In this document: positions 1-64,000 of the stretch, one piece after another
Layout of the letters: the number at the start of each line of letters is the position of its first letter
How positions within the stretch are numbered: the first letter of the stretch is position 1
DNA from: Chitinophagaceae bacterium
Lineage (GTDB): Bacteria; Bacteroidota; Bacteroidia; Chitinophagales; Chitinophagaceae
Length of the DNA: 64,000 nucleotides
Assembly: GCA_032110905.1 (NCBI GenBank)
Contig: JAULVS010000033.1
Location: 214 to 64,213 of the forward strand
Direction of reading: 5' to 3'
Made by a program: the position numbers and the translations under genes
The notes under the pieces: model-generated
Database searches by the model: none
What the model was told of the DNA's origin: nothing
What the model saw: the letters and a program-made list of their open reading frames with translations, nothing else

Positions 1-1951
1 GCGGACTGGTATCCACTAAGTATTGCATGAAGTAGGGGTGTTGACGGAGATGGAGATAGCTTTGGTGACTGATCTCTGCCATTTCTAAAATCAGACCTTC
101 TTCTTCTTTGCTTAAAGGAATTTTTTGTCCGGCAAACACATCATTGCTGATGCCTGCATGCAGCAGTTGTTCAATATTAAACTGCGCTGCATCTGTCGTT
201 CCGAAATTGGAAGTAACGGTTTGTCCTTGTATGGTTAACTGTATTTCCTTGTTGGCGATGTTCTTTCCCATCGATGCATAGAACTGATGTGTTTTTCCGC
301 CGCCTCTTGCAGGAGGACCACCACGACCATCAAAGAAAAGAACATCAATGCCGTATTCTTTAGAAATACCGGTCAATTCTTCTTTGGCTTTGTAAATACT
401 CCAGTTAGCCATTAAATAACCTCCATCCTTTGTGCCGTCGCTGAAGCCCAGCATGATGGTCTGTTTTTTTCCTCGCTTATTAAGGTGGTTTTGATAAACA
501 GGATGTTCATACAATTCCTTCATAATTACTGTGGCTCCGTGTAGATCGTCAATTGTTTCAAATAGCGGAACGATGTCAACAGATAAATTTTCTTTTGTCC
601 ATCCGCTTAATAATAACAATTGAAATACTTCGAGTACATTTTGTGCGCTATTACACTGACTGATGATATAACGATGACATCCTTCTTCTCCGTTTAGTTC
701 CTGTATTGTGCGAATGCCCTTCATCACCTCAATAGTGTCTTTTACTAAACTTTCATCAATAGCAGAATCTTGATTGAATTTGAAATCAGGAAGTAATTCG
801 AATTTTTGTGATGATTCATTGTTGAACATAGCAGATAAAACCTTACCGTGTATAGTGCTTTCCTGTCTCACATCCAGTGCTGCAAAATGAAGGCCGAAAA
901 GCTGAACGCGGTTGATCAGTTGCTCCACTTGATGAACAAATAATCCATTGTGTTCGTGAACCAGTATCTTCCGGATATTCATCAGCGACTCCAGTATTTC
1001 TTCTTTAGTTAATGGTGTAGAATAACCGGGTATGAAAATGTTATCATAGAGTTTCGTTTCAAGTTGAGCAAGAAGCGTATCTACTCCTTTGAAAGTAAGT
1101 CGACGTTTAAGTCTTCTTACATCCATATAATAACATTTAATTACAGCTCCCCTGAGTGATGCTGCAACTTTCAGTGTTGTTTCGGCTGTAACAAAAGGAT
1201 TCCCATCTCTATCGCCTCCGGGCCAGAATCCCATTTTCACCAATGGTTTTGAAAATTCTATGCCAAGCTGAAGCTGATTTTTTAAATAAGTATTTATCTT
1301 TCCTGCAGCTGTATAAAAAACATTTTCCAAATACCAGATCAGGCTAATTGCCTCGTCGTATGGAGTGGGTTTTTGTCTTTTCAGGAAAGGCGTTTTGCCC
1401 AATTGCTGAAGATAAGTATTGATCTGTGCTGTATTATTATCTTCCAATGCTTTTGCCAGATCATGAATGATGCCCAATACTGAGCCCGGATAGAATTGAG
1501 TTGGATGGGCGGTGAGTACTAAACGAATTTCATAGTCGTTCAGTTTATCACGTAAGGCTTCTTCTTTACCGGCATGCTGTACTTCATTTAAAAGTTGTTT
1601 CAACGTTCCCGGTCCCTGCATGTCGTTCACTTCTCTAAAGGCCGCATCTTCCAGTGCATCAAAAAGTACGATTTGTCTTTCTGCATACTGAACAAAACGA
1701 AAAAGTAAATCAGTTTTTTCCTGCTCGGAAACAAAACCGGTATGCTTGCTGAAAAAATCATCAATGATGTCTGTTGGACTTTGCTTTTTTTTAAATCCTT
1801 CTTCGCAATTATTCAATAGCAATGACAACAGAATGCCGGTTTTCTCTATGCGGTGAAAGGGCAAAGAGGTAAACAGGCTGTTGTACAGCTGAAATTTGAC
1901 CCCAACCTGAGTTTTAAATTGATGGAGGCCGGTTGCTTGAGAAATAGACAT
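1..1951 (-). CDS. ppc: phosphoenolpyruvate carboxylase (3'-truncated by window edge)
   Basis: Not in ORF track because it runs off the window. ATG at 1951; manual translation gives MSISQATGLHQFKTQVGVKFQLYNSLFTSLPF, QTIMLGFSDGTKDGGY and FFDGRGGPPARGGG (PEPC motifs); frame consistent at the three positions spot-checked. Confidence 0.93.
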   Translation of the reverse strand, partial: MSISQATGLHQFKTQVGVKFQLYNSLFTSLPFHRIEKTGILLSLLLNNCEEGFKKKQSPTDIIDDFFSKHTGFVSEQEKTDLLFRFVQYAERQIVLFDALEDAAFREVNDMQGPGTLKQLLNEVQHAGKEEALRDKLNDYEIRLVLTAHPTQFYPGSVLGIIHDLAKALEDNNTAQINTYLQQLGKTPFLKRQKPTPYDEAISLIWYLENVFYTAAGKINTYLKNQLQLGIEFSKPLVKMGFWPGGDRDGNPFVTAETTLKVAASLRGAVIKCYYMDVRRLKRRLTFKGVDTLLAQLETKLYDNIFIPGYSTPLTKEEILESLMNIRKILVHEHNGLFVHQVEQLINRVQLFGLHFAALDVRQESTIHGKVLSAMFNNESSQKFELLPDFKFNQDSAIDESLVKDTIEVMKGIRTIQELNGEEGCHRYIISQCNSAQNVLEVFQLLLLSGWTKENLSVDIVPLFETIDDLHGATVIMKELYEHPVYQNHLNKRGKKQTIMLGFSDGTKDGGYLMANWSIYKAKEELTGISKEYGIDVLFFDGRGGPPARGGGKTHQFYASMGKNIANKEIQLTIQGQTVTSNFGTTDAAQFNIEQLLHAGISNDVFAGQKIPLSKEEEGLILEMAEISHQSYLHLRQHPYFMQYLVDTSP

Positions 1952-2044
1952 ATTTACTGGTTTAATGGCAGGCAACCGTTCCCACGAAATTAATACGAAC
2001 AGGTCGTTAAATAAAATTCAGATTCCTTACAATTGATCGTTTAG

Positions 2045-5000
2045 TCAGGGGGTTACTGGTTTTCTCTTTTGAAAAACATGCAGTTTGCCTCTGTTGACAG
2101 AGGTAATCCATACTTGTTCTTTGCCAATATGAAGGCTGATCATGCCTTTTGCATTTCCGTCAATATATACGCCGCTTTCCTGAATAGACAGAGGCGTGAA
2201 ACTGCCTTTCCCGTTCCCTTTCAGCATTAATCCATAAGATGCATCGTAGCGGCCAAGATGAGGGTGCATGGCATATTCATTCCCTGAAAGAAGAATATCA
2301 ATCATTCCGTCTCCGTTAAAATCTCCGGGTTGTATGCCGTAAACAGGACTCCATTGAGCAGGAGCGGGAAGTGGGTGGACGATGTATTTATTTCCTCCTT
2401 TGTTTTCTAGCCATACAGAATTAAAATTTACAGCTTCTTTCTCAACGATTACTTTCCCTTTCATATTACTCAATACTTTTTCCATTTCAGTAGTTGCGTA
2501 GGGTTTATAGGTGCTGTATTGTTTTTTTACAGATGGAATTTCTTCTGCCAGTAAATCCCTTCCTGCTGCAGGAAACGCTTTTCTTTTTCCATGCAGCACA
2601 TCTGGCTTCCATACGCTGAACATCATATCGAAACGCTTGTTCATATCGAAATCTCCTCCGTAAACACCAACAGGTTCTTTCTCTGTACCTACGCAATAAC
2701 CATTGGTGCCGAAATTGCCTGCTATCAGATCAGAATCTCCGTCGCCATCAATGTCGGCAGTACTGAGTGTATTCCACCAACCTGTTTGTTTGGATAAGTC
2801 TGTTTTTACTTCTTCGAGTTTTCCTTTCTTGTTTTCAAAATAATGAATTCCCATCCAGGTGCCCGTTACAAAAAGATCCTGGTCTTTGTCACCATCCGCA
2901 TCTATCCATAATGCATCTCTCACCAATCCAAGTGTTTTGAAACTGGGGCAAATAGTTGAGGTAACTTCTGTGAATTTGATTATTCCGTTTTTAGTATCGT
3001 TTCTAAGTATATAACTACTGCCCGACTCAGGGTAACGGGAAGGTATAAACGCAGTTCCTACAAAAAGATCCTGATCGCCGTCTCCGTCAATATCTGCATT
3101 GCGGACAATACTCTTGCTGCTAAGCAGAACAGGGATATTTGCTGCACGGGTAAAATTAGCTTTCCCGTCATTGATCAGCAGTCGGTCAGTATAACCGGCA
3201 CTGCTATCGGGGAGTAAACCGCCACCGCCGGCAAGGTAGATATCCAAATCCTTATCATTATCCGCATCAAATAAACATACTGAAGCGTCATTTGATTGTT
3301 GTTGAAAATTTTCAATAAGAATTCGTGGCATAAATCCTGCGTCACTTTGCTGTAAAAAAAGTACTGCAGGATAGGGGGCTGTGCCGCCAACAACCAGGTC
3401 TTCGAGTCCGTCTCCATTCAAATCGCCGGCTGCAAGTGCAGGTCCGTTTTGTGAATATTTAAAGGGAAGCTGTCGCTGCTGATTGAAGTCAACAAAATCA
3501 TTTTCCTGATGAAGAAAATTAAGTCCGACTTTGTTGGTCGTATTGATTAGCCAACTGTTTGTGTTAAAAGCATAAGGATTGAATGGCGTTGCATTTGATG
3601 CGCCGGCACTTTGACTGATCATTAATTCCTGATCAACTGACACGTTTGTGATGCGTTCTGTTTTACCATTTGGCCACAGGATGCGGATAGAATCAATGAT
3701 TGTATTTGTATCTAAACCAAAGTGTAGGATGTTTTCAACAGATGACATATAACCTCTGTAGGGTGATAGTTCACTTGTTTGAATTTGTTTATTGTAGTAG
3801 AGGTACGCCGTAGTGCCGATACCGTTGATATTGCTGGTATCGCCTCTGAACTTTAGTTTAAGGTAATGATGTTCGGGATGGATTTTTCTTTCCTGATTTT
3901 CCAGAAGAGAAGCTTCCATATTGGTGTTATTGATCACTATATCCAGATCGCCATCTCGGTCGAAGTCGGCATAGGCAATACCGGCCGAATAAGTTGGGAA
4001 GTTCCATCCCCAGTCGGTTGTTTTATCTGAGAAAGTGAGATTGCCGTTGTTTCGATAAACATAATTGCTAATCTGTACAGAAGGTAATTGCTGCAATGCT
4101 TCATTGAGTGTAACTGAAACACTTTGATCACGGTAGGCGATGAAGTCTAAATCTGTTATATCTTTTGGAAGTCCATTAGTGGTCATAAGGTCTTTATACC
4201 CGTCATTGTCGAGATCTGAAAGCAAAGCCGCCCAGCTCCAATCGGTATAGGGGATGCCGCTGTAATATGCGATTTCACTGAATACAGGGTCGCCGATTGT
4301 ATCGTTTTCAAGTTGGCGTGGGCCTCTGTTGAGTTGAAGCGTATTACGTACAGTCTGATAGGGAAACTGATATTTTTCACTGAGCAGGTACCAATTGTAA
4401 TCCACAGGATTCATCATCATTTTCTGGCGATAGTTGTCTTCCGGCATCATGTCCATTTCAACAATATCAACGAGTCCATCGTTGTTGATATCACCCGCAT
4501 CATTGCCCATCGCATTGAGGCTCCCTTTTTTAAAATACTCCTGGTTTTTATTGGTGAAAGTGCCGTTCCGGTTATTAATGTAGAGGAGATTTCCGCTCAG
4601 GTAATCATTACTGACATATATATCTTTCCATCCGTCCTGATTTATATCGAGGATAGAGACGCCTAGACCGTTACCTTCCCAGGTGATGCCTGCTTCTTTT
4701 GAGACATCTGTGTAAACAGCGTGCTGCAGCTGAGGATTCCAGTCGCAGCGGTATAGAATGTCATTGGTAAAACCTGTCCCATCCTTTTTAATATTTCGGA
4801 AGGTGCTTGGGTATTCTACATTGTTGAGATCGTTAACAACAAGATAAAGGTCGAGATCACCATCGTTGTCATAATCGAAGAAAGCGGCCATATGTGTGCT
4901 GACCGTATCAACAAGCCCGTATTCTTTTGCCATTTCACGAAAGCGAGGGATGCCTGTTGATTCATCCACACCTTGGTTGACATAAAGTATATCTTTCTTT

Positions 5001-5413
5001 AATTCCGGCGTTTGCCAGGCAGCGGCACATACATATAGGTCTTGCAGGCCATCGTTGTTGATATCTACGACTGTTGCACCGCGGCACCATTTTTTTTCAC
5101 CTGCAACACCAGCTTGTTCAGTCACATCTTCAAATTTTAGATTGCCGCGATTAAGGAATAATTTTGAAGGTTTCAGGCTTGCGGTAAAATAAATATCCGG
5201 TAAACTGTCGTTGTTGAAATCGGCAATGCCAACACCGCCACCATTGTACAAATACTGGTAGTTGATCATGTTTAGCATATCATTTTCAGCAATTTCATTG
5301 TTGAAGTGAAGCCCGCTTTCTACTGCACTCACATTTCTGAAAAGCGCTTTTTCTTTTTTTGTGCAAGAGAATAAAAAAACACTCACGATAAAGTATAATA
5401 ATAACAAGCGCAT
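2045..5413 (-). CDS. VCBS/FG-GAP repeat lipoprotein with ASPIC/UnbV-like domain (CRTAC1-like)
   Basis: Many DxDxDGxxD repeats; lipobox LFSC after likely start ATG 5413 (ORF track starts at TTG 5485); LHFGL motif of ASPIC/UnbV region. Confidence 0.85.
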   Translation of the reverse strand: MRLLLLYFIVSVFLFSCTKKEKALFRNVSAVESGLHFNNEIAENDMLNMINYQYLYNGGGVGIADFNNDSLPDIYFTASLKPSKLFLNRGNLKFEDVTEQAGVAGEKKWCRGATVVDINNDGLQDLYVCAAAWQTPELKKDILYVNQGVDESTGIPRFREMAKEYGLVDTVSTHMAAFFDYDNDGDLDLYLVVNDLNNVEYPSTFRNIKKDGTGFTNDILYRCDWNPQLQHAVYTDVSKEAGITWEGNGLGVSILDINQDGWKDIYVSNDYLSGNLLYINNRNGTFTNKNQEYFKKGSLNAMGNDAGDINNDGLVDIVEMDMMPEDNYRQKMMMNPVDYNWYLLSEKYQFPYQTVRNTLQLNRGPRQLENDTIGDPVFSEIAYYSGIPYTDWSWAALLSDLDNDGYKDLMTTNGLPKDITDLDFIAYRDQSVSVTLNEALQQLPSVQISNYVYRNNGNLTFSDKTTDWGWNFPTYSAGIAYADFDRDGDLDIVINNTNMEASLLENQERKIHPEHHYLKLKFRGDTSNINGIGTTAYLYYNKQIQTSELSPYRGYMSSVENILHFGLDTNTIIDSIRILWPNGKTERITNVSVDQELMISQSAGASNATPFNPYAFNTNSWLINTTNKVGLNFLHQENDFVDFNQQRQLPFKYSQNGPALAAGDLNGDGLEDLVVGGTAPYPAVLFLQQSDAGFMPRILIENFQQQSNDASVCLFDADNDKDLDIYLAGGGGLLPDSSAGYTDRLLINDGKANFTRAANIPVLLSSKSIVRNADIDGDGDQDLFVGTAFIPSRYPESGSSYILRNDTKNGIIKFTEVTSTICPSFKTLGLVRDALWIDADGDKDQDLFVTGTWMGIHYFENKKGKLEEVKTDLSKQTGWWNTLSTADIDGDGDSDLIAGNFGTNGYCVGTEKEPVGVYGGDFDMNKRFDMMFSVWKPDVLHGKRKAFPAAGRDLLAEEIPSVKKQYSTYKPYATTEMEKVLSNMKGKVIVEKEAVNFNSVWLENKGGNKYIVHPLPAPAQWSPVYGIQPGDFNGDGMIDILLSGNEYAMHPHLGRYDASYGLMLKGNGKGSFTPLSIQESGVYIDGNAKGMISLHIGKEQVWITSVNRGKLHVFQKRKPVTP

Positions 5414-5526
5414 AAGTTGAAAATTTGACCGCCTAAGGTAAGATAAAAGCAGGGTAGATTTAAATTGTAAACTATTTAGTGACAATATTGTTAGTTTTTT
5501 GATTGTAGTTTTTTATAGACCTCGTT

Positions 5527-5534
5527 TAATTTTG
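5527..5534 (+). promoter_or_regulatory. Bacteroidota sigma-70 -7 element (TAATTTTG)
   Basis: Exact TAnnTTTG 5 nt before ATG 5540. Confidence 0.6.
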
Positions 5535-5539
5535 CAGAT

Positions 5540-5719
5540 ATGGGATTTTTAAGACAATTAGCAGAGTATTTATATATCCGTAAACCGGATCCTGAACGTC
5601 CTCAGACGCAGTGGATGAAATATATGCATGGGATAAACAGAATCTCCCTGTTTTTATTTCTTTTCGCCTTGTTAGTGATGTTGATAAAACTTGTCATTAT
5701 ACCTTTATTTCGGGGGTAA
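5540..5719 (+). CDS. small membrane protein, 59 aa (DUF6728-like)
   Basis: Below ORF-track cutoff; MGFLRQLAEYLYIRKPDPERPQTQWMKYMHGINRISLFLFLFALLVMLIKLVIIPLFRG; C-terminal TM helix; TAATTTTG promoter just upstream. Confidence 0.75.
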   Translation: MGFLRQLAEYLYIRKPDPERPQTQWMKYMHGINRISLFLFLFALLVMLIKLVIIPLFRG

Positions 5720-5840
5720 TCTTGCGTTTTTTTGCTATATACTCTTGGTTTTAACGGCTTGCATTAGCACTTAAACAGGCTTCCGGTATTTTGTCATATT
5801 TGCAGAATGTCTTACTTTCACATTCTCAATCAGTTAGCGC

Positions 5841-6368
5841 ATGCAAACTTCTGAATCCCCATATTGGTACGCGGTATATACCCGTCCCAATATGGAAAAA
5901 AAAGTTACAGCAGAATTGCTCGAAAAGGGGATTGTGGCCTATTGTCCAGTTCAACGAGTACAGCGTCAATGGAGCGACCGGAAAAAAATCATAGAAGTAC
6001 CTGCTTTCAGGGGATACCTTTTTGTGCAGATTCATGATAAGATCAGGTGGGAGGTTCTTTCTACTAATGGTGCATTAAACTTTGTTTGCCACAATGGTAA
6101 ACCGGCCCGCATACCTCCTGCGGAGATAGATATTGTTCGCCGCTTTTTTCTGGATCTTGAAGAGACGCTGCTGGATGAAACAGATATATCAGTTAGCGAT
6201 ATTGCCCGTGTTTATAGTGGTGTAATGATGGGAATGGAAGGGGAAGTAGTCGATCTTAAACATCGTTATGTGGTGCTTCGCATTCCTGCATTAGGTTTGC
6301 AAATGCAAGTGAAAATACCAAAGGAAAATATACAGATTATCAAAAAGGGGAAGGCTGTTGGCGGTTAG
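5841..6368 (+). CDS. UpxY/NusG-paralog transcription antiterminator
   Basis: WYAVYTRPNMEKKV, QWSDRKKIIEVPAFRGYLFV NGN domain; KOW-like VYSGVMMGMEGEV. Confidence 0.88.
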   Translation: MQTSESPYWYAVYTRPNMEKKVTAELLEKGIVAYCPVQRVQRQWSDRKKIIEVPAFRGYLFVQIHDKIRWEVLSTNGALNFVCHNGKPARIPPAEIDIVRRFFLDLEETLLDETDISVSDIARVYSGVMMGMEGEVVDLKHRYVVLRIPALGLQMQVKIPKENIQIIKKGKAVGG

Positions 6369-6374
6369 CAGTTA

Positions 6375-6397
6375 GTCCTGAGCGAAGCGAAGGATCT
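6375..6397 (+). repeat. REP-like half element GTCCTGAGCGAAGCGAAGGATCT
   Basis: Resembles the reverse complement of the AGATTCTTCGCT...CAGAATGAC element at 52883-52937. Confidence 0.5.
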
Positions 6398-6420
6398 TCT
6401 TAACAGTTTGGAGTTAGTGT

Positions 6421-6453
6421 TAACCGATAACTTATAACCGATAACCGATCAAC
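6421..6453 (+). repeat. 7-bp periodic tract (TAACCGA-type)
   Basis: taaccga taactta taaccga taaccga tcaac immediately before glgA start. Confidence 0.8.
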
Positions 6454-6457
6454 ATCT

Positions 6458-7873
6458 ATGAACATCCTCCATGTTAGTGCTGAATGTTATCCGGTTGCCA
6501 AGGCTGGTGGTCTTGGAGATGTGGCTGGTGCACTTCCGAAATATCTCCAGCAGGCCGGACACAGAAGCAGTCTGGTAATGCCCATGTACCACACTAAATT
6601 TCTTCAATCTCATCAATGGAAAGTTGTACATAAAGGCAATGCCAATCTTGCCGACTATTTTTTCAGCTATACCGTCATTCGGGAAAGTGATCACGTACTA
6701 GGCTTTGACTTATATCTTGTTGATATTTTCGGATTGCTCGACAGGCCGGGTATTTATGGATATGAAGATGATCCGCAACGTTATACCGCTTTCCAGATTT
6801 CTGTTGTGGACTGGCTTTCTTCCTGGAATCACCATCCCGATATTGTTCATGTACATGATCATCATGCTGCCCTCATTCCTTTTTTGATGCAGCACACATA
6901 CCGATACAATCATCTTAGCCATATTCCAACTGTACTTACCATACACAATGCACAATACCAGGGATGGATGGGCTGGGAATCAGCCACGATGTTGCCTGCT
7001 TATGACTCATGGAAAACAGGTTTACTTGACTGGCAAGGGAAAATCAATCCGCTAGCATGCGGTATTCGTTGTGCTTCTAAAGTCACAACAGTGAGTGATA
7101 GTTATTTACAGGAGTTAAGCGTCAATAGCAATGGTCTTGAAAAACTTTTTGAATACGAAAAAGGTAAATGTTCAGGTATTTTGAATGGCATTGATGCGGA
7201 AGTGTGGAACCCGCAGACCGACCGTTATCTGAGGCATAAATACCATGCTGAAAACGCCGGGGAAGGAAAGCAAAAGTCTAAGCTTGAATTATGTGAAGTG
7301 TTTGGCCTTTCTCCGGAAAAACCTCTTTTTGTATTCATCGGTCGTTTGGTCGGTGATAAAGCAGCAGATTTACTTCCTTCAATTGTCGGAGATAGTTTTT
7401 ATCATATCGGTCGAGTTATGAATTTTCTTATTCTTGGCAGCGGCGATCCCGAAATTGAGGCGAGGCTCAATCAGTTGTCTGCTTTTTCTGAAAGAGATTA
7501 TGCCTGTTATATAGGATACAACGAAGCCCTGAGTCATCTGATGTATGCAGGTGCAGATTTTTTGTTGATGCCCAGCAGGGTAGAGCCTTGCGGATTGAAT
7601 CAGCTTTATGCGATGCGTTATGGAACAGTACCTTTTGTCAGAAATACAGGAGGACTCAGAGATACAGTCAGAGATATTGGTGAGCCGGATGGTTATGGTA
7701 TTGTATTTAATGAGGCAAGTACCGGAGATATCACAAATGCTGTTTGGCGGGCGATGCAGATTTATCCACAAAAAACCTATTTTTCTGAAATCAGGCAACG
7801 TATGATGGGACTTGATTACAGCTGGGAAACCTGTGTTGGAAAATATCTGGAAATTTATCAGTCACTCTACTAA
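6458..7873 (+). CDS. glgA: glycogen synthase (GT5)
   Basis: AECYPVAKAGGLGDV (KxGGL), HVHDHH, PSRVEPCGLNQL. Confidence 0.93.
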   Translation: MNILHVSAECYPVAKAGGLGDVAGALPKYLQQAGHRSSLVMPMYHTKFLQSHQWKVVHKGNANLADYFFSYTVIRESDHVLGFDLYLVDIFGLLDRPGIYGYEDDPQRYTAFQISVVDWLSSWNHHPDIVHVHDHHAALIPFLMQHTYRYNHLSHIPTVLTIHNAQYQGWMGWESATMLPAYDSWKTGLLDWQGKINPLACGIRCASKVTTVSDSYLQELSVNSNGLEKLFEYEKGKCSGILNGIDAEVWNPQTDRYLRHKYHAENAGEGKQKSKLELCEVFGLSPEKPLFVFIGRLVGDKAADLLPSIVGDSFYHIGRVMNFLILGSGDPEIEARLNQLSAFSERDYACYIGYNEALSHLMYAGADFLLMPSRVEPCGLNQLYAMRYGTVPFVRNTGGLRDTVRDIGEPDGYGIVFNEASTGDITNAVWRAMQIYPQKTYFSEIRQRMMGLDYSWETCVGKYLEIYQSLY

Positions 7874-7915
7874 AGTTTTGGCTTATTTTTAAGCAGTTTT
7901 AAAACTCTCTTTCTT

Positions 7916-9205
7916 ATGCCTCCTGCTACATATGCCAAAAAAACGCTTGCTATTATTCTTGGAGGAGGAGCAGGTACCCGTTTGTACCCCCTCACTGCGA
8001 GCAGAAGCAAGCCTGCCGTTCCCATTGCGGGTAAATATCGTTTGGTGGATATTCCCATTTCGAATTGTATGAATTCGGGTATCAACCGCATGTTTGTGCT
8101 GACTCAGTTTAATTCCGCTTCTTTAAACAAACACATAAAGAATACTTATCACTTCAGTATGTTCAGCAGTGCCTTTGTAGATATACTTGCTGCTGAACAA
8201 ACACCAGATAATACCGGTTGGTATCAAGGTACTGCAGATGCAGTGAGGCAATGTTTAAGGCATATGCTTCAACATGATGCGGAATATATTTTAATACTTT
8301 CGGGTGATCAGTTGTATCAAATGGATTTTCAAAAGATGCTGGAGGATCACATTGCGCGTGGAACTGATATCAGTATCGCAACAATTCCTGTAGCAGAAAG
8401 AGAAGCACCGGAGTTCGGTATTCTGAAAGCTGATGAGCATGGATTGATCACTTCATTCATTGAAAAACCTAAAAAAGAACAGTTGCATGAGTGGGTGAGT
8501 GATACGGGAGCAGATATGAATGCGCAGGGAAGGGTGTACCTCGCTTCTATGGGTATTTATATTTTTAACAGGAAACTATTGAATACCCTGCTGCTGGAAG
8601 AGCAGAAAGGTGCAACCGATTTCGGGAAAGAAATTATTCCTTCTTCTATTTCAAATTATAAAGTTGCAAGTTACCAGTATGATGGCTATTGGACAGATAT
8701 CGGAAATATCTATTCTTTTTTTGAAGCCAATCTTGCTTTGACTCAGGAACTTCCGGATTTTAATTTGTTTGATAATGATAATCCTGTTTATACACGCGCT
8801 AGGATGTTGCCGCCGGCAAAAATCAGCGGCACAACACTTGAAAAAACAATCATAGCGGAGGGTTCAATCATCCTAGCCAGCAGAGTAGAGAACAGTGTGA
8901 TTGGTATTCGTACGCGTATTGGTCATGGTACAACCATTGTAAGCTGCTACATCATGGGTAGTGATTACTATGAAACTTTGGAGGAAATGACGGAGGCTGT
9001 TGAAAAAGGTATTCCCAAAATCGGAATCGGTGAACGTTGCTACATCAAAAATACCATCATTGATAAGAACTGCCGTATAGGCAATGATGTCCGTATCAAT
9101 GGCGGTTCGCATCTCTCTAATGCTGATCATGCTTTGTATGCCGTGAAAGATGGCATTGTGGTTGTCAAGAAAGGCGCTATCTTGCCAGACGGATTTGTGA
9201 TTTAA
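7916..9205 (+). CDS. glgC: glucose-1-phosphate adenylyltransferase
   Basis: GGGAGTRLYPLT, KPAVPIAGKYRLVDIP, WYQGTADAV, DFGKEIIP. Confidence 0.96.
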   Translation: MPPATYAKKTLAIILGGGAGTRLYPLTASRSKPAVPIAGKYRLVDIPISNCMNSGINRMFVLTQFNSASLNKHIKNTYHFSMFSSAFVDILAAEQTPDNTGWYQGTADAVRQCLRHMLQHDAEYILILSGDQLYQMDFQKMLEDHIARGTDISIATIPVAEREAPEFGILKADEHGLITSFIEKPKKEQLHEWVSDTGADMNAQGRVYLASMGIYIFNRKLLNTLLLEEQKGATDFGKEIIPSSISNYKVASYQYDGYWTDIGNIYSFFEANLALTQELPDFNLFDNDNPVYTRARMLPPAKISGTTLEKTIIAEGSIILASRVENSVIGIRTRIGHGTTIVSCYIMGSDYYETLEEMTEAVEKGIPKIGIGERCYIKNTIIDKNCRIGNDVRINGGSHLSNADHALYAVKDGIVVVKKGAILPDGFVI

Positions 9206-9226
9206 ACCAACAAACAATCAATCGAT

Positions 9227-10747
9227 ATGTCTTCAACTATGAATGGAGCCAAGCCCCGGCTCTCTGTTGCTCAGATCATCAATATGAGCGTCGGTTTTTT
9301 GGGGATTCAGTTTGCATTCGGATTACAGAATGCCAATGTCAGCCGTATTTTTCAAACCCTTGGTGCAAAAATTGAAGAGATCCCCATTTTGTGGATTGCT
9401 GCTCCGTTGACCGGATTGATTGTTCAGCCGATCATCGGGCATATGAGTGACAAAACATGGATGGGTAAGCTTGGGCGGAGAAGACCGTTCTTCCTTGCAG
9501 GTGCCATTTTTGCATCTCTTGCATTGGTAGTTTTTCCGGGAGTTGATGCTTTGTGGATGGCAGCTGTGATGCTTTGGTTACTTGATGCTTCCATAAATAT
9601 TTCAATGGAGCCTTTTCGTGCATTTGTAGGTGATTTACTACCGGATGAACAAAGAACCACAGGTTTTGCTATGCAAAGCTTTTTTATAGGTGTAGGTGCA
9701 GTTATTTCTTCTTTGCTTCCATACCTTCTCACATCTTTTGGCATTTCTAATGAGGCTCCTGCCGGTGTAATCCCTGATTCTGTTCGTTATTCTTTTGTGA
9801 TAGGTGCAGCTGTTTATATGCTTACAATTATTTACACTGTTGTCACTACAAAGGAATATTCTCCAGAAGAATTAAAAGCGTTTGGTGAAAGCGGGCATGA
9901 AAACGGATTGGTTGAAATTAAAACTGCGGCTAAAAATTTTCTCAATAAAGGCCTCTTGTGGTTGACCATCGGACTCATTCTTTCTGCGTCGCTTTATTAC
10001 TATAACCTGAATGCAGCACACAGACTTGAGAAAGAATTATATGTTTTAACAGGAGGGATCACCGCATTCGGACTATTCCAGCTTGTTGCTTATTTTTTTC
10101 ACAGCGGAACAAGCTTCAGAGGTTTTGTTGAAGTGATTGATGACCTTAATTTTCTTCCTGCAACGATGAAGAAGCTGGCAGTAGTACAGTTTTTTTCCTG
10201 GTTTGCACTTTTTGCAATGTGGATTTATTCAACACCGGCGCTGGCACAACATCTTGCTGGCACAACAGATGCCAACTCTGCTGAATACAACCGTATCGGC
10301 AACTGGGTTGGTGTTTTGTTTGCTTATTACAATGGATTTTCTGCTCTGTTTGCTTTTCTTCTACCGGTATTAGCAAAATATTTCTCCCGACCCGGTGCTC
10401 ATATGATTTCTTTGATTGCTGGTGGTCTAGGTTTAATCTCATTTTATCTTTTCAACAACGAAAATATGCTTATCATCAGCATGGCTGGAATCGGACTCGC
10501 ATGGTGCAGTATTCTTGCTATGCCTTATTCGATTTTAACACAGGCTCTTCCTTCACATAAGATGGGAGTATACATGGGAATTTTTAATTTCTTTATTGTG
10601 ATCCCGCAAATACTGGCAGCAACATTGCTGGGTATGATGACAAAATATTTGTTTGCCGGCGAAGCAATTTATACAATCGTATTCGGTGGTTGCTCTATGA
10701 TTGTTGCAGCATTGCTGACCCTGCGTATTAAAGAAAAGTCTTTATAA
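9227..10747 (+). CDS. MFS sugar transporter (maltose/sucrose-H+ symporter-like)
   Basis: GIQFAFGLQNANVSRIFQTLGA, GRRRPFFLAG, multiple TM helices, MGVYMGIFNFFIVIPQI. Confidence 0.85.
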   Translation: MSSTMNGAKPRLSVAQIINMSVGFLGIQFAFGLQNANVSRIFQTLGAKIEEIPILWIAAPLTGLIVQPIIGHMSDKTWMGKLGRRRPFFLAGAIFASLALVVFPGVDALWMAAVMLWLLDASINISMEPFRAFVGDLLPDEQRTTGFAMQSFFIGVGAVISSLLPYLLTSFGISNEAPAGVIPDSVRYSFVIGAAVYMLTIIYTVVTTKEYSPEELKAFGESGHENGLVEIKTAAKNFLNKGLLWLTIGLILSASLYYYNLNAAHRLEKELYVLTGGITAFGLFQLVAYFFHSGTSFRGFVEVIDDLNFLPATMKKLAVVQFFSWFALFAMWIYSTPALAQHLAGTTDANSAEYNRIGNWVGVLFAYYNGFSALFAFLLPVLAKYFSRPGAHMISLIAGGLGLISFYLFNNENMLIISMAGIGLAWCSILAMPYSILTQALPSHKMGVYMGIFNFFIVIPQILAATLLGMMTKYLFAGEAIYTIVFGGCSMIVAALLTLRIKEKSL

Positions 10748-10779
10748 ACTTTAATCATTCATTGAAATATATATTTAGT

Positions 10780-12630
10780 ATGCGCCCATTTTTTAAGCTT
10801 TTATTTTTTTGGTTTCTATCATTAAATACTTTTTCACAGACAACACCTGTGGCTTACCCCTCCAACTGGTGGACAGGCATGAAGAATAGCCGTTTGCAGA
10901 TTCTTGTTCACGGAAAGGATATCGGCTCTTCACAAAATGTAAACCTCAGCTACCAGGGCGTTCAGCTTGAAAAAGTTAATCGTTTCTCCAATAAAAATTA
11001 TCTGGCAATTGATCTTGTTATCGGCTCAGAAGCTACACCCGGCAAAATGCAGATTCAGTTTAAATCGGGCAAGAAGACAACCAAGCTTGATTATGAATTG
11101 AAGGCTCGTCGCACAGGCAACGGAGTGGTATTTGCGAACGGAGCTACTTCAGCAGATTTGATGTACCTGATTATGCCGGATCGTTTCAGTAATGGAGATC
11201 CATCCAATGACCGCGTGCCGGGAATGAAGGATCAGACTCTTCGCAGAGATACAGTATTTAATCGTCATGGAGGTGATTTAAAAGGTGTTCAGAATAAACT
11301 TAATTATCTGTCTGATCTTGGTGTAACAGCCATCTGGCTGAATCCTGTTTGGGAAAATGACATGCCAGAAAGAACAGAACATGGTTATGCTTTTACTAAT
11401 CACTACAAAGTAGATCCTCGTTTGGGTGGCAACGAGGCTTATCGTTTACTTACAGAAGCCTGCCATACAAAAGGCATTAAAATGATTCAGGACGCTGTTT
11501 ACAACCATGTAGGTCTCGATCATTTTCTGTTTCGCGATATGCCGGACAGCAGCTGGTTTCATCGCTGGCCGTCCTTTACACAAACAAGTTTCAAAGACCA
11601 GGTTCTCTTTGATCCCTATGCGTCGGCTAATGACAAGAAGATTATGAGTGATGGTTGGTTTGTAACGGCTATGCCCGACTGGGATCAGAGCAATCCATTT
11701 GTGGCTAATTTTCTTATACAGCATGCCATCTGGAGTGTGGAAGAGTTTGGCATTGATGGTTTCCGGATTGATACCTACGCCTATAATGATCTTGAATTTA
11801 TGAACCGTTGTAACCAGGCTTTATATAACGAGTATCCTAATATTAGCATCTTTGGAGAAACCTGGGTTCATGGTGTGATTAACCAGAGTTACTTCTGTGA
11901 GAACAAACTGGATATCTCATATAAGAGCAACCTGCAAGCCACTACCGATTTCCAAACCTTGTTTTATGGCATTCAGCCTGCTTGTAATGAAAAATTTGGA
12001 TGGACAGAAGGCGTCAACAAATTATATACGACATTGGCCCAGGATGTTGTTTATAAAAACCCGATGCGTCAGGTTATATTTCTTGATAACCACGACATCA
12101 ATCGTTTTTATTCAGTTGTGAATGAAGATACTGCCAAATATAAAATGGCACTTGCCTGGATGTTGACTTGTCGCGGTATTCCGCAGATGTATTATGGGAA
12201 TGAAATATTAATGACCGGTTTCACTTCACCCAATGATGGGTATGTAAGATGGGGTTTTCCGGGAGGATGGGAAGGAGATAAGGCGAATAAATTCACGAAA
12301 GAAGGAAGAACGGAAAAAGAAAATGCTGTTTTTGATTACATCCGCAATTTGGCGCAATTCAGAAAATCATCTTCTGCACTCACGAAAGGAAAATTCATGC
12401 AATACCTTCCTGTTGATGGAGTATATGTGTATTTTAGATATGATGAGAAGCAAACGGTGATGTGTGTGATGAATACAAATGCGAATGCTTCAACAGTAAA
12501 TCCTGCGCGCTTTGATGAAAGAATAAATGGGCATAAGACAGCGAAGAATGTTACAAACGGAGAGGTGCTTTCTTTGAAAGAATCATTTTCTGTACCGGCT
12601 TACACGACATTTGTTTTTGAGTTGAAATAG
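10780..12630 (+). CDS. secreted GH13 alpha-amylase/cyclomaltodextrinase (SusA/neopullulanase-like)
   Basis: Signal peptide from ATG 10780; PSNWWTGM N-domain; DAVYNH, GFRIDT, FLDNHD catalytic regions. Confidence 0.9.
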   Translation: MRPFFKLLFFWFLSLNTFSQTTPVAYPSNWWTGMKNSRLQILVHGKDIGSSQNVNLSYQGVQLEKVNRFSNKNYLAIDLVIGSEATPGKMQIQFKSGKKTTKLDYELKARRTGNGVVFANGATSADLMYLIMPDRFSNGDPSNDRVPGMKDQTLRRDTVFNRHGGDLKGVQNKLNYLSDLGVTAIWLNPVWENDMPERTEHGYAFTNHYKVDPRLGGNEAYRLLTEACHTKGIKMIQDAVYNHVGLDHFLFRDMPDSSWFHRWPSFTQTSFKDQVLFDPYASANDKKIMSDGWFVTAMPDWDQSNPFVANFLIQHAIWSVEEFGIDGFRIDTYAYNDLEFMNRCNQALYNEYPNISIFGETWVHGVINQSYFCENKLDISYKSNLQATTDFQTLFYGIQPACNEKFGWTEGVNKLYTTLAQDVVYKNPMRQVIFLDNHDINRFYSVVNEDTAKYKMALAWMLTCRGIPQMYYGNEILMTGFTSPNDGYVRWGFPGGWEGDKANKFTKEGRTEKENAVFDYIRNLAQFRKSSSALTKGKFMQYLPVDGVYVYFRYDEKQTVMCVMNTNANASTVNPARFDERINGHKTAKNVTNGEVLSLKESFSVPAYTTFVFELK

Positions 12631-12676
12631 TTGATGGTTGTTAAATGTTGGTTGTTGGTTTGATAGTTGGAAGTTT
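12630..12676 (+). repeat. 7-bp periodic GTT tract after stop codon
   Basis: GTT at 12630, 12637, 12651, 12658, 12666, 12673. Confidence 0.6.
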
Positions 12677-12697
12677 TAAACTTGTAAGTTTATCATT

Positions 12698-14677
12698 ATG
12701 TCTGCTTCAAAAAAAAAGTTTTCTTCCGGTCATAATGACTCACGATACGAAGATCATCACTTCATTGATACTTCAAAACCGGTTTGGAATTATTCACGTT
12801 TTGAAGGAGATGATATCACCAATTTTCAAAATGGGACCAATTACCGTTGTTATGAATTGTTTGGTTCTCACCCGATGGAGGTGAATGGGGCGAAGGGATA
12901 TTATTTTGCAGTATGGGCTCCCAATGCAAGCTATGTATCCGTTATTGGGAATTTCAATCACTGGAATACGAATGCACATCCTTTGTTTGTTCGTCTCGAT
13001 TCTTCAGGTATCTGGGAAGGTTTTATTCCTGGTGTTCACAAAGGAGAATCTTACAAATATCACATTCATGGCTTTGAAGGGATAAAACTTGATAAAGGAG
13101 ATCCCTATGCCTGGTTTTGGGAAAAGCGTCCAAAAACGGCCTCTATTACCTGGGAACAATCTTATCATTGGCACGATGCTCACTGGATGAAGAAAAGATC
13201 CCATCATAACGCATTGAATGCACCCTGGAGTGTGTATGAGGTTCATCTGGCTAGCTGGATGCGTCCCGACCCTAACAATGAGGAGGTTTATCATAATTAC
13301 GATTTTTTCAGCGATCGTTTGGTTTCTTATGTAAAAGAAATGGGTTTCACCCATGTGGAACTGATGCCTGTTATGGAGCATCCGTTTGATGGCAGCTGGG
13401 GTTATCAGGGAGCAGGGTATTATGCGCCTACTTCACGTTACGGAGATCCTCAGCAATTCAAAGCACTGATCGATGCTTTTCATAAAGAAGGCATTGGGGT
13501 GATTCTCGATTGGGTGCCTTCACATTTCCCTTATGATGCACACGGGCTGTTTATGTTTGATGGTACACATACCTATGAATATGCCGATATGCGCAAAGGG
13601 TATCATCCCGACTGGAACAGTTATGTGTTTAACTACAAAAGGGGAGAGGTTCGTTCTTTTTTGATCAGCAATGCACGGTTTTGGTTTGATCTATATCACA
13701 TTGACGGCATTCGTGTGGATGCTGTTTCTTCAATGTTGAAACTGAATTATTCTCGTCAACATGGCCAATGGGAGCCCAATGAATTTGGGGGAGACGGGAA
13801 CCTGGAAGCAATAGAGTTTATCAAGGATTTAAACGCAACTGTTTACCGCGATTTCCCTGATGTACAAACGATTGCGGAAGAAGCAACCGACTGGCCCGGC
13901 GTAAGCAGGCCTTTATACAAGGATGGCTTAGGTTTCGGTATGAAGTGGATGATGGGTTGGATGCATGATACACTAAAGTATTTTAAACAGGAAGCTGTTA
14001 ATAGAAAATTTCAACAGGATCAGTTTACGTTCAGTATGATGTATTTCTATGATGAAAATTTTATGCTTCCGCTAAGTCACGATGAAGTTGTTCATGGCAA
14101 AAGCCCGATGATTTATAAAATGCCCGGCGATGAATGGCAAAAATTTGCCAACCTGCGTCTGTTGTACACATATATGTTTACACATCCTGGAGGCAAGCTA
14201 TTGTTTATGGGAAATGAATTCGGATCTACCACTGAATGGAATTATAAAACTGAATTACCCTGGCAATTATTACAATACGCACCACATGCCGGAATGAAAA
14301 ACTGCGTGAAAGATCTATGTCACTTATTACGTAGTGAGCCCGCATTGTATCAGAAGCAGTTTGAAGTTGAAGGTTTTGAGTGGACTGATTTAAATCATCG
14401 TTCAGAATCAGTGATAGCTTACAGAAGAAAAGGGGAGAGGGAAGAAGATGATGTGATTGTTGTTCTCAATCTTACAGCTGTTGTTAGGACAGACTGGAAG
14501 TTAAATGTGCATAGGAAAAAACAATGGAAACAGATTTTTAGCAGCGATGATGAGGCTTATTGGGGAACTGGCAATCATTCAAATACAGTGACGAATATCA
14601 TTGAGATAAATTCGGATAATTGTATGTACGAGCTAACTTTGCATCTTCCTCCGTTAGCCGCTGTGGTATTAAGGTAA
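12698..14677 (+). CDS. glgB: 1,4-alpha-glucan branching enzyme
   Basis: FAVWAPNA, YEVHLASW, WGYQ, LDWVPSHF, GIRVDAVSSML, LSHDEVVHGK. Confidence 0.96.
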   Translation: MSASKKKFSSGHNDSRYEDHHFIDTSKPVWNYSRFEGDDITNFQNGTNYRCYELFGSHPMEVNGAKGYYFAVWAPNASYVSVIGNFNHWNTNAHPLFVRLDSSGIWEGFIPGVHKGESYKYHIHGFEGIKLDKGDPYAWFWEKRPKTASITWEQSYHWHDAHWMKKRSHHNALNAPWSVYEVHLASWMRPDPNNEEVYHNYDFFSDRLVSYVKEMGFTHVELMPVMEHPFDGSWGYQGAGYYAPTSRYGDPQQFKALIDAFHKEGIGVILDWVPSHFPYDAHGLFMFDGTHTYEYADMRKGYHPDWNSYVFNYKRGEVRSFLISNARFWFDLYHIDGIRVDAVSSMLKLNYSRQHGQWEPNEFGGDGNLEAIEFIKDLNATVYRDFPDVQTIAEEATDWPGVSRPLYKDGLGFGMKWMMGWMHDTLKYFKQEAVNRKFQQDQFTFSMMYFYDENFMLPLSHDEVVHGKSPMIYKMPGDEWQKFANLRLLYTYMFTHPGGKLLFMGNEFGSTTEWNYKTELPWQLLQYAPHAGMKNCVKDLCHLLRSEPALYQKQFEVEGFEWTDLNHRSESVIAYRRKGEREEDDVIVVLNLTAVVRTDWKLNVHRKKQWKQIFSSDDEAYWGTGNHSNTVTNIIEINSDNCMYELTLHLPPLAAVVLR

Positions 14678-14781
14678 ACCCTTATTTTTCGGAGATCTTT
14701 TCAAAAACTGTTGGAACCATGCAAAACCCGTATTACTTTTACATCGTCAAACTATTTGATAAATCCAAAACAGACCCTACA

Positions 14782-15810
14782 ATGAAAACCTTTTCAATGA
14801 TTGCCCTTGCGGTAATCCTCACATCACAAAGTTTTGCTCAGGCTGCCGACAGTTCTGAGATTTACCTCAAAAAAGCAAATGCCTATCGTTACGAGCGTCG
14901 CACGCAGCAGGCTTTAAACTTCTACGAGAAATCGCTTCAGTTTAATTCCTCAAATGTAAGCGCACTTAAAGCTATGGGAGAGTACGCACTCGAAATCCGC
15001 AACTATCGTCATGCAATCAATGCGTTTACCCGCCTGCATGTAGTTGATCCTTCAAACGATGTTGTCATGCAGCAGCTTGCAAATGTTTATTTCCAACTTG
15101 GTAAATATACTGAAGCCCTCAGCTTCACCAAAAAGTGGGAAGAAATGCACAATGATAAGCCGATGCACTTCGTTGCTGGGATGAGTCATTATTATATGGA
15201 AGATTTCGCCAACGCAATCAATCGGTTATTACACGCGAAAGAAACTGACAGTACAAATGCAGTTCTTTATTATACAATTGGCCGCAGCTATGTAGAACTG
15301 GATCGTTATGAAAAAGCAATTCCATTCTACCAAATGGCAGCCCTGCTTGACGCAAGCAATGCTCGCTATGCTTATGAAATGGCAATGGTTTACTATGCAG
15401 TGCCTGATGACAAAAACGCAATCGCATCTTTTGAATTAGCATCAAAAAGAGGTTGGATGCAGAATGCCGACTACTTCGAAAATCTTGCTCATTGTTATAT
15501 GAACACTGGCAATTTCAACAAGGCCACTGAATTGCTGCAAGTATCGCTCGAAAAACGTCCCTACAACGTAGCAGTTACATATACACTCGGTGAGTCTTAT
15601 TTCCGCAGTGCCAAATATGACCAGGCTATTGAATCATGGGACCAGGTTATGCAAATGGACGCTAAAAATGCTCGTGCTCTCTATATGATTGGCATCACTT
15701 ACCAGAAAATGGGTCAGAAAGACAAAGGTGCTGCTATCTGTGAGAAAGCCATTCAAATGGATCCTTCCCTTGGTGGCTTGAAGCAAAAGAAACTTGACCT
15801 CGGTATGTAA
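14782..15810 (+). CDS. secreted tetratricopeptide-repeat protein
   Basis: Signal peptide MKTFSMIALAVILTSQSFAQ from ATG 14782; multiple TPR-like helical repeats. Confidence 0.85.
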   Translation: MKTFSMIALAVILTSQSFAQAADSSEIYLKKANAYRYERRTQQALNFYEKSLQFNSSNVSALKAMGEYALEIRNYRHAINAFTRLHVVDPSNDVVMQQLANVYFQLGKYTEALSFTKKWEEMHNDKPMHFVAGMSHYYMEDFANAINRLLHAKETDSTNAVLYYTIGRSYVELDRYEKAIPFYQMAALLDASNARYAYEMAMVYYAVPDDKNAIASFELASKRGWMQNADYFENLAHCYMNTGNFNKATELLQVSLEKRPYNVAVTYTLGESYFRSAKYDQAIESWDQVMQMDAKNARALYMIGITYQKMGQKDKGAAICEKAIQMDPSLGGLKQKKLDLGM

Positions 15811-15831
15811 GGTTTGTTTCCTGTTGATTTC

Positions 15832-15864
15832 AAAGGGCGGCTTTCGTGCTGCCCTTTCTCTTTT
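15832..15864 (+). terminator. intrinsic terminator
   Basis: AAAGGGCGGC-tttcgt-GCTGCCCTTT followed by T-rich run. Confidence 0.75.
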
Positions 15865-15990
15865 ATATCATTCGCTGATTTCTCAACATTCTCAAAAAAA
15901 CCTATTATTATTTACACAGGTAATTGTAAGATGCCTAGTATAATCCTTTTTTTGTGTGCTTTTGTTTAATTTCTAAACCTTAATTTTTAA

Positions 15991-15998
15991 TACTTTTG
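15991..15998 (+). promoter_or_regulatory. -7 element TACTTTTG
   Basis: Exact TAnnTTTG 6 nt before ATG 16005. Confidence 0.6.
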
Positions 15999-16004
15999 TC
16001 CCAT

Positions 16005-16859
16005 ATGCAGGATCAGCATCCTCTTACTGTTAAAGTTGCAATTCTGGATTTATATAATGGACATGCCAACCAGGGTATGCGTTGTATTCGTCAGATATTA
16101 AATGAATTCCGTGATTTGAATGGTATTCATCTTGTATTTGAGGAGTTTGATGTTCGAGGGGAAGCTTCTGTTCCTGATTTGTCTTTTGATCTGTTCATTT
16201 CCACTGGTGGTCCGGGAAGTCCTTTTGAAGGTGAAGGTGCTGAATGGGAAGAAAAATACTTTGCCTGGTTAAATGAAGTACTTGCATGGAATGCCTCTGC
16301 CGAAAAAGAAACTAAAAAGCACGTCTTTTTTATCTGCCATTCTTTTCAGATGGCCTGTAGGTTTTTTGAAGTAGGTCATGTTTGCAAAAGAAAATCGACA
16401 GCGTTTGGTGTTTTTCCGGTCTTTCAGATCCCTTCTGCAGACAAAGAACCTGTATTTGATGGCCTTCATGATCCTTTTTTTGTAGTTGACAGCCGAGATT
16501 ACCAGGTAATACAACCTAATTTTAAAAGACTGAATCAACTCGGTGGCAGATTGCTATGTATTGAAAAAGACAGGCCGCATGTAGCTCTTGAAAGAGCAAT
16601 TATGGGTATTCGTTTCAACGATTATATGGTAGGCACTCAGTTTCATCCGGAGGCTGATGCTCTTGGTATGAGTATGTACCTGCAAACCGATGAGAAGAAA
16701 AAAACAGTTATTGAAAACCATGGATTCGAAAAGTGGAAAAATATGATCGAACACCTGGAAGATCCGGATAAAATTTTATGGACTTATAGCCGTATTCTTC
16801 CTAATTTTCTTCAACAGGCTATTTTTCAGCATTCATCCGCTGTAGTCGATTCGGAATAA
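16005..16859 (+). CDS. class I glutamine amidotransferase-like protein
   Basis: STGGPGSP, nucleophile elbow FICHSFQM, GTQFHPEAD (Cys-His-Glu triad). Confidence 0.85.
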   Translation: MQDQHPLTVKVAILDLYNGHANQGMRCIRQILNEFRDLNGIHLVFEEFDVRGEASVPDLSFDLFISTGGPGSPFEGEGAEWEEKYFAWLNEVLAWNASAEKETKKHVFFICHSFQMACRFFEVGHVCKRKSTAFGVFPVFQIPSADKEPVFDGLHDPFFVVDSRDYQVIQPNFKRLNQLGGRLLCIEKDRPHVALERAIMGIRFNDYMVGTQFHPEADALGMSMYLQTDEKKKTVIENHGFEKWKNMIEHLEDPDKILWTYSRILPNFLQQAIFQHSSAVVDSE

Positions 16860-16878
16860 TTTTCTATATTCATTCTGT

Positions 16879-18072
16879 ATGATTTCAACTATTCGGGACC
16901 GCTACAATTCAGCGTTTACAAAGGAGAAATACCTTGCTTTTCTTAAAGCACTCGATAACCTGCATCCCGGAACTTTGCAGTTCAGGGTAGCGGAAACACC
17001 TGTATTCATTGGGAAGGATTTCGGCCGTAAGATAATTGAGGCAGGAGAAAATATCATCGACGTCATTCTTCATCCCGACTTCATCAAAAAAACTGAACAT
17101 GCAATTCCTCCAGGAGAAAGAGTTCCTTCTGAAGGCATATTACCGCAAATGTTATGTTTGGATTTTGCAGTTTGCCTGGATAAAAACGGAGAACCGGAAC
17201 CGCAGCTGATTGAAATGCAGGGATTTCCGACGATGTATGCATTTCAGGCTTTCTTTCCCGATTTACTTAAAAAGTATTTTGAGATTCCCGAAAACTTCAG
17301 TCATTATTTTAACGGACTCACAACGGAAACCTACCTGCAGTTGTTCAAAGAGATTGTTTTGGGTAATTGCGAACCTGAAGAAGTGATTCTTCTGGAAATA
17401 AAACCGCGAGAGCAGAAAACACTCATCGATTTTTTACTTACAAAAGATGCATTGGGCATTGAGCCTGTCTGTATTTCTGAGCTTGTAGCTGAAGCGAATT
17501 TTCTTTATTATAAAAAAGATGGGAAACGAATCAGGATTAAGCGCATTTACAATCGTATAATTTTTGATGAACTTCATACACAACGCGCTTCCCTTGGTGA
17601 AATAGTAGATCTTACTCAGCCATTTGATGTAGAATGGATACCGCATCCCAACTGGTTCTATCGTATCAGTAAATATTCCTTACCGTTTATTAGTCATCCT
17701 TCTGTTCCTGAAACAGTTTTCCTGAGTGATGTAAAACAATTGCCCGACGATCTTAGCCAATATGTTTTAAAACCTTTGTTTTCATTTGCAGGACAAGGTG
17801 TGAAAATTGATCTTACTGAAGAAGATCTCAAATCGGTTGAACATCCGGAGCATTATATACTTCAGAAGAAAGTACATTATGCAGATATCATTGCAACGCC
17901 GGATGGATATGCTAAAACAGAAATTAGGATGATGTATTTATGGAAAGAAGGTGAAAGTCGTCCCACACTGGTTACCAACCTTTCAAGATTGAGTAAAGGC
18001 AAAATGATTGGCGTAAGGTACAACGCAGACAAAGAATGGGTTGGCGGTACGGTTGCATTTTTTGAACAATAA
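16879..18072 (+). CDS. circularly permuted ATP-grasp-like amidoligase
   Basis: LCLDFAV, PQLIEMQGFP in the N-half; YVLKPLFSFAGQGV, YILQKKV, EIRMM in the C-half (glutathionylspermidine-synthase-like permuted order). Confidence 0.65.
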   Translation: MISTIRDRYNSAFTKEKYLAFLKALDNLHPGTLQFRVAETPVFIGKDFGRKIIEAGENIIDVILHPDFIKKTEHAIPPGERVPSEGILPQMLCLDFAVCLDKNGEPEPQLIEMQGFPTMYAFQAFFPDLLKKYFEIPENFSHYFNGLTTETYLQLFKEIVLGNCEPEEVILLEIKPREQKTLIDFLLTKDALGIEPVCISELVAEANFLYYKKDGKRIRIKRIYNRIIFDELHTQRASLGEIVDLTQPFDVEWIPHPNWFYRISKYSLPFISHPSVPETVFLSDVKQLPDDLSQYVLKPLFSFAGQGVKIDLTEEDLKSVEHPEHYILQKKVHYADIIATPDGYAKTEIRMMYLWKEGESRPTLVTNLSRLSKGKMIGVRYNADKEWVGGTVAFFEQ

Positions 18073-19188
18073 TTATGACAATCCTTCCAGGAATTGGCTG
18101 CCGATATAATCCACAACCTGGGCCATATTTTTTTCCTGATTAAATACATGAATCTGACGATCAGCTCCCGTTCCTTTTGCCATTATTTCGGGTACTTTGT
18201 TAATGATATCACGCGATCCAAGTTCGTCAACAACATCATCAATGAAGTCGAGCAGTTCATACAACAAAGCTCTCGTATCAACTTCTTCTTCTTTTCCGAA
18301 ATCAATCAGTTTGCCATCCAGTCCGTAACGTCCAGCTCTCCATTTATTCTCATTAATTAGCGCGCGCTGGTATTGTATAAAATTCAGGTTATGTGTACGT
18401 AGTTTATAGAGCTTTGCGGTAATTGCCTGAAACAGTGCTGCAATAGCAATTGATTCTGTTGCAGTCATAGGAATATCACAGATCCGGTACTCAATTGTAT
18501 TAAAAAACGGATGCACCCGTAAATCCCACCATATTTTTTTTGCGTTATCAATGCAATTGGTTTTGATCAGCAGGTTCACATAGTTGTCGTATGCTTCAAT
18601 GCTGTCAAAGTATTCCGGAATGCCGGTACGTGGAAACTTGTCGAATACTTTTGTTCTAAAGGATTTATATCCGGTAACTCTTCCTTCCCAGAAGGGTGAG
18701 TTGGTGCTAAGTGCATAGATATGCGGCAGAAAATAACGGGCTGAGTTAGCAAGGTGAATTGCCATTTTACGGTCTTCCATGCCAACATGAACATGCAATC
18801 CGAAAATAAGGTTGCTGCGAGCTGCTTCCTGCAGTTCATTTACAAGTTGATTGTAGCGTACATGATCGGTAATCAGCTGATCCTGCCAGTGGCTGAAAGG
18901 ATGCGTGCCGCTTGCGCCAACAGCAAGGCCTATGCTTTCTGCAATACCACTGATTGTTTTTCTCAAATGGGAAACATCATCAAATGCTTCGTAAATATCT
19001 TTACAGATATCTGTTCCTACTTCAACAACTGCCTGGTGCATTTCAGCCTTTACTTTGTCTTTAATGACTTTCTGGCCTTCTGTTACGATCTTTTGTTCGT
19101 GGCTTTTCAGCTCACGTGTAGCAGGGTCGAATACCATGTATTCTTCCTCAACACCAAGAGAAAATTGTTTGTAGTTAATTTGTCCCAT
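18073..19188 (-). CDS. carboxylate-amine ligase (YbdK/GCS2 family)
   Basis: SLGVEEEY, EMHQAVVEVGT, FGLHVHVG, ALSTNSPFWEGR, WWDLRVHPFFNTIEYRICD. Confidence 0.92.
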   Translation of the reverse strand: MGQINYKQFSLGVEEEYMVFDPATRELKSHEQKIVTEGQKVIKDKVKAEMHQAVVEVGTDICKDIYEAFDDVSHLRKTISGIAESIGLAVGASGTHPFSHWQDQLITDHVRYNQLVNELQEAARSNLIFGLHVHVGMEDRKMAIHLANSARYFLPHIYALSTNSPFWEGRVTGYKSFRTKVFDKFPRTGIPEYFDSIEAYDNYVNLLIKTNCIDNAKKIWWDLRVHPFFNTIEYRICDIPMTATESIAIAALFQAITAKLYKLRTHNLNFIQYQRALINENKWRAGRYGLDGKLIDFGKEEEVDTRALLYELLDFIDDVVDELGSRDIINKVPEIMAKGTGADRQIHVFNQEKNMAQVVDYIGSQFLEGLS

Positions 19189-19205
19189 ATTGATGAAACA
19201 TTTGC

Positions 19206-20162
19206 TTAGGGGTATAATGTTTTTTGATCTGCGCTGCGTTTTACATATTCACCCCAGCTAAGGTTATCTAGTCCTTCTTTTTGCTCTCTTGCTCTTTCAA
19301 TAGCATAATTGGCCGCATTTTCAACCACCCATTTAAAATTTTCTTCACCAACACTTTGCAGATCAGCATCGGGAGCCGGATTGCAGAAATCAATTGCATA
19401 GGGCACACCATCACGAACAGCCAGCTCAACGGTATTGAAATCATAACCGAGGTATTGGTTGATGCGCAATACTATATCTTTCATTTGTGCAAGTCTTTCT
19501 TCGCTTGGTTTGAAATCAGCCACATATCTCAGGTGATGCGGATTGCGCGGTTCATAGCTCATAATCCTTACGTGTTTCCTGCCGATGCAATAACAACGAT
19601 AATATTCTTCAAATTTAATTTCTTCCTGGAGCAACATTACAAGCTGACCTGTTTCGGCGTGCTTCTCATAGAATTCCTCAATATTATTTAATTTATACAC
19701 GTTTTTCCAACCACCACCTGCAAATGGTTTCATATATGCCGGAAAACCAACATAATTGAAGATCCCTTCCCAGTCGAGCGGATAAGCGAGGTTAGAAAAC
19801 GATTCATCTGAAGTGTCATCAGGTCTAGTATTAGATGGCAGTATTACTGTTTTTGGAACCGGTACATTGATTCTTGTGGCGAGTGCATTATTAAAAAATT
19901 TCTCATCTGCACTCCACCAAAAAGGGTTGTTGATTACAGCTGTGCCAGCCAGGGCAGCATTTTTAAGATAAGCCCTGTAAAAAGGAACATCCTGTGAGAT
20001 GCGGTCAATGATCACTGCATATTCATTGGAATCACCTTGTATAACTTTGTTGATACTTACCGGTTCAGCAACCACATCTTTCAATTTCATGCCATTGATT
20101 CGTTCAACCAGTGCCAGAGGGAAAGAGCGTTCTTTACCGAAGAGAATTCCGATTTTTTTCAT
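19206..20162 (-). CDS. RimK/glutathione-synthetase-like ATP-grasp protein
   Basis: VINNPFWWSADEKF, VPKT, YMKPFAGGGWKNV, LLQEEI, DFNTVELA, IDFCNP. Confidence 0.8.
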   Translation of the reverse strand: MKKIGILFGKERSFPLALVERINGMKLKDVVAEPVSINKVIQGDSNEYAVIIDRISQDVPFYRAYLKNAALAGTAVINNPFWWSADEKFFNNALATRINVPVPKTVILPSNTRPDDTSDESFSNLAYPLDWEGIFNYVGFPAYMKPFAGGGWKNVYKLNNIEEFYEKHAETGQLVMLLQEEIKFEEYYRCYCIGRKHVRIMSYEPRNPHHLRYVADFKPSEERLAQMKDIVLRINQYLGYDFNTVELAVRDGVPYAIDFCNPAPDADLQSVGEENFKWVVENAANYAIERAREQKEGLDNLSWGEYVKRSADQKTLYP

Positions 20163-20355
20163 AGAGAATATTTTTTTTTAGTTGTTGGTTATTTAAATTA
20201 GGTTGATTTTGCCTGCCTCTTACCTATTGCAGGATTTTTAAATTTTGACTTTGAAATCTTAACATAAGTTCAGGAATGAAAATAAGGCAGATTTTTCAAT
20301 CATAGATCAATAATGAAAAAAAATCATATTATGTTATTCATTTATATTTGAATAT

Positions 20356-21165
20356 ATGCAAAAAGAAAGAATCGATCCGATCCTTTTAGAACAGCAGACT
20401 CTCTATTCAGAATTGCTTGAGCGTGAAATGCTGCTTGATTTTTATTTGCCTAAGGGAGTAAAAGAGCCCTCTGATATGAGTTTGCTCCTGATCAATGATG
20501 GTCAGGACCTGCCTAAGATGCCCTTTTCGGAGATGCTGGGCGACTTATATTATTTCAGGGAGATTAAGCCTTTGTTATGCGTAGGAATTCATTGTGGGAA
20601 TGACCGCAAAAATGAATATGGTGTTGCGGCCAGAAAAGATTATCTGGGAAGGGGAGCTAAAGCTGGCTTGTATACGAGGTTTATTCTGGAGGAGTTGTTG
20701 CCCTTTATTAAAAAAACATATCATATACATCATTTCAAAGAAAAAGCTTTTGCCGGTTTTTCTCTTGGGGGATTAATGGCGCTTGATATTGTATGGAATT
20801 ATCCGCATGAATTCGGCAAAGTGGGGGTTTTCTCGGGATCGCTCTGGTGGAGACAAAAAGATTATGATGAAGGGTATACAGATGAAGCCGACAGAATTAT
20901 GCACAACCAGGTGAAGAAAGGCAATGCGGCACCCTGGCTTGAATTTTTCTTTCAGACAGGAACAAAAGACGAAGAGAATGACAGAAATGGAAACGGAGTA
21001 ATCGACTCTATTGATGATACACTTGATCTGATTTCTATACTACATAAACAGGGATTTGAGCAGAAAGCTGTCAAATATCTTGAACTGGAAGAAGGTAAAC
21101 ATGATGTAGCTACATGGGCACGAGCTTTCCCTGAATTTCTGAAATGGGGTTGGAGTTACAGGTAA
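20356..21165 (+). CDS. alpha/beta hydrolase (enterochelin-esterase-like)
   Basis: LLLINDGQD, AGFSLGG nucleophile motif, FSGSLWW, GKHD. Confidence 0.85.
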   Translation: MQKERIDPILLEQQTLYSELLEREMLLDFYLPKGVKEPSDMSLLLINDGQDLPKMPFSEMLGDLYYFREIKPLLCVGIHCGNDRKNEYGVAARKDYLGRGAKAGLYTRFILEELLPFIKKTYHIHHFKEKAFAGFSLGGLMALDIVWNYPHEFGKVGVFSGSLWWRQKDYDEGYTDEADRIMHNQVKKGNAAPWLEFFFQTGTKDEENDRNGNGVIDSIDDTLDLISILHKQGFEQKAVKYLELEEGKHDVATWARAFPEFLKWGWSYR

Positions 21166-21232
21166 AACGATCAGCCATTTACTTCTTTTTGCCGCTAATC
21201 AGATTTTATGATCTGCAAAGTTTTTTTGGTGC

Positions 21233-21240
21233 TAAATTTG
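21233..21240 (+). promoter_or_regulatory. -7 element TAAATTTG
   Basis: Exact TAnnTTTG 4 nt before ATG 21245. Confidence 0.55.
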
Positions 21241-21244
21241 AAAT

Positions 21245-22492
21245 ATGCGGAAGACATTTGAAATTTTCTGGAACAGTTTTCTGTTTGCCTATCAGGAACT
21301 AAAGAAAAATAAGTTGCGGACATTCCTCAGTCTGCTGGGAATCACTTTCGGCATTTTTTGCATTATTAGTGTGATGGCAACTGTAGGCAGTCTTCAGCGT
21401 AACGTACAGAATTCACTTAAATCCATTGGTACCAACACGATTTACATTCAGAAATGGGCATGGGGAGGAGGAAGCGACTATCCCTGGTGGAAATATATGA
21501 GTCGCCCCAACACTAAATTCAAAGAGCTGAAACCTGTGAAACAGAAAACCACACTGGCTGAAGCTACGGCTTATGCATATTTCAATTCTTCTCCGGTAAC
21601 ATATAAGGAAGCATCTTTATCGAGCATCAACTGGTATGGTATTACTGAGGATTTCGACCGTATTCAGCCTGTTGAGATCGGTTATGGTCGCTATCTGATT
21701 AACAGCGAATTTGAATCGGGAGCAGCATCTGTCGTATTGGGTTATAATGTTGCCGAAAAACTTTTTGAAGTTGCAAGTTCGGCATTGGGGAAATATGTTG
21801 AAATAAAAGGCAGGTATGTAAAAGTGATTGGTATAGTTAAAAAGCAAGGACAAAGTTTAATAGGAGGATGGAATTTTGATGATGTGGTGATGATCCCTTA
21901 CAAATTTGCTGCACAAATCGGCGATGAACAAAGAAGTGATGGCTTTATCTTGGTGAAAGGAAAAGAAAATGTTCCTGTTGATGATCTTAAAAATGAGCTG
22001 AAAGGAGTGATGCGGAGTGTGAGAAGATTGTCGCCTAGGGATGAAGATAATTTTGCTCTCAATGATGTTAATTCGGGGTCTGCACAACTGAATTCGATTT
22101 TCAGCGGTATGACGGTAGGCGGAATTGCCATCACAATGCTTTCGTTTATTGTAGGGATTTTTGGAGTGGCCAATATCATGTTTGTCACTGTAAAGGAGCG
22201 AACAAGTATCATCGGACTTAAAAAAGCCATCGGTGCCAAACGGCGTACCATTCTCAGCGAATTTTTAATGGAGAGCGCATTTCTTTGTGTGCTAGGAGGA
22301 GCAATTGGGTTGATTCTTGTATTCCTTTTAACGCTGCTATTGACCAATGTTTTAAATTTTGAAGTGTTTATTTCCTGGAAATTATTTATCGGGGCAGTAG
22401 TTACATGTATTATGACTGGCATTCTTGCCGGTATCATTCCGGCATTTATTGCGGCAAAGTTGGATCCGGTGGTGGCAATCAGAAGCAAATAG
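21245..22492 (+). CDS. ABC transporter permease (MacB/FtsX family)
   Basis: LRTFLSLLGITFGI, periplasmic domain, VTVKERTSIIGLKKAIGA, LDPVVAIR. Confidence 0.9.
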   Translation: MRKTFEIFWNSFLFAYQELKKNKLRTFLSLLGITFGIFCIISVMATVGSLQRNVQNSLKSIGTNTIYIQKWAWGGGSDYPWWKYMSRPNTKFKELKPVKQKTTLAEATAYAYFNSSPVTYKEASLSSINWYGITEDFDRIQPVEIGYGRYLINSEFESGAASVVLGYNVAEKLFEVASSALGKYVEIKGRYVKVIGIVKKQGQSLIGGWNFDDVVMIPYKFAAQIGDEQRSDGFILVKGKENVPVDDLKNELKGVMRSVRRLSPRDEDNFALNDVNSGSAQLNSIFSGMTVGGIAITMLSFIVGIFGVANIMFVTVKERTSIIGLKKAIGAKRRTILSEFLMESAFLCVLGGAIGLILVFLLTLLLTNVLNFEVFISWKLFIGAVVTCIMTGILAGIIPAFIAAKLDPVVAIRSK

Positions 22493-22541
22493 TCCTAATT
22501 AATCATTATCGACTCTCATATCTTTGCAGCTTTCTTTTATT

Positions 22542-23585
22542 GTGTCAGTTATCATTTTAGCCATAGAATCTTCTTGCGACGAAACAGCTGCATCGGTGTG
22601 CAGGGATGGTGTTATTTTATCCAACGTAATTGCTTCACAACAAATACATGAAAAATATGGCGGGGTAGTACCTGAACTTGCGAGTCGAGCACATATGGAA
22701 AACATCGTGCCGGTAGTCGATGAAGCTATGAGAAAAGCAAATTGCACAGTAGCTGAACTTTCTGCGGTTGCATTCACGCAGGCACCCGGGTTGATTGGTT
22801 CATTGCTTGTAGGTGCACAGTTTGCAAAATCAATGGCACTTTCACTAGGCATTCCATTGATAGCAGTGCATCATATGCAGGCGCACGTAGTTGCGAATCT
22901 TATTCCTGAGAACAAACCAGCTTTTCCATTTCTCTGTTTAACAGTCAGTGGCGGACATACTCAAATTGTTTTATGTGAATCGCCGCTGCGTATGAAAGTA
23001 TTGGGGGAGACCATTGATGATGCGGCAGGAGAAGCTTTTGATAAAACAGCGAAGTTGTTAGGATTACCTTACCCGGGCGGACCATTGATTGATAAATATG
23101 CAGTGAATGGTGATGCCACTCGATTTCATTTTCCGGAGCCGAAAATACCCGGATTGGATTTTAGTTTTAGTGGATTAAAAACATCTATTTTATATTTTCT
23201 TCGTAATGCGGGAAAGAGTTTATTGTATAAAGAAGAGTTTCTGGCGTCGGAAGAGGAAAAAGAATTATTCATAAAAAATAATCTGAATGATATCTGCGCC
23301 TCCGTACAGTCGCGTATTGTTTCAATACTGCTTCACAAACTCGAACAAGCTGCTCAACAAACAGGTATCAAGGATATTTGTCTTGCCGGAGGGGTGAGTG
23401 CCAACAAAGGCTTACGTGTATCCTTTCAGGTGTTAGGAGAGAAGAAGGGATGGAGAACGTTTATTCCTGCCTTTGAATATTGTACAGATAATGCGGCGAT
23501 GATTGCCATTACGGCTTATTATAAATTTCTTGAAAAAGATTTTGCATCAATGGACATCGTTCCATCTGCCAGAGCTTCCTGGTAA
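22542..23585 (+). CDS. tsaD: tRNA N6-adenosine threonylcarbamoyltransferase
   Basis: ILAIESSCDETAAS, GGVVPELASRAH, HHMQAH, VSGGHT, CTDNAAMIA; likely GTG start 22542 after TATCTTTG at 22519-22526. Confidence 0.96.
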   Translation: MSVIILAIESSCDETAASVCRDGVILSNVIASQQIHEKYGGVVPELASRAHMENIVPVVDEAMRKANCTVAELSAVAFTQAPGLIGSLLVGAQFAKSMALSLGIPLIAVHHMQAHVVANLIPENKPAFPFLCLTVSGGHTQIVLCESPLRMKVLGETIDDAAGEAFDKTAKLLGLPYPGGPLIDKYAVNGDATRFHFPEPKIPGLDFSFSGLKTSILYFLRNAGKSLLYKEEFLASEEEKELFIKNNLNDICASVQSRIVSILLHKLEQAAQQTGIKDICLAGGVSANKGLRVSFQVLGEKKGWRTFIPAFEYCTDNAAMIAITAYYKFLEKDFASMDIVPSARASW

Positions 23586-23603
23586 TCTTTTATTTTAAGG
23601 GTT

Positions 23604-24353
23604 ATGTCGAATACGTATTTTCAATTTAAACAGTTTATCGTACATCAGGAGCGGGCGGCAATGAAAGTGAGTACGGATAGTTGTCTGTTTGGAGCCTGGG
23701 TAGCAGATAAAATCAGTAATAGTTATAATGAGAATGATCAAATTGAAAAAGGTCAAGCTATTTCAAGAATATTAGATATTGGAACAGGAACAGGATTATT
23801 ATTATTGATGCTGGCACAAAAAGTAGATGCTGAACTTGCGGGTATTGAACTTGATGCAGGTGCGTTTGCAGATGCTGATAATAACATAAGTGCATCAGCG
23901 TGGAAGGAACGTATCCATTTAATAGAAGGTGATGTATTAAAGCATTCATTCAGCGGTCGGTATGATTTAATTATTTCAAATCCTCCATTTTATGAGAATA
24001 GTTTAAAATCTGATATTGCCGAAAAAAATCTGGCAAAGCATGATGAAACGCTTACGTTAAGATCACTGGTAAAAGTTGTTGATGTGCTATTAGATGAAGC
24101 AGGCATCTTTGCTGTGATGATACCTGCATTCAGAAGTGATGAGTTATTAACTTATACATCTGAAAGAAACCTTTATCTGATTGAAAGTATGGATGTATTA
24201 AATATTGAAGGAGGGAAGCCCATCAGGACTTGTTTTTTATTCGGGAGGAAGAAACTTGAGCTGGTTCAAACATCATTGATCATTCGGGATTCTACTCAAC
24301 AATATACAAGTGAATTCAAGAAACTTTTGCAGGATTATTATTTACATCTGTGA
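23604..24353 (+). CDS. tRNA1(Val) (adenine37-N6)-methyltransferase family
   Basis: FQFKQF, AMKVSTDSCLFGAW, LDIGTGTG, ISNPPFY. Confidence 0.88.
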   Translation: MSNTYFQFKQFIVHQERAAMKVSTDSCLFGAWVADKISNSYNENDQIEKGQAISRILDIGTGTGLLLLMLAQKVDAELAGIELDAGAFADADNNISASAWKERIHLIEGDVLKHSFSGRYDLIISNPPFYENSLKSDIAEKNLAKHDETLTLRSLVKVVDVLLDEAGIFAVMIPAFRSDELLTYTSERNLYLIESMDVLNIEGGKPIRTCFLFGRKKLELVQTSLIIRDSTQQYTSEFKKLLQDYYLHL

Positions 24354-24359
24354 AATTCA

Positions 24360-24616
24360 GTTACGGGGTACGAGTTACGAGACCAACTAATAACAAACAA
24401 CCAACAACTTCTTCTTGGTTTCCCGGTCTAATGGACTTCCGGTCTTTCGGTCTCCTTTTTAACTCTGCGTTAACCTCTTTTTCTCTTTTCTCTGCGCCAA
24501 AGAGAGCCACAAGTAAAATTTAGCTACATAACATAGACTACAAAAAGTATAGCTAATAACATACAACCATTAACATCTACTAATACTCTCATAACCCGTA
24601 ACACGTAACTCATAAC
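24360..24616. repeat. mosaic of 7-bp, 8-bp and CTCTGCG periodic tracts between convergent genes
   Basis: gttacgg ggtacga gttacga (24360-80); AAC heptamers (24383-408); 8-periodic GTCT/GACT (24424-53); two ctctgcg; ctcataac ccgtaac acgtaac tcataac (24588-616). Confidence 0.75.
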
Positions 24617-24618
24617 TT

Positions 24619-25815
24619 CTACCCCGCATAAGATTTCAGATACTGATAAGGTTCGGTAAGATTGCCGTTGTTGAGTATGGTTGCTCTGTTTAGTAAGTCT
24701 GAATCTGTTTTTCCTAATTCCTGTAATACAAATTTCATCAGCTGTTCTCCAAAGTAACGGGAAGCATCACGTGGCAGTTCATTGGGTAGATTTCCGATGG
24801 TCATTAAGTCAACCGATCCATTTAAGTACGGAGCTGTTTTCTCAATTTTTGATTTATCAACTCCATAAACAGGATCATTGATGGTGGAGTCGCCTTTGTT
24901 TACAGGAACAGAACCGTTTTCATCGTTGGTGATATCGGCAATGGTTTGAATTTTGAAGGATGGGTTTTTGAATTCTTCGATGGTAAATAGTGGTGGAATA
25001 TTTTTATCCCAGTAAACGCCATTCATCAGAATATCGGTTTGTCGGGTAAAAGGAGAGAAATTGCAACTATATTTCTCCGGATGCTCATGGAAGTCAGCCC
25101 TATTGTAGGTGTGGTCATCTTTGCGTTCATAGAGGTCTCTCCCTTTTAGGTGAACGTATACGGGATAGGTGTATGTGCGATGCAGATAATCGAATGGTTC
25201 TACTTCATGAATGCCAAGCAGGTTCATGATTTCAAGTATGCCGTGTGCCACACGTCCGCTGCCTGTAACTGCAATTTTTATAGCCGGGATTTTTAGTCCA
25301 AAATATGTATGAATCAGTTGCCGGTAATCGCGCACATCTTTTACACGTCCGAGTTTGAATGCGCCTGTTCTCTCACCGTAGCACATCATGCCGTTGTGCG
25401 CACCAACGATTCCTGCAAAAAATCCGAATCCGATGATGCGTTGTCCGTCTTCATGTGTCAGGCATTCATAATCTAAGAGCGTGATTTTCTTACTGATCAT
25501 AGCCTTCATCAGCGTTTGGTTGTGTGCCTGTGCTTTTTTGGTATGAGAAAAGAAGAAATAGGTTTTATCGGAGATCAGTTGGTCTGATGGCACTTCTTTG
25601 ATGCCAAATAGGATATCGCAATGTTCGATATTCTCAGTTACTTCGATGCCGGCATTGATATATTCTTTATCGGAAAAGCAGCGTGTAGGAGACGATTGAA
25701 CGGAGATGTGAATTTGATTCAGGTTTTCCTGAATCCATTTACATTGGGAAGGAGTAAGGGCAACTCGGTTATCGGGAGGGGTTTTTCCTTCACGGATCAA
25801 TCCTATTCTGAGCAT
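24619..25815 (-). CDS. AlaDH/PNT-fold NAD(P)-dependent oxidoreductase, saccharopine dehydrogenase/lysine-ketoglutarate reductase-like
   Basis: IGLIREGKTPPDNRVALTP, FGIKEVP, FFFSHTKKAQ, LLDYECL, IADITND, IGNLPNELPRDAS. Confidence 0.75.
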   Translation of the reverse strand: MLRIGLIREGKTPPDNRVALTPSQCKWIQENLNQIHISVQSSPTRCFSDKEYINAGIEVTENIEHCDILFGIKEVPSDQLISDKTYFFFSHTKKAQAHNQTLMKAMISKKITLLDYECLTHEDGQRIIGFGFFAGIVGAHNGMMCYGERTGAFKLGRVKDVRDYRQLIHTYFGLKIPAIKIAVTGSGRVAHGILEIMNLLGIHEVEPFDYLHRTYTYPVYVHLKGRDLYERKDDHTYNRADFHEHPEKYSCNFSPFTRQTDILMNGVYWDKNIPPLFTIEEFKNPSFKIQTIADITNDENGSVPVNKGDSTINDPVYGVDKSKIEKTAPYLNGSVDLMTIGNLPNELPRDASRYFGEQLMKFVLQELGKTDSDLLNRATILNNGNLTEPYQYLKSYAG

Positions 25816-25912
25816 GCAATCGGTTTAGAGCTGCAATTTACATCATCATTTTTGTAAAAATCTTTTCAGCAAAAGCTTGCTATTCTGTAATATTGCATTC
25901 CTGTTTAAGATT

Positions 25913-25996
25913 GCCCAGATGGCGGAATTGGTAGACGCGTCAGACTCAAAATCTGGTATTGGCAACAATGTGCAGGTTCGATTCCTGTTCTGGGCA
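25913..25996 (+). tRNA. tRNA-Leu(CAA)
   Basis: GCCCAGA acceptor / TCTGGGC-A; D-arm GGCGGAATTGGTAGACGC; anticodon arm TCAGA-CT-CAA-AA-TCTGG; long variable arm; GGTTCGATTCC T-loop; no encoded CCA. Confidence 0.96.
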
Positions 25997-26001
25997 CAAT
26001 G

Positions 26002-26033
26002 ACCCCGGCGCTTAAGCGCCGGGGTTTGTTTTT
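26002..26033 (+). terminator. intrinsic terminator after tRNA
   Basis: ACCCCGGCGC-TTAA-GCGCCGGGGT then TTGTTTTT. Confidence 0.85.
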
Positions 26034-26150
26034 GTGAACGTTGCAAGCTTGCTTGCATAAGTGAGCAAATAACAAACCACAGGGGCTGCGAAGCAGGCCC
26101 GGGGGAGTTGGGTAAGCCCCTCGTGGGAGTATCGGGATCACTGAAATTAA

Positions 26151-26165
26151 TCCTGTTCCGGGCAC
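26151..26165 (+). repeat. degenerate direct repeat of tRNA-Leu 3' end (att-like)
   Basis: TCCTGTTCCGGGCAC vs TCCTGTTCTGGGCAC at 25983-25997 (14/15). Confidence 0.65.
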
Positions 26166-26244
26166 TGTTATTTTATAAAATAATAATGGTCGTTGAAAAT
26201 AATATTCAGCGACCATTGTTATTAATTCTAATAGTAAAGGCTAT

Positions 26245-26568
26245 TTAGTACGCCAGTTTTTTGTTATTCAATTCTACATTAAAATTTACTTTAGCCCCCA
26301 ATGCTTCAAATACTTTTAATATTGTTTCAAATCTGGCATTTTTTACGCTGTTCTCAATTTTTGAGATTTGGGCTTTTTGTACGCCAACAAGTTCTCCTAA
26401 TTGTTCCTGAGTGAGGTTTCGCTCCTGCCGTGCTTGCCGGATGGCCTTACCTAATAAATCAATTCTTAATTCATTTTCAAATAATTCTCGCTTTTCTGTT
26501 CCCCGCTTGCCTATATGTTTATCAATCATGGTATCGATCGAAACAGTTTTGTATTTATTTGTTGCCAT
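26245..26568 (-). CDS. XRE-family HTH antitoxin (HigA-like)
   Basis: IRQARQERNLTQEQLGELVGVQKAQISKIEN HTH; lies directly downstream of a RelE-like gene. Confidence 0.88.
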   Translation of the reverse strand: MATNKYKTVSIDTMIDKHIGKRGTEKRELFENELRIDLLGKAIRQARQERNLTQEQLGELVGVQKAQISKIENSVKNARFETILKVFEALGAKVNFNVELNNKKLAY

Positions 26569-26570
26569 GA

Positions 26571-26918
26571 TTATTTGTTTTTTGATTTATGTTCTAAATA
26601 TTTTATCCTGATTTCTTCGGACTTAGTTATTTCTTTTACCGGAGTTTTCTGCGTCTTTTTATGAATTCCATGAGTAGCTACAACTAATGTATCCTGCGTT
26701 CCTGATTTATCCCAAAAAGAAAAGAGTCGATAGGATTTACCATTGAATAATGCCCGAAACTCCCATATCTGATTATTTAACTTTTTAAAGAGTTCATTAT
26801 CATTGACAAATTGAGCCTTTTTCATATTGTAGTAGACTTTTTCTCTTGCTTTTTCGTCGAGTTGATCTAAAAATTCAACCGCTTCTGGCAATAATTCTAT
26901 TCCAAATTTTGGTTTCAT
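26571..26918 (-). CDS. RelE/ParE-superfamily toxin (HigB/Gp49-like)
   Basis: FKKLNNQIWEFR, YRLFSFWD, LVVATHGIHKKTQKTP; toxin-first order. Confidence 0.85.
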   Translation of the reverse strand: MKPKFGIELLPEAVEFLDQLDEKAREKVYYNMKKAQFVNDNELFKKLNNQIWEFRALFNGKSYRLFSFWDKSGTQDTLVVATHGIHKKTQKTPVKEITKSEEIRIKYLEHKSKNK

Positions 26919-26931
26919 AAGCTAATTAAGA

Positions 26932-26972
26932 CAAAGATATATATATCCCAATAAGGAAACTAATTAATTTCC
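26932..26972 (-). promoter_or_regulatory. TA promoter (-7 TATCTTTG) with candidate operator palindrome
   Basis: CAAAGATA at 26932-39 (TATCTTTG on minus); GGAAACTAATTAATTTCC at 26955-72 is 16/18 palindromic. Confidence 0.55.
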
Positions 26973-27049
26973 ATTTTTACATACTCTCCTCAGAAAAAAT
27001 CATTTGCACATCTTCCAAAAAGTTCGATCTGACTTCAGCAAAGGGCACC

Positions 27050-27091
27050 GTTATCAGTTATTAGTTGTCCGTTTTCTGTTATCTGTTATTG
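27050..27091 (+). repeat. 7-bp periodic GTT tract (6 units)
   Basis: gttatca gttatta gttgtcc gttttct gttatct gttattg. Confidence 0.85.
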
Positions 27092-27226
27092 AATCTTCGC
27101 TGCAGTGATTTACTGATTATAATTCGTTACTCATCTTTTTTGATAAACGAACAACGATTTATGGTCATTGTACGATAACTGCTAACAAAATTGACCTCTC
27201 ATATTTTTCAATGCATGTAATATCAA

Positions 27227-27904
27227 TTATAGCAATCCTTCATCCGCAAAACTGAAATATCCTTCTTCACTTACAATTACATGATCAAGTACCTGCATGT
27301 CAAAAAAACGGGCAGCTTCTCGAAGCTTGATGGTTAATTCTTCATCTGCTCTGCTTGGCTGCAAGTTGCCGGAAGGGTGGTTGTGGCAGAGAATGAGGCT
27401 AACCGCATTGTGTTGCAATGCTTTTTTGAATATCACACGCGGATCTGCAACAGTACCGGTAACACCTCCCTCGGAAATGACCTCTAGATGATTTACTTTA
27501 TTTGCTCTGTTTAAAAATGCAACGGCAAATACTTCAGTTAGCCGGTCTTTTAATCTGCTTTGTAAATAGTGGGCTACTTCCGCGCTGGAACGAATACTCG
27601 TTTTAACTACCGGTGATTTTTCACGTCTTCGTCCAAGTTCAATGCCTGCAAGCAGGGTAATAGCTTTTACTTGTCCAATTCCATCTGTTTGCATCAATTC
27701 GGTTAGCGTGTATTTGCCTATTTTTCCCAGGTTGTTGTCGCAAGTGCTAAGCAAACATTTTGCTACTTCAAGCGCAGATTTCTTTTTGGTGCCTGACCCA
27801 ATGAGGATAGCGAGCAATTCTGCGTCACTAAGGGCATCAACTCCTTTTATCAGCATTTTTTCACGTGGCCTGTCGTCTTTTGCCCAGTCTTTGATAGTTG
27901 CCAT
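27227..27904 (-). CDS. radC: RadC/JAB-domain protein
   Basis: IKDWAKDDRPREK, LSDAELLAILIGSG, HhH GIGQVKA, HNHPSG...SRAD MPN+ motif; likely ATG 27904. Confidence 0.93.
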   Translation of the reverse strand: MATIKDWAKDDRPREKMLIKGVDALSDAELLAILIGSGTKKKSALEVAKCLLSTCDNNLGKIGKYTLTELMQTDGIGQVKAITLLAGIELGRRREKSPVVKTSIRSSAEVAHYLQSRLKDRLTEVFAVAFLNRANKVNHLEVISEGGVTGTVADPRVIFKKALQHNAVSLILCHNHPSGNLQPSRADEELTIKLREAARFFDMQVLDHVIVSEEGYFSFADEGLL

Positions 27905-28104
27905 AGCAGGCAGCAAAATACCTCGTGAATATGGGTTTAATTGCCTGTTTTACAACTTCAAAAACAGGATTTTCCCATTTCAGAAAAGTTCAATAAGTAT
28001 TTAATTTAAAATTTGTGTTTAATCCATTCAATATCATTCTTATTCAAAACAAAAAGACCTGGTTTTCAGTGTTTTGAATGCTAACTTCAGTTATTTTTGA
28101 GTTG

Positions 28105-29250
28105 ATGTCTGAAACACAAAAAAGAATTTGGCTTTCTCCGCCGCATATGGGTGGGAATGAACAGCATTATGTCAATGAAGCCTTTGCAAGTAACTGGGTT
28201 GCTCCTTTAGGCCCAAATGTGGATGCATTTGAACAAACACTTAGGGAAGCAACGCAAACAAAAGCTGCTGCTGCACTTACTTCAGGTACAGCTGCCTTGC
28301 ACCTTGCATTGCGCGTATTAGGTATAAAGCCCGGTGATGTTGTCATTTGCCAAAGTATGACATTCGCCGCTTCTGCTTTTCCTATTACCTACGAAAATGC
28401 AGAACCTGTATTTATCGACAGTGAACCGGATACCTGGAATATGGATCCGGTACTTTTGAAAGATGCGTTGACGGAATTAAAGAAAGAAGGAAGAAAAGTT
28501 GCTGCGGTCATTGTGGTGCATTTATATGGTATGCCGGCTAGAATGAATGAAATACTGCAGATTGCAAATGAATTTGATGTGCCTGTTATAGAAGATGCTG
28601 CCGAAGCCCTGGGTTCAAGCTATTTCAATCAGCCTTGTGGCAGTTTGGGAAATCTCGCTATACTCAGTTTCAATGGAAATAAAATTATTACAACCAGCGG
28701 AGGTGGTGCATTAATTGGAAATGATATTGCCAAAGTGGATGAAGCGAGATTCCTTTCCACGCAGGCAAAAGAGCCTTATCCTCACTATGAACATGCTGTC
28801 ATTGGGTTTAATTACAGAATGAGCAATATCGTGGCAGGCATTGGCAGGGGGCAGATGGAGGTGCTTTCTGAAAGAGTGGCTAAAAGAAGAGCAAATTATG
28901 AGTTTTACAAAGGAGAACTTTCAGTTTTACCGGGAGTGAGTTTTCTTACGGAGCCTGAGGGATCTTACAGTAACCGGTGGCTAACAACCATTACCATTGA
29001 TCCGGATAAGTCGGGAGGTGTTCAACGTGAACAAATCAGACTGAAACTGGAGGCGAATAATATTGAATCGAGGCCACTGTGGAAACCTATGCATATGCAG
29101 CCGGTATTTAGTAATGCACGATCTTTTGTGAATGGTATTTCTGAAGACCTTTTTTCAAAAGGACTTTGTTTGCCAAGTGGTACGGCAATGACTGAAGATG
29201 AATTGCATCGAATATGTATGCTAATTAAATCCTTATGGAGTATTGAGTAA
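28105..29250 (+). CDS. DegT/DnrJ/EryC1/StrS sugar aminotransferase (PglE/EpsN-like)
   Basis: IWLSPPHMGG, SGTAALHLAL, VHLYG, IEDAAEALG, SFNGNKIITTSGGG, LCLPSG. Confidence 0.92.
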   Translation: MSETQKRIWLSPPHMGGNEQHYVNEAFASNWVAPLGPNVDAFEQTLREATQTKAAAALTSGTAALHLALRVLGIKPGDVVICQSMTFAASAFPITYENAEPVFIDSEPDTWNMDPVLLKDALTELKKEGRKVAAVIVVHLYGMPARMNEILQIANEFDVPVIEDAAEALGSSYFNQPCGSLGNLAILSFNGNKIITTSGGGALIGNDIAKVDEARFLSTQAKEPYPHYEHAVIGFNYRMSNIVAGIGRGQMEVLSERVAKRRANYEFYKGELSVLPGVSFLTEPEGSYSNRWLTTITIDPDKSGGVQREQIRLKLEANNIESRPLWKPMHMQPVFSNARSFVNGISEDLFSKGLCLPSGTAMTEDELHRICMLIKSLWSIE

Positions 29251-29273
29251 AATTATTGAATAGCTGGTAATAA

Positions 29274-31154
29274 ATGAAACAAAGTAAACCATTACGTCTC
29301 ACGCCTGCACGGATAGTTTTATTTGGCGATCTGATTTTGATTGTTGCAGGATTGCTCACTGCAATCGTTTTGGGTTACCGTATTTTTGATATTGAAAGTA
29401 TTCCGGTATTTACCACATTCGTCAGGGTTTTAATACATGCCGGTTTAGCCATGTTTTTATGGTTTGGGTTTCGGATACAAAGAAGGGTCATCCGTCATTT
29501 TCATGTGCGCGATTATGTACAATTGATTTTTGTTCTGCTGTTAATTCATATTCTAAGCACCACTTTTGACTTTGTTCTTGAAAAAAAACACAATTACTCA
29601 ATTACTATATGGATCATCAGTTATTTTGTTACAACTTTTTATGTATTAACAAGTCGTATTCTGATCAGTTATTTATTTGAATACTACAAGAAAAGCCAGC
29701 AGAAAAGTCAGACTAAAAGACTTTTGATTTTTGGTGCAGCTGCATTGGGTTTGACATTAAAGCGATCAATTAACAATCATCCCGAATCGGAATTCCGAAT
29801 TATGGGTTTCATAGATGATGATCAGCATAAAGTTGGAAAGATCATTGAGGGCTATGAAGTATTTAGTGCAAGTACAGATATCCGTAAAACAATCGTTCGG
29901 TTAGGTGTTACGGATATCATCATTGCGACCAAAACCCTGAATCCTGTCCGGAAATCCCAGTTTTTAAACGACACAATCATATTTAATATTCGCATAAAGG
30001 AATTGCCATCTCTTCAAAAATGGTTTGATTCACATTTTAACCTGAATACGATTCAGCTGATTGATATCAATGACCTGCTTAATAGAGAAGTGATCAATCT
30101 TCAGAATGAAAAAGTTGCTCGTCTGCTTCAGGATAAAACAATTCTTGTTACCGGTGCTGCCGGCTCTATTGGCAGCGAATTGGTGCGAAGGCTTTCTGTA
30201 CACAATGCCGGGAGTATCGTTTGCCTCGATATTGCGGAAACTCCGTTATATGAACTAGAGCAAGGTTTAAAAAGATCAGCTCAGGCAAGCCGCTTGGATT
30301 TTGTTTTGGCTGATGTTAGAAATGAAGAAGCGATGGCGGATGTTTTCGATCGCTTTAAGCCTCAATTCGTTTTCCATGCTGCTGCTTATAAACATGTGCC
30401 CATCATTGAACAATACCCTCATGAGGGGGTACAGACTAATGTAATTGGCACCTGGATTACAGCTACACTGTGTGCAAAACACAAGGCGGAGAAGTTTGTG
30501 CTTGTTTCTACCGATAAGGCCATTAATCCAACTAGTATTATGGGGGCCAGTAAACGCATTGCTGAAATGGTAACGCAATCATTACAGGAAATTCATACTG
30601 ATACAGAATTCATCATCACGCGTTTTGGAAACGTACTTGGTTCAAATGGATCAGTTGTGCCCTTGTTTCAAAAACAAATTGAAAAAGGGGGGCCGGTCAC
30701 GGTTACCCATCCTGAAATGAGACGTTATTTTATGACCATTCCGGAAGCCTCTCAATTGGTTGTGGAAGCCTCATTGATGGGTAAAGGTGGCGAAGTGTTC
30801 ATCTTTGACATGGGTGAGCCAGTTAAAATATATGATTTGGCGATGAATATGATTCGCCTGGCAGGAATGGTGCCAGGAGTGGATATTCCGATTGAATTTT
30901 CAGGAGTTCGTCCGGGCGAGAAGCTTTATGAGGATCTTTTTGCTGATCAGGAAGAGCCTGAACATACCCACCACAAAAAAATTATGATTGGTAAGGTTCG
31001 CAAATACTCCTATGCCGAAATGAAGGTATTTGTTGAAAACATTCGTTCGTATAGAGGTGTGCCATCTGCAGAACAGGTTAAACAATGGATCCGGTCCGTT
31101 GTGCCGGAATATAGCCCTATGAAGGAGATAACTGAAATTTCAAGTGAGATCTAG
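29274..31154 (+). CDS. membrane-anchored nucleotide-sugar 4,6-dehydratase (PglF/CapD/WbpM-like)
   Basis: N-terminal TMs; ILVTGAAGSIGSEL, FHAAAYKHVP, VSTDKAINP..MGASKR, RFGNVLGSNGSV, GVRPGEKLYE. Confidence 0.92.
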   Translation: MKQSKPLRLTPARIVLFGDLILIVAGLLTAIVLGYRIFDIESIPVFTTFVRVLIHAGLAMFLWFGFRIQRRVIRHFHVRDYVQLIFVLLLIHILSTTFDFVLEKKHNYSITIWIISYFVTTFYVLTSRILISYLFEYYKKSQQKSQTKRLLIFGAAALGLTLKRSINNHPESEFRIMGFIDDDQHKVGKIIEGYEVFSASTDIRKTIVRLGVTDIIIATKTLNPVRKSQFLNDTIIFNIRIKELPSLQKWFDSHFNLNTIQLIDINDLLNREVINLQNEKVARLLQDKTILVTGAAGSIGSELVRRLSVHNAGSIVCLDIAETPLYELEQGLKRSAQASRLDFVLADVRNEEAMADVFDRFKPQFVFHAAAYKHVPIIEQYPHEGVQTNVIGTWITATLCAKHKAEKFVLVSTDKAINPTSIMGASKRIAEMVTQSLQEIHTDTEFIITRFGNVLGSNGSVVPLFQKQIEKGGPVTVTHPEMRRYFMTIPEASQLVVEASLMGKGGEVFIFDMGEPVKIYDLAMNMIRLAGMVPGVDIPIEFSGVRPGEKLYEDLFADQEEPEHTHHKKIMIGKVRKYSYAEMKVFVENIRSYRGVPSAEQVKQWIRSVVPEYSPMKEITEISSEI

Positions 31155-31175
31155 AAAAAAAAAATTATTTTCGTT

Positions 31176-32273
31176 TTGAATAAGCCCTTAAAAATGAACA
31201 ATTTCTACAAGATATTACCAGTTTTAGTTTTACTGACAGGTAGTTTATCTGCCCAAAATCCCCGCATGGCGATGTATGAATCTTCTCCAATGTTGGTAAA
31301 TCCCGCCTGGACAGGTAAATTCAATGGTAAAGTTCAGGTAGGAGCGCATACCAGTTTTATGCGTTATGACAATAGCGATACAACGCAGGATCCCCGCATG
31401 ATGCATAATAATTTTTCGGTGGAATACAGAAGCAAGTATGACAAGGAAGATCGCCGTAATCTGAAATACTATGCGTTGGGTTTGAATTATTATCGTTATG
31501 GTCATTCCACCGCGCCTTTCAATGCCAGTTTTATCTCTCTTTCCGGGGCATATCACAGTTATATAGACAGAAGACGAAAGCATAATTTCAGCGCAGGCGC
31601 TCAGATAACTTTTGCCAAAGCGACCATAAATTCCGTTGCATCCGGTGAAAAAACATATTATAATCCTGAAATTTCAGGAGGAGGTTTTGCTTACAGGGAG
31701 TCTGAATTTCTGAACGAGGCTGTATCACACAGCTACCCAGATTTTAATGTTGGGTTTAATTACATGTTCAGGACTCAGTCATTTTCTTTCGAAACCGGCT
31801 TATCGATGTATCATATGTTTTATCCAAAGAATGATATTTTTCAAAAAGATCTCGAAACAAAATTGCGTCATCGCGGGGTATTCAACATGAACTTCGCATT
31901 TGATCTTGATGAAGTGAATACTCTTTTGTTTAAAACATTGTACTGGTCTGATGGTCTTTATTGGTTAAGTACATCTACAGCAGACAGGGGTCAGGGAGAA
32001 TATAAAATTGCCGGCTGGCTTGGGTTGGAACTGGTGAAGTCTCCTCTTGAAACAAAATTATTCAGGGTCAACTACGGCTTGCATACTAGATCGCTCCGTA
32101 CCATCATGCCAATGGTGTCAGCATTTTACAACGATCAGTTCAACCTGCGCGCATGTTATGAACAACCGATCAATAGCAGTCGCTTTGACGCCTATCGTGC
32201 AAAGCGATTTGAACTAAGTCTTTTTGTTTATCTGAACCCTTCGAAGAAAATTATCCCTTACACAGAAGATTAA
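31176..32273 (+). CDS. PorP/SprF-family T9SS outer-membrane beta-barrel (divergent)
   Basis: Signal peptide, then AQNPRMAMYESSPMLVNPAWTG (PorP-like N-terminus); alternating beta-strands; C-terminal FELSL; true start may be a few codons downstream. Confidence 0.72.
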   Translation: MNKPLKMNNFYKILPVLVLLTGSLSAQNPRMAMYESSPMLVNPAWTGKFNGKVQVGAHTSFMRYDNSDTTQDPRMMHNNFSVEYRSKYDKEDRRNLKYYALGLNYYRYGHSTAPFNASFISLSGAYHSYIDRRRKHNFSAGAQITFAKATINSVASGEKTYYNPEISGGGFAYRESEFLNEAVSHSYPDFNVGFNYMFRTQSFSFETGLSMYHMFYPKNDIFQKDLETKLRHRGVFNMNFAFDLDEVNTLLFKTLYWSDGLYWLSTSTADRGQGEYKIAGWLGLELVKSPLETKLFRVNYGLHTRSLRTIMPMVSAFYNDQFNLRACYEQPINSSRFDAYRAKRFELSLFVYLNPSKKIIPYTED

Positions 32274-32398
32274 TGGGTTAAATCTGTTAGCTAAGAAATG
32301 CGCTAAAACTTCTTTGTGTTTGTATAGGTGAATAAGCAAAACGATTAACATTTTATTGAAATTTATCTCTACAGAATTATTTATTAAACAAGATCATT

Positions 32399-33367
32399 AT
32401 GCGTTTAGTTTTTTCGATTTCAATGAGTTTTTTTATTGGCATGATAATGTCATTAAATGTGCATGCACAATCAATTGCTTTTGACAGTGCAGGTACGGCC
32501 GCGTATGCCGGTGGATGGAGTAGTGGCTTAAACGGAGGTGAAGGGTTTAACGCCTGGGTAATAGATGCCGGTGCGAATACAGGTGTTTTTATTGGTAATC
32601 CTGAGAATGATGGAATAGGAAAAGATGCAATCGGTACAAAAGCATTTGGTCTTTATGCGACAGGTTCAGCCTATCTGAATGCAACAAGAACATTTAAGCA
32701 GGCCTTACAAATCGGTGATGAATTATCTTTTTACTGGGCGATGAACTGGGATGCCGGAGCAGGCACCAAGGGCTTTGATATAAAATCAGGCACTGCTACC
32801 ATTTTCAATATAAGCAACGGTAATGCAAGTCCAAATATTATCTCTTCAGCAGAGACCGCTTTACGTCTTTACGGTACAAAACCAATGCTTGTGAAGCTAA
32901 AACGTACAGCTTCTGACCTTTATTCGTTTTCAATGACCGGTAGGGCAGATGGGGAAAACTACAGTACAACAATCAATACCGCTTTGCCTGTAAACGGAAT
33001 TAGTTTTTATATAGGAAATCAAAATTCTACAGCCGGACAGCGCAACATTTATTTCAACAATTTTAAAATAACAGGTGTTACATCTTCTACTATCGAATTT
33101 AATTTGATGAAAAATGCTTCCATCTATCCTAATCCGGTTGCATCTAATTCATCTGTTCAACTAAAACTTTCCAACAAACCTGCCGGGATTTACCACCTAG
33201 CAATTTATAGCGCAGATGGTGCACGTTTGATTCAACAACAGTTTAATCACCCAGGAGGATCTTCGATTCAGTCGCTTAAATTAAACAACCTGCTTCCTGG
33301 TCTTTATATAGCGGATCTTCTTGGGAAAGACGGCCATGATAATTTTAAATTGGTAGTAACGCAGTAG
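32399..33367 (+). CDS. secreted protein with T9SS type-A C-terminal sorting domain
   Basis: Signal peptide; G/T/S/N-rich beta domain; SIYPNPV...GIY...GLY...FKLVV CTD. Confidence 0.8.
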   Translation: MRLVFSISMSFFIGMIMSLNVHAQSIAFDSAGTAAYAGGWSSGLNGGEGFNAWVIDAGANTGVFIGNPENDGIGKDAIGTKAFGLYATGSAYLNATRTFKQALQIGDELSFYWAMNWDAGAGTKGFDIKSGTATIFNISNGNASPNIISSAETALRLYGTKPMLVKLKRTASDLYSFSMTGRADGENYSTTINTALPVNGISFYIGNQNSTAGQRNIYFNNFKITGVTSSTIEFNLMKNASIYPNPVASNSSVQLKLSNKPAGIYHLAIYSADGARLIQQQFNHPGGSSIQSLKLNNLLPGLYIADLLGKDGHDNFKLVVTQ

Positions 33368-33380
33368 CGGAATGAAATGC

Positions 33381-34016
33381 TCAGTGATTGGGGTGCATCG
33401 CCCAGGTAAGAATCAATTCGCCAAATATGTGATAATTGATATTTAGTATTATTGATTCATTTTTATTCAAACTTGCTTTTACTATACCACTGCTTGAATC
33501 CGGGAGTTGGTTAATTGACAGATGTTTTTTGAAATCAACCCCACCTTTACCATCCCATTTAAACATTGTTTCCTTAATGCTCCAGCACAATGTTGAGAAT
33601 CTATCAATGATCTTTTGATCGTTTGTGTCTGGAATTAATCTTTGTTCTTCTGTAGTGAGGTATTTTGATACAAGTTTACTCGCTTTAGGTGTGATCATTT
33701 CAACATCAATACCTGTTTCTGAATTTTCACTTACAATGGCTGCGGCATAATTGGCACAATGACTGATAGAAAACCTGGTGGGGAGATTCGGGAGAAATGG
33801 TTTTCCGCCTTCCGATTTTATCACTGCTTTATGAGGGAAGCCCGGTTCCAGATAAGAAAGCATAAAACGGCTTGCCATGTATTGTAATTGTTTAACCGGA
33901 TGAATGACCGGGACAGATAATCCAGTTTTTTCCTGAAAAAAAGACAGAGGTTCATCGATTTCCCATACAGCCAGACGACTGTGCTTGTTGATTGTATGTT
34001 GATAAACGAGTGGCAT
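33381..34016 (-). CDS. 4'-phosphopantetheinyl transferase (Sfp/EntD-like)
   Basis: GKPFL, FSISH, TGIDVE, WSIKETMFK; likely ATG 34016 (MPLVYQH). Confidence 0.88.
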   Translation of the reverse strand: MPLVYQHTINKHSRLAVWEIDEPLSFFQEKTGLSVPVIHPVKQLQYMASRFMLSYLEPGFPHKAVIKSEGGKPFLPNLPTRFSISHCANYAAAIVSENSETGIDVEMITPKASKLVSKYLTTEEQRLIPDTNDQKIIDRFSTLCWSIKETMFKWDGKGGVDFKKHLSINQLPDSSSGIVKASLNKNESIILNINYHIFGELILTWAMHPNH

Positions 34017-34064
34017 GACTACTGGAAAGCCATTATCTTGCATGGCAACTAAGCGAAGATAATT

Positions 34065-34601
34065 ATGATCCTGTCAGATACACGCATCTTGGAAGAAATA
34101 GAAAAAGGAACCATCTTAATACAACCATATAAAAGAGATTGTCTGGGAAGCAACTCCTATGACGTTCACCTTGGTGGAACACTCGCCACCTACAAAGATC
34201 ATATGATTGATGCCCGAAAACACAATCAGATTGAATACTTCGAAATTCCTGATGAGGGCATTGTACTTTACCCGCATATTTTCTATCTCGGCGTTACGAT
34301 GGAATACACAGAAACCCATGCCCATGTTCCTTTTCTCGAAGGAAAGTCATCTACAGGCCGGCTGGGCATTGATATACATGCAACGGCAGGCAAGGGAGAT
34401 GTTGGATTCTGCGGAAACTGGACACTTGAAATCTCCGTAAAACAACCGGTGAAAGTGTATAAAGGTATGCCGATCGGGCAATTAATATATTTTCCCGTAG
34501 AAGGTCCTATTGCTGTTCCATATAATAAAAAAGGCAACGCAAAATACAGCGGTCAACCCGACAGGCCGGTTGAAAGTATGATGTGGAAGAATGTGTTTTA
34601 G
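34065..34601 (+). CDS. dcd: dCTP deaminase
   Basis: MILSD, SNSYDVHLG, LEGKSSTGRLG, GDVGFCGNWTLE, MPIGQL. Confidence 0.95.
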   Translation: MILSDTRILEEIEKGTILIQPYKRDCLGSNSYDVHLGGTLATYKDHMIDARKHNQIEYFEIPDEGIVLYPHIFYLGVTMEYTETHAHVPFLEGKSSTGRLGIDIHATAGKGDVGFCGNWTLEISVKQPVKVYKGMPIGQLIYFPVEGPIAVPYNKKGNAKYSGQPDRPVESMMWKNVF

Positions 34602-34603
34602 CA

Positions 34604-34665
34604 GTTATATGTTATCTGTTATCTGTTGCTGCTAACTGCCAACCGCTAACTGCCAACCGCCAACT
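34604..34665. repeat. back-to-back inverted 7-bp tracts between convergent genes
   Basis: gttatat gttatct gttatct gttgct | gctaact gccaacc gctaact gccaacc gccaact. Confidence 0.85.
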
Positions 34666-34669
34666 AAAA

Positions 34670-36358
34670 TCACTTCTGCATTTGAGCAGGACTTCTGTTG
34701 CCTTTTAATCCGGATGCATATTTAACAGCCTGGTATGCGTTGATGATACCTCCGGTTTTACTAAGAATTTTGAAATCGCCCTTGTCTTCCGAACCAGGAA
34801 TAGTTGTTTCAAGCTCAGGAACCATTACACTTTTTTCAATACATTCTTTTATTTGCTCAGCGGAGAGTGTAGGGTAATAGGATAGTATTAATGCACTAAG
34901 TCCGGCAACTACCGGAGAAGCCATACTGGTACCTTGCAGAAATCCATATGTGTTGCCACCAGGAATAGTAGAATATATTTTCATGCCTGGTGCAAATACA
35001 TCAACTCTTGTTGTACCGTAGTTTGAAAAATCTGCTGCAATGTCTTTAATAGAAGGGTCACCACTTGCGCCTACCGTGATATAATTGGGAGCCTGTATGC
35101 CATTGTCATCAAATATTGGGTTCGGGAAATTATAGTTTTCAGGTAAGTCGAGGTCTTTGCCATCATTACCTGCTGCGTGAACAAGCAATACGCCTTTGCT
35201 TTGCGCGTATCTTACTGCATCATCTACCCAATACTTTCGCGGAGAAAAGCTTTTGCCGAAACTCATATTGATGATTTTAGCGCCATTGTCTACCGCATAA
35301 CGAATTGCCAGCGCAATGTCTTTATCGTGCTCATCTCCGTCGGGAACAGCTCTGATTGTCATCAGCCTTACGTTGTCTGCAACGCCATCCATACCAAAGT
35401 CATTGTTTCTTGCTGCTCCGATAATACCTGATACATGGGTGCCATGCGTTGGCGTTCCTGCCATTATATCTGTATTACCGTAATATTTGTCATTGAAATT
35501 TTCATAATTGTCTTTGACTATATTGGCTCTGTATGCAACAGGAATCGTACTCAATGATTCAGCTTTTCGTTTTTCACCATTATAATAACTTGTAAATTCT
35601 CCCATGATACTTGTGTTTGACGCACTCATCATATCAAAAGCACGGAATAAATTCATCATGGTCGACTTCGCTTCTTTTTCCTTGCTGTTTTCAGGTTTAA
35701 AGCCGGCTAATTCATCACCATTGTATTCGCTCTTTAATTTTATTTTTAGCAAAGAGTCTGCTTCCATTGAATTTGAGTACATGCTGCTAAGAAAAATAAG
35801 CGTCATTTGTGCTTCAGAAGATGAGGACTCGAGATTGTTTTTCGCACGCTGGTAAATTGCAAACTCTTTTTTCTCTACTTCCGATAACTTTTCTGAATTT
35901 TCAATATTTTCATATTTAGCTTTAAAATTGTGGTAAACACGGGCTGCTTCGTAAGAATCTTCATTTACATTGGATCCGTCTTTGCCACCAATAAAATTCC
36001 ATCCGTAGACATCATCAACATATCCGTTTTTGTCGTCGTCTTTGCCGTTGCCGGGTATTTCTTTCGGGTTTTTCCAGAGAACGGGTTTAAGGTCTTCATG
36101 CAGTGTATCAATTCCGCTGTCAATAACAGCAACGATAACCGTTTTACTTTTAAGCTTCTTTTCTTTCAAAAAATTATAAGCCTGCTCCAAGCTGATGCCG
36201 TAGAGTTTATCATTATCAAGATCTTTTAGATGCCATCCTTTCAGCGCGTCGTCATCTGAACCATTCTTCGTGGTTGACTGGGCAAAGGTGAAAATTTGAA
36301 TGCCGGAGAATAAGAAAGCAAAAAATGATAATTTAAAAAGCTTGTTCATCTGTTTCAT
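34670..36358 (-). CDS. S8 subtilisin-like serine peptidase (secreted)
   Basis: VAVIDSGID, HGTHVSG, AAGND, GTSMASP triad; signal peptide. Confidence 0.93.
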   Translation of the reverse strand: MKQMNKLFKLSFFAFLFSGIQIFTFAQSTTKNGSDDDALKGWHLKDLDNDKLYGISLEQAYNFLKEKKLKSKTVIVAVIDSGIDTLHEDLKPVLWKNPKEIPGNGKDDDKNGYVDDVYGWNFIGGKDGSNVNEDSYEAARVYHNFKAKYENIENSEKLSEVEKKEFAIYQRAKNNLESSSSEAQMTLIFLSSMYSNSMEADSLLKIKLKSEYNGDELAGFKPENSKEKEAKSTMMNLFRAFDMMSASNTSIMGEFTSYYNGEKRKAESLSTIPVAYRANIVKDNYENFNDKYYGNTDIMAGTPTHGTHVSGIIGAARNNDFGMDGVADNVRLMTIRAVPDGDEHDKDIALAIRYAVDNGAKIINMSFGKSFSPRKYWVDDAVRYAQSKGVLLVHAAGNDGKDLDLPENYNFPNPIFDDNGIQAPNYITVGASGDPSIKDIAADFSNYGTTRVDVFAPGMKIYSTIPGGNTYGFLQGTSMASPVVAGLSALILSYYPTLSAEQIKECIEKSVMVPELETTIPGSEDKGDFKILSKTGGIINAYQAVKYASGLKGNRSPAQMQK

Positions 36359-36438
36359 AATTATTTTTTAAAGATCGCCTGCTTTGATCGAAACAATCAA
36401 ACCAAATATTCTAAAATTTCGTTAAGACTAATTCAATA

Positions 36439-37965
36439 TTAAAGGTCAAATTTAATTCCCTGAGCCAGAGGAAGAACAGCTGAGTAATTAATGGTGTTCG
36501 TTTGGCGACGCATGTAGTTTTTCCAGGCATCGCTTCCGCTTTCTCTGCCACCACCGGTTTCTTTTTCACCTCCGAAAGCTCCTCCGATTTCAGCACCACT
36601 GGTGCCGATGTTTACATTCGCAATGCCGCAATCACTTCCGGCTGCAGAAAGGAAGAGTTCGGCTTCACGTAAGTTAAGGGTCATAATAGAAGAGGAGAGT
36701 CCCTGCGGTACACCGTTTTGAATGTCAATGGCTTCTTCAATGGTGCTGTATTTAAGCAGGTATAAAATTGGTGCAAAAGTTTCATGCTGTACAATCAAAT
36801 CAGTTGGCTTCGCTTCTGCAATACATGGTTTTACGTAACAACCGCTTTCATACCCGGCACCTTCCAATACTCCTCCTTCTACAATAAAATTACCTCCTGC
36901 TTCTTTGCATGATTCAATGGCTTTTAAATAAGCATATACGGCATCTTTGTCGATCAGCGGGCCAACATGATTGCTTTCATTCAACGGATTACCTATGCTT
37001 AGTTGCGAATAGGCTGCAGCCAGCTTTTCTTTTACCTGTTCATAAATGCTTTCATGAATAATAAGTCTTCTGGTTGTGGTGCAACGCTGTCCGGCTGTAC
37101 CAACGGCTCCGAATAATGCACCTCTGATGGCAATATTTAAATCGGCATTTGGTGTTATGATGATGGCATTGTTGCCTCCAAGTTCAAGTAAAGTTCTGCC
37201 GAGCCTTTGTCCAACAACAGCAGCTACTTCTTTGCCCATTCTTGTACTGCCCGTTGCGGAAATAAGTGGTATCCGATTGTCGCTGCTCATCCATTCTCCT
37301 ACTTCTCTACCACCAGTTATTAAACAGCTTACACCTTCAGGGACGTTGTTTTTAGCAAACACTTCAGCGACTATATGCTGGCAGGCAATGCCACATAAAG
37401 GTGTTTTCTCGCTTGGTTTCCATATACAAACATCTCCGCATACCCATGCAAGCATACTGTTCCAGCTCCACACTGCTACAGGAAAATTGAAAGCAGAAAT
37501 AATTCCTACTATACCAAGTGGATGCCATTGCTCATACATGCGGTGAAGCGGTCTTTCACTGTGCATAGTGAGTCCGTGCAGTTGTCTGCTCAGTCCCACA
37601 GCAAAATCACAGATGTCAATCATTTCCTGAACTTCGCCGTAACCTTCCTGTAAACTTTTTCCCATTTCATAGGAAACAAGTTTTCCCAGGTGCTCTTTTT
37701 TCGCACGCAGCGCTTCTCCAATCTGCCGTACAATTTCGCCACGTTTTGGTGCGGGCCACAACCGCCATTCAGCAAAAGCCTTTTGTGCAGTATCGATCAC
37801 CGCCTCATAGGAAGCGTGGTCTGCCTGTGTTACTGATGCGATTCTTTTATCGTCTACCGGAGAATCGGAGTGGATGGGTGTGCCATCGCTTTTAAGCCAT
37901 TTGGTACCTGTTGAAATACCCGGGTTTTCTTTTTGAATGGAAAGTGCAAGCAAGAGATCGTTCAT
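36439..37965 (-). CDS. aldehyde dehydrogenase, ALDH7/antiquitin (aminoadipate-semialdehyde/P6C dehydrogenase-like)
   Basis: EGYGEVQEMIDICDFAVGLSRQL, ISAFNFPVAV, LELGGNNA, GTAGQRCTT, GAFGGEKETGGGRESGSDAWK. Confidence 0.9.
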   Translation of the reverse strand: MNDLLLALSIQKENPGISTGTKWLKSDGTPIHSDSPVDDKRIASVTQADHASYEAVIDTAQKAFAEWRLWPAPKRGEIVRQIGEALRAKKEHLGKLVSYEMGKSLQEGYGEVQEMIDICDFAVGLSRQLHGLTMHSERPLHRMYEQWHPLGIVGIISAFNFPVAVWSWNSMLAWVCGDVCIWKPSEKTPLCGIACQHIVAEVFAKNNVPEGVSCLITGGREVGEWMSSDNRIPLISATGSTRMGKEVAAVVGQRLGRTLLELGGNNAIIITPNADLNIAIRGALFGAVGTAGQRCTTTRRLIIHESIYEQVKEKLAAAYSQLSIGNPLNESNHVGPLIDKDAVYAYLKAIESCKEAGGNFIVEGGVLEGAGYESGCYVKPCIAEAKPTDLIVQHETFAPILYLLKYSTIEEAIDIQNGVPQGLSSSIMTLNLREAELFLSAAGSDCGIANVNIGTSGAEIGGAFGGEKETGGGRESGSDAWKNYMRRQTNTINYSAVLPLAQGIKFDL

Positions 37966-38006
37966 ATGTTATTATTGAAAGATGCAAGTTCTGAAAAAAT
38001 AGCTGA

Positions 38007-39920
38007 TTATAAACTGATTTTTATGCCACCCATTAGCCATCTTGAAGGCATAACGGTGCCGAGTATATCCGCATAGCGGCGGTTTAACAGGTTGTCGGCT
38101 TGCACAAAAGCAGAAACCTGTTTTTCAGAAAAACTATACTCAACACGGAGATTCATTAAATAATAAGAAGGAGAAATTGCAACAAAGCCTGTTCTGCTTT
38201 GCGTTAATCTTTCCTTGTAGAGACCGTTCGTGCTAATGGAAATATTCCGGTACTGATAGAGTAAAGAAAAATTCAGCAAAAATGAAGCATGATTGGAAAC
38301 ATACAGAGAAGGAACGGTATCGCTCGAAAGACTTTTCATTCTTACTGCACCGATTTGTAAAACCAAAGATTGCTTATCCGATATTTTTTTCTGGTATAAT
38401 ATATCAAGTTCAGCACCTCTGGTGTTAACGCTTGAAATATTTTTCGCAAGAGAGTAGGAGGCGCCCGGTACAAGATTTACTTGCCTTGGCATATCATTGT
38501 AACCCGTTAAAACATAATCGATCAGTCCTGAATGGAAGCGCTGGAACCAGCCTGCTGAAATTTTCAATCCTTTGATTCCGAAGTAGTCGATGCCTCCTTC
38601 ATAACTCAGGGATGTTTCAGCTTCCAGAAAAGTGTTTCCAATTCTGTTGCCTGCAGATACTAATAAGGGCTGATAATTATTAAAACGTTCTGTGAAATCT
38701 GGTTCACGTGTGGTTTTACCTACGCTTCCTCGTAACTGAATCTGTTTCAGCTTATAAGAAAGATTCAGCTGTGGAATTAATTCCCACCCGGAACGTTCAT
38801 TCCAGTCGGCACGAACAGAAGGGTTGATATGAAGGTTATTGCCAATGCGATGGTGTAAAAGGATGAAGGCACCTGCTGTTGTAATTTGATGATTTCCGCG
38901 ATTGTTTGATTTTACTTCTCTGTCAATCCATTGAAGTCCTGTTTGCAAGGAGCTCTTTTCATTCACTCTGTACTGATGAAGTAACAGAAGTTGTGCCATC
39001 GAAGAACGGTTGGTGTTTGACGCAGATGATTTTCGAAGTTGAAATTTATCGGAGGCATCTTTGTACGCGCCACTCAATTGAATGTTGTGCTTGCCTTTTT
39101 TGTATTGGGCAGAGAACTGATGCCATCTGCTGATGACTCTTTCTGTTGCTGTATCAATACTTAGCTGTGTATAAAAATTTTGGGCATTGAAGTTGCGGTC
39201 GTCATAGGCCGTTCGGTATGCCAGAGAAAAGTTTTCATTAAAAAAATGTTTTGCAGAAAGAGAGACGGTAGAGAGGTTAAAAAATCCCTTTGTTCCACGT
39301 AGTGTTTGGCCTTCAGCATAATTCTGAAGCAGCCCACCGGAGACGATTGTTTTATTGTGATTAACCGTGAAGCCTGCTTGTCCGTTTCGTAATCCGAACT
39401 GGCCGCTTGTTAGTTGTGCAGAGACGGATCTGTATTTTTTGTTTTTTATTCCGGAGAAGGTTTTTGTGATAATGTGAATGACGCCGCCAACAGCTTCTGT
39501 GCCATATACGGCAGAAGAGGCGCCTTTCAGTATTTCTATTCTGTCTATTTCTTCAGGAGAGATTGGGAAATAGGAGTTGAAATGCCCTGTGAGTGGATCA
39601 TTGATGCGCATGCCGTCAATTACAATCAGCACTTGCTGAAAGGTGCCTCCTCTCAGTGTGATGTTGCTCTGCGTGCCCATCGGCCCTCTGCTTTGAACTT
39701 CAATGCCCGGAAGGTAACGAAGAAGTTCGTCTACAGAACTGACGGGATATTTTCTAAGCGCGTCACCGTCTACAACAATAATATTTCGACCTGTTTTCGA
39801 CTGTTGGTTGGGTGACATAGATGCGGATATAGTAACCGGATCCAATTCATTGTTAGATTCCTGTGCTTTTGCAGATATGATTAAAAATAATACGGAAAAG
39901 ACGGTAATAATACGTTGCAT
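38007..39920 (-). CDS. TonB-dependent receptor
   Basis: Plug motifs LLRYLPGIEV, LIVIDG, IDRIEILKGASSAVYGTEAVGGVIHIIT; C-terminal NLLNRRY...GGIKISL; TATCTTTG at 39937-44. Confidence 0.92.
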   Translation of the reverse strand: MQRIITVFSVLFLIISAKAQESNNELDPVTISASMSPNQQSKTGRNIIVVDGDALRKYPVSSVDELLRYLPGIEVQSRGPMGTQSNITLRGGTFQQVLIVIDGMRINDPLTGHFNSYFPISPEEIDRIEILKGASSAVYGTEAVGGVIHIITKTFSGIKNKKYRSVSAQLTSGQFGLRNGQAGFTVNHNKTIVSGGLLQNYAEGQTLRGTKGFFNLSTVSLSAKHFFNENFSLAYRTAYDDRNFNAQNFYTQLSIDTATERVISRWHQFSAQYKKGKHNIQLSGAYKDASDKFQLRKSSASNTNRSSMAQLLLLHQYRVNEKSSLQTGLQWIDREVKSNNRGNHQITTAGAFILLHHRIGNNLHINPSVRADWNERSGWELIPQLNLSYKLKQIQLRGSVGKTTREPDFTERFNNYQPLLVSAGNRIGNTFLEAETSLSYEGGIDYFGIKGLKISAGWFQRFHSGLIDYVLTGYNDMPRQVNLVPGASYSLAKNISSVNTRGAELDILYQKKISDKQSLVLQIGAVRMKSLSSDTVPSLYVSNHASFLLNFSLLYQYRNISISTNGLYKERLTQSRTGFVAISPSYYLMNLRVEYSFSEKQVSAFVQADNLLNRRYADILGTVMPSRWLMGGIKISL

Positions 39921-40097
39921 ATTAGTCGTTTGGCGGCAAAGATAGGGGAGCGGTATTTGATGAAATACCCGGGACGAAAATATAAAACAAGATAATCAGC
40001 ATTCTAGTTAAAGTATATGGCCTTGAAAAACTAAATAGGGGATATGTAAATTCCCGTAATTATGAGTATCTTTATACATATCCTTAAGACAAACCAT

Positions 40098-40547
40098 ATG
40101 CGATATGTTGTAACCATATCATGTTCTGTTTTTTTTGCTTCTTTTTCTTATGCAGGAAACAACACACCTCCCCCTCTAAAAGATACTTTAATAGAGACGA
40201 GCACATTAATATCAAAGCGTAAAAAGGAGAAAGGCGATACGCTTATTTATTATGAGGTTTTGCGTTTAAAAGATATGGATCATCGCCAGCAATATATGGC
40301 CGTATTTGCCCGGGCAATTATAGAAGATCGTCGATCTTCTGCAAAGCTTCAAATTCGTTATCTGCTTAAAAGGGAAAGGGAATATCTAGAAAAGATATTC
40401 TTTACAAAGGCGCAGGTAATTGAGTCCAGACAAACGCAACTGATTCCTGTAAAAGCGCTAAATGACCTTTCGGTTAGGTATAAAGGCATCAGTATATGGA
40501 CTATCCTGGATGTTAATCAGTTTTTTAATAAGACTCTTCATCAGTAG
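40098..40547 (+). CDS. hypothetical secreted protein
   Basis: Signal-peptide-like N-terminus from ATG 40098; no recognisable family; 3' end overlaps panB 3' end by 23 nt. Confidence 0.55.
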
Positions 40548-41334
40548 GGAATTTGCCCTTTTTTACATCATTGTGATAGTTTCTGAAAGCATCAGTTACT
40601 AGTTCGTGCAGGTTGAGGTATTTTCTGACAAATCGTGGATTGAACTCATTATTGAGGCCAAGTAAATCATGCATTACAAGTACTTGTCCGTCACAATCAG
40701 GACCGGCGCCTATTCCGATTGCAGGAATACTTAATGATGATGTGACTATTTTTGCCAACTTAGCCGGAATTTTTTCTAAAACAAGCGCAAAACATTTTGC
40801 CTCCTGCAGTAGCAGCGCATCATTTTTTAATTTAATGGCTTCTTCCTCCTCTTTCGCTCTCACATTATAAGTTCCGAACTGATAAATTGATTGTGGAACG
40901 AGTCCGAGATGACCCATCACAGGAATTCCCGCAGCTGTAATTTTTTTTACAGATTCAATAATTTCTTCTCCGCCTTCCATTTTAACGGCATGAGCACCCG
41001 TTTCTTTCATAATTCTGACTGCGCTGGCAAGAGCCATATCTGAGTTTGACTGATAAGTACCAAAAGGCAGATCAACAACAACCAACGCATGTTTTACCGC
41101 TCTGATTACTGATTGTGCATGGTAAATCATTTGGTCAAGGGTGATGGGGAGTGTTGTTTCGTGCCCCGCAATTACATTGCTGGCTGAATCTCCGACCAGT
41201 ATTACATCGATACCTGCTTCGTCAATCAGTTTTGCAAATGAGAAATCATATGCAGTAAGCATTGAAATCTTTTCTCCTGCTTTCTTCATTTTATGAAGCG
41301 TATGTGTCGTTATTCTTTTGTGTTCATTGCTCAT
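40525..41334 (-). CDS. panB: 3-methyl-2-oxobutanoate hydroxymethyltransferase
   Basis: [52 protein letters not shown]. Confidence 0.96.
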
Positions 41335-41350
41335 TGTTGACGTTTAAATT

Positions 41351-42247
41351 TCAATTTATTTGCTTTTTTGCTTTGATTTCATCATACAGCATATGTATCA
41401 GTCCGTCGGCGAGTCCGATTTTGGGAACATAAATTTCATCTGCATTAGCCCATCGCATCACATTGACATAGATTTGAAGTGCAGGTATAATTACGTCTGC
41501 ACGGTCTTCTTTAAGCTGGTATAATTCCATTCTCTCTTTCAGTGAAACACTGCCAAGTTCTTTCAGATAGTCTTTCAGTAATTCGAAAGATAATGGTTTG
41601 CCATCTTTTTTCTTTGAAAGGGAAAAGACCTTGTTGATATTACCGCCCGACCCGATTGCAACAGGTTGCGCATGGCCTTTCAGATTTTGTTTTAGGAATT
41701 CCTTCACTTCTTCCCACTGACTAACATCAACCTTTTGTTTAAGGAGACGTATTGTGCCAATGTTAAAAGATCTTTTGAAGACAGGTTTCCCTTTTGAGAA
41801 AAAGGTTAGTTCTGTACTGCCTCCGCCAACATCTATGTACAAATAGGAGTGGTCGGAGGAGAGGTTTTCAGCGATGTGGTTTTCGTAAATATATGCAGCT
41901 TCCTGGTCGCCAGTAATAATTTCAATATTGATGCCACTGCTTTCTTTTACCTTTTTGATTATTTCCTGTGCATTCCGGGCATCTCTCATAGCAGAAGTTG
42001 CACATGCTTTCAGGTGAACAACTTCATAGATATTTAGCAGATGACGATATGCTTTAATCGTTTCGACAAGTTTCGCGGTTTTTTCCTTGGAAATATTCCC
42101 GGTCTCAAATACATCGAAACCCAGGCGCAAAGGAATGCGGATCAGATTCAGCTTCTGAAAAATAATTTTACCCTTTTCTTCCTCCGTTGCTTCTGTTATC
42201 AGCAGGCGGGCGGCGTTGCTTCCTATGTCTATTGCTGCCAGTTTCAA
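41351..42247 (-). CDS. ppx: exopolyphosphatase (Ppx/GppA family)
   Basis: AAIDIGSNAARL, ATSAMRDA, IDVGGGSTE, SFNIGTIRL; TTG start. Confidence 0.92.
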   Translation of the reverse strand: MKLAAIDIGSNAARLLITEATEEEKGKIIFQKLNLIRIPLRLGFDVFETGNISKEKTAKLVETIKAYRHLLNIYEVVHLKACATSAMRDARNAQEIIKKVKESSGINIEIITGDQEAAYIYENHIAENLSSDHSYLYIDVGGGSTELTFFSKGKPVFKRSFNIGTIRLLKQKVDVSQWEEVKEFLKQNLKGHAQPVAIGSGGNINKVFSLSKKKDGKPLSFELLKDYLKELGSVSLKERMELYQLKEDRADVIIPALQIYVNVMRWANADEIYVPKIGLADGLIHMLYDEIKAKKQIN

Positions 42248-44327
42248 CTTCCTTCATTGTTTTTTGGAACAGGTAATTGTAAAGTTCTACCTGGCTCCTT
42301 ATCATTTTTCCTTTTTTCGGGACATACCTGTTTTCAAGGTGGTTGTCCAGTATCCGGGCTTTTGTATTGTCACTTAGTTGGATGGAGAGGTAATCTTTTA
42401 GTTCTTTTTTCAAAGTTTCATCCTGTATTTCAACCGCTGCCTCAATACGATGATCCAGGTTTCTCACCATCCAGTCGGCCGAAGATAGAAAAACTTTTTC
42501 TTTACCCTTGTTGTGAAATATCAACACCCTGCTGTGCTCCAGGTATTGGTCGACAATACTTACGGCAAAGGGTTTTACTTTAAATTTCTTATGTGAGGTA
42601 AGCATACAAAAGATGCCTCTGATGACAAGCTTAACTTCAACTCCTTCACGAGCAGCTTCGTAAAGAAGATTGATCATGTTTTCATCGGAGAGGCTATTCA
42701 TCTTTATTGTGATAGCCGCTGCATTGCCCGACTTCGCATTTTTAATTTCGTTGCTTACCAATTCAGTGAATGTATTTCTCATTGATAGGGGAGAAACAAC
42801 AAGGCTTTTACATTCCCTTAGTAATTTCATCCTTGCTGGTATTGGGTTTTCCAAAAATGAGAAGATACGGTTGAAATCGGCCATTATTGATCTGCCTGCT
42901 GTTAATAAACAGTGATCACCATAAACTCGGGCTGTAGATTCATTGAGGTTGCCTGTGCTGACAAACCCGTACTGAATGCTTTTATTTTTAATTCTTTTTT
43001 TAATGACGCATATTTTGGCATGCACTTTCATATTCGGAATGCCAACCAATACTTTGATACCTTCTAGTTCAAGCCTTTCCTTCCATTCCAGGTTTGCTTC
43101 TTCGTCGAACCTTGCTCTGAGTTCGAGCATAACGGTAACTTTTTTTCCATTTCTTCCAGCATTGATTAATGCGTTGATGATTTTAGAATTTTCAGCCAGT
43201 CTATATGCCGTTATTTTTATCTCAGTTACATCCGGGTCCATGGCCGCCTCTCTAAGTAAATCAATCACCGTTTCAAATGAATGATAGGGGAAATGAAGAA
43301 GGATGTCTTTGGAGAGAACGATTTCGCTCACTCTGCCGGAACCTGATAGTGCCGGATGAATGAATGGTTTTTTTCTGGCATATCTTGAATGAAAAATATT
43401 TGCCGGAAAATCCATAAAGTTTCTGAAATTATGAATACGTCCGCCCGCCAGTATATTGTCTCTTCTGGAAATATTGAGTCTTTTAATCAGGTATTCAAGA
43501 AAACCTGCGTCCAGATCTTTGTCATAAATAAAACGAACTGTTTTCCCTTTTCTTCTGTTTTTAAGTCCTTTCTCAATTTTTTGAATCATAGAAGAACTGA
43601 TGTCATTGTCAAGATCGATCTCTGCATCTTTTGTCACCTTGATTATATGTGCCTGGAATGTATCATAGCCCAGGAAGGAGAAGATGCGAGGCAAACAATG
43701 ACGGATGATGTCCTCCATTAGTATAATGTGGTGTGTGCCGGAAGGGGATGGCAGTTCAATGAATCTTCTTTTGTTTCTTGATGGCACTTCTATGAGTGCA
43801 TATTTATTTGAATAAGCACGTCGGCTGTTGCTCATGCAAACAGCAAGATAAAGAGATCGTTCACGCAGATAAGGTATTTGGGGATTGCTCTCTATCATAA
43901 GAGGGATCACTTCAGAACGCACTTCTGTATCAAAATAATTTTCAACAAATAGTTTTTGTTCTTTGCTGAGTTTTTTTTCTGTTACAAGAAATATATTTTC
44001 TTTTCGAAGGTCTTGCTGAACGTGGTTCCAGATTCGGTTGAATTCACTTTGCTGTTCAAGTACAGTATCCTGTATTTGTTCCAGTATTTGCGCAGGATTT
44101 TTTTCCAAATGCATTCTATGCTGCACTTTCTCTTTCAAAGAAGCCATTCGCTTCAGAGTGGCAACCCTTACTCTGAAAAATTCATCCAAGTTATTAGAAA
44201 ATATACCAAGGAAACGCAGTCTTTCCCGCAGCGGTACACGAGGATCATCAGCTTCCTGCAAAACGCGTGCATTAAAAGAAAGCCAGCTTATATCACGGAA
44301 ATTTGTTTTAATTGTTGGTTTTATCAT
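42168..44327 (-). CDS. ppk1: polyphosphate kinase 1
   Basis: RDISWLSFNARVLQEA, SNNLDEFFRVRVA, LHFPYHSF, ELRARFDEEAN, KVHAK, STGNLNE, SSADWMVRNLDHRIE; likely ATG 44327. Confidence 0.96.
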   Translation of the reverse strand: MIKPTIKTNFRDISWLSFNARVLQEADDPRVPLRERLRFLGIFSNNLDEFFRVRVATLKRMASLKEKVQHRMHLEKNPAQILEQIQDTVLEQQSEFNRIWNHVQQDLRKENIFLVTEKKLSKEQKLFVENYFDTEVRSEVIPLMIESNPQIPYLRERSLYLAVCMSNSRRAYSNKYALIEVPSRNKRRFIELPSPSGTHHIILMEDIIRHCLPRIFSFLGYDTFQAHIIKVTKDAEIDLDNDISSSMIQKIEKGLKNRRKGKTVRFIYDKDLDAGFLEYLIKRLNISRRDNILAGGRIHNFRNFMDFPANIFHSRYARKKPFIHPALSGSGRVSEIVLSKDILLHFPYHSFETVIDLLREAAMDPDVTEIKITAYRLAENSKIINALINAGRNGKKVTVMLELRARFDEEANLEWKERLELEGIKVLVGIPNMKVHAKICVIKKRIKNKSIQYGFVSTGNLNESTARVYGDHCLLTAGRSIMADFNRIFSFLENPIPARMKLLRECKSLVVSPLSMRNTFTELVSNEIKNAKSGNAAAITIKMNSLSDENMINLLYEAAREGVEVKLVIRGIFCMLTSHKKFKVKPFAVSIVDQYLEHSRVLIFHNKGKEKVFLSSADWMVRNLDHRIEAAVEIQDETLKKELKDYLSIQLSDNTKARILDNHLENRYVPKKGKMIRSQVELYNYLFQKTMKEVETGSNRHRKQRRPPADNRSNGGRKG

Positions 44328-44403
44328 ATGACAACATTGCTGCAAATGTACCTTAGGCTGATATAGTGAAATGTTAAGTTTTAATGCAACCTGCCGGTTT
44401 GTG

Positions 44404-44895
44404 TCAAAGCTTTGTGATTTTGTCAATTAGGCTTGTTGAAGATTTGCCGGGTATCAGTGGAATGATTTCCACCTTTCCACCTGCTGCCAACACTTCATTT
44501 GCACCTACAATGGTTTCAATGGAATAATCACCGCCTTTAACCAGCACATCCGGCATTATCTTTTTTATAAGTTGAAGTGGTGTGTCTTCTTCAAAAACCA
44601 TAACGGCATCAACCATCTCAAGAGAGGAGAGGATTTCTATACGGTCTTCCATACAATGTACGGGCCTCGATTCTCCTTTTAATCTTTTAACTGAAGAATC
44701 ACTGTTGACGCCCACAATTAAAATATCTCCGAATGAAGCTGCCTGCTTCAGTGTATGAATATGCCCGGCATGCAAGAGATCGAAAACGCCATTGGTAAAA
44801 ACAACTTTTTTTGAAGTAAGTTTCCACCTTTCTTTCCATTGAAGAATTGACTGTTCATTCAAAATTTTTCTCTCCAGGTACTGAATGCCTTTCAT
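44404..44895 (-). CDS. D-glycero-beta-D-manno-heptose 1-phosphate adenylyltransferase (stand-alone HldC/RfaE2-like)
   Basis: VVFTNGVFDLLHAGH, VGVNSDSSVKRLKG, LVKGGDY, SSTSLI. Confidence 0.85.
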   Translation of the reverse strand: MKGIQYLERKILNEQSILQWKERWKLTSKKVVFTNGVFDLLHAGHIHTLKQAASFGDILIVGVNSDSSVKRLKGESRPVHCMEDRIEILSSLEMVDAVMVFEEDTPLQLIKKIMPDVLVKGGDYSIETIVGANEVLAAGGKVEIIPLIPGKSSTSLIDKITKL

Positions 44896-44902
44896 GGTAA
44901 AA

Positions 44903-44973
44903 GTTGTTGGTTATTGGTTATTTGTTGTTGGTTAATGGCGGTTCGTTTGTGGGCTACCGATAACCGATAACTC
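44903..44973. repeat. inverted pair of 7-bp tracts
   Basis: gttgttg gttattg gttattt gttgttg gttaatg ... ctaccga taaccga taactcc. Confidence 0.8.
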
Positions 44974-45990
44974 CTAACCGCGAACTATTTTATTTCTGTT
45001 TACAATTGGCAATAACACAAAGCAGATTAATCCGGTAACAAGCACTATTCCCATTTGTGCTATCCAGAGTATCCATCCAAAAGCATATCCCAGTGCTTCT
45101 CCGATTCCATAAAGCAGTAATGTCTTTTGAACAGCGTACTGATAGGAGCCGAGACCTCCTTGCGTTGGCACAAGCATACCAAGACTTCCGAAACAAAGAA
45201 CTGATAATGCAACTGAGATGCCGAGGCCTTCTGTTTCTTTCAATGCGTAAAAACCAATTTGAATACTTAATAAATAAAGTATCCAGATGAATACTGATTG
45301 TAAAATAAAAAGATTTTTACGGGGCACATTGCGGATACTTAATAGTCCGTCGTAAACTCCTTTGAGTATTGATTTAACTTTTAGAAACCAGTTTTTTTGT
45401 TTGTGCTTTTTAATTATGAGGTATAAAACAATTAATGCAATTAGGAGTGATACTACAAAAATGATTAATCCATTCGAATTTATCTTTTCTCCGGATGAAC
45501 CGGTAATCATATGAAATAAGGACATTGCATAACTGCCCACAACATCAACCTGCAGTAAAACAGTAATGAAGCTGACTATCACCAAACAGATCATATCGAC
45601 CGCTCTTTCAGCAACAATGGTGCCTACGAGTTTTTCAGGTGGGATTTTCTCATAGCGGGAGAGAAGGGTACACTTTAGGATTTCACCAAGACGGGGAACA
45701 GCCAGGTTGCTCATATAGCCAATCATAACCATACTGAACAGGTTGAAGTTTGTAGCATGGTATCCCATTGAATTGATCAAAAGTTTCCATCGCATAGCCC
45801 GCAGATAATGACTAAGCAAAAGGGTAAAGAAAACCGGCAGAACCACCCAATAACGTGCGTTAGAGATGGCATTACGAATCTCTTTCCATCCTTCTTCACT
45901 GATGTTTTTACCCATCCACCAAACGAGACCTATTCCCAATCCGGTAAAAAACAATACTTGTAATATGGTGCGCAAACGTTTTCGGAGCAT
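44974..45990 (-). CDS. lysylphosphatidylglycerol-synthase TM / flippase-like protein (UPF0104)
   Basis: RAMRWKLL, GYMSNLAVPRLGE, GTIVAER, VPTQGGLGSYQ; multiple TMs. Confidence 0.85.
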   Translation of the reverse strand: MLRKRLRTILQVLFFTGLGIGLVWWMGKNISEEGWKEIRNAISNARYWVVLPVFFTLLLSHYLRAMRWKLLINSMGYHATNFNLFSMVMIGYMSNLAVPRLGEILKCTLLSRYEKIPPEKLVGTIVAERAVDMICLVIVSFITVLLQVDVVGSYAMSLFHMITGSSGEKINSNGLIIFVVSLLIALIVLYLIIKKHKQKNWFLKVKSILKGVYDGLLSIRNVPRKNLFILQSVFIWILYLLSIQIGFYALKETEGLGISVALSVLCFGSLGMLVPTQGGLGSYQYAVQKTLLLYGIGEALGYAFGWILWIAQMGIVLVTGLICFVLLPIVNRNKIVRG

Positions 45991-46011
45991 AACTCAGATC
46001 CGAAAGTTAAG

Positions 46012-46356
46012 TCAAAGTTTGTTTCCTTCCTTAGGAAATACAAGCACAGGCTGAAATGATTTTGCTTGCTCAAAAGGTATAGAAGCATAAGAAAGAATGA
46101 TCACTGTATCACCAGCGGCACCTTGCCTGGCAGCAGGACCATTCAGGCAGCATACGCCACTTCCTCGTTTTCCTTTGATGAGGTAAGTTTCTAGACGATT
46201 GCCGTTATTTACATTAACTACCTGAATTTTTTCATACTCAACCATATTAGCCGCATCCATCAGGTCTTCATCGAGTGTCAGGCTTCCGATATAATGCAGG
46301 TTGGCCTCTGTGATGGTGGCCCTATGTACTTTTGACTTTAGTATTTCTATCAACAT
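46012..46356 (-). CDS. panD: aspartate 1-decarboxylase
   Basis: [19 protein letters not shown] (G-S cleavage site), [15 protein letters not shown]. Confidence 0.96.
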
Positions 46357-46391
46357 GCGGCGAAATTAGTATTATTTGTTTTTACGTTTAT

Positions 46392-47246
46392 TCATGGAAA
46401 CAAAAGCATATTGTCAATTAATCGTACAGATCCGATTTTTGCTGCAATTAATGCACGTATATGGTTAGCCTGACTGATATCTGAAATGGATAAAAGGGTA
46501 TTTGCGTCTGTAATTTCTATATAGTCGACCTGAAAGCCTTCCTGCTCCAATACTGAAGCTGCTTTTTCTTTAAGAACAGAAAAGGGCTCGATGTTAATCT
46601 TTTTTTTCAGTTCATGCATACAACGATAGATAATAGCGGCTTTTGTTCTTTCAGCATCTGTTAATCTTGCATTTCGACTACTCATAGCAAGGCCGTCTTT
46701 TTCTCTAAAGGTTGATCCGGTAATCAGTTTAGTTTCTGGTATGCGGCCTGTAAGTTCCAGAAGTTTTGAGATCACCATACACTGCTGATAATCTTTTTCT
46801 CCCAGGAAAAGGTAATCAGGTGTTACGATGGAGAGTAGACGGTCCACTACCTGACAGACGCCCTGAAAATGACCAGGTCTGTATTTGCCTTCCAGTATAT
46901 CTTCCAGGTAACCAAGCTCGTAATGATGGGTCTGCTTGAAGCCATGCGGATACATTTCTTGTACATCAGGATAAAAAAGTATGTCGCATCCGGCATCGTT
47001 TAGCAGTCTGATATCCTTGGAAATTGTTGAGGGGTATTTTTCAAAATCGGTAATATCATTGAATTGGGTGGGGTTTACAAAAATGCTGACAACCACATGT
47101 GAGCAGGATGCCTTGGCAAGTTGAATCAGCGAAAGGTGTCCCTCATGCAAAGCCCCCATTGTGGGCACAAATCCGACCTTCTTTCCGGATGCGTTTAATA
47201 GATTCAGGCTGGTTTTGAGGTCTTCACCAAAATGATAAATATGCAT
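46392..47246 (-). CDS. panC: pantoate-beta-alanine ligase
   Basis: GFVPTMGALHEGH, SIFVNPTQF, RPGHFQGV, GEKDYQQ, GLAMSSRN, RLIDN; likely ATG 47246. Confidence 0.96.
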   Translation of the reverse strand: MHIYHFGEDLKTSLNLLNASGKKVGFVPTMGALHEGHLSLIQLAKASCSHVVVSIFVNPTQFNDITDFEKYPSTISKDIRLLNDAGCDILFYPDVQEMYPHGFKQTHHYELGYLEDILEGKYRPGHFQGVCQVVDRLLSIVTPDYLFLGEKDYQQCMVISKLLELTGRIPETKLITGSTFREKDGLAMSSRNARLTDAERTKAAIIYRCMHELKKKINIEPFSVLKEKAASVLEQEGFQVDYIEITDANTLLSISDISQANHIRALIAAKIGSVRLIDNMLLFP

Positions 47247-47297
47247 GTGCAAATGGTTCAGGGCTTGCCGGGGAAAGGAATATTCCTTAAAATTTTG

Positions 47298-47305
47298 TAC
47301 TTTTG
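47298..47305 (+). promoter_or_regulatory. -7 element TACTTTTG
   Basis: Exact TAnnTTTG in the panC / GT5 divergent spacer. Confidence 0.5.
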
Positions 47306-47345
47306 CTCCCCGAATCAACCGGAAAAGTTCACGTAACACCCCAAC

Positions 47346-48164
47346 ATGTCAGCAGCAAAGAAACGAATTTTATTTATTGCCAGTGAAATGTCACCCTATC
47401 TGGAAGAGACAGATTTTTCTTCTATCGTGAATCAGCTGGCTATAAAAGCTAATGACTCCCAGTATGAAGTAAGGTGTATTATGCCCCGGTTCGGAATTAT
47501 CAACGAACGCCGCCACCGTCTGCATGAAGTTGTGCGTCTAAGTGGTATTAATGTTTCTGTGGACAACGATGATTATCCATTACAAATCAAAGTTGCTTCG
47601 CTTCCCAATGCCCGTTTGCAGGTATATTTTCTGGAAAATGAAGATCTGTTTAAAAGGAAATTTATTTTCCATGATGAAAATGATAAATGGTTTGATGACA
47701 ATGATCTGCGTACCATCTTTTTTTGTAAGGGAGCATTGGAAACGGTAAAGAAATTTGGCTGGCCTCCCGACATTATTCATTGTAGTGGTTGGATGACCGG
47801 ACTAATTCCTTTGTATTTGAACACTGCCTACAAGAAAGAGCCGGTATTCAGTAACAGTAAACTTGTATTTACAATCGGAGAAAATACTTTTAAAGAGAAG
47901 TTAGGAGCACGTTTTTTAAAGCTTGCTCAGATCCACGCTAATATCAAGGAAAAAGATCTGGAGCCATATAAAGACACAACCAATGCAGCAATGTTCAGGG
48001 GTGGCGCTACTTATGCTGATGCCATTACCTTTGGCGCCGAAAAAGTAGATAAAAAGCTTGCAGATGAATTTGGAAAGGTAAAGGGGAAGAAAGTAATTCC
48101 TTTCCGTGCCGACGGTGATATCAGTGATTACCTGCAGCTGTTTAACGACCTGTCTTCAAAATAA
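47346..48164 (+). CDS. glycogen/starch-synthase N-terminal-domain-only protein (GT5-like)
   Basis: ILFIASEMSPY, MPRFGIINERR, PDIIHCSGW; 272 aa, lacks KxGGL and the C-terminal GT-B domain. Confidence 0.8.
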   Translation: MSAAKKRILFIASEMSPYLEETDFSSIVNQLAIKANDSQYEVRCIMPRFGIINERRHRLHEVVRLSGINVSVDNDDYPLQIKVASLPNARLQVYFLENEDLFKRKFIFHDENDKWFDDNDLRTIFFCKGALETVKKFGWPPDIIHCSGWMTGLIPLYLNTAYKKEPVFSNSKLVFTIGENTFKEKLGARFLKLAQIHANIKEKDLEPYKDTTNAAMFRGGATYADAITFGAEKVDKKLADEFGKVKGKKVIPFRADGDISDYLQLFNDLSSK

Positions 48165-48172
48165 ACGCATTC

Positions 48173-49660
48173 ATGTTTTTATCTCTGCTGAATTTTTTAC
48201 GTTTTGTCTCAGTAAAGGTTATCATCTTTTTAACCTTTTCATTGGCTTTTTTCGCATGTACACGATTTGATCAAACAGAGTTGGGAGGAGATCTTTTACC
48301 CGGCTCTGATAACCTGTCAACCGATACGATGTTGCTTCCTGTCAGTACAATATCTTATATAGATCCTGATACATCTATTATAGATAAAAGAGAGCAGCAC
48401 GTAATCGGTTTTACCAACGATCCTCTATTTGGCAAAACGACAGCAGCGGCCTATCTACAATTGTTGCCTCCTTCTTATCCTTTCAAACTTCCTGCACCAA
48501 AAGACAGTCTTTTTCTGGATTCACTGGTTTTAACCTTGTCATACACCGGCAGCTATGGAGACACATCCGCTTTATCATCAGTAAACGTTTACAAAGTGAA
48601 CGATCCTGAGTTCAAGCCTGCTAAACGGTACATTGTTTCTCAATCTCCTTCCTTTTCTTCTGCCGATCTGCTTGGTACTTCCTCTTTCAGGGCTACAGAT
48701 TTAAGAAAAGGGGTTCGGTTAAAATACAAAACCGACAGTGTCGTAAATCAACTTCGTATAAGACTAAATGATCAGCTCGGTCGCTCATTGCTTGACCAGG
48801 ACAATATAACCGGTGCTTTTCAGAACGATTCTATCTTTAAAGTATTTCTCAGAGGTTTCGCAATTATCCCAGACTCACTCAACTCGGGGAATGCACTTCA
48901 TTATTTCTCTCTTGCTAACGGCAATACAGCGCTGCAGTTGTACTATCGCGTTCAGAAACCAGATAATAAATTTGATACCACCCGCACGGAATTCTTTTTT
49001 GTTCCCGAAGTGATCAGATCTGCCAATGCAAATAAAATATACCGTACTTATACTGGCAGTGTTGCAGAGCCAGTAATCACTTCGGGCCTTCCTGCTTCAA
49101 TGGCATATATCCAAACGGCACCCGGTACTTCTACAACTGTGCGTGTTCCCGGACTGGATACGCTTGCAGGTAAAAATTATATTATACACCGGGCAGAGTT
49201 GGTGGCACGTCAGATTTATCAGGGACCGTTGCAGGTGGAAAATTCTTTTTTACAGCCTGCTCTTCATTTGTTTACCCTTGATGCAAATGCCAAAAATGCA
49301 CCCATTCCATTCGACAGTATTCTCTATTTCCAGCAGTCATCTTTTGATTTTGTGAGAAGTGTAACGCTCTATAATCTGCAAAATACTTATACGGGAGGTA
49401 CAGCCACTTTTTATCAGGATAACAGCAACAATACTGCTGCTGAATACAGAATGAACATCACCCGTTATGTTCAGTATATTGTTAACGGAAAAGCCCAGAG
49501 AAGGGATTTCAAACTGGCGGCTCCTTATTTTGCTGATTTCGCCGGTGGAAGAAGTAGCGGAACAAGCATTAACCCGATCGCTTACGGGCGTGTACAACTT
49601 GGAGGGGGAACTCATCCGCAATATCCCATGTATGTAAGAATCTATTATTCAAAGCCGTAG
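48173..49660 (+). CDS. DUF4270-like lipoprotein
   Basis: Lipobox FFAC, DPLFGKTTA, DSLVLTLSY, C-terminal YMYVRIYYS-like ending; follows GT5-like gene; start uncertain. Confidence 0.7.
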   Translation: MFLSLLNFLRFVSVKVIIFLTFSLAFFACTRFDQTELGGDLLPGSDNLSTDTMLLPVSTISYIDPDTSIIDKREQHVIGFTNDPLFGKTTAAAYLQLLPPSYPFKLPAPKDSLFLDSLVLTLSYTGSYGDTSALSSVNVYKVNDPEFKPAKRYIVSQSPSFSSADLLGTSSFRATDLRKGVRLKYKTDSVVNQLRIRLNDQLGRSLLDQDNITGAFQNDSIFKVFLRGFAIIPDSLNSGNALHYFSLANGNTALQLYYRVQKPDNKFDTTRTEFFFVPEVIRSANANKIYRTYTGSVAEPVITSGLPASMAYIQTAPGTSTTVRVPGLDTLAGKNYIIHRAELVARQIYQGPLQVENSFLQPALHLFTLDANAKNAPIPFDSILYFQQSSFDFVRSVTLYNLQNTYTGGTATFYQDNSNNTAAEYRMNITRYVQYIVNGKAQRRDFKLAAPYFADFAGGRSSGTSINPIAYGRVQLGGGTHPQYPMYVRIYYSKP

Positions 49661-49717
49661 ACGTTGAATTCGTTGAGCGCTTATCTTTGCCGCATTAATT
49701 TTTAAAAATCAACCATT

Positions 49718-50974
49718 ATGCCTTATTTATTTACTTCCGAAAGTGTTTCCGAAGGGCATCCCGATAAAGTTGCCGATCAGATATCGGATGCATTGATTGA
49801 CAATTTTCTTGCTTTTGATGCACAGTCGAAAGTAGCCTGTGAAACACTTGTAACAACGGGACAGGTGGTTCTTGCCGGTGAAGTAAAATCAAAAGCTTAT
49901 CTCGATGTGCAGGAAATTGCACGCGGGGTAATTGAAAAGATTGGCTATACAAAGAGTGAATATATGTTTGAGGCCAGATCCTGCGGTGTTTTGTCTGCCA
50001 TTCATGAACAAAGTTCAGACATCAACCAGGGCGTTGACCGAAAGAAGAAAGAAGAACAGGGTGCAGGCGATCAGGGGATGATGTTTGGGTATGCCACCAA
50101 TGAAACTGAGCATTATATGCCACTGGCGCTTGACCTTGCTCATAATTTATTGATTGAGCTGGCAGCTATTCGCAGAGAGAAAAAATCTAAAATGCCATAT
50201 CTGCGTCCTGACGCGAAAAGTCAGGTAACGCTTGAATATGATGACAATAACAAGCCAACACGTATTGATGCGATTGTTATTTCAACACAACACGATGATT
50301 TCGATTCAGAAGCTAAAATGCTTGCACGCATTGAAAAAGATGTAAAAACAATTCTGATCCCACGCATCAAAAACAAATACAAACAATACGCAAAACTTTT
50401 CAACGACAAGATTAAATACCATATTAATCCAACCGGAAAGTTTGTGATTGGTGGGCCACATGGTGATACCGGACTGACAGGGAGAAAAATTATAGTTGAT
50501 ACCTATGGCGGGAAAGGAGCACATGGAGGAGGCGCTTTCAGCGGAAAAGATCCTTCCAAAGTAGATCGCTCTGCTGCATACGCTACCCGTCATATTGCAA
50601 AAAATCTGGTAGCTGCCGGACTTTGTGATGAAGTGCTGGTACAGGTTTCATATGCAATTGGCGTTGCGAAACCAACTTCCATCAATGTTAATACATATGG
50701 CACATCCAAAGTGGGTCTGACAGATGGCCAGATTGCGCAAATTGTGGAAGGCATTTTTGATATGCGTCCCTATTTCATTGAGCAAAGACTTAAGTTGCGC
50801 AGTCCGATTTACAGCGAAACAGCAGCTTACGGACATATGGGGCGTGTTCCTCAGGTCATTGAAAAGAAATTCAAGTCGCCGGACGGAAAAGAAAAGAAAG
50901 TGAAAGTTGAACTCTTTACATGGGAGAAACTGGATTATGTAAAGAAAGTGAAAAAGGCTTTCGGGTTAAAATAA
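49718..50974 (+). CDS. metK: S-adenosylmethionine synthetase
   Basis: [41 protein letters not shown]; TATCTTTG at 49682-89. Confidence 0.97.
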
Positions 50975-50993
50975 GCATCCTTTAATCTATTTC

Positions 50994-51024
50994 AAAGCAG
51001 CGTCATATTGGTGCTGCTTTTTTG
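50994..51024 (+). terminator. intrinsic terminator after metK
   Basis: AAAGCAGC...GCTGCTTT followed by T-run. Confidence 0.75.
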
Positions 51025-51032
51025 TTTGAAAA

Positions 51033-51098
51033 AAGTCCGCAAGTCCGTGAGTCAAGACATTAAGCTAACTGACTTAAAGACTGACGGACTAATCGTCT
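51033..51098. repeat. inverted pair of 8-bp periodic tracts
   Basis: AGTC at 51034, 51042, 51050; GACT/GTCT ending at 51074, 51082, 51090, 51098. Confidence 0.75.
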
Positions 51099-51129
51099 CT
51101 TTTTCTCAGCTTTTCTGTTTCTTTGCAAT

Positions 51130-51906
51130 GTGAAATCATTCAGACAAAAACAACATCGTCCTCGTAAATCACAAATGATTACGGGTATTTCTGCCATCAT
51201 AAATGCCATTGATAATGGAGAGATGATTGATCGCATATACGTTCAGCAGGGATTGAAAGGAGAAGCCATTGCTGCATTGCGATTGAAAGCGACTTCAAGT
51301 CAAATTCCGATCAATGTTGTACCGGTTGAAAAGTTGAATCATTTTCATGTAACTGATCACGGAGGTTGTGTAGCACAAAAATCAAGAATCAGGTATCAGG
51401 ATTTACAGGATGTGATAGATTGGGTGAATGAAAAGGGAGAAGTGCCATTGTTCCTGATGCTTGATGGCGTTACGGATATTCGCAATATTGGCGCAATTGC
51501 ACGCACAGCCTGGTGTTGTGGTGTGCAGTGTTTGATTATTCCCGACAAAGGCGTAGGAGCATTGAATGAAGATGCCATTTTAACCAGTGCCGGAGCATTG
51601 GAGCAGATTGCTGTTTGTCGAGTGCAAAGTTTGATGAAAGCGGTTGATACACTTCATCTAAATGGCATCCGTGTTTTTGCTTCGGAGATGAAGGCGGAGA
51701 AACAGTTGGATGTATGTGATTTCAAGATTCCTTCAGTGATTGTATTGGGAGGTGAGGAGAAAGGCATTTATCCTGCTTTACTGAAAATATGTGACGAGCA
51801 GTTTCAGATTCCGATGTACCGAAATTTTGAATCGTTGAATGTGTCAGTTGCTACCGGTATGATGTTATATGAAGCGATGAGGCAGAGGAGGGTGGGTGAA
51901 AGTTAA
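51130..51906 (+). CDS. rlmB: 23S rRNA 2'-O-ribose methyltransferase (RlmB/TrmH family)
   Basis: LDGVTDIRNIGAIART, LGGEEKG, ESLNVSVATG (SPOUT motifs). Confidence 0.88.
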   Translation: MKSFRQKQHRPRKSQMITGISAIINAIDNGEMIDRIYVQQGLKGEAIAALRLKATSSQIPINVVPVEKLNHFHVTDHGGCVAQKSRIRYQDLQDVIDWVNEKGEVPLFLMLDGVTDIRNIGAIARTAWCCGVQCLIIPDKGVGALNEDAILTSAGALEQIAVCRVQSLMKAVDTLHLNGIRVFASEMKAEKQLDVCDFKIPSVIVLGGEEKGIYPALLKICDEQFQIPMYRNFESLNVSVATGMMLYEAMRQRRVGES

Positions 51907-51910
51907 AAGA

Positions 51911-51974
51911 GAGACCGTAAGTCCATGAGACAGACGAACAACGAACAACGATCAACGATCAACGAACAACTAAC
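51911..51974 (+). repeat. 8-bp tract followed by 7-bp AACGAWC tract
   Basis: gagaccgt aagtccat gagac; aacgaac aacgatc aacgatc aacgaac aactaac. Confidence 0.8.
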
Positions 51975-51975
51975 G

Positions 51976-52833
51976 ATGCTTGCTCCAATACAAATAGTAG
52001 AATGTCCGCGTGATGCGATGCAGGGATGGAAGAAGATGATTCCAACTGCTGATAAAATCAGTTATTTGAATCAGTTATTAAAAGTGGGTTTTCATACGTT
52101 GGATTTTGGCAGTTTTGTTTCGCCGAAGGCGATTCCTCAGATGGCGGATACGGATGAGGTGTTGCAGTCGTTAGACACAAAGCAGGGTGATACGAGGTTA
52201 CTGGCAATTGTTGCCAATGAACGTGGTGCGGAGAAAGCTTGTACATATGAGCAAATACATGATTTAGGATTTCCTTTCTCTGTTTCTGAAACTTTTCAGA
52301 AGAGGAATGCAAACAGTACAGTGGCTGAAGCTTTTGAGAAAGTGAAATCCATTCAACAGCTTTGTAAGGCTCACGATAAACAACTCGTGGTTTATCTTTC
52401 AATGGCATTCGGTAATCCTTACGGAGATGAATGGAATGAACAGATTGTTTTTGAATGGGCAGAAAAGATTGCAGGGCTGGGAGTGAAGGTGCTGTCACTT
52501 GCAGATACGGTAGGACTGGCGCATGCATCACAAGTAGAAAAGATGACGGGATTTTTAATAGAGCAAATGCAGGATATAACTATCGGCGTTCATCTTCACT
52601 CAACATCAGCCAATCGCATTGAAAAGTTAGAAGCAGCCTACCGAACAGGTTGTAAAAGGTATGATGGCGCACTAAAAGGAATAGGAGGATGCCCAATGGC
52701 CGATGATGCCCTGGTGGGTAATATGGATACGGAATGGATGATTGATTTTTTTAATCAGAAAAATCAACATTTAATGCTCAATCAAAATGAATTGCAAACC
52801 GCTTTACAAATGGCCGAGGAGGTGTTTGTATAG
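51976..52833 (+). CDS. hydroxymethylglutaryl-CoA lyase
   Basis: IVECPRDAMQG, GSFVSPKAIPQMAD, LADTVG, GVHLH, GIGGCP; likely ATG 51976. Confidence 0.9.
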   Translation: MLAPIQIVECPRDAMQGWKKMIPTADKISYLNQLLKVGFHTLDFGSFVSPKAIPQMADTDEVLQSLDTKQGDTRLLAIVANERGAEKACTYEQIHDLGFPFSVSETFQKRNANSTVAEAFEKVKSIQQLCKAHDKQLVVYLSMAFGNPYGDEWNEQIVFEWAEKIAGLGVKVLSLADTVGLAHASQVEKMTGFLIEQMQDITIGVHLHSTSANRIEKLEAAYRTGCKRYDGALKGIGGCPMADDALVGNMDTEWMIDFFNQKNQHLMLNQNELQTALQMAEEVFV

Positions 52834-52882
52834 AATTGTTATGGGGTACAGGTTTAACTAATATCCCATATTATCAGTTTCG

Positions 52883-52937
52883 AGATTCTTCGCTTATGCT
52901 CCACGTTTACGCTTCACTATGGGACGAGCAGAATGAC
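52883..52937. repeat. REP-like element AGATTCTTCGCT...CAGAATGAC
   Basis: Ends resemble the reverse complement of 6375-6397; about 34 nt internal spacer. Confidence 0.5.
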
Positions 52938-52965
52938 GCACTTGTCCTTTACCAACCACTATAAC

Positions 52966-52998
52966 TACTGCCAACCGCCAACTGTTAACTGATAACCG
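52966..52998 (-). repeat. 7-bp GTT tract after pyk stop
   Basis: Minus strand: gttaacg gttatca gttaaca gttggcg gttggca. Confidence 0.8.
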
Positions 52999-54492
52999 TT
53001 AACTGACAACTCCAATTTTAATCAGATTGGTAGGCAAGTGTAATTGAACCGGTGTGCTACCTGTGTTTACAATAACATCGCCGGGTTTTACAAATCCTCT
53101 TTCTTTCAGAATATTAATTTGATCGGTGAAAATTTCATCAACACTTTCTTCTTCTCCGTAGTAAAAAGCACGTACACCCCAGCTCAAACTTAATTGGTTG
53201 ACTAAAGTTTTTTCTTTGGTGAAAATATAAAGAGGAGAGCGTGGACGGAAGGAACTCAGCATAAAGCCAGTGTAACCGCTTTGTGTCATGCCAATTAAAG
53301 CATGCGCATTCACATCCTTTGAAATTTCGCAGGCATTATAGCAAATTGCATCACTGAGGAAAGATGGAGAATGAGGTTGAGGTTTCAGATCTTCCTCACG
53401 ATCGTAGCGGTAATAGCTGCTTGTTTCAACTTCTTTGATGATTTTACACATCGTTTCTACAACCAGAACCGGATGACTGCCTGTAGCAGTTTCCCCACTA
53501 AGCATTACCGCATCTGCGCCTTCAAGTACAGCATTTGCAACATCAGAGCTTTCACTTCTGTTTGGTTTAACCCGATCAATCATACTTTCCATCATCTGTG
53601 TGGCAACGATAACAGGCTTCGCTCTATGAATACATTTACGGATAAGCTCTTTTTGAATGAGGGGCACTTGCTCAACCGGCATTTCTACACCAAGATCACC
53701 GCGGGCAACCATGATGCCATCACTTTCGAGAATAATATCCCGGATATTAGTAAGTGCTTCGGGCTTTTCAATTTTTGCGATGATTTTGAGCTTGCTTTTT
53801 CTTTCGTCTAGTTTGTTACGAAGAATGATGATGTCTTTTACATTTCTAACAAAAGAAAGAGCTACCCAGTCAAGTTGTTGGTCAATAATAAAATCAAGAT
53901 CAGCTAAATCCTTCTCCGTAAGGGCCGGTAAAGAGATTTTCGTATCAGGCAGGTTAATTCCTTTTTTAGATGAAAGTTTTCCGCCAAGCGTAACTTCTAC
54001 CTGTACATCATTGTTTCTGGTGATGCCAATTACTCTCACTTCAAGTTTGCCATCGTCTATCAGGATGATATTTCCGGGTTTCACATCCTTATGTAAATCG
54101 GGATAGGAAACATAAATGCGTTCGTTGTTACCAATGAGTTTTTCATTTGTAAAAGTTAGGATATCGCCTTCCTTCACGTCAATCCCTCCGTTTTCCATTT
54201 CGCCTACGCGAAGTTTCGGTCCTTGTAGATCACCCAGAATTGCGATGTTGTAAGGCTGTGTTTTATTAATATTTCGGATGTGCTCGATGATTTGTGCTTT
54301 GTCTTCATGAGATCCATGGGAAAAGTTGAGACGAAATACATTGACGCCTGCTTTAACAAGCCCAAGTAATTTGTCGTAAGTGTCACAGGCTGGTCCAACC
54401 GTTGCAACTATTTTGGTACGGTGAGAAGAATGGCGGATGCCTTCTTCTTTATTCATTTCTTTGTGCAGGTACTTACCGACGTTTTTTGACAT
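52999..54492 (-). CDS. pyk: pyruvate kinase
   Basis: RTKIVATVGPA, FRLNFSHG, GDLQGPKLR, IIAKIE, MVARGDLGVE, ATQMMESM; likely ATG 54492. Confidence 0.97.
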   Translation of the reverse strand: MSKNVGKYLHKEMNKEEGIRHSSHRTKIVATVGPACDTYDKLLGLVKAGVNVFRLNFSHGSHEDKAQIIEHIRNINKTQPYNIAILGDLQGPKLRVGEMENGGIDVKEGDILTFTNEKLIGNNERIYVSYPDLHKDVKPGNIILIDDGKLEVRVIGITRNNDVQVEVTLGGKLSSKKGINLPDTKISLPALTEKDLADLDFIIDQQLDWVALSFVRNVKDIIILRNKLDERKSKLKIIAKIEKPEALTNIRDIILESDGIMVARGDLGVEMPVEQVPLIQKELIRKCIHRAKPVIVATQMMESMIDRVKPNRSESSDVANAVLEGADAVMLSGETATGSHPVLVVETMCKIIKEVETSSYYRYDREEDLKPQPHSPSFLSDAICYNACEISKDVNAHALIGMTQSGYTGFMLSSFRPRSPLYIFTKEKTLVNQLSLSWGVRAFYYGEEESVDEIFTDQINILKERGFVKPGDVIVNTGSTPVQLHLPTNLIKIGVVS

Positions 54493-54535
54493 GGATATTT
54501 TTTTTGTGAGTAATTGATTGTTTGTGTTGAATGGT

Positions 54536-55519
54536 TTAACTCGCAAGAATTTTTACGATTTTCATCCATTCTTCATTTACTTTTTGTTTTGCTTTTACGG
54601 CTTTGTCAAGGGGTGTAAAATGTAATTTGTTGTTGACGATACCAATCATTGTGTTATGCTTTCCTTCAATCAGGGCTTCCACGGCAGCATAACCAAGTCT
54701 GCTTGCAATTACACGGTCGAGGCAAGTAGGAGAGCCGCCACGCTGAATATGTCCAAGGATGCAAACACGTGTATCCAAATTAGGAATGCGATTTTTGATG
54801 ATGGTTGCAAGTTCATTTGCACCGCCTATTTCATCACCTTCCGCCACTACGATCATATTAACCAGTTTTTTTCTCCGCTCTTTTTCTTCAAGAGAATGAA
54901 GAACTGTTTCCACATCGGTTTTGGTTTCAGGTATGAGGATATGTTCTGCTCCAGTTGAGATTCCACTGTGAAGCGCGATATAACCCGCATCGCGTCCCAT
55001 CACTTCAATGATAAAAAGACGATCGTGTGCATCTGCAGTGTCGCGTATTTTATCAATTGCTTCTACAGCTGTATTTACAGCTGTGTCAAAACCAATCGTA
55101 AAGTCTGTACCTGCGATATCTTTATCAATGGTGCCGGGAAGACCAATACATGGAATATCATATTCGTTGGAAAATTTCTGAGCGCCCCTGAAGCTACCAT
55201 CACCACCAATGATTACCAGGCCGTCAATGCCGTGTTTTTTTAAATTTTCATATGCTTTTTTTCGGCCTTCCGGTTCATAAAAAGCTTTGCTACGCGCTGT
55301 TTTCAGAATGGTTCCGCCTCGTTGAATGATATTGGCAACACTTCTTGAATGCATAGGTACAATATCATCTTCAAGCATTCCTTGGTATCCTCGCATAATG
55401 CCAAACACTTCCATATTATGATAGAGGCCTGTGCGCACAACAGCACGAATGGCGGCATTCATACCGGGAGAATCGCCTCCCGAAGTAAGTACGCCTATTT
55501 TGGTCACTTTTTTGCTCAT
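54536..55519 (-). CDS. pfkA: 6-phosphofructokinase
   Basis: IGVLTSGGDSPGMN, GGTILKTAR, IGGDGS, PGTIDKD, EVMGR, LGHIQRGG; likely ATG 55519. Confidence 0.97.
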   Translation of the reverse strand: MSKKVTKIGVLTSGGDSPGMNAAIRAVVRTGLYHNMEVFGIMRGYQGMLEDDIVPMHSRSVANIIQRGGTILKTARSKAFYEPEGRKKAYENLKKHGIDGLVIIGGDGSFRGAQKFSNEYDIPCIGLPGTIDKDIAGTDFTIGFDTAVNTAVEAIDKIRDTADAHDRLFIIEVMGRDAGYIALHSGISTGAEHILIPETKTDVETVLHSLEEKERRKKLVNMIVVAEGDEIGGANELATIIKNRIPNLDTRVCILGHIQRGGSPTCLDRVIASRLGYAAVEALIEGKHNTMIGIVNNKLHFTPLDKAVKAKQKVNEEWMKIVKILAS

Positions 55520-55799
55520 TAAATATCTAGTATTCTTAGGTTTATTCATTAAAATTGGCCTGCAAAAATAAACGAAATGAATAATAACGATTGTTTGTGT
55601 GAATATTTAAAGGAGAAATAATTCAAATTGACTTAACAGATAAATATTTTGGAAATCTTAATATCAAAGATTTTTTTTTAAACCAATATCAATCAAAGAG
55701 TTTTAGTGACGTTGTTTTGCAATAATTTTATTTAATGATATGACAAATTAGTCCTCATCTTTGTGCCTATAATATGGTTGTTTAACAATATAATTATTT

Positions 55800-56696
55800 A
55801 TGAAGGTTTTTGTTACCGGAGCAAATGGATTGGTTGGCAGGCATCTTATTCGTATGCTGGTAGAGGAGGGGAAGTTTGATGTGCACGCATCAGGCAAAGG
55901 CCCGTGTAGGATAGTAACCGGAAAAAAATCTTCTTTCGTATATCATAACCTGGATCTGGCTTCACATAAACATGTGCAGGCTTTGCTGGGAAAAATTGCT
56001 CCTTCTATTATTATTCATTTAGGTGCAATGTCACAACCCAATGATTGTGAATTAGATAAAAAGTCTTGTTGGAAAATAAATGTCGGAGGTACGAGAGCGA
56101 TTGTAAAGGCAGCCCTAGAGGTTAAAGCATTTGTTATTTATGTGAGTACTGATTTTGTTTTTGATGGTGAAGAGGGGCCTTATGATGAAGCAGCGGAGCC
56201 ATCACCTTTGAGTACATACGGGGAGAGCAAATACCTTGCAGAGCAAATTATTGAGTTGAGCGGGTTGCATTATGCAATCGTACGCACAGTACTTGTATAT
56301 GGTCCGCCGGTACAAGGTGGTAGATCTAATTTTGTATTATGGGTGAAAGAGCAGCTAGAAGAAGGCAATAAAATCAAAGTAGTGAACGACCAGGTACGCA
56401 CGCCTACTTATGTGGAAGACCTTGCAAAAGGAATTTTACTGGTATTGATGAAACATGCGCAAGGAATTTACCATATTTCAGGCAAGGATACGATTACCCC
56501 TTATGATTTTGCATGTCAAATTGCGGATATAATTGGGAAAGATAAATCGCTGATTACACCCGTAGATGCAGACATTTTTACCGAACCGGCCAAACGTCCG
56601 CTTAAAACAGGATTCATCATTGAAAAAGCTGTTCGCCAGCTTGGATATGAGCCTCATTCTCTGAATGAAGGACTTAGGAAGGTGTTGTTTGGTTAA
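55800..56696 (+). CDS. extended SDR, dTDP-4-dehydrorhamnose reductase (RmlD)-like
   Basis: VFVTGANGLVG, YVSTDFVFDG, YGESK, DQVRTPTY, AKRP. Confidence 0.85.
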   Translation: MKVFVTGANGLVGRHLIRMLVEEGKFDVHASGKGPCRIVTGKKSSFVYHNLDLASHKHVQALLGKIAPSIIIHLGAMSQPNDCELDKKSCWKINVGGTRAIVKAALEVKAFVIYVSTDFVFDGEEGPYDEAAEPSPLSTYGESKYLAEQIIELSGLHYAIVRTVLVYGPPVQGGRSNFVLWVKEQLEEGNKIKVVNDQVRTPTYVEDLAKGILLVLMKHAQGIYHISGKDTITPYDFACQIADIIGKDKSLITPVDADIFTEPAKRPLKTGFIIEKAVRQLGYEPHSLNEGLRKVLFG

Positions 56697-56819
56697 CAAT
56701 ATTTGCACAGGTCATTTTTTTTTATTTTCTTTACGTTCATCTAATTAGTTGATATTCATGAATCTTTTTAAGCCGAGATTCGTTGTTTTCTATTAATTCA
56801 TCATCCTAAAAAACCGATT

Positions 56820-59306
56820 ATGCCAAAAGCATTTTTCTTTCTTACATTTTTTTCCCTTTCTTCTTTATTAATTAATGCTCAGACCCGAACTTGGGATGGA
56901 GGAGGAGATGGCGTAAACTGGGGTGATGCAAATAATTGGAGTAGCAACATTTTACCAACTGCAGGCGCAAGTATTCCTTATGGGTATAACGTAACTGTAA
57001 ATGGTGATTTCAATTGTTCTTCTGTTACATTTATTGGTACTGGATCTATCGGAACAACTTCAACATTGCAGATTAATTCAGGAAATACCCTAACTGTTTC
57101 GGGCGCGATTACAATGAATCACCTTGCATCTGGTACTGCAACAGCAAATATTCAAGGATTAGGAACAATTAGTGTTGGCTCCATTACAATAGGTCCCAAT
57201 TTGGGAAATCCCTTTTTATCAGCAAGTGGGATTACAAAAATGAATACAAATATTGCGAATTTTATTTGTAATGGAGATTTAGTAATCAGATCATATCATG
57301 ATAGTCCCGATAATGCGAATGCTGCTTTTTCCTTACAGAGTGGAACCTTTACAATTGGTGGTATTATTACTCCTTTCGTCTCAACAAGTACTGGACAAAC
57401 TGTATATTTTTTAATGAATGAAGGTACTCAGAGTGGAACATTAGTTCTGAATAATGTAGACCCCTGGACAGGAGATATAGATTTTACTACTTCTTCCGGC
57501 TGGGGAACAAACAGTACGGCAAGTGCTGTAACATATAATTTGAATTTAAATGGGTCCAACGCAACTGTAGTTTACAATAGAAACGGAAATCAGACAATAA
57601 ATAAAGCTCGTTCAGGGGCATCTGGAACAGTTGCTGTTACATATCGCAATCTCACTCTTACAGGTTCAGGAAATAAATCACTCCCTTCTACTTCCTCTGC
57701 AACCATCACAGGCACACTTTCTTTTCAAGGTACGGCTGTTATGACAACAACGAATCCTACTTATGCTTCAGGAAGCACCCTCGAATACAAAGGTTCAACT
57801 GCGCAAACCACCACAGGATTTGAGTTTCTCACCGGTGCAATTGCTCCTTCAAATATCATCATTGATAATCCGCTTGGTGTTACTCTTCATGCAGCCAGAA
57901 CTCTTCGTAGTTCAGGCGTCAATTCTATTACGTTAAGAAATGGCGCTTTCAATAATATCTCATTTAATGTAACAATGGCTTCCGGTTCAACCATCATCAG
58001 AGGTGGTGGGAGTTTTCAATCAACGCCTTTGTTTCCGGCTTCTGTGAACCTGACTTATGAGCAAACAAGTTCGAATATTACTTCTTTATTAGAAGTGCCT
58101 ACTACTACAGGTACATTATCAAACCTTACAATCAACAATACCAATGGTGTGACTTTTAACAGAGATGCAACGATTAATGGCACATTAACTTTAACAAATG
58201 GTGTTCTTACTCTAAATCCAGGATATGTTATGCACATAGCTTCAGGAAATCAGATTGCAGGAACAGGGTTTGGATTATTAAAACATATTATTACAGAAAA
58301 AGATGCTATTAGTGGAGCCATCGCATATATCAGAACAGGATCATTTACAGGATCCCGAACATTTCCATTGGGCGAGGGTAACTATTATATGCCTGCAACA
58401 TTAAGTTCGACAGGATCCAATGATTTCAATGTGGCGGTTTTCAGCGGAGCAGCATCAAATGGTGAACCTAACGGATCTGCTTTCAATAATCTTAGTCCTA
58501 TCGTAAATGCCAACTGGATCATTAACCGAAATGCAGGTTCAACTGCAACCGATATTACTTTTTCTTGGAGTGAAAGCTTAGAAGGGGGTGCGTTCAGTGC
58601 TGCCGCTGACAATGAAATAGGTATATCCAGGTATGATGGTTCTAACTGGGATGCAATCACCGGTATAAACGGAGATAATTCAGCAAATACCGTTACACGC
58701 ACCGGTGTTAATACATTTTCTCCGTTTATCGTAGCTGTCATAAATACACCGCTTCCTCTGAAATTCGGCCCTGTTACCGCATCCCGTATCGGTATACAAC
58801 AGGTGAAAGTCGACTGGAAAGTGTATGAAGAGTCGGATGTTCTTTCTTATGAAGTTCAGCGTTCAGAAAATGGGGCATCGTTTAAATCCATCAACTCTGT
58901 TTTTACATCAGGGGTTACTCTGGCTGAAAAACAATATTCATCTATAGATCTAAATGCAGGGAACGGAACATTATTCTACCGTATTCGCGCTGTTGAATCA
59001 AACGGAAAATTTGTTTACAGCCCTATTATAAAAGTTTCCGCAAGCGACAAAAAAGGATGGTCTGTTTATCCAAACCCTGTACAAAAAGGGAAAAATATAT
59101 TTCTGGAAATGTCACTCCCTACAGGAGACTATACACTGGAGCTGGTTGATATGAAGGGTAGTAAAATTCAAGCTTATGTTTTTGCAGGTATGTCCGGACA
59201 AATAACCAGAAGTATCCAATTGCCGAATGAAACAAATCCAGGCACTTACTTCCTTCGCTTGTCTGGTGATGGATTTAATGAGACCAGGATGATTGTGGTT
59301 CAGTAA
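56820..59306 (+). CDS. large T/S/G/N-rich surface protein with T9SS type-A CTD
   Basis: Signal peptide; RTWDGGGDGVNWGDANNWS; beta-helix-like repeats; PLPL...YEVQRSENG...YRIR Ig-like domain; VYPNPV CTD. Confidence 0.85.
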   Translation: MPKAFFFLTFFSLSSLLINAQTRTWDGGGDGVNWGDANNWSSNILPTAGASIPYGYNVTVNGDFNCSSVTFIGTGSIGTTSTLQINSGNTLTVSGAITMNHLASGTATANIQGLGTISVGSITIGPNLGNPFLSASGITKMNTNIANFICNGDLVIRSYHDSPDNANAAFSLQSGTFTIGGIITPFVSTSTGQTVYFLMNEGTQSGTLVLNNVDPWTGDIDFTTSSGWGTNSTASAVTYNLNLNGSNATVVYNRNGNQTINKARSGASGTVAVTYRNLTLTGSGNKSLPSTSSATITGTLSFQGTAVMTTTNPTYASGSTLEYKGSTAQTTTGFEFLTGAIAPSNIIIDNPLGVTLHAARTLRSSGVNSITLRNGAFNNISFNVTMASGSTIIRGGGSFQSTPLFPASVNLTYEQTSSNITSLLEVPTTTGTLSNLTINNTNGVTFNRDATINGTLTLTNGVLTLNPGYVMHIASGNQIAGTGFGLLKHIITEKDAISGAIAYIRTGSFTGSRTFPLGEGNYYMPATLSSTGSNDFNVAVFSGAASNGEPNGSAFNNLSPIVNANWIINRNAGSTATDITFSWSESLEGGAFSAAADNEIGISRYDGSNWDAITGINGDNSANTVTRTGVNTFSPFIVAVINTPLPLKFGPVTASRIGIQQVKVDWKVYEESDVLSYEVQRSENGASFKSINSVFTSGVTLAEKQYSSIDLNAGNGTLFYRIRAVESNGKFVYSPIIKVSASDKKGWSVYPNPVQKGKNIFLEMSLPTGDYTLELVDMKGSKIQAYVFAGMSGQITRSIQLPNETNPGTYFLRLSGDGFNETRMIVVQ

Positions 59307-59310
59307 TATA

Positions 59311-59375
59311 GTTTTCAGTTAGCAGTTTTCGGTTTTAATAATTAGTAACAAAAAATCTAACTGCTAACTGAAAAC
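59311..59375. terminator. perfect 17-bp inverted repeat built from heptamers between convergent genes (possible bidirectional hairpin)
   Basis: GTTTTCAGTTAGCAGTT (59311-27) / AACTGCTAACTGAAAAC (59359-75). Confidence 0.6.
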
Positions 59376-59377
59376 CT

Positions 59378-60304
59378 CTAACTGGTTTTCAAGTTCAAAA
59401 AAACTTCTGCCATCATACATCTGGCGCTTCCGCCTCCGTTTTTTTCTATGGTGTAAAGAGGGGAGTGGAGTATGGGATTGAAAGATTCAATTTTTTGTAT
59501 TTGGTTTTCATTCAGTGAATGGTAGGCCTGGCTGCTCATTACAAGAAATTTATTTCCTTCTTTGTTTTCAACCTGTAGCATGTTGCCGGCAAAATGATTC
59601 ATCTGTTCATAACCTATCTCGATGATTTCTTTTCCTGTAGATTTAATCTTTGCAATTACTTCTTTTTTTTCTGCCTCATTACGAATACTGTCAAGGCATA
59701 TCACTACATATTGATCAGCAACACACATCATTACATTTGTATGATAGATGTCGTTACTATGCTCATCGACACTGTAAAAAGCACATGCGCTGAAATTCAT
59801 TTTTTCACACCATTCCTCTAATAATTTAAGATCGGTACGTTGTGAAAGACATGCATATGCGATGTTGTTTTGTCTGTCGAGCACCATACTTCCTGTGCCT
59901 TCAAGGAATCTGTCGTTCTCCTCATTTCCTGAAAAATCCAGGGTTGCATTGATCTGGAATTTATTGTGTAAGGCATCCAATACATGCTGCTTTCTTTCTG
60001 CTCTTCGGTTAACGGCATACATTGGATACAAAACAATCGTATCCCCATTGTGAAAACTGATCCAGTTGTTGGGGAAAATACTGTCAGGTGTAACAGGAGT
60101 TGGTGTGTCGTCAATCACGGTTACATCAATGCCGGCACTAGTTAATACTTCCACAAAAGCATCGAATTCAACTTGTGCTTTTTGCTGTACTTCTTTATCA
60201 TTGTTAACCTGTTGAAATGCATTGTTTATTGCGGTCTCTTCGTTGAACTGAAAATTAACCGGACGAATCATCATCAAATAGCAAGTCGTTTGTTTAGGGT
60301 TCAT
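59378..60304 (-). CDS. ctlX: amidinotransferase-family protein (citrulline utilization hydrolase CtlX-like)
   Basis: MMIRPVNF, PDSIFPNNW, FLEGTGSMVLD, YHTNVMM, GGGSARCM. Confidence 0.85.
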   Translation of the reverse strand: MNPKQTTCYLMMIRPVNFQFNEETAINNAFQQVNNDKEVQQKAQVEFDAFVEVLTSAGIDVTVIDDTPTPVTPDSIFPNNWISFHNGDTIVLYPMYAVNRRAERKQHVLDALHNKFQINATLDFSGNEENDRFLEGTGSMVLDRQNNIAYACLSQRTDLKLLEEWCEKMNFSACAFYSVDEHSNDIYHTNVMMCVADQYVVICLDSIRNEAEKKEVIAKIKSTGKEIIEIGYEQMNHFAGNMLQVENKEGNKFLVMSSQAYHSLNENQIQKIESFNPILHSPLYTIEKNGGGSARCMMAEVFLNLKTS

Positions 60305-60473
60305 ATGTAAATAAGTTGATAGTTTTAATTATCATATGTTATGCCCTTAATATTAATCACGGTTGGTATTGATCCGCCGTTATGGGCATTTCATAGGTGC
60401 AAAATTATTACTCCTTTTTTAGTAGGTATTAATTTATATTCTGATAGAGAAAATTTCATCGAATAAAAAGCGC

Positions 60474-61778
60474 TTACTTATATCCGTTATTTTTTGCATA
60501 ATCAAATACAAGGTGACAAAAAGCCTTCACCCCGATATGCAGTTTACTGTCGTCGACAAGAAAATCCGGGGTATGGTGACCTGTAATTTTATCCGGTGCT
60601 GTACCGGCGAACATGCCCCCAAGGTTAAAGAAGAAAGCAGGTGCTTTATCTCCATAGAAACAAAAATCTTCTGCACCGGTGGTCCAGTTGCCTGCAGACA
60701 CATTCTCTTTTCCTCCTGCTGTTATTAAGGAAGGCAAAGAAGCTTCAACTAATTCGGGATTATTATATGTGACTTTGGCTTTGGTTTCAATAATAACTTC
60801 TGCAGTAGCTCCAAATGCTTCTGCAATTTGAGTGGCTGTTCTTTTTATTTTTTCATGAACATCTTTTTGCATGTTTTCATCAAGGGTTCGAATCGTTCCG
60901 CTGAATTCTACTTGTTCGGTGATAATATTCTCTCTTACTCCGCCATTAAATTTACCGACTGTAATTACAACTGGTGCTTTTGTAAGGTCTTCGGAGCGAC
61001 TTACAATTGTCTGCAGGCCGTTGATGATTTGTGCAGAAACCATAATTGGATCTACGCCCAACCAGGGAGCAGAGCCATGCGCGCCTTTCCCTTTTACTGT
61101 AACAGTAAACCAATCACTACTTGCCATAAAGGCACCGCTTTTGTATTTTATTTTTCCGCTTTCAAGACCTGATGAAATATGAAGCCCAAAAATGGCATCT
61201 ACTTTGGGATTATCCATCACACCCTCTTTCACCATCAGTGCAGCACCCCCTTCTTCACCTGCCGGCGCACCTTCTTCTGCAGGCTGGAAAATAAATTTTA
61301 CTGTTCCCGGCAACTCTTTCTTCATCCCTGAAAGGACTTCAGCTGTAGCCATCAGTATTGCAGTATGCGTATCATGTCCGCAGGCATGCATCACTGATAC
61401 TTCCCGACCAAGATAATCTGCTTTCAATTTTGACGCGAAGGGTATAGGTGCTCTTTCCTCAATTGGTAAAGCATCTATGTCAGCCCGCAATGCCACCACC
61501 GGACCCGGTTTACCACCTTTGAGGATTGCAACAACACCTGTTTTTGCCACACCGCTGGTTACTTCAAGGCCGAGTTTTTTCAAATGATCTGCGATATAAG
61601 CCATGGTTTTAAATTCCCTGTTTCCTAGCTCAGGGTTCTGGTGAATATGTCTTCTCCATTCAATTAATTTGGGCAATATCTCTTTGGCGCGCTGATCAAT
61701 TTTGTCAGCGAGGGAAGTTTGAGCAAATCCTTCAGAAAGAAAAAGAAAGGAAAACAGCAAAATGAGCAATGATCGCAT
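60474..61778 (-). CDS. M20 family amidohydrolase (secreted)
   Basis: Signal peptide; RRHIHQNPELG, ALRADIDALP, MHACGHD, FQPAEEG, AEDF, HHTPDF. Confidence 0.9.
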   Translation of the reverse strand: MRSLLILLFSFLFLSEGFAQTSLADKIDQRAKEILPKLIEWRRHIHQNPELGNREFKTMAYIADHLKKLGLEVTSGVAKTGVVAILKGGKPGPVVALRADIDALPIEERAPIPFASKLKADYLGREVSVMHACGHDTHTAILMATAEVLSGMKKELPGTVKFIFQPAEEGAPAGEEGGAALMVKEGVMDNPKVDAIFGLHISSGLESGKIKYKSGAFMASSDWFTVTVKGKGAHGSAPWLGVDPIMVSAQIINGLQTIVSRSEDLTKAPVVITVGKFNGGVRENIITEQVEFSGTIRTLDENMQKDVHEKIKRTATQIAEAFGATAEVIIETKAKVTYNNPELVEASLPSLITAGGKENVSAGNWTTGAEDFCFYGDKAPAFFFNLGGMFAGTAPDKITGHHTPDFLVDDSKLHIGVKAFCHLVFDYAKNNGYK

Positions 61779-61972
61779 GAGAATTATTTTTAATAAAACT
61801 GTAAGTTAGTAAAAGGGGATTGCTTTATGATTATCAGGCCGGCAACTTTTTGCGGCAACCATTGTCTTCGTTGAAATTCTCCCGTTCGCGCCCAGAAATT
61901 GTCATAACATATGTTGTTTGGCGAATTCCCCCTCTTACAATACTTTTGCAAACTTAAAAGCAAGCAATCAAC

Positions 61973-62956
61973 ATGAGAATAATTGCGATGCGTGAAGCCC
62001 TGCGCGAAGCGATGCAGGAAGAAATGCGCAAAGATGACCGAGTTTATTTAATGGGAGAGGAAGTGGCCGAGTACAATGGTGCCTATAAGGTGAGCCAGGG
62101 TATGCTCGATGAATTTGGCGAAAAACGCGTTATTGATACCCCGATTGCTGAATTGGGTTTTACTGCCGTGGCAGTAGGCTCTGCTCAGAACGGTTTGCGT
62201 CCCATTGTTGAGTTTATGACATGGAACTTCGCAGTGCTTGCACTCGATCAGATTCTGAATACAGCTTCCAAAATGCTTGCGATGAGTGGCGGACAGGTTG
62301 GTTGTCCAATCGTATTCAGGGGCGCTAACGGAAGTGCTGGTCAGCTGGGTGCTCAGCACTCTACAGCCTTTGAAAGTTATTATGCAAATATCCCCGGCTT
62401 AAAGGTCATTTCTCCGTCTAATCCTTATGATGCAAAAGGTTTGCTCAAGGCAGCTATTCGTGATGATGATCCGGTTGTTTTTATGGAAAGCGAAGTGATG
62501 TATGGCGATAAAGGTGAAGTGCCTGAAGGAGAATATATTATTGAGATCGGAAAAGCTGATGTGAAAAGACATGGAAGGGATGTGACCATCGTTTCTTTCA
62601 ATAAGATGATGAAGGTAGCACTAGGCGCTGCGGAGGAGTTGGCCAAGGAAGGTATTGAAGCGGAAGTGATTGACCTGCGTACGATTCGTCCGCTCGACTG
62701 GTTTACAATTTTGGAAAGCGTGAAGAAGACAAACAGGCTAGTGATTGTTGAGGAACAGTGGCCTATGTGTTCTGTGTCTTCTGAAATAGCTTACAGAATT
62801 CAGAAAGAAGGATTTGATTATCTCGATGCCCCGGTTCGTCGTATAACAAGCGTTGATGCACCTATGCACTATGCACCCAATCTGGTTGCCGCTTATTTGC
62901 CTGATATACCTCGCACAGTTAAAATAGTGAAAGAGGTGATGTACGTGAAAAAATAA
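61973..62956 (+). CDS. pdhB: pyruvate dehydrogenase E1 beta subunit
   Basis: MGEEVAEYNGAYKVS, DTPIAE, GAQHS, IRDDDPVVFME, DLRTIRPLD; TACTTTTG at 61941-48. Confidence 0.95.
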   Translation: MRIIAMREALREAMQEEMRKDDRVYLMGEEVAEYNGAYKVSQGMLDEFGEKRVIDTPIAELGFTAVAVGSAQNGLRPIVEFMTWNFAVLALDQILNTASKMLAMSGGQVGCPIVFRGANGSAGQLGAQHSTAFESYYANIPGLKVISPSNPYDAKGLLKAAIRDDDPVVFMESEVMYGDKGEVPEGEYIIEIGKADVKRHGRDVTIVSFNKMMKVALGAAEELAKEGIEAEVIDLRTIRPLDWFTILESVKKTNRLVIVEEQWPMCSVSSEIAYRIQKEGFDYLDAPVRRITSVDAPMHYAPNLVAAYLPDIPRTVKIVKEVMYVKK

Positions 62957-62984
62957 GTATAAACTCTTATGATGAATGAATATT

Positions 62985-63007
62985 GCCCCGTATTTCGGGG
63001 CTTTTTT
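62985..63007 (+). terminator. intrinsic terminator after pdhB
   Basis: GCCCCG-tattt-CGGGGC-TTTTTT. Confidence 0.85.
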
Positions 63008-63104
63008 ATTCACATTTTATGAAAAAGGTGTATCCGGACTTTGATTTGTGGAACTTTTCGCCCATCTTTGAAACGGTTTTTCATAGGATATTGGATTTTA
63101 AACG

Positions 63105-63131
63105 AAGCTGGATTTCTATCCGGCTTTTTTT
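63105..63131. terminator. second hairpin with T-run
   Basis: AAGCTGGAT-ttct-ATCCGGCTT-TTTT. Confidence 0.55.
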
Positions 63132-63207
63132 ATTTTATACAAATGATTTCTTTAACGCCGCGGCAATCTTTGATATTGTATTTAAAATCAATCTTTTAGA
63201 AAATATT

Positions 63208-64000
63208 TTACCTGTTTTTCAAGTGGTGCTGTGCTCTTTCCAAGCGATCGTTGATCGCAATTCCAAGTCCGTGAGCTGGTACTTTTTCAACGTAAATTGA
63301 ATCTGGTTTCAATGCATCGAGTTCCCTCAATATGCCAAATAAGTTTCGAGCGGCTTCATCCAACGATCCGGAGGGAGATAAAATGCGCTGACGGTTGGCA
63401 GGAAAGCCTGGATCCATTTCTTTAAACCGGATCAGAAAGCTGTTTTCATTTTTGTTGGAAGTATTACCGATAATCAGGGGCGTATCCGTAGCGTAATGAC
63501 TTTTTAATTGTCCGGGAGTAGCCGGATGGTCTGTGTTGATTTCAGGCAGCAGTAATTTTGTTCCTGTTACTTTTACAATTTTTTCTGCTTCAATACCTCC
63601 GTGTCTGTGAATGATTGCATTCCCTTCCTCATTAAAACCGATGATGGTTGATTCTAGTCCAACCTTACACGAACCGCCATCAAGGACATAGGGTATTTTG
63701 TGTTTTAAATGCTGATAAACATGGTCTGCTGTCGTCGGACTCACATAACCAGAAGGATTGGCACTGGGGGCGGCGAGAGGGAAATCAAGAACATTTAGCA
63801 GCTCCAGGGTTACAGGATGCGCAGGAACCCTAAGGGCAACAAGATTACTTCCCGCGGTAACCAGGTCAGGAACAAGATTTGATTTTGGAAGAAGCAGGGT
63901 AAGTGGCCCTGGCCAGAAAGCTTCAGCAATTTTCAAAGCTGCATCAGGAAAGTATCTGACCCATTTGCGCATTTCTTCTATGCCGGCAAGATGTATGATG
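63208..64000 (-). CDS. L-threonylcarbamoyladenylate synthase (Sua5/TsaC), 5'-truncated by window edge
   Basis: FWPGPLTL, VALRVPAH, LAAPSAN, GLESTII, PGQLKSHYA, AINDRL; frame stays open upstream of the track's Met (IIHLAGIEE). Confidence 0.93.
   Translation of the reverse strand, partial: IIHLAGIEEMRKWVRYFPDAALKIAEAFWPGPLTLLLPKSNLVPDLVTAGSNLVALRVPAHPVTLELLNVLDFPLAAPSANPSGYVSPTTADHVYQHLKHKIPYVLDGGSCKVGLESTIIGFNEEGNAIIHRHGGIEAEKIVKVTGTKLLLPEINTDHPATPGQLKSHYATDTPLIIGNTSNKNENSFLIRFKEMDPGFPANRQRILSPSGSLDEAARNLFGILRELDALKPDSIYVEKVPAHGLGIAINDRLERAQHHLKNR

Follow-up and report, generated by a model that had tools for sequence, protein, structure and literature searches.

Degenerate heptamer arrays with a GTT/AAC core are anchored at gene ends in a Chitinophagaceae genome

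Results

Heptamer arrays in the window

In this study, we analysed a 64,000-nt stretch of a Chitinophagaceae genome (contig JAULVS010000033.1, hereafter the window), in which intergenic tracts carry GTT or AAC once every seven nucleotides. Such tracts had been listed at nine sites in an initial annotation; all of them read as described and gave a period of 7 with TRF. Matches to GTTNNNNGTTNNNNGTT number 35 in the window, where 0.68 are expected and the highest of 100 shuffles gave 4. The features, in window positions, are:

6355..6378, plus strand, GTT-type array GTTGGCG GTTAGCA GTTAGTC, overlapping the stop of a NusG-paralog gene (5841-6368; Pfam NusG)
6421..6453, plus strand, AAC-type array TAACCGA TAACTTA TAACCGA TAACCGA TCAAC (TRF), ending 4 nt short of the glgA start (6458)
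12630..12691, plus strand, solitary GTT-type array, running from the stop of an amylase-like gene and filling the spacer to the glgB start at 12698
24359..24381, plus strand, GTT-type arm AGTTACG GGGTACG AGTTACG, 5 nt past the stop of gene 23604-24353
24382..24587, no strand, 205-nt insert between two arms, from comparison with relatives G006 and G002
24588..24617, plus strand, AAC-type arm CTCATAAC CCGTAAC ACGTAAC TCATAAC
27050..27089, plus strand, GTT run upstream of the minus-strand gene 26571-26918, for which it is AAC-sense
34604..34627, plus strand, GTT-type arm of 4 units, 2 nt past the stop of a dcd-like gene
34629..34665, plus strand, AAC-type arm of 5 units, adjoining the stop of the minus-strand protease gene 34670-36358
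44903..44938, plus strand, GTT array, equivalent to an AAC-sense leader before the start (44895) of the minus-strand gene 44404-44895
44954..44985, plus strand, AAC array, GTT-sense for the minus-strand gene 44974-45990, whose stop it overlaps and follows
51934..51974, plus strand, solitary AAC-type array, ACGAACA six times, ending at the ATG at 51976
52966..53010, plus strand, AAC array, GTT-sense for the minus-strand pyruvate kinase gene (52999-54492), whose last codons and stop it overlaps
59311..59334, plus strand, GTT-type arm, past the stop of the T9SS-sorted protein gene 56820-59306
59359..59382, plus strand, AAC-type arm, adjoining the stop of the minus-strand gene 59378-60304

The arm at 24588..24617 corresponds to sense-strand GTT just past the stop of the minus-strand gene 24619-25815, and one unit of the facing tract at 24360 carries GTA. 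As the array at 12630-12691 fills its spacer, it also directly precedes a start. The tract noted at 27142 (27141-27190), the partner of 27050-27089, is weak and degenerate, with just two units in phase. A perfect 17-bp inverted repeat claimed for 59311-59375 proved exact (59311-59327/59359-59375), its left half lying inside the GTT-type arm.

Abundance and unit of the arrays

Genome-wide (2.5 Mb), there are 162 and 159 period-7 runs of at least three exact GTT or AAC (321 in all), about tenfold more than at periods 5, 6, 8, 9 and 10, which gave 12-22 runs each per strand. These runs are 82% intergenic, though the genome is 90% coding, and GTT/AAC heptamer arrays are present in 175 spacers. A core-blind search at period 7 returned 208 arrays, of which 183 have GTT/AAC in their consensus unit. 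That only the core and the period are conserved had been claimed from the window, and within-array conservation agrees with this (G.90, T.89 and T.87; remaining four positions.69/.67/.84/.61). The degenerate unit is GTTRTYR, or YRAYAAC on the other strand, and the most frequent unit, TGATAAC, is TAACTGA in cyclic permutation. Since exact TAACTGA forms just 10 doublets and no triplets in the host genome, the arrays are mixtures of YRAYAAC units. They typically have 3-6 units, and period-14 sub-patterns seen with TRF point to block duplication. The GTT/AAC core is found across Chitinophagales, with lineage-specific nnnn. The tracts could well belong to a single genome-wide family of degenerate heptamer tandem arrays in a Lacibacter-like Chitinophagaceae, a view that carries the same weight as the whole explanation favoured below.

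Position and orientation at gene ends

It had been proposed that GTT tracts follow stops and AAC tracts precede starts on the sense strand, and a genome-wide scan upheld both parts: near stops GTT lies on the sense strand in a ratio of 128:36, and near starts AAC does so in a ratio of 71:10. About two thirds of the arrays (164/245) are stop-proximal and the remaining third start-proximal. The left part of a spacer carries GTT (96:18) and the right part AAC (103:28; Fisher p 6e-24), and this bias is present in all four gene configurations (++, +-, -+ and --). The patterns at stops and at starts are a single mirror-symmetric rule: the GTT strand has its 5' end at the nearest gene end, regardless of gene direction, and runs 5' to 3' into the spacer. 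Two arrays in one spacer therefore face each other, and the order (GTTnnnn)n...(nnnnAAC)n was found in 52 of the 53 two-array spacers, in line with the imperfect inverted repeats reported earlier. In genome G000 the facing pattern occurs 90 times and the reverse order never; among 301 Bacteroidota genomes, 88 have the facing and 23 the reverse order.

GTT arrays begin a median of 4 nt past stops and AAC arrays lie a median of 19 nt from starts. In spacers of 200-400 nt, solitary arrays sit a median of 8 nt from the gene 5' of the GTT strand and none is within 15 nt of the opposite gene; 31 of 35 conform to the rule. Orientation and anchoring have p < 1e-12. For about 70% of 'solitary' arrays no partner is visible, although there is room for one. 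Of the convergent spacers 17% have arrays, compared with 7% of the co-directional and 5% of the divergent ones.

Predicted RNA folding and arm pairing

The arms at 59311..59334 and 59359..59382 fold at -25.9 kcal/mol (z -7.3), and paired spacers have a mean fold z of -2.65, compared with -0.72 for array-free spacers. The arm pair at 34600-34670 folds no better than shuffles (z -0.47), the predicted fold of 44896-44986 has no pairing between the neighbouring arms, and both the 12630-12691 array (z -0.33) and the 51907-51975 leader with the solitary ACGAACA array (z -0.04) are unstructured. Arms that share a spacer resemble each other no more than arms paired at random do (0.57 vs 0.53, p 0.04) and their lengths are uncorrelated (rho 0.21), so a unitary palindromic element is not demonstrated. 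The same-spacer arms showed no specific complementarity beyond the shared consensus, and a sense-strand bias of G-U over A-C was sought and not found (20 vs 29); a dedicated RNA signal is thus not supported. With several paired spacers also folding no better than shuffles, a selected RNA hairpin is likewise not supported. The initial annotation had taken the polarity to suggest an RNA-level signal; because one rule holds equally in all four gene configurations, a signal specific to the RNA strand is unnecessary, and a polarity that tracks transcription was not supported.

Variation between close relatives

Orthologous spacers were compared in the relatives G006 and G002. The 24382..24587 insert is absent from G006, in which a 12-nt loop connects the arms, and the site orthologous to 24354-24618 in G002 is just a spacer of about 10 nt; no target-site duplication is evident at this filled/empty site. 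G006 has 6 units at the 34604..34627 site, compared with 4 here, and about 17 at the 34629..34665 site, compared with 5. The 44903..44938 array is kept in G006 and missing in G002 (12-nt spacer), and the G002 spacer orthologous to 51934..51974 contains a full hairpin built from another unit family. Since arrays are missing from G002 spacers or replaced there by other families, they are dispensable for the adjacent genes. The comparison thus revealed presence or absence of whole hairpins, unit changes, family replacement and the 205-nt insert, in three taxa in which gain and loss are not polarised; synteny is lost in more distant relatives.

PF05635 genes between arms

It had been suggested that repeat-flanked genes for four-helix-bundle proteins might occur elsewhere, and such genes were found. 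The host genome has 3 PF05635 genes, compared with 175 array-bearing spacers; one (C56:236-677) has a GTT arm on one side and an AAC arm on the other, another (on C98) is flanked only loosely, and at the window sites no PF05635 gene lies between arms. In 41 Chitinophagales genomes, 22 of 29 sampled PF05635 genes have inverted period-7 flanks at a level of at least 17/21, compared with 0 of 29 displaced controls. At these genes GTT lies before the start and AAC after the stop, the reverse of the rule at other genes. PF05635 is present in 86 of the 88 genomes with the GTT...AAC pattern, which occurs in 2 of the 65 genomes without PF05635 (OR 18, p 8e-9), a co-occurrence collated by hand across Bacteroidota and confounded by phylogeny and genome size.

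Discussion

The tracts had initially been set beside the STRR repeats, the dispersed tandem intergenic heptamers that Mazel et al. reportedly described in heterocystous cyanobacteria in 1990. STRR units include CCCCAGT, TTGGTCA and CAACAGT, and none of these forms a single doublet in the host genome. The host is a Lacibacter-like Chitinophagaceae, as judged from a T9SS sorting domain and its relatives, and the cyanobacterial frame was abandoned. A conserved triplet every 7 nt in a short array is also reminiscent of RNA-binding arrays of the HutP and TRAP kind, HutP binding UAG triplets separated by 4 nt; those, however, are single regulatory sites in the leaders of specific Firmicutes operons. 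Like REP, BIME and MITE elements, the host arrays are short, dispersed, intergenic, palindrome-forming, enriched after 3' ends and strain-variable, but they have no full-length consensus (only a 3-nt core and a phase), no terminal duplication was seen, and neither a RAYT nor a transposase partner was identified. A MITE was rejected because the arms differ between copies and within a spacer and there is no duplication at 24354-24618.

Three published systems come closer. TAACTGA heptamers are intergenic and lie in forward orientation (AAC) just upstream of starts, also in some Bacteroidetes; a single reverse case was found just after a stop in Flexibacter litoralis, strains differ by indels in 7-nt steps, related heptamers are rare as repeats in BOGUAY, and an unstructured leader for SD-independent translation or S1/Csp-type proteins was proposed (MacGregor, 2015; PMC4679880). 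The host arrays share the period, the intergenic location and AAC-sense close upstream of starts, but their units are degenerate, two thirds are stop-proximal, facing pairs are the rule, and Chitinophagaceae are absent from the host list of that study. The GGGAATC / GGGGAYT heptamers of Xanthomonas and Nostoc have the nearest ORF on their 5' side whatever its orientation, lie on the coding strand 0-50 bp from stops, often overlapping them, and on the non-coding strand before starts, prefer about four units and form many convergent inverted pairs; their sites are more conserved than controls and the units contain G-tracts and form quadruplexes (Rehm et al., 2015; PMC4692102). The geometry of the host arrays is identical, although the host belongs to another phylum, its units lack a G-tract, its array sites are labile between close relatives, and GGGAATC and GGGGATT never occur in tandem in its genome. 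Finally, in Coxiella burnetii, the 23S rRNA intervening sequence (IVS) carries an S23p (PF05635-family) gene in the loop of a long stem, whose terminal inverted repeats contain tandem heptamers in strain-variable number and which RNase III cuts in vitro (Warrier et al., 2016; PMC4990558). The host likewise has inverted heptamer arms; these bracket a PF05635 gene at C56 and, loosely, at C98, but they lie between protein-coding genes, are nearly all empty and are often poorly complementary.

It is rather unlikely, in our estimation, that the tracts are two separate RNA-level cis-elements, an (nnnnAAC)n 5' leader that would be unstructured and G-poor and aid SD-independent translation or bind S1/Csp-type proteins, and a (GUUnnnn)n 3'-UTR element. 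The bias before starts, 18 conforming divergent spacers against 6, a sense strand of 48% A, 28% C and 8.6% G in start-proximal arrays, stop codons in at least two frames in 56 of these 71 arrays, the unstructured 51907-51975 leader, a modest difference between start- and stop-proximal units (C at position 6: 0.37 vs 0.58, p 0.001) and the published TAACTGA repeats of Beggiatoaceae and Flexibacter litoralis, which lie forward of starts (PMC4679880), are all consistent with it. However, a single geometric rule covers both gene ends, PF05635 genes are arranged oppositely, arrays are missing or replaced in G002, the sense strand has no G-U bias, and the GTT array at 12630 directly precedes a start. 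Very unlikely, too, are hairpin-type, often bidirectional terminators or 3'-end stabilisers built from repeats. Here the excess in convergent spacers, the close spacing past stops and the folding of paired spacers would fit, and array-bearing 3' ends less often have canonical stem-plus-T-tract terminators (5/123 vs 136/1295, p 0.018), but several paired spacers such as 34600-34670 are not better folded than shuffles, the arms at 44896-44986 remain unpaired, solitary arrays are unstructured, a third of the arrays are start-proximal, and arrays lie inside a co-directional glycogen gene run (6369-6457, 12631-12697). There is no U-tract, and with so few array-bearing 3' ends having even a simple stem and T-tract, intrinsic terminators with a GC-rich stem were rejected.

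Ordinary microsatellite slippage, with selection merely purging harmful orientations, would account for the differences in unit number (4+5 vs 6+17), the period-14 sub-patterns and dispensability in G002. We hold it to be highly improbable, since the GTT/AAC core and period 7 are specifically enriched, the core is kept within arrays whose other positions vary and recurs with lineage-specific nnnn across Chitinophagales, array size is bounded at 3-6 units, and orientation and anchoring are far from chance; as the initial annotation had argued, slippage by itself does not suffice for tracts that are non-random and strongly oriented.

The explanation that we favour, and to which we give about even weight, is that the tracts are arms, paired or solo, of labile palindromic elements made of heptamer arrays, of the kind that brackets PF05635 genes and with a layout resembling ORF-bearing 23S rRNA intervening sequences. 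Such elements would enter very short spacers, gain or lose whole units, take up other DNA between the arms and be replaced over short evolutionary distances. The arrays may arrive by insertion, the conserved GTT core may be a protein-recognition site, and arms paired in RNA might form a stem that is processed in an RNase III-like manner or marks a 3' end. The alternative in the initial annotation, a footprint of a mobile or repeat-adding process, fits the comparative data better than an RNA-level signal does, although no mechanism was seen: no enzyme, target duplication or movement was observed. The small number of PF05635 genes, the independence of the arms and the many partnerless solitary arrays were counted against labile elements.

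A more speculative and, we think, unlikely extension is that the GTT-cored arrays and the PF05635 four-helix-bundle proteins form one system, in which an oligomeric PF05635 protein would read the GTT triplet once per 7 nt along arrays of typically 3-6 units. The fixed geometry, in which the GTT strand points away from the gene, is that of the G-strand at either end of a linear replicon. It might mark polar gene-boundary elements, or scars left at a break or insertion site when heptamers were added to its two 3' ends and these were then joined, which would further account for the independence of facing arms in sequence and length and for the foreign DNA between them. The class of gene-end-anchored heptamer repeats has already been described in other bacteria, and this Chitinophagaceae genome is a striking example of it.

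Heptamer arrays in the window and the genome

Reading of all nine sites at which the initial annotation had reported period-7 tracts confirmed tandem units of 7 nt in which GTT (AAC on the opposite strand) is constant, and TRF assigned to these tracts a period of 7, 3-6 copies and 70-94% matches. The motif GTTNNNNGTTNNNNGTT matches the window 35 times against 0.68 expected, with a maximum of 4 among 100 dinucleotide shuffles, and the perfect 17-bp inverted repeat at 59311-59327/59359-59375 proved exact. Genome-wide, there are 162 runs of at least three exact GTT at period 7 and 159 of AAC, as opposed to 12-22 at periods 5, 6, 8, 9 and 10, and no other trinucleotide showed a similar period-7 excess in this count. 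A search blind to the core returned 208 period-7 arrays, 183 of which include GTT/AAC in their consensus unit. Since the core G, T and T are more conserved within arrays (.90,.89 and.87) than the remaining four positions (.69,.67,.84 and.61), the earlier statement that only core and period are conserved is roughly correct. The unit consensus is YRAYAAC and the most frequent unit, TGATAAC, is a cyclic permutation of TAACTGA; for GTT-type units in general the consensus is CRGTTR, which we take to be similar to the Myb core site CNGTTR. Arrays hold three (76 arrays), four (62), five (65), six (26) or at least seven units (16), and 263 of 321 are intergenic.

The host assembly (G000; 2.54 Mb, 229 contigs, 40% GC, 99.4% completeness score) was annotated with our own dicodon caller, which gave 2337 genes and 90% coding sequence with approximate start positions. 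The window, on contig C33 of this assembly, is not cyanobacterial, as the ORF at 56820-59306 carries a C-terminal T9SS sorting domain and the nearest relatives of the pyruvate kinase are Lacibacter and other Chitinophagaceae MAGs. An assembly artefact was rejected, contig ends holding 5 arrays against 4.6 expected and orthologous arrays being present in independent MAGs, as was an ORF-calling artefact at starts, just 7 genic arrays (3 GTT type, 4 AAC type) lying within 60 nt of a 5' end. An Rfam search of the window matched a tRNA only; arrays and inserts were unmatched.

Orientation and anchoring

It had been proposed that GTT tracts follow stop codons and AAC tracts precede starts on the sense strand. 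This rule was borne out genome-wide, where orientation is not random: stop-proximal arrays carry sense-strand GTT 128:36 and start-proximal arrays sense-strand AAC 71:10 (p < 1e-11 for each), and solitary arrays conform 101:21. Viewed on the + strand, the left part of a spacer carries GTT (96:18) and the right part AAC (103:28), alike in ++, +-, -+ and -- configurations. Both halves of the rule therefore collapse into one + strand statement, and polarity is relative to gene ends or the spacer centre, not to the direction of transcription; the orientation reported earlier is real, while its tie to transcription is not upheld. Where a spacer holds both types, the order is GTT-then-AAC in 52 of 53 cases, and GTTx3-N(4-34)-AACx3 has 90 matches in the genome against 0 for the opposite order. 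Even in spacers of 200-400 nt, the median distance from a solitary array to the gene on the GTT strand's 5' side is 8 nt, and no such array comes within 15 nt of the gene on the opposite side.

Folding and pairing of arms

Spacers with a facing pair of arrays (arms) fold better on average than array-free spacers (mean z -2.65 vs -0.72), with a wide range: 59305-59380 folds very well (z -7.3), 34600-34670 folds poorly (z -0.47), the predicted fold of 44896-44986 leaves the arms unpaired and no structure is predicted for the solitary arrays at 12630 and 51934. Watson-Crick pairing between arms reaches about 75% in the best register. Arm-specific complementarity was rejected, the likeness of arms from the same spacer (0.57 vs 0.53 for random arm pairs) adding almost nothing to the shared consensus; arm lengths are uncorrelated (rho 0.21, p 0.15), and a test for RNA-level selection, comparing sense-strand G-U with A-C at non-Watson-Crick positions (20 vs 29), was not significant. 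From likeness, length and G-U results together, arm pairing is the product of the shared consensus rather than of arm-by-arm co-evolution, and a hairpin under selection is only partly supported.

Orthologous spacers in close relatives

Array presence, absence, unit change and replacement were all found in G006 (~86-90% nucleotide identity) and G002 (~75-88%), the closest among the genomes compared. At 24354-24618, G002 has a ~10-nt spacer without arrays and G006 an empty hairpin (AGTTACG x4, a 12-nt loop and an AAC arm x4), while G000 has the same arms with a 205-nt insert between them. Spacer 34602-34669 has 4+5 units in G000 vs 6+17 in G006; 44896-44973 is identical in these two except for point changes, the G002 spacer being 12 nt; and at 51907-51975 a solitary (AACGAAC)6 in G000 corresponds to a complete hairpin of another unit family in G002. 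These states show that entire arms or hairpins are gained or lost, that unit number slips, that one array can be replaced by another and that other DNA can enter between the arms. Loss of synteny at 4 of 5 gene pairs among 80 loci of more distant Chitinophagaceae, in which arrays are sparse (30 in 1.29 Mb), prevented polarisation of these changes.

The insert (24382-24587, missing from G006) has an 8-nt periodic tract of CCGGTCT type, AAC-phased runs at both ends (24385-24408 and 24558-24574) and a ~40-nt motif, CTCTGCGTTAACCTCTTTTTCTCTTTTCTCTGCGCC, which recurs at ~21 G000 loci. To the eye, each end of the insert region carries an AACTTCT motif. A dispersed element of ~60-70 nt at 52870-52940, whose sequence includes TTCTTCGCTTATGCTCCACGTTTACGCTTCACTATGGGACGAGCAGAATGACG, has 13 more BLAST matches on 5 other G000 contigs, some in tandem clusters (C54, C202), and is also present in G002, G015 and G023; in the G006 spacer orthologous to 59307-59377, short arms enclose a related copy. 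When both motifs were tested for a constant position between arms, the association was weak. At 5841-14677, a NusG-paralog (PF02357) gene is first in a co-directional glycogen run (glgA, an amylase-like gene and glgB) that includes two array-bearing spacers (6369-6457 and 12631-12697). Further genes of the window are:

25913-25996, + strand: tRNA gene, adjoining the Gp49-like/HTH_3 pair
26571-26918 and 26245-26568, minus strand: Gp49-like/HTH_3 gene pair, which looks like a toxin-antitoxin pair
27227-27916: RadC-like gene, after the tRNA and Gp49-like/HTH_3 genes

Distribution and PF05635 genes

Period-7 GTT arrays are present in 38 of 41 related genomes, at highest density in G000, G002 and G006, and the variable positions are lineage-specific (GTTAATN in G029, GTTCAAA/GTTCTGA in G025 and G031). 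Across 301 Bacteroidota genomes, facing GTT...AAC pairs occur in 88 and the opposite order in 23 (by hand sum, roughly 750 vs 100 matches), the latter mostly from other unit families, e.g. AACGCTN or GAAC-type units. The reversed control (TTG at period 7) is very frequent in G020, G021 and G034, with up to 299 matches, which points to putative families of heptamers built on another core in these genomes. In a same-family relative (G178:C9:62876-62941), the arms are made of GTTTAGG units, a phase-shifted form of the plant-type telomere repeat TTTAGGG.

The initial annotation had hinted at repeat-flanked genes for four-helix-bundle proteins, and this was fruitful. PF05635 has 3 copies in G000, one of which (C56:236-677) is bracketed by a GTT arm and an AAC arm, GTT preceding the gene's own start, the reverse of the rule for ordinary genes. 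Inverted period-7 flanks scoring at least 17/21 were found at 22 of 29 PF05635 genes sampled from relatives vs 0 of 29 displaced controls. A second G000 copy (C98:7194-7830) is flanked by TTAGTCC-type 7-mers at one end and by GGTCT-type 8-mers at the other, so arms can also be periodic with units other than GTT and with periods other than 7. In the Bacteroidota sample, PF05635 is found in 86 of the 88 genomes with GTT...AAC pairs, and such pairs in 2 of 65 genomes without it (OR 18, p 8e-9; hand-collated and uncorrected for kinship of the genomes). All four genomes lacking PF05635 among the 41 relatives have 0-2 arrays in total (p 1.5e-4).

Discussion

Scattered reports describe dispersed heptamer arrays in cyanobacteria, Beggiatoaceae, Xanthomonas and a small number of Bacteroidetes, without consensus on what the arrays do. 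Most of the TAACTGA direct repeats described from Beggiatoaceae, cyanobacteria and five Bacteroidetes are found forward of a start; Flexibacter litoralis has a set in reverse orientation behind a stop, and S1/Csp/CsrA-type binding has been proposed for the repeats (MacGregor 2015, PMC4679880). For GGGAATC/GGGGAYT heptamers, the nearest ORF is on the 5' side of the repeats whatever its orientation, such that they lie on the coding strand at or over stops and on the non-coding strand before starts, with a preference for ~4 units and numerous convergent pairs (Rehm et al. 2015, PMC4692102); this geometry is exactly that of the G000 arrays. In Coxiella 23S rRNA, a PF05635-family ORF is enclosed in a 28-bp stem that holds variable tandem heptamers and that RNase III cuts in vitro (Warrier et al. 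2016, PMC4990558). In view of these reports, the kind of array and its geometry are already known; what the present analysis adds is the host family, the degenerate GTT core, how strictly the rule is kept and the series of comparisons between relatives.

The best-supported reading, which we consider about as likely as not, is that each array is an arm, either paired or solitary, of a labile palindromic element built of heptamer arrays and related to PF05635 cassettes, with the apparent strand polarity as a geometric consequence. The earlier suggestion of a mobile or repeat-adding footprint is in better agreement with the comparative data, in which whole arms and hairpins are present or absent between relatives. 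A dedicated RNA hairpin signal, also suggested, is not supported, given the lack of a G-U excess, the low arm-specific likeness and the poor folding of some pairs. That start- and stop-proximal arrays are two distinct RNA signals seems rather unlikely to us, but keeps some support from the leaders before starts, which are G-poor, unstructured and stop-rich, and from a modest difference in composition between the two classes.

A role in termination would be consistent with the enrichment of arrays in convergent spacers and with canonical terminators being rarer at 3' ends that carry arrays, but the poor folding and the arrays within a co-directional gene run make it improbable. Plain slippage, to which we give equally little credence, accounts for changes in unit number but fails on core, phase, orientation and anchoring, as the initial annotation had argued from polarity.

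More widely, the analysis shows that what looks like transcriptional polarity can be a matter of geometry alone. G000 is an unusually clean case, with ~300 arrays in 2.5 Mb, 90:0 handedness and anchoring at gene ends, and its close relatives supply filled, empty and absent states; it is therefore directly testable what reads a GTT triplet at 7-nt intervals and why the direction of the triplet is coupled to gene ends. The phylum-scale co-occurrence with the enigmatic PF05635 proteins is a further addition of the present analysis.
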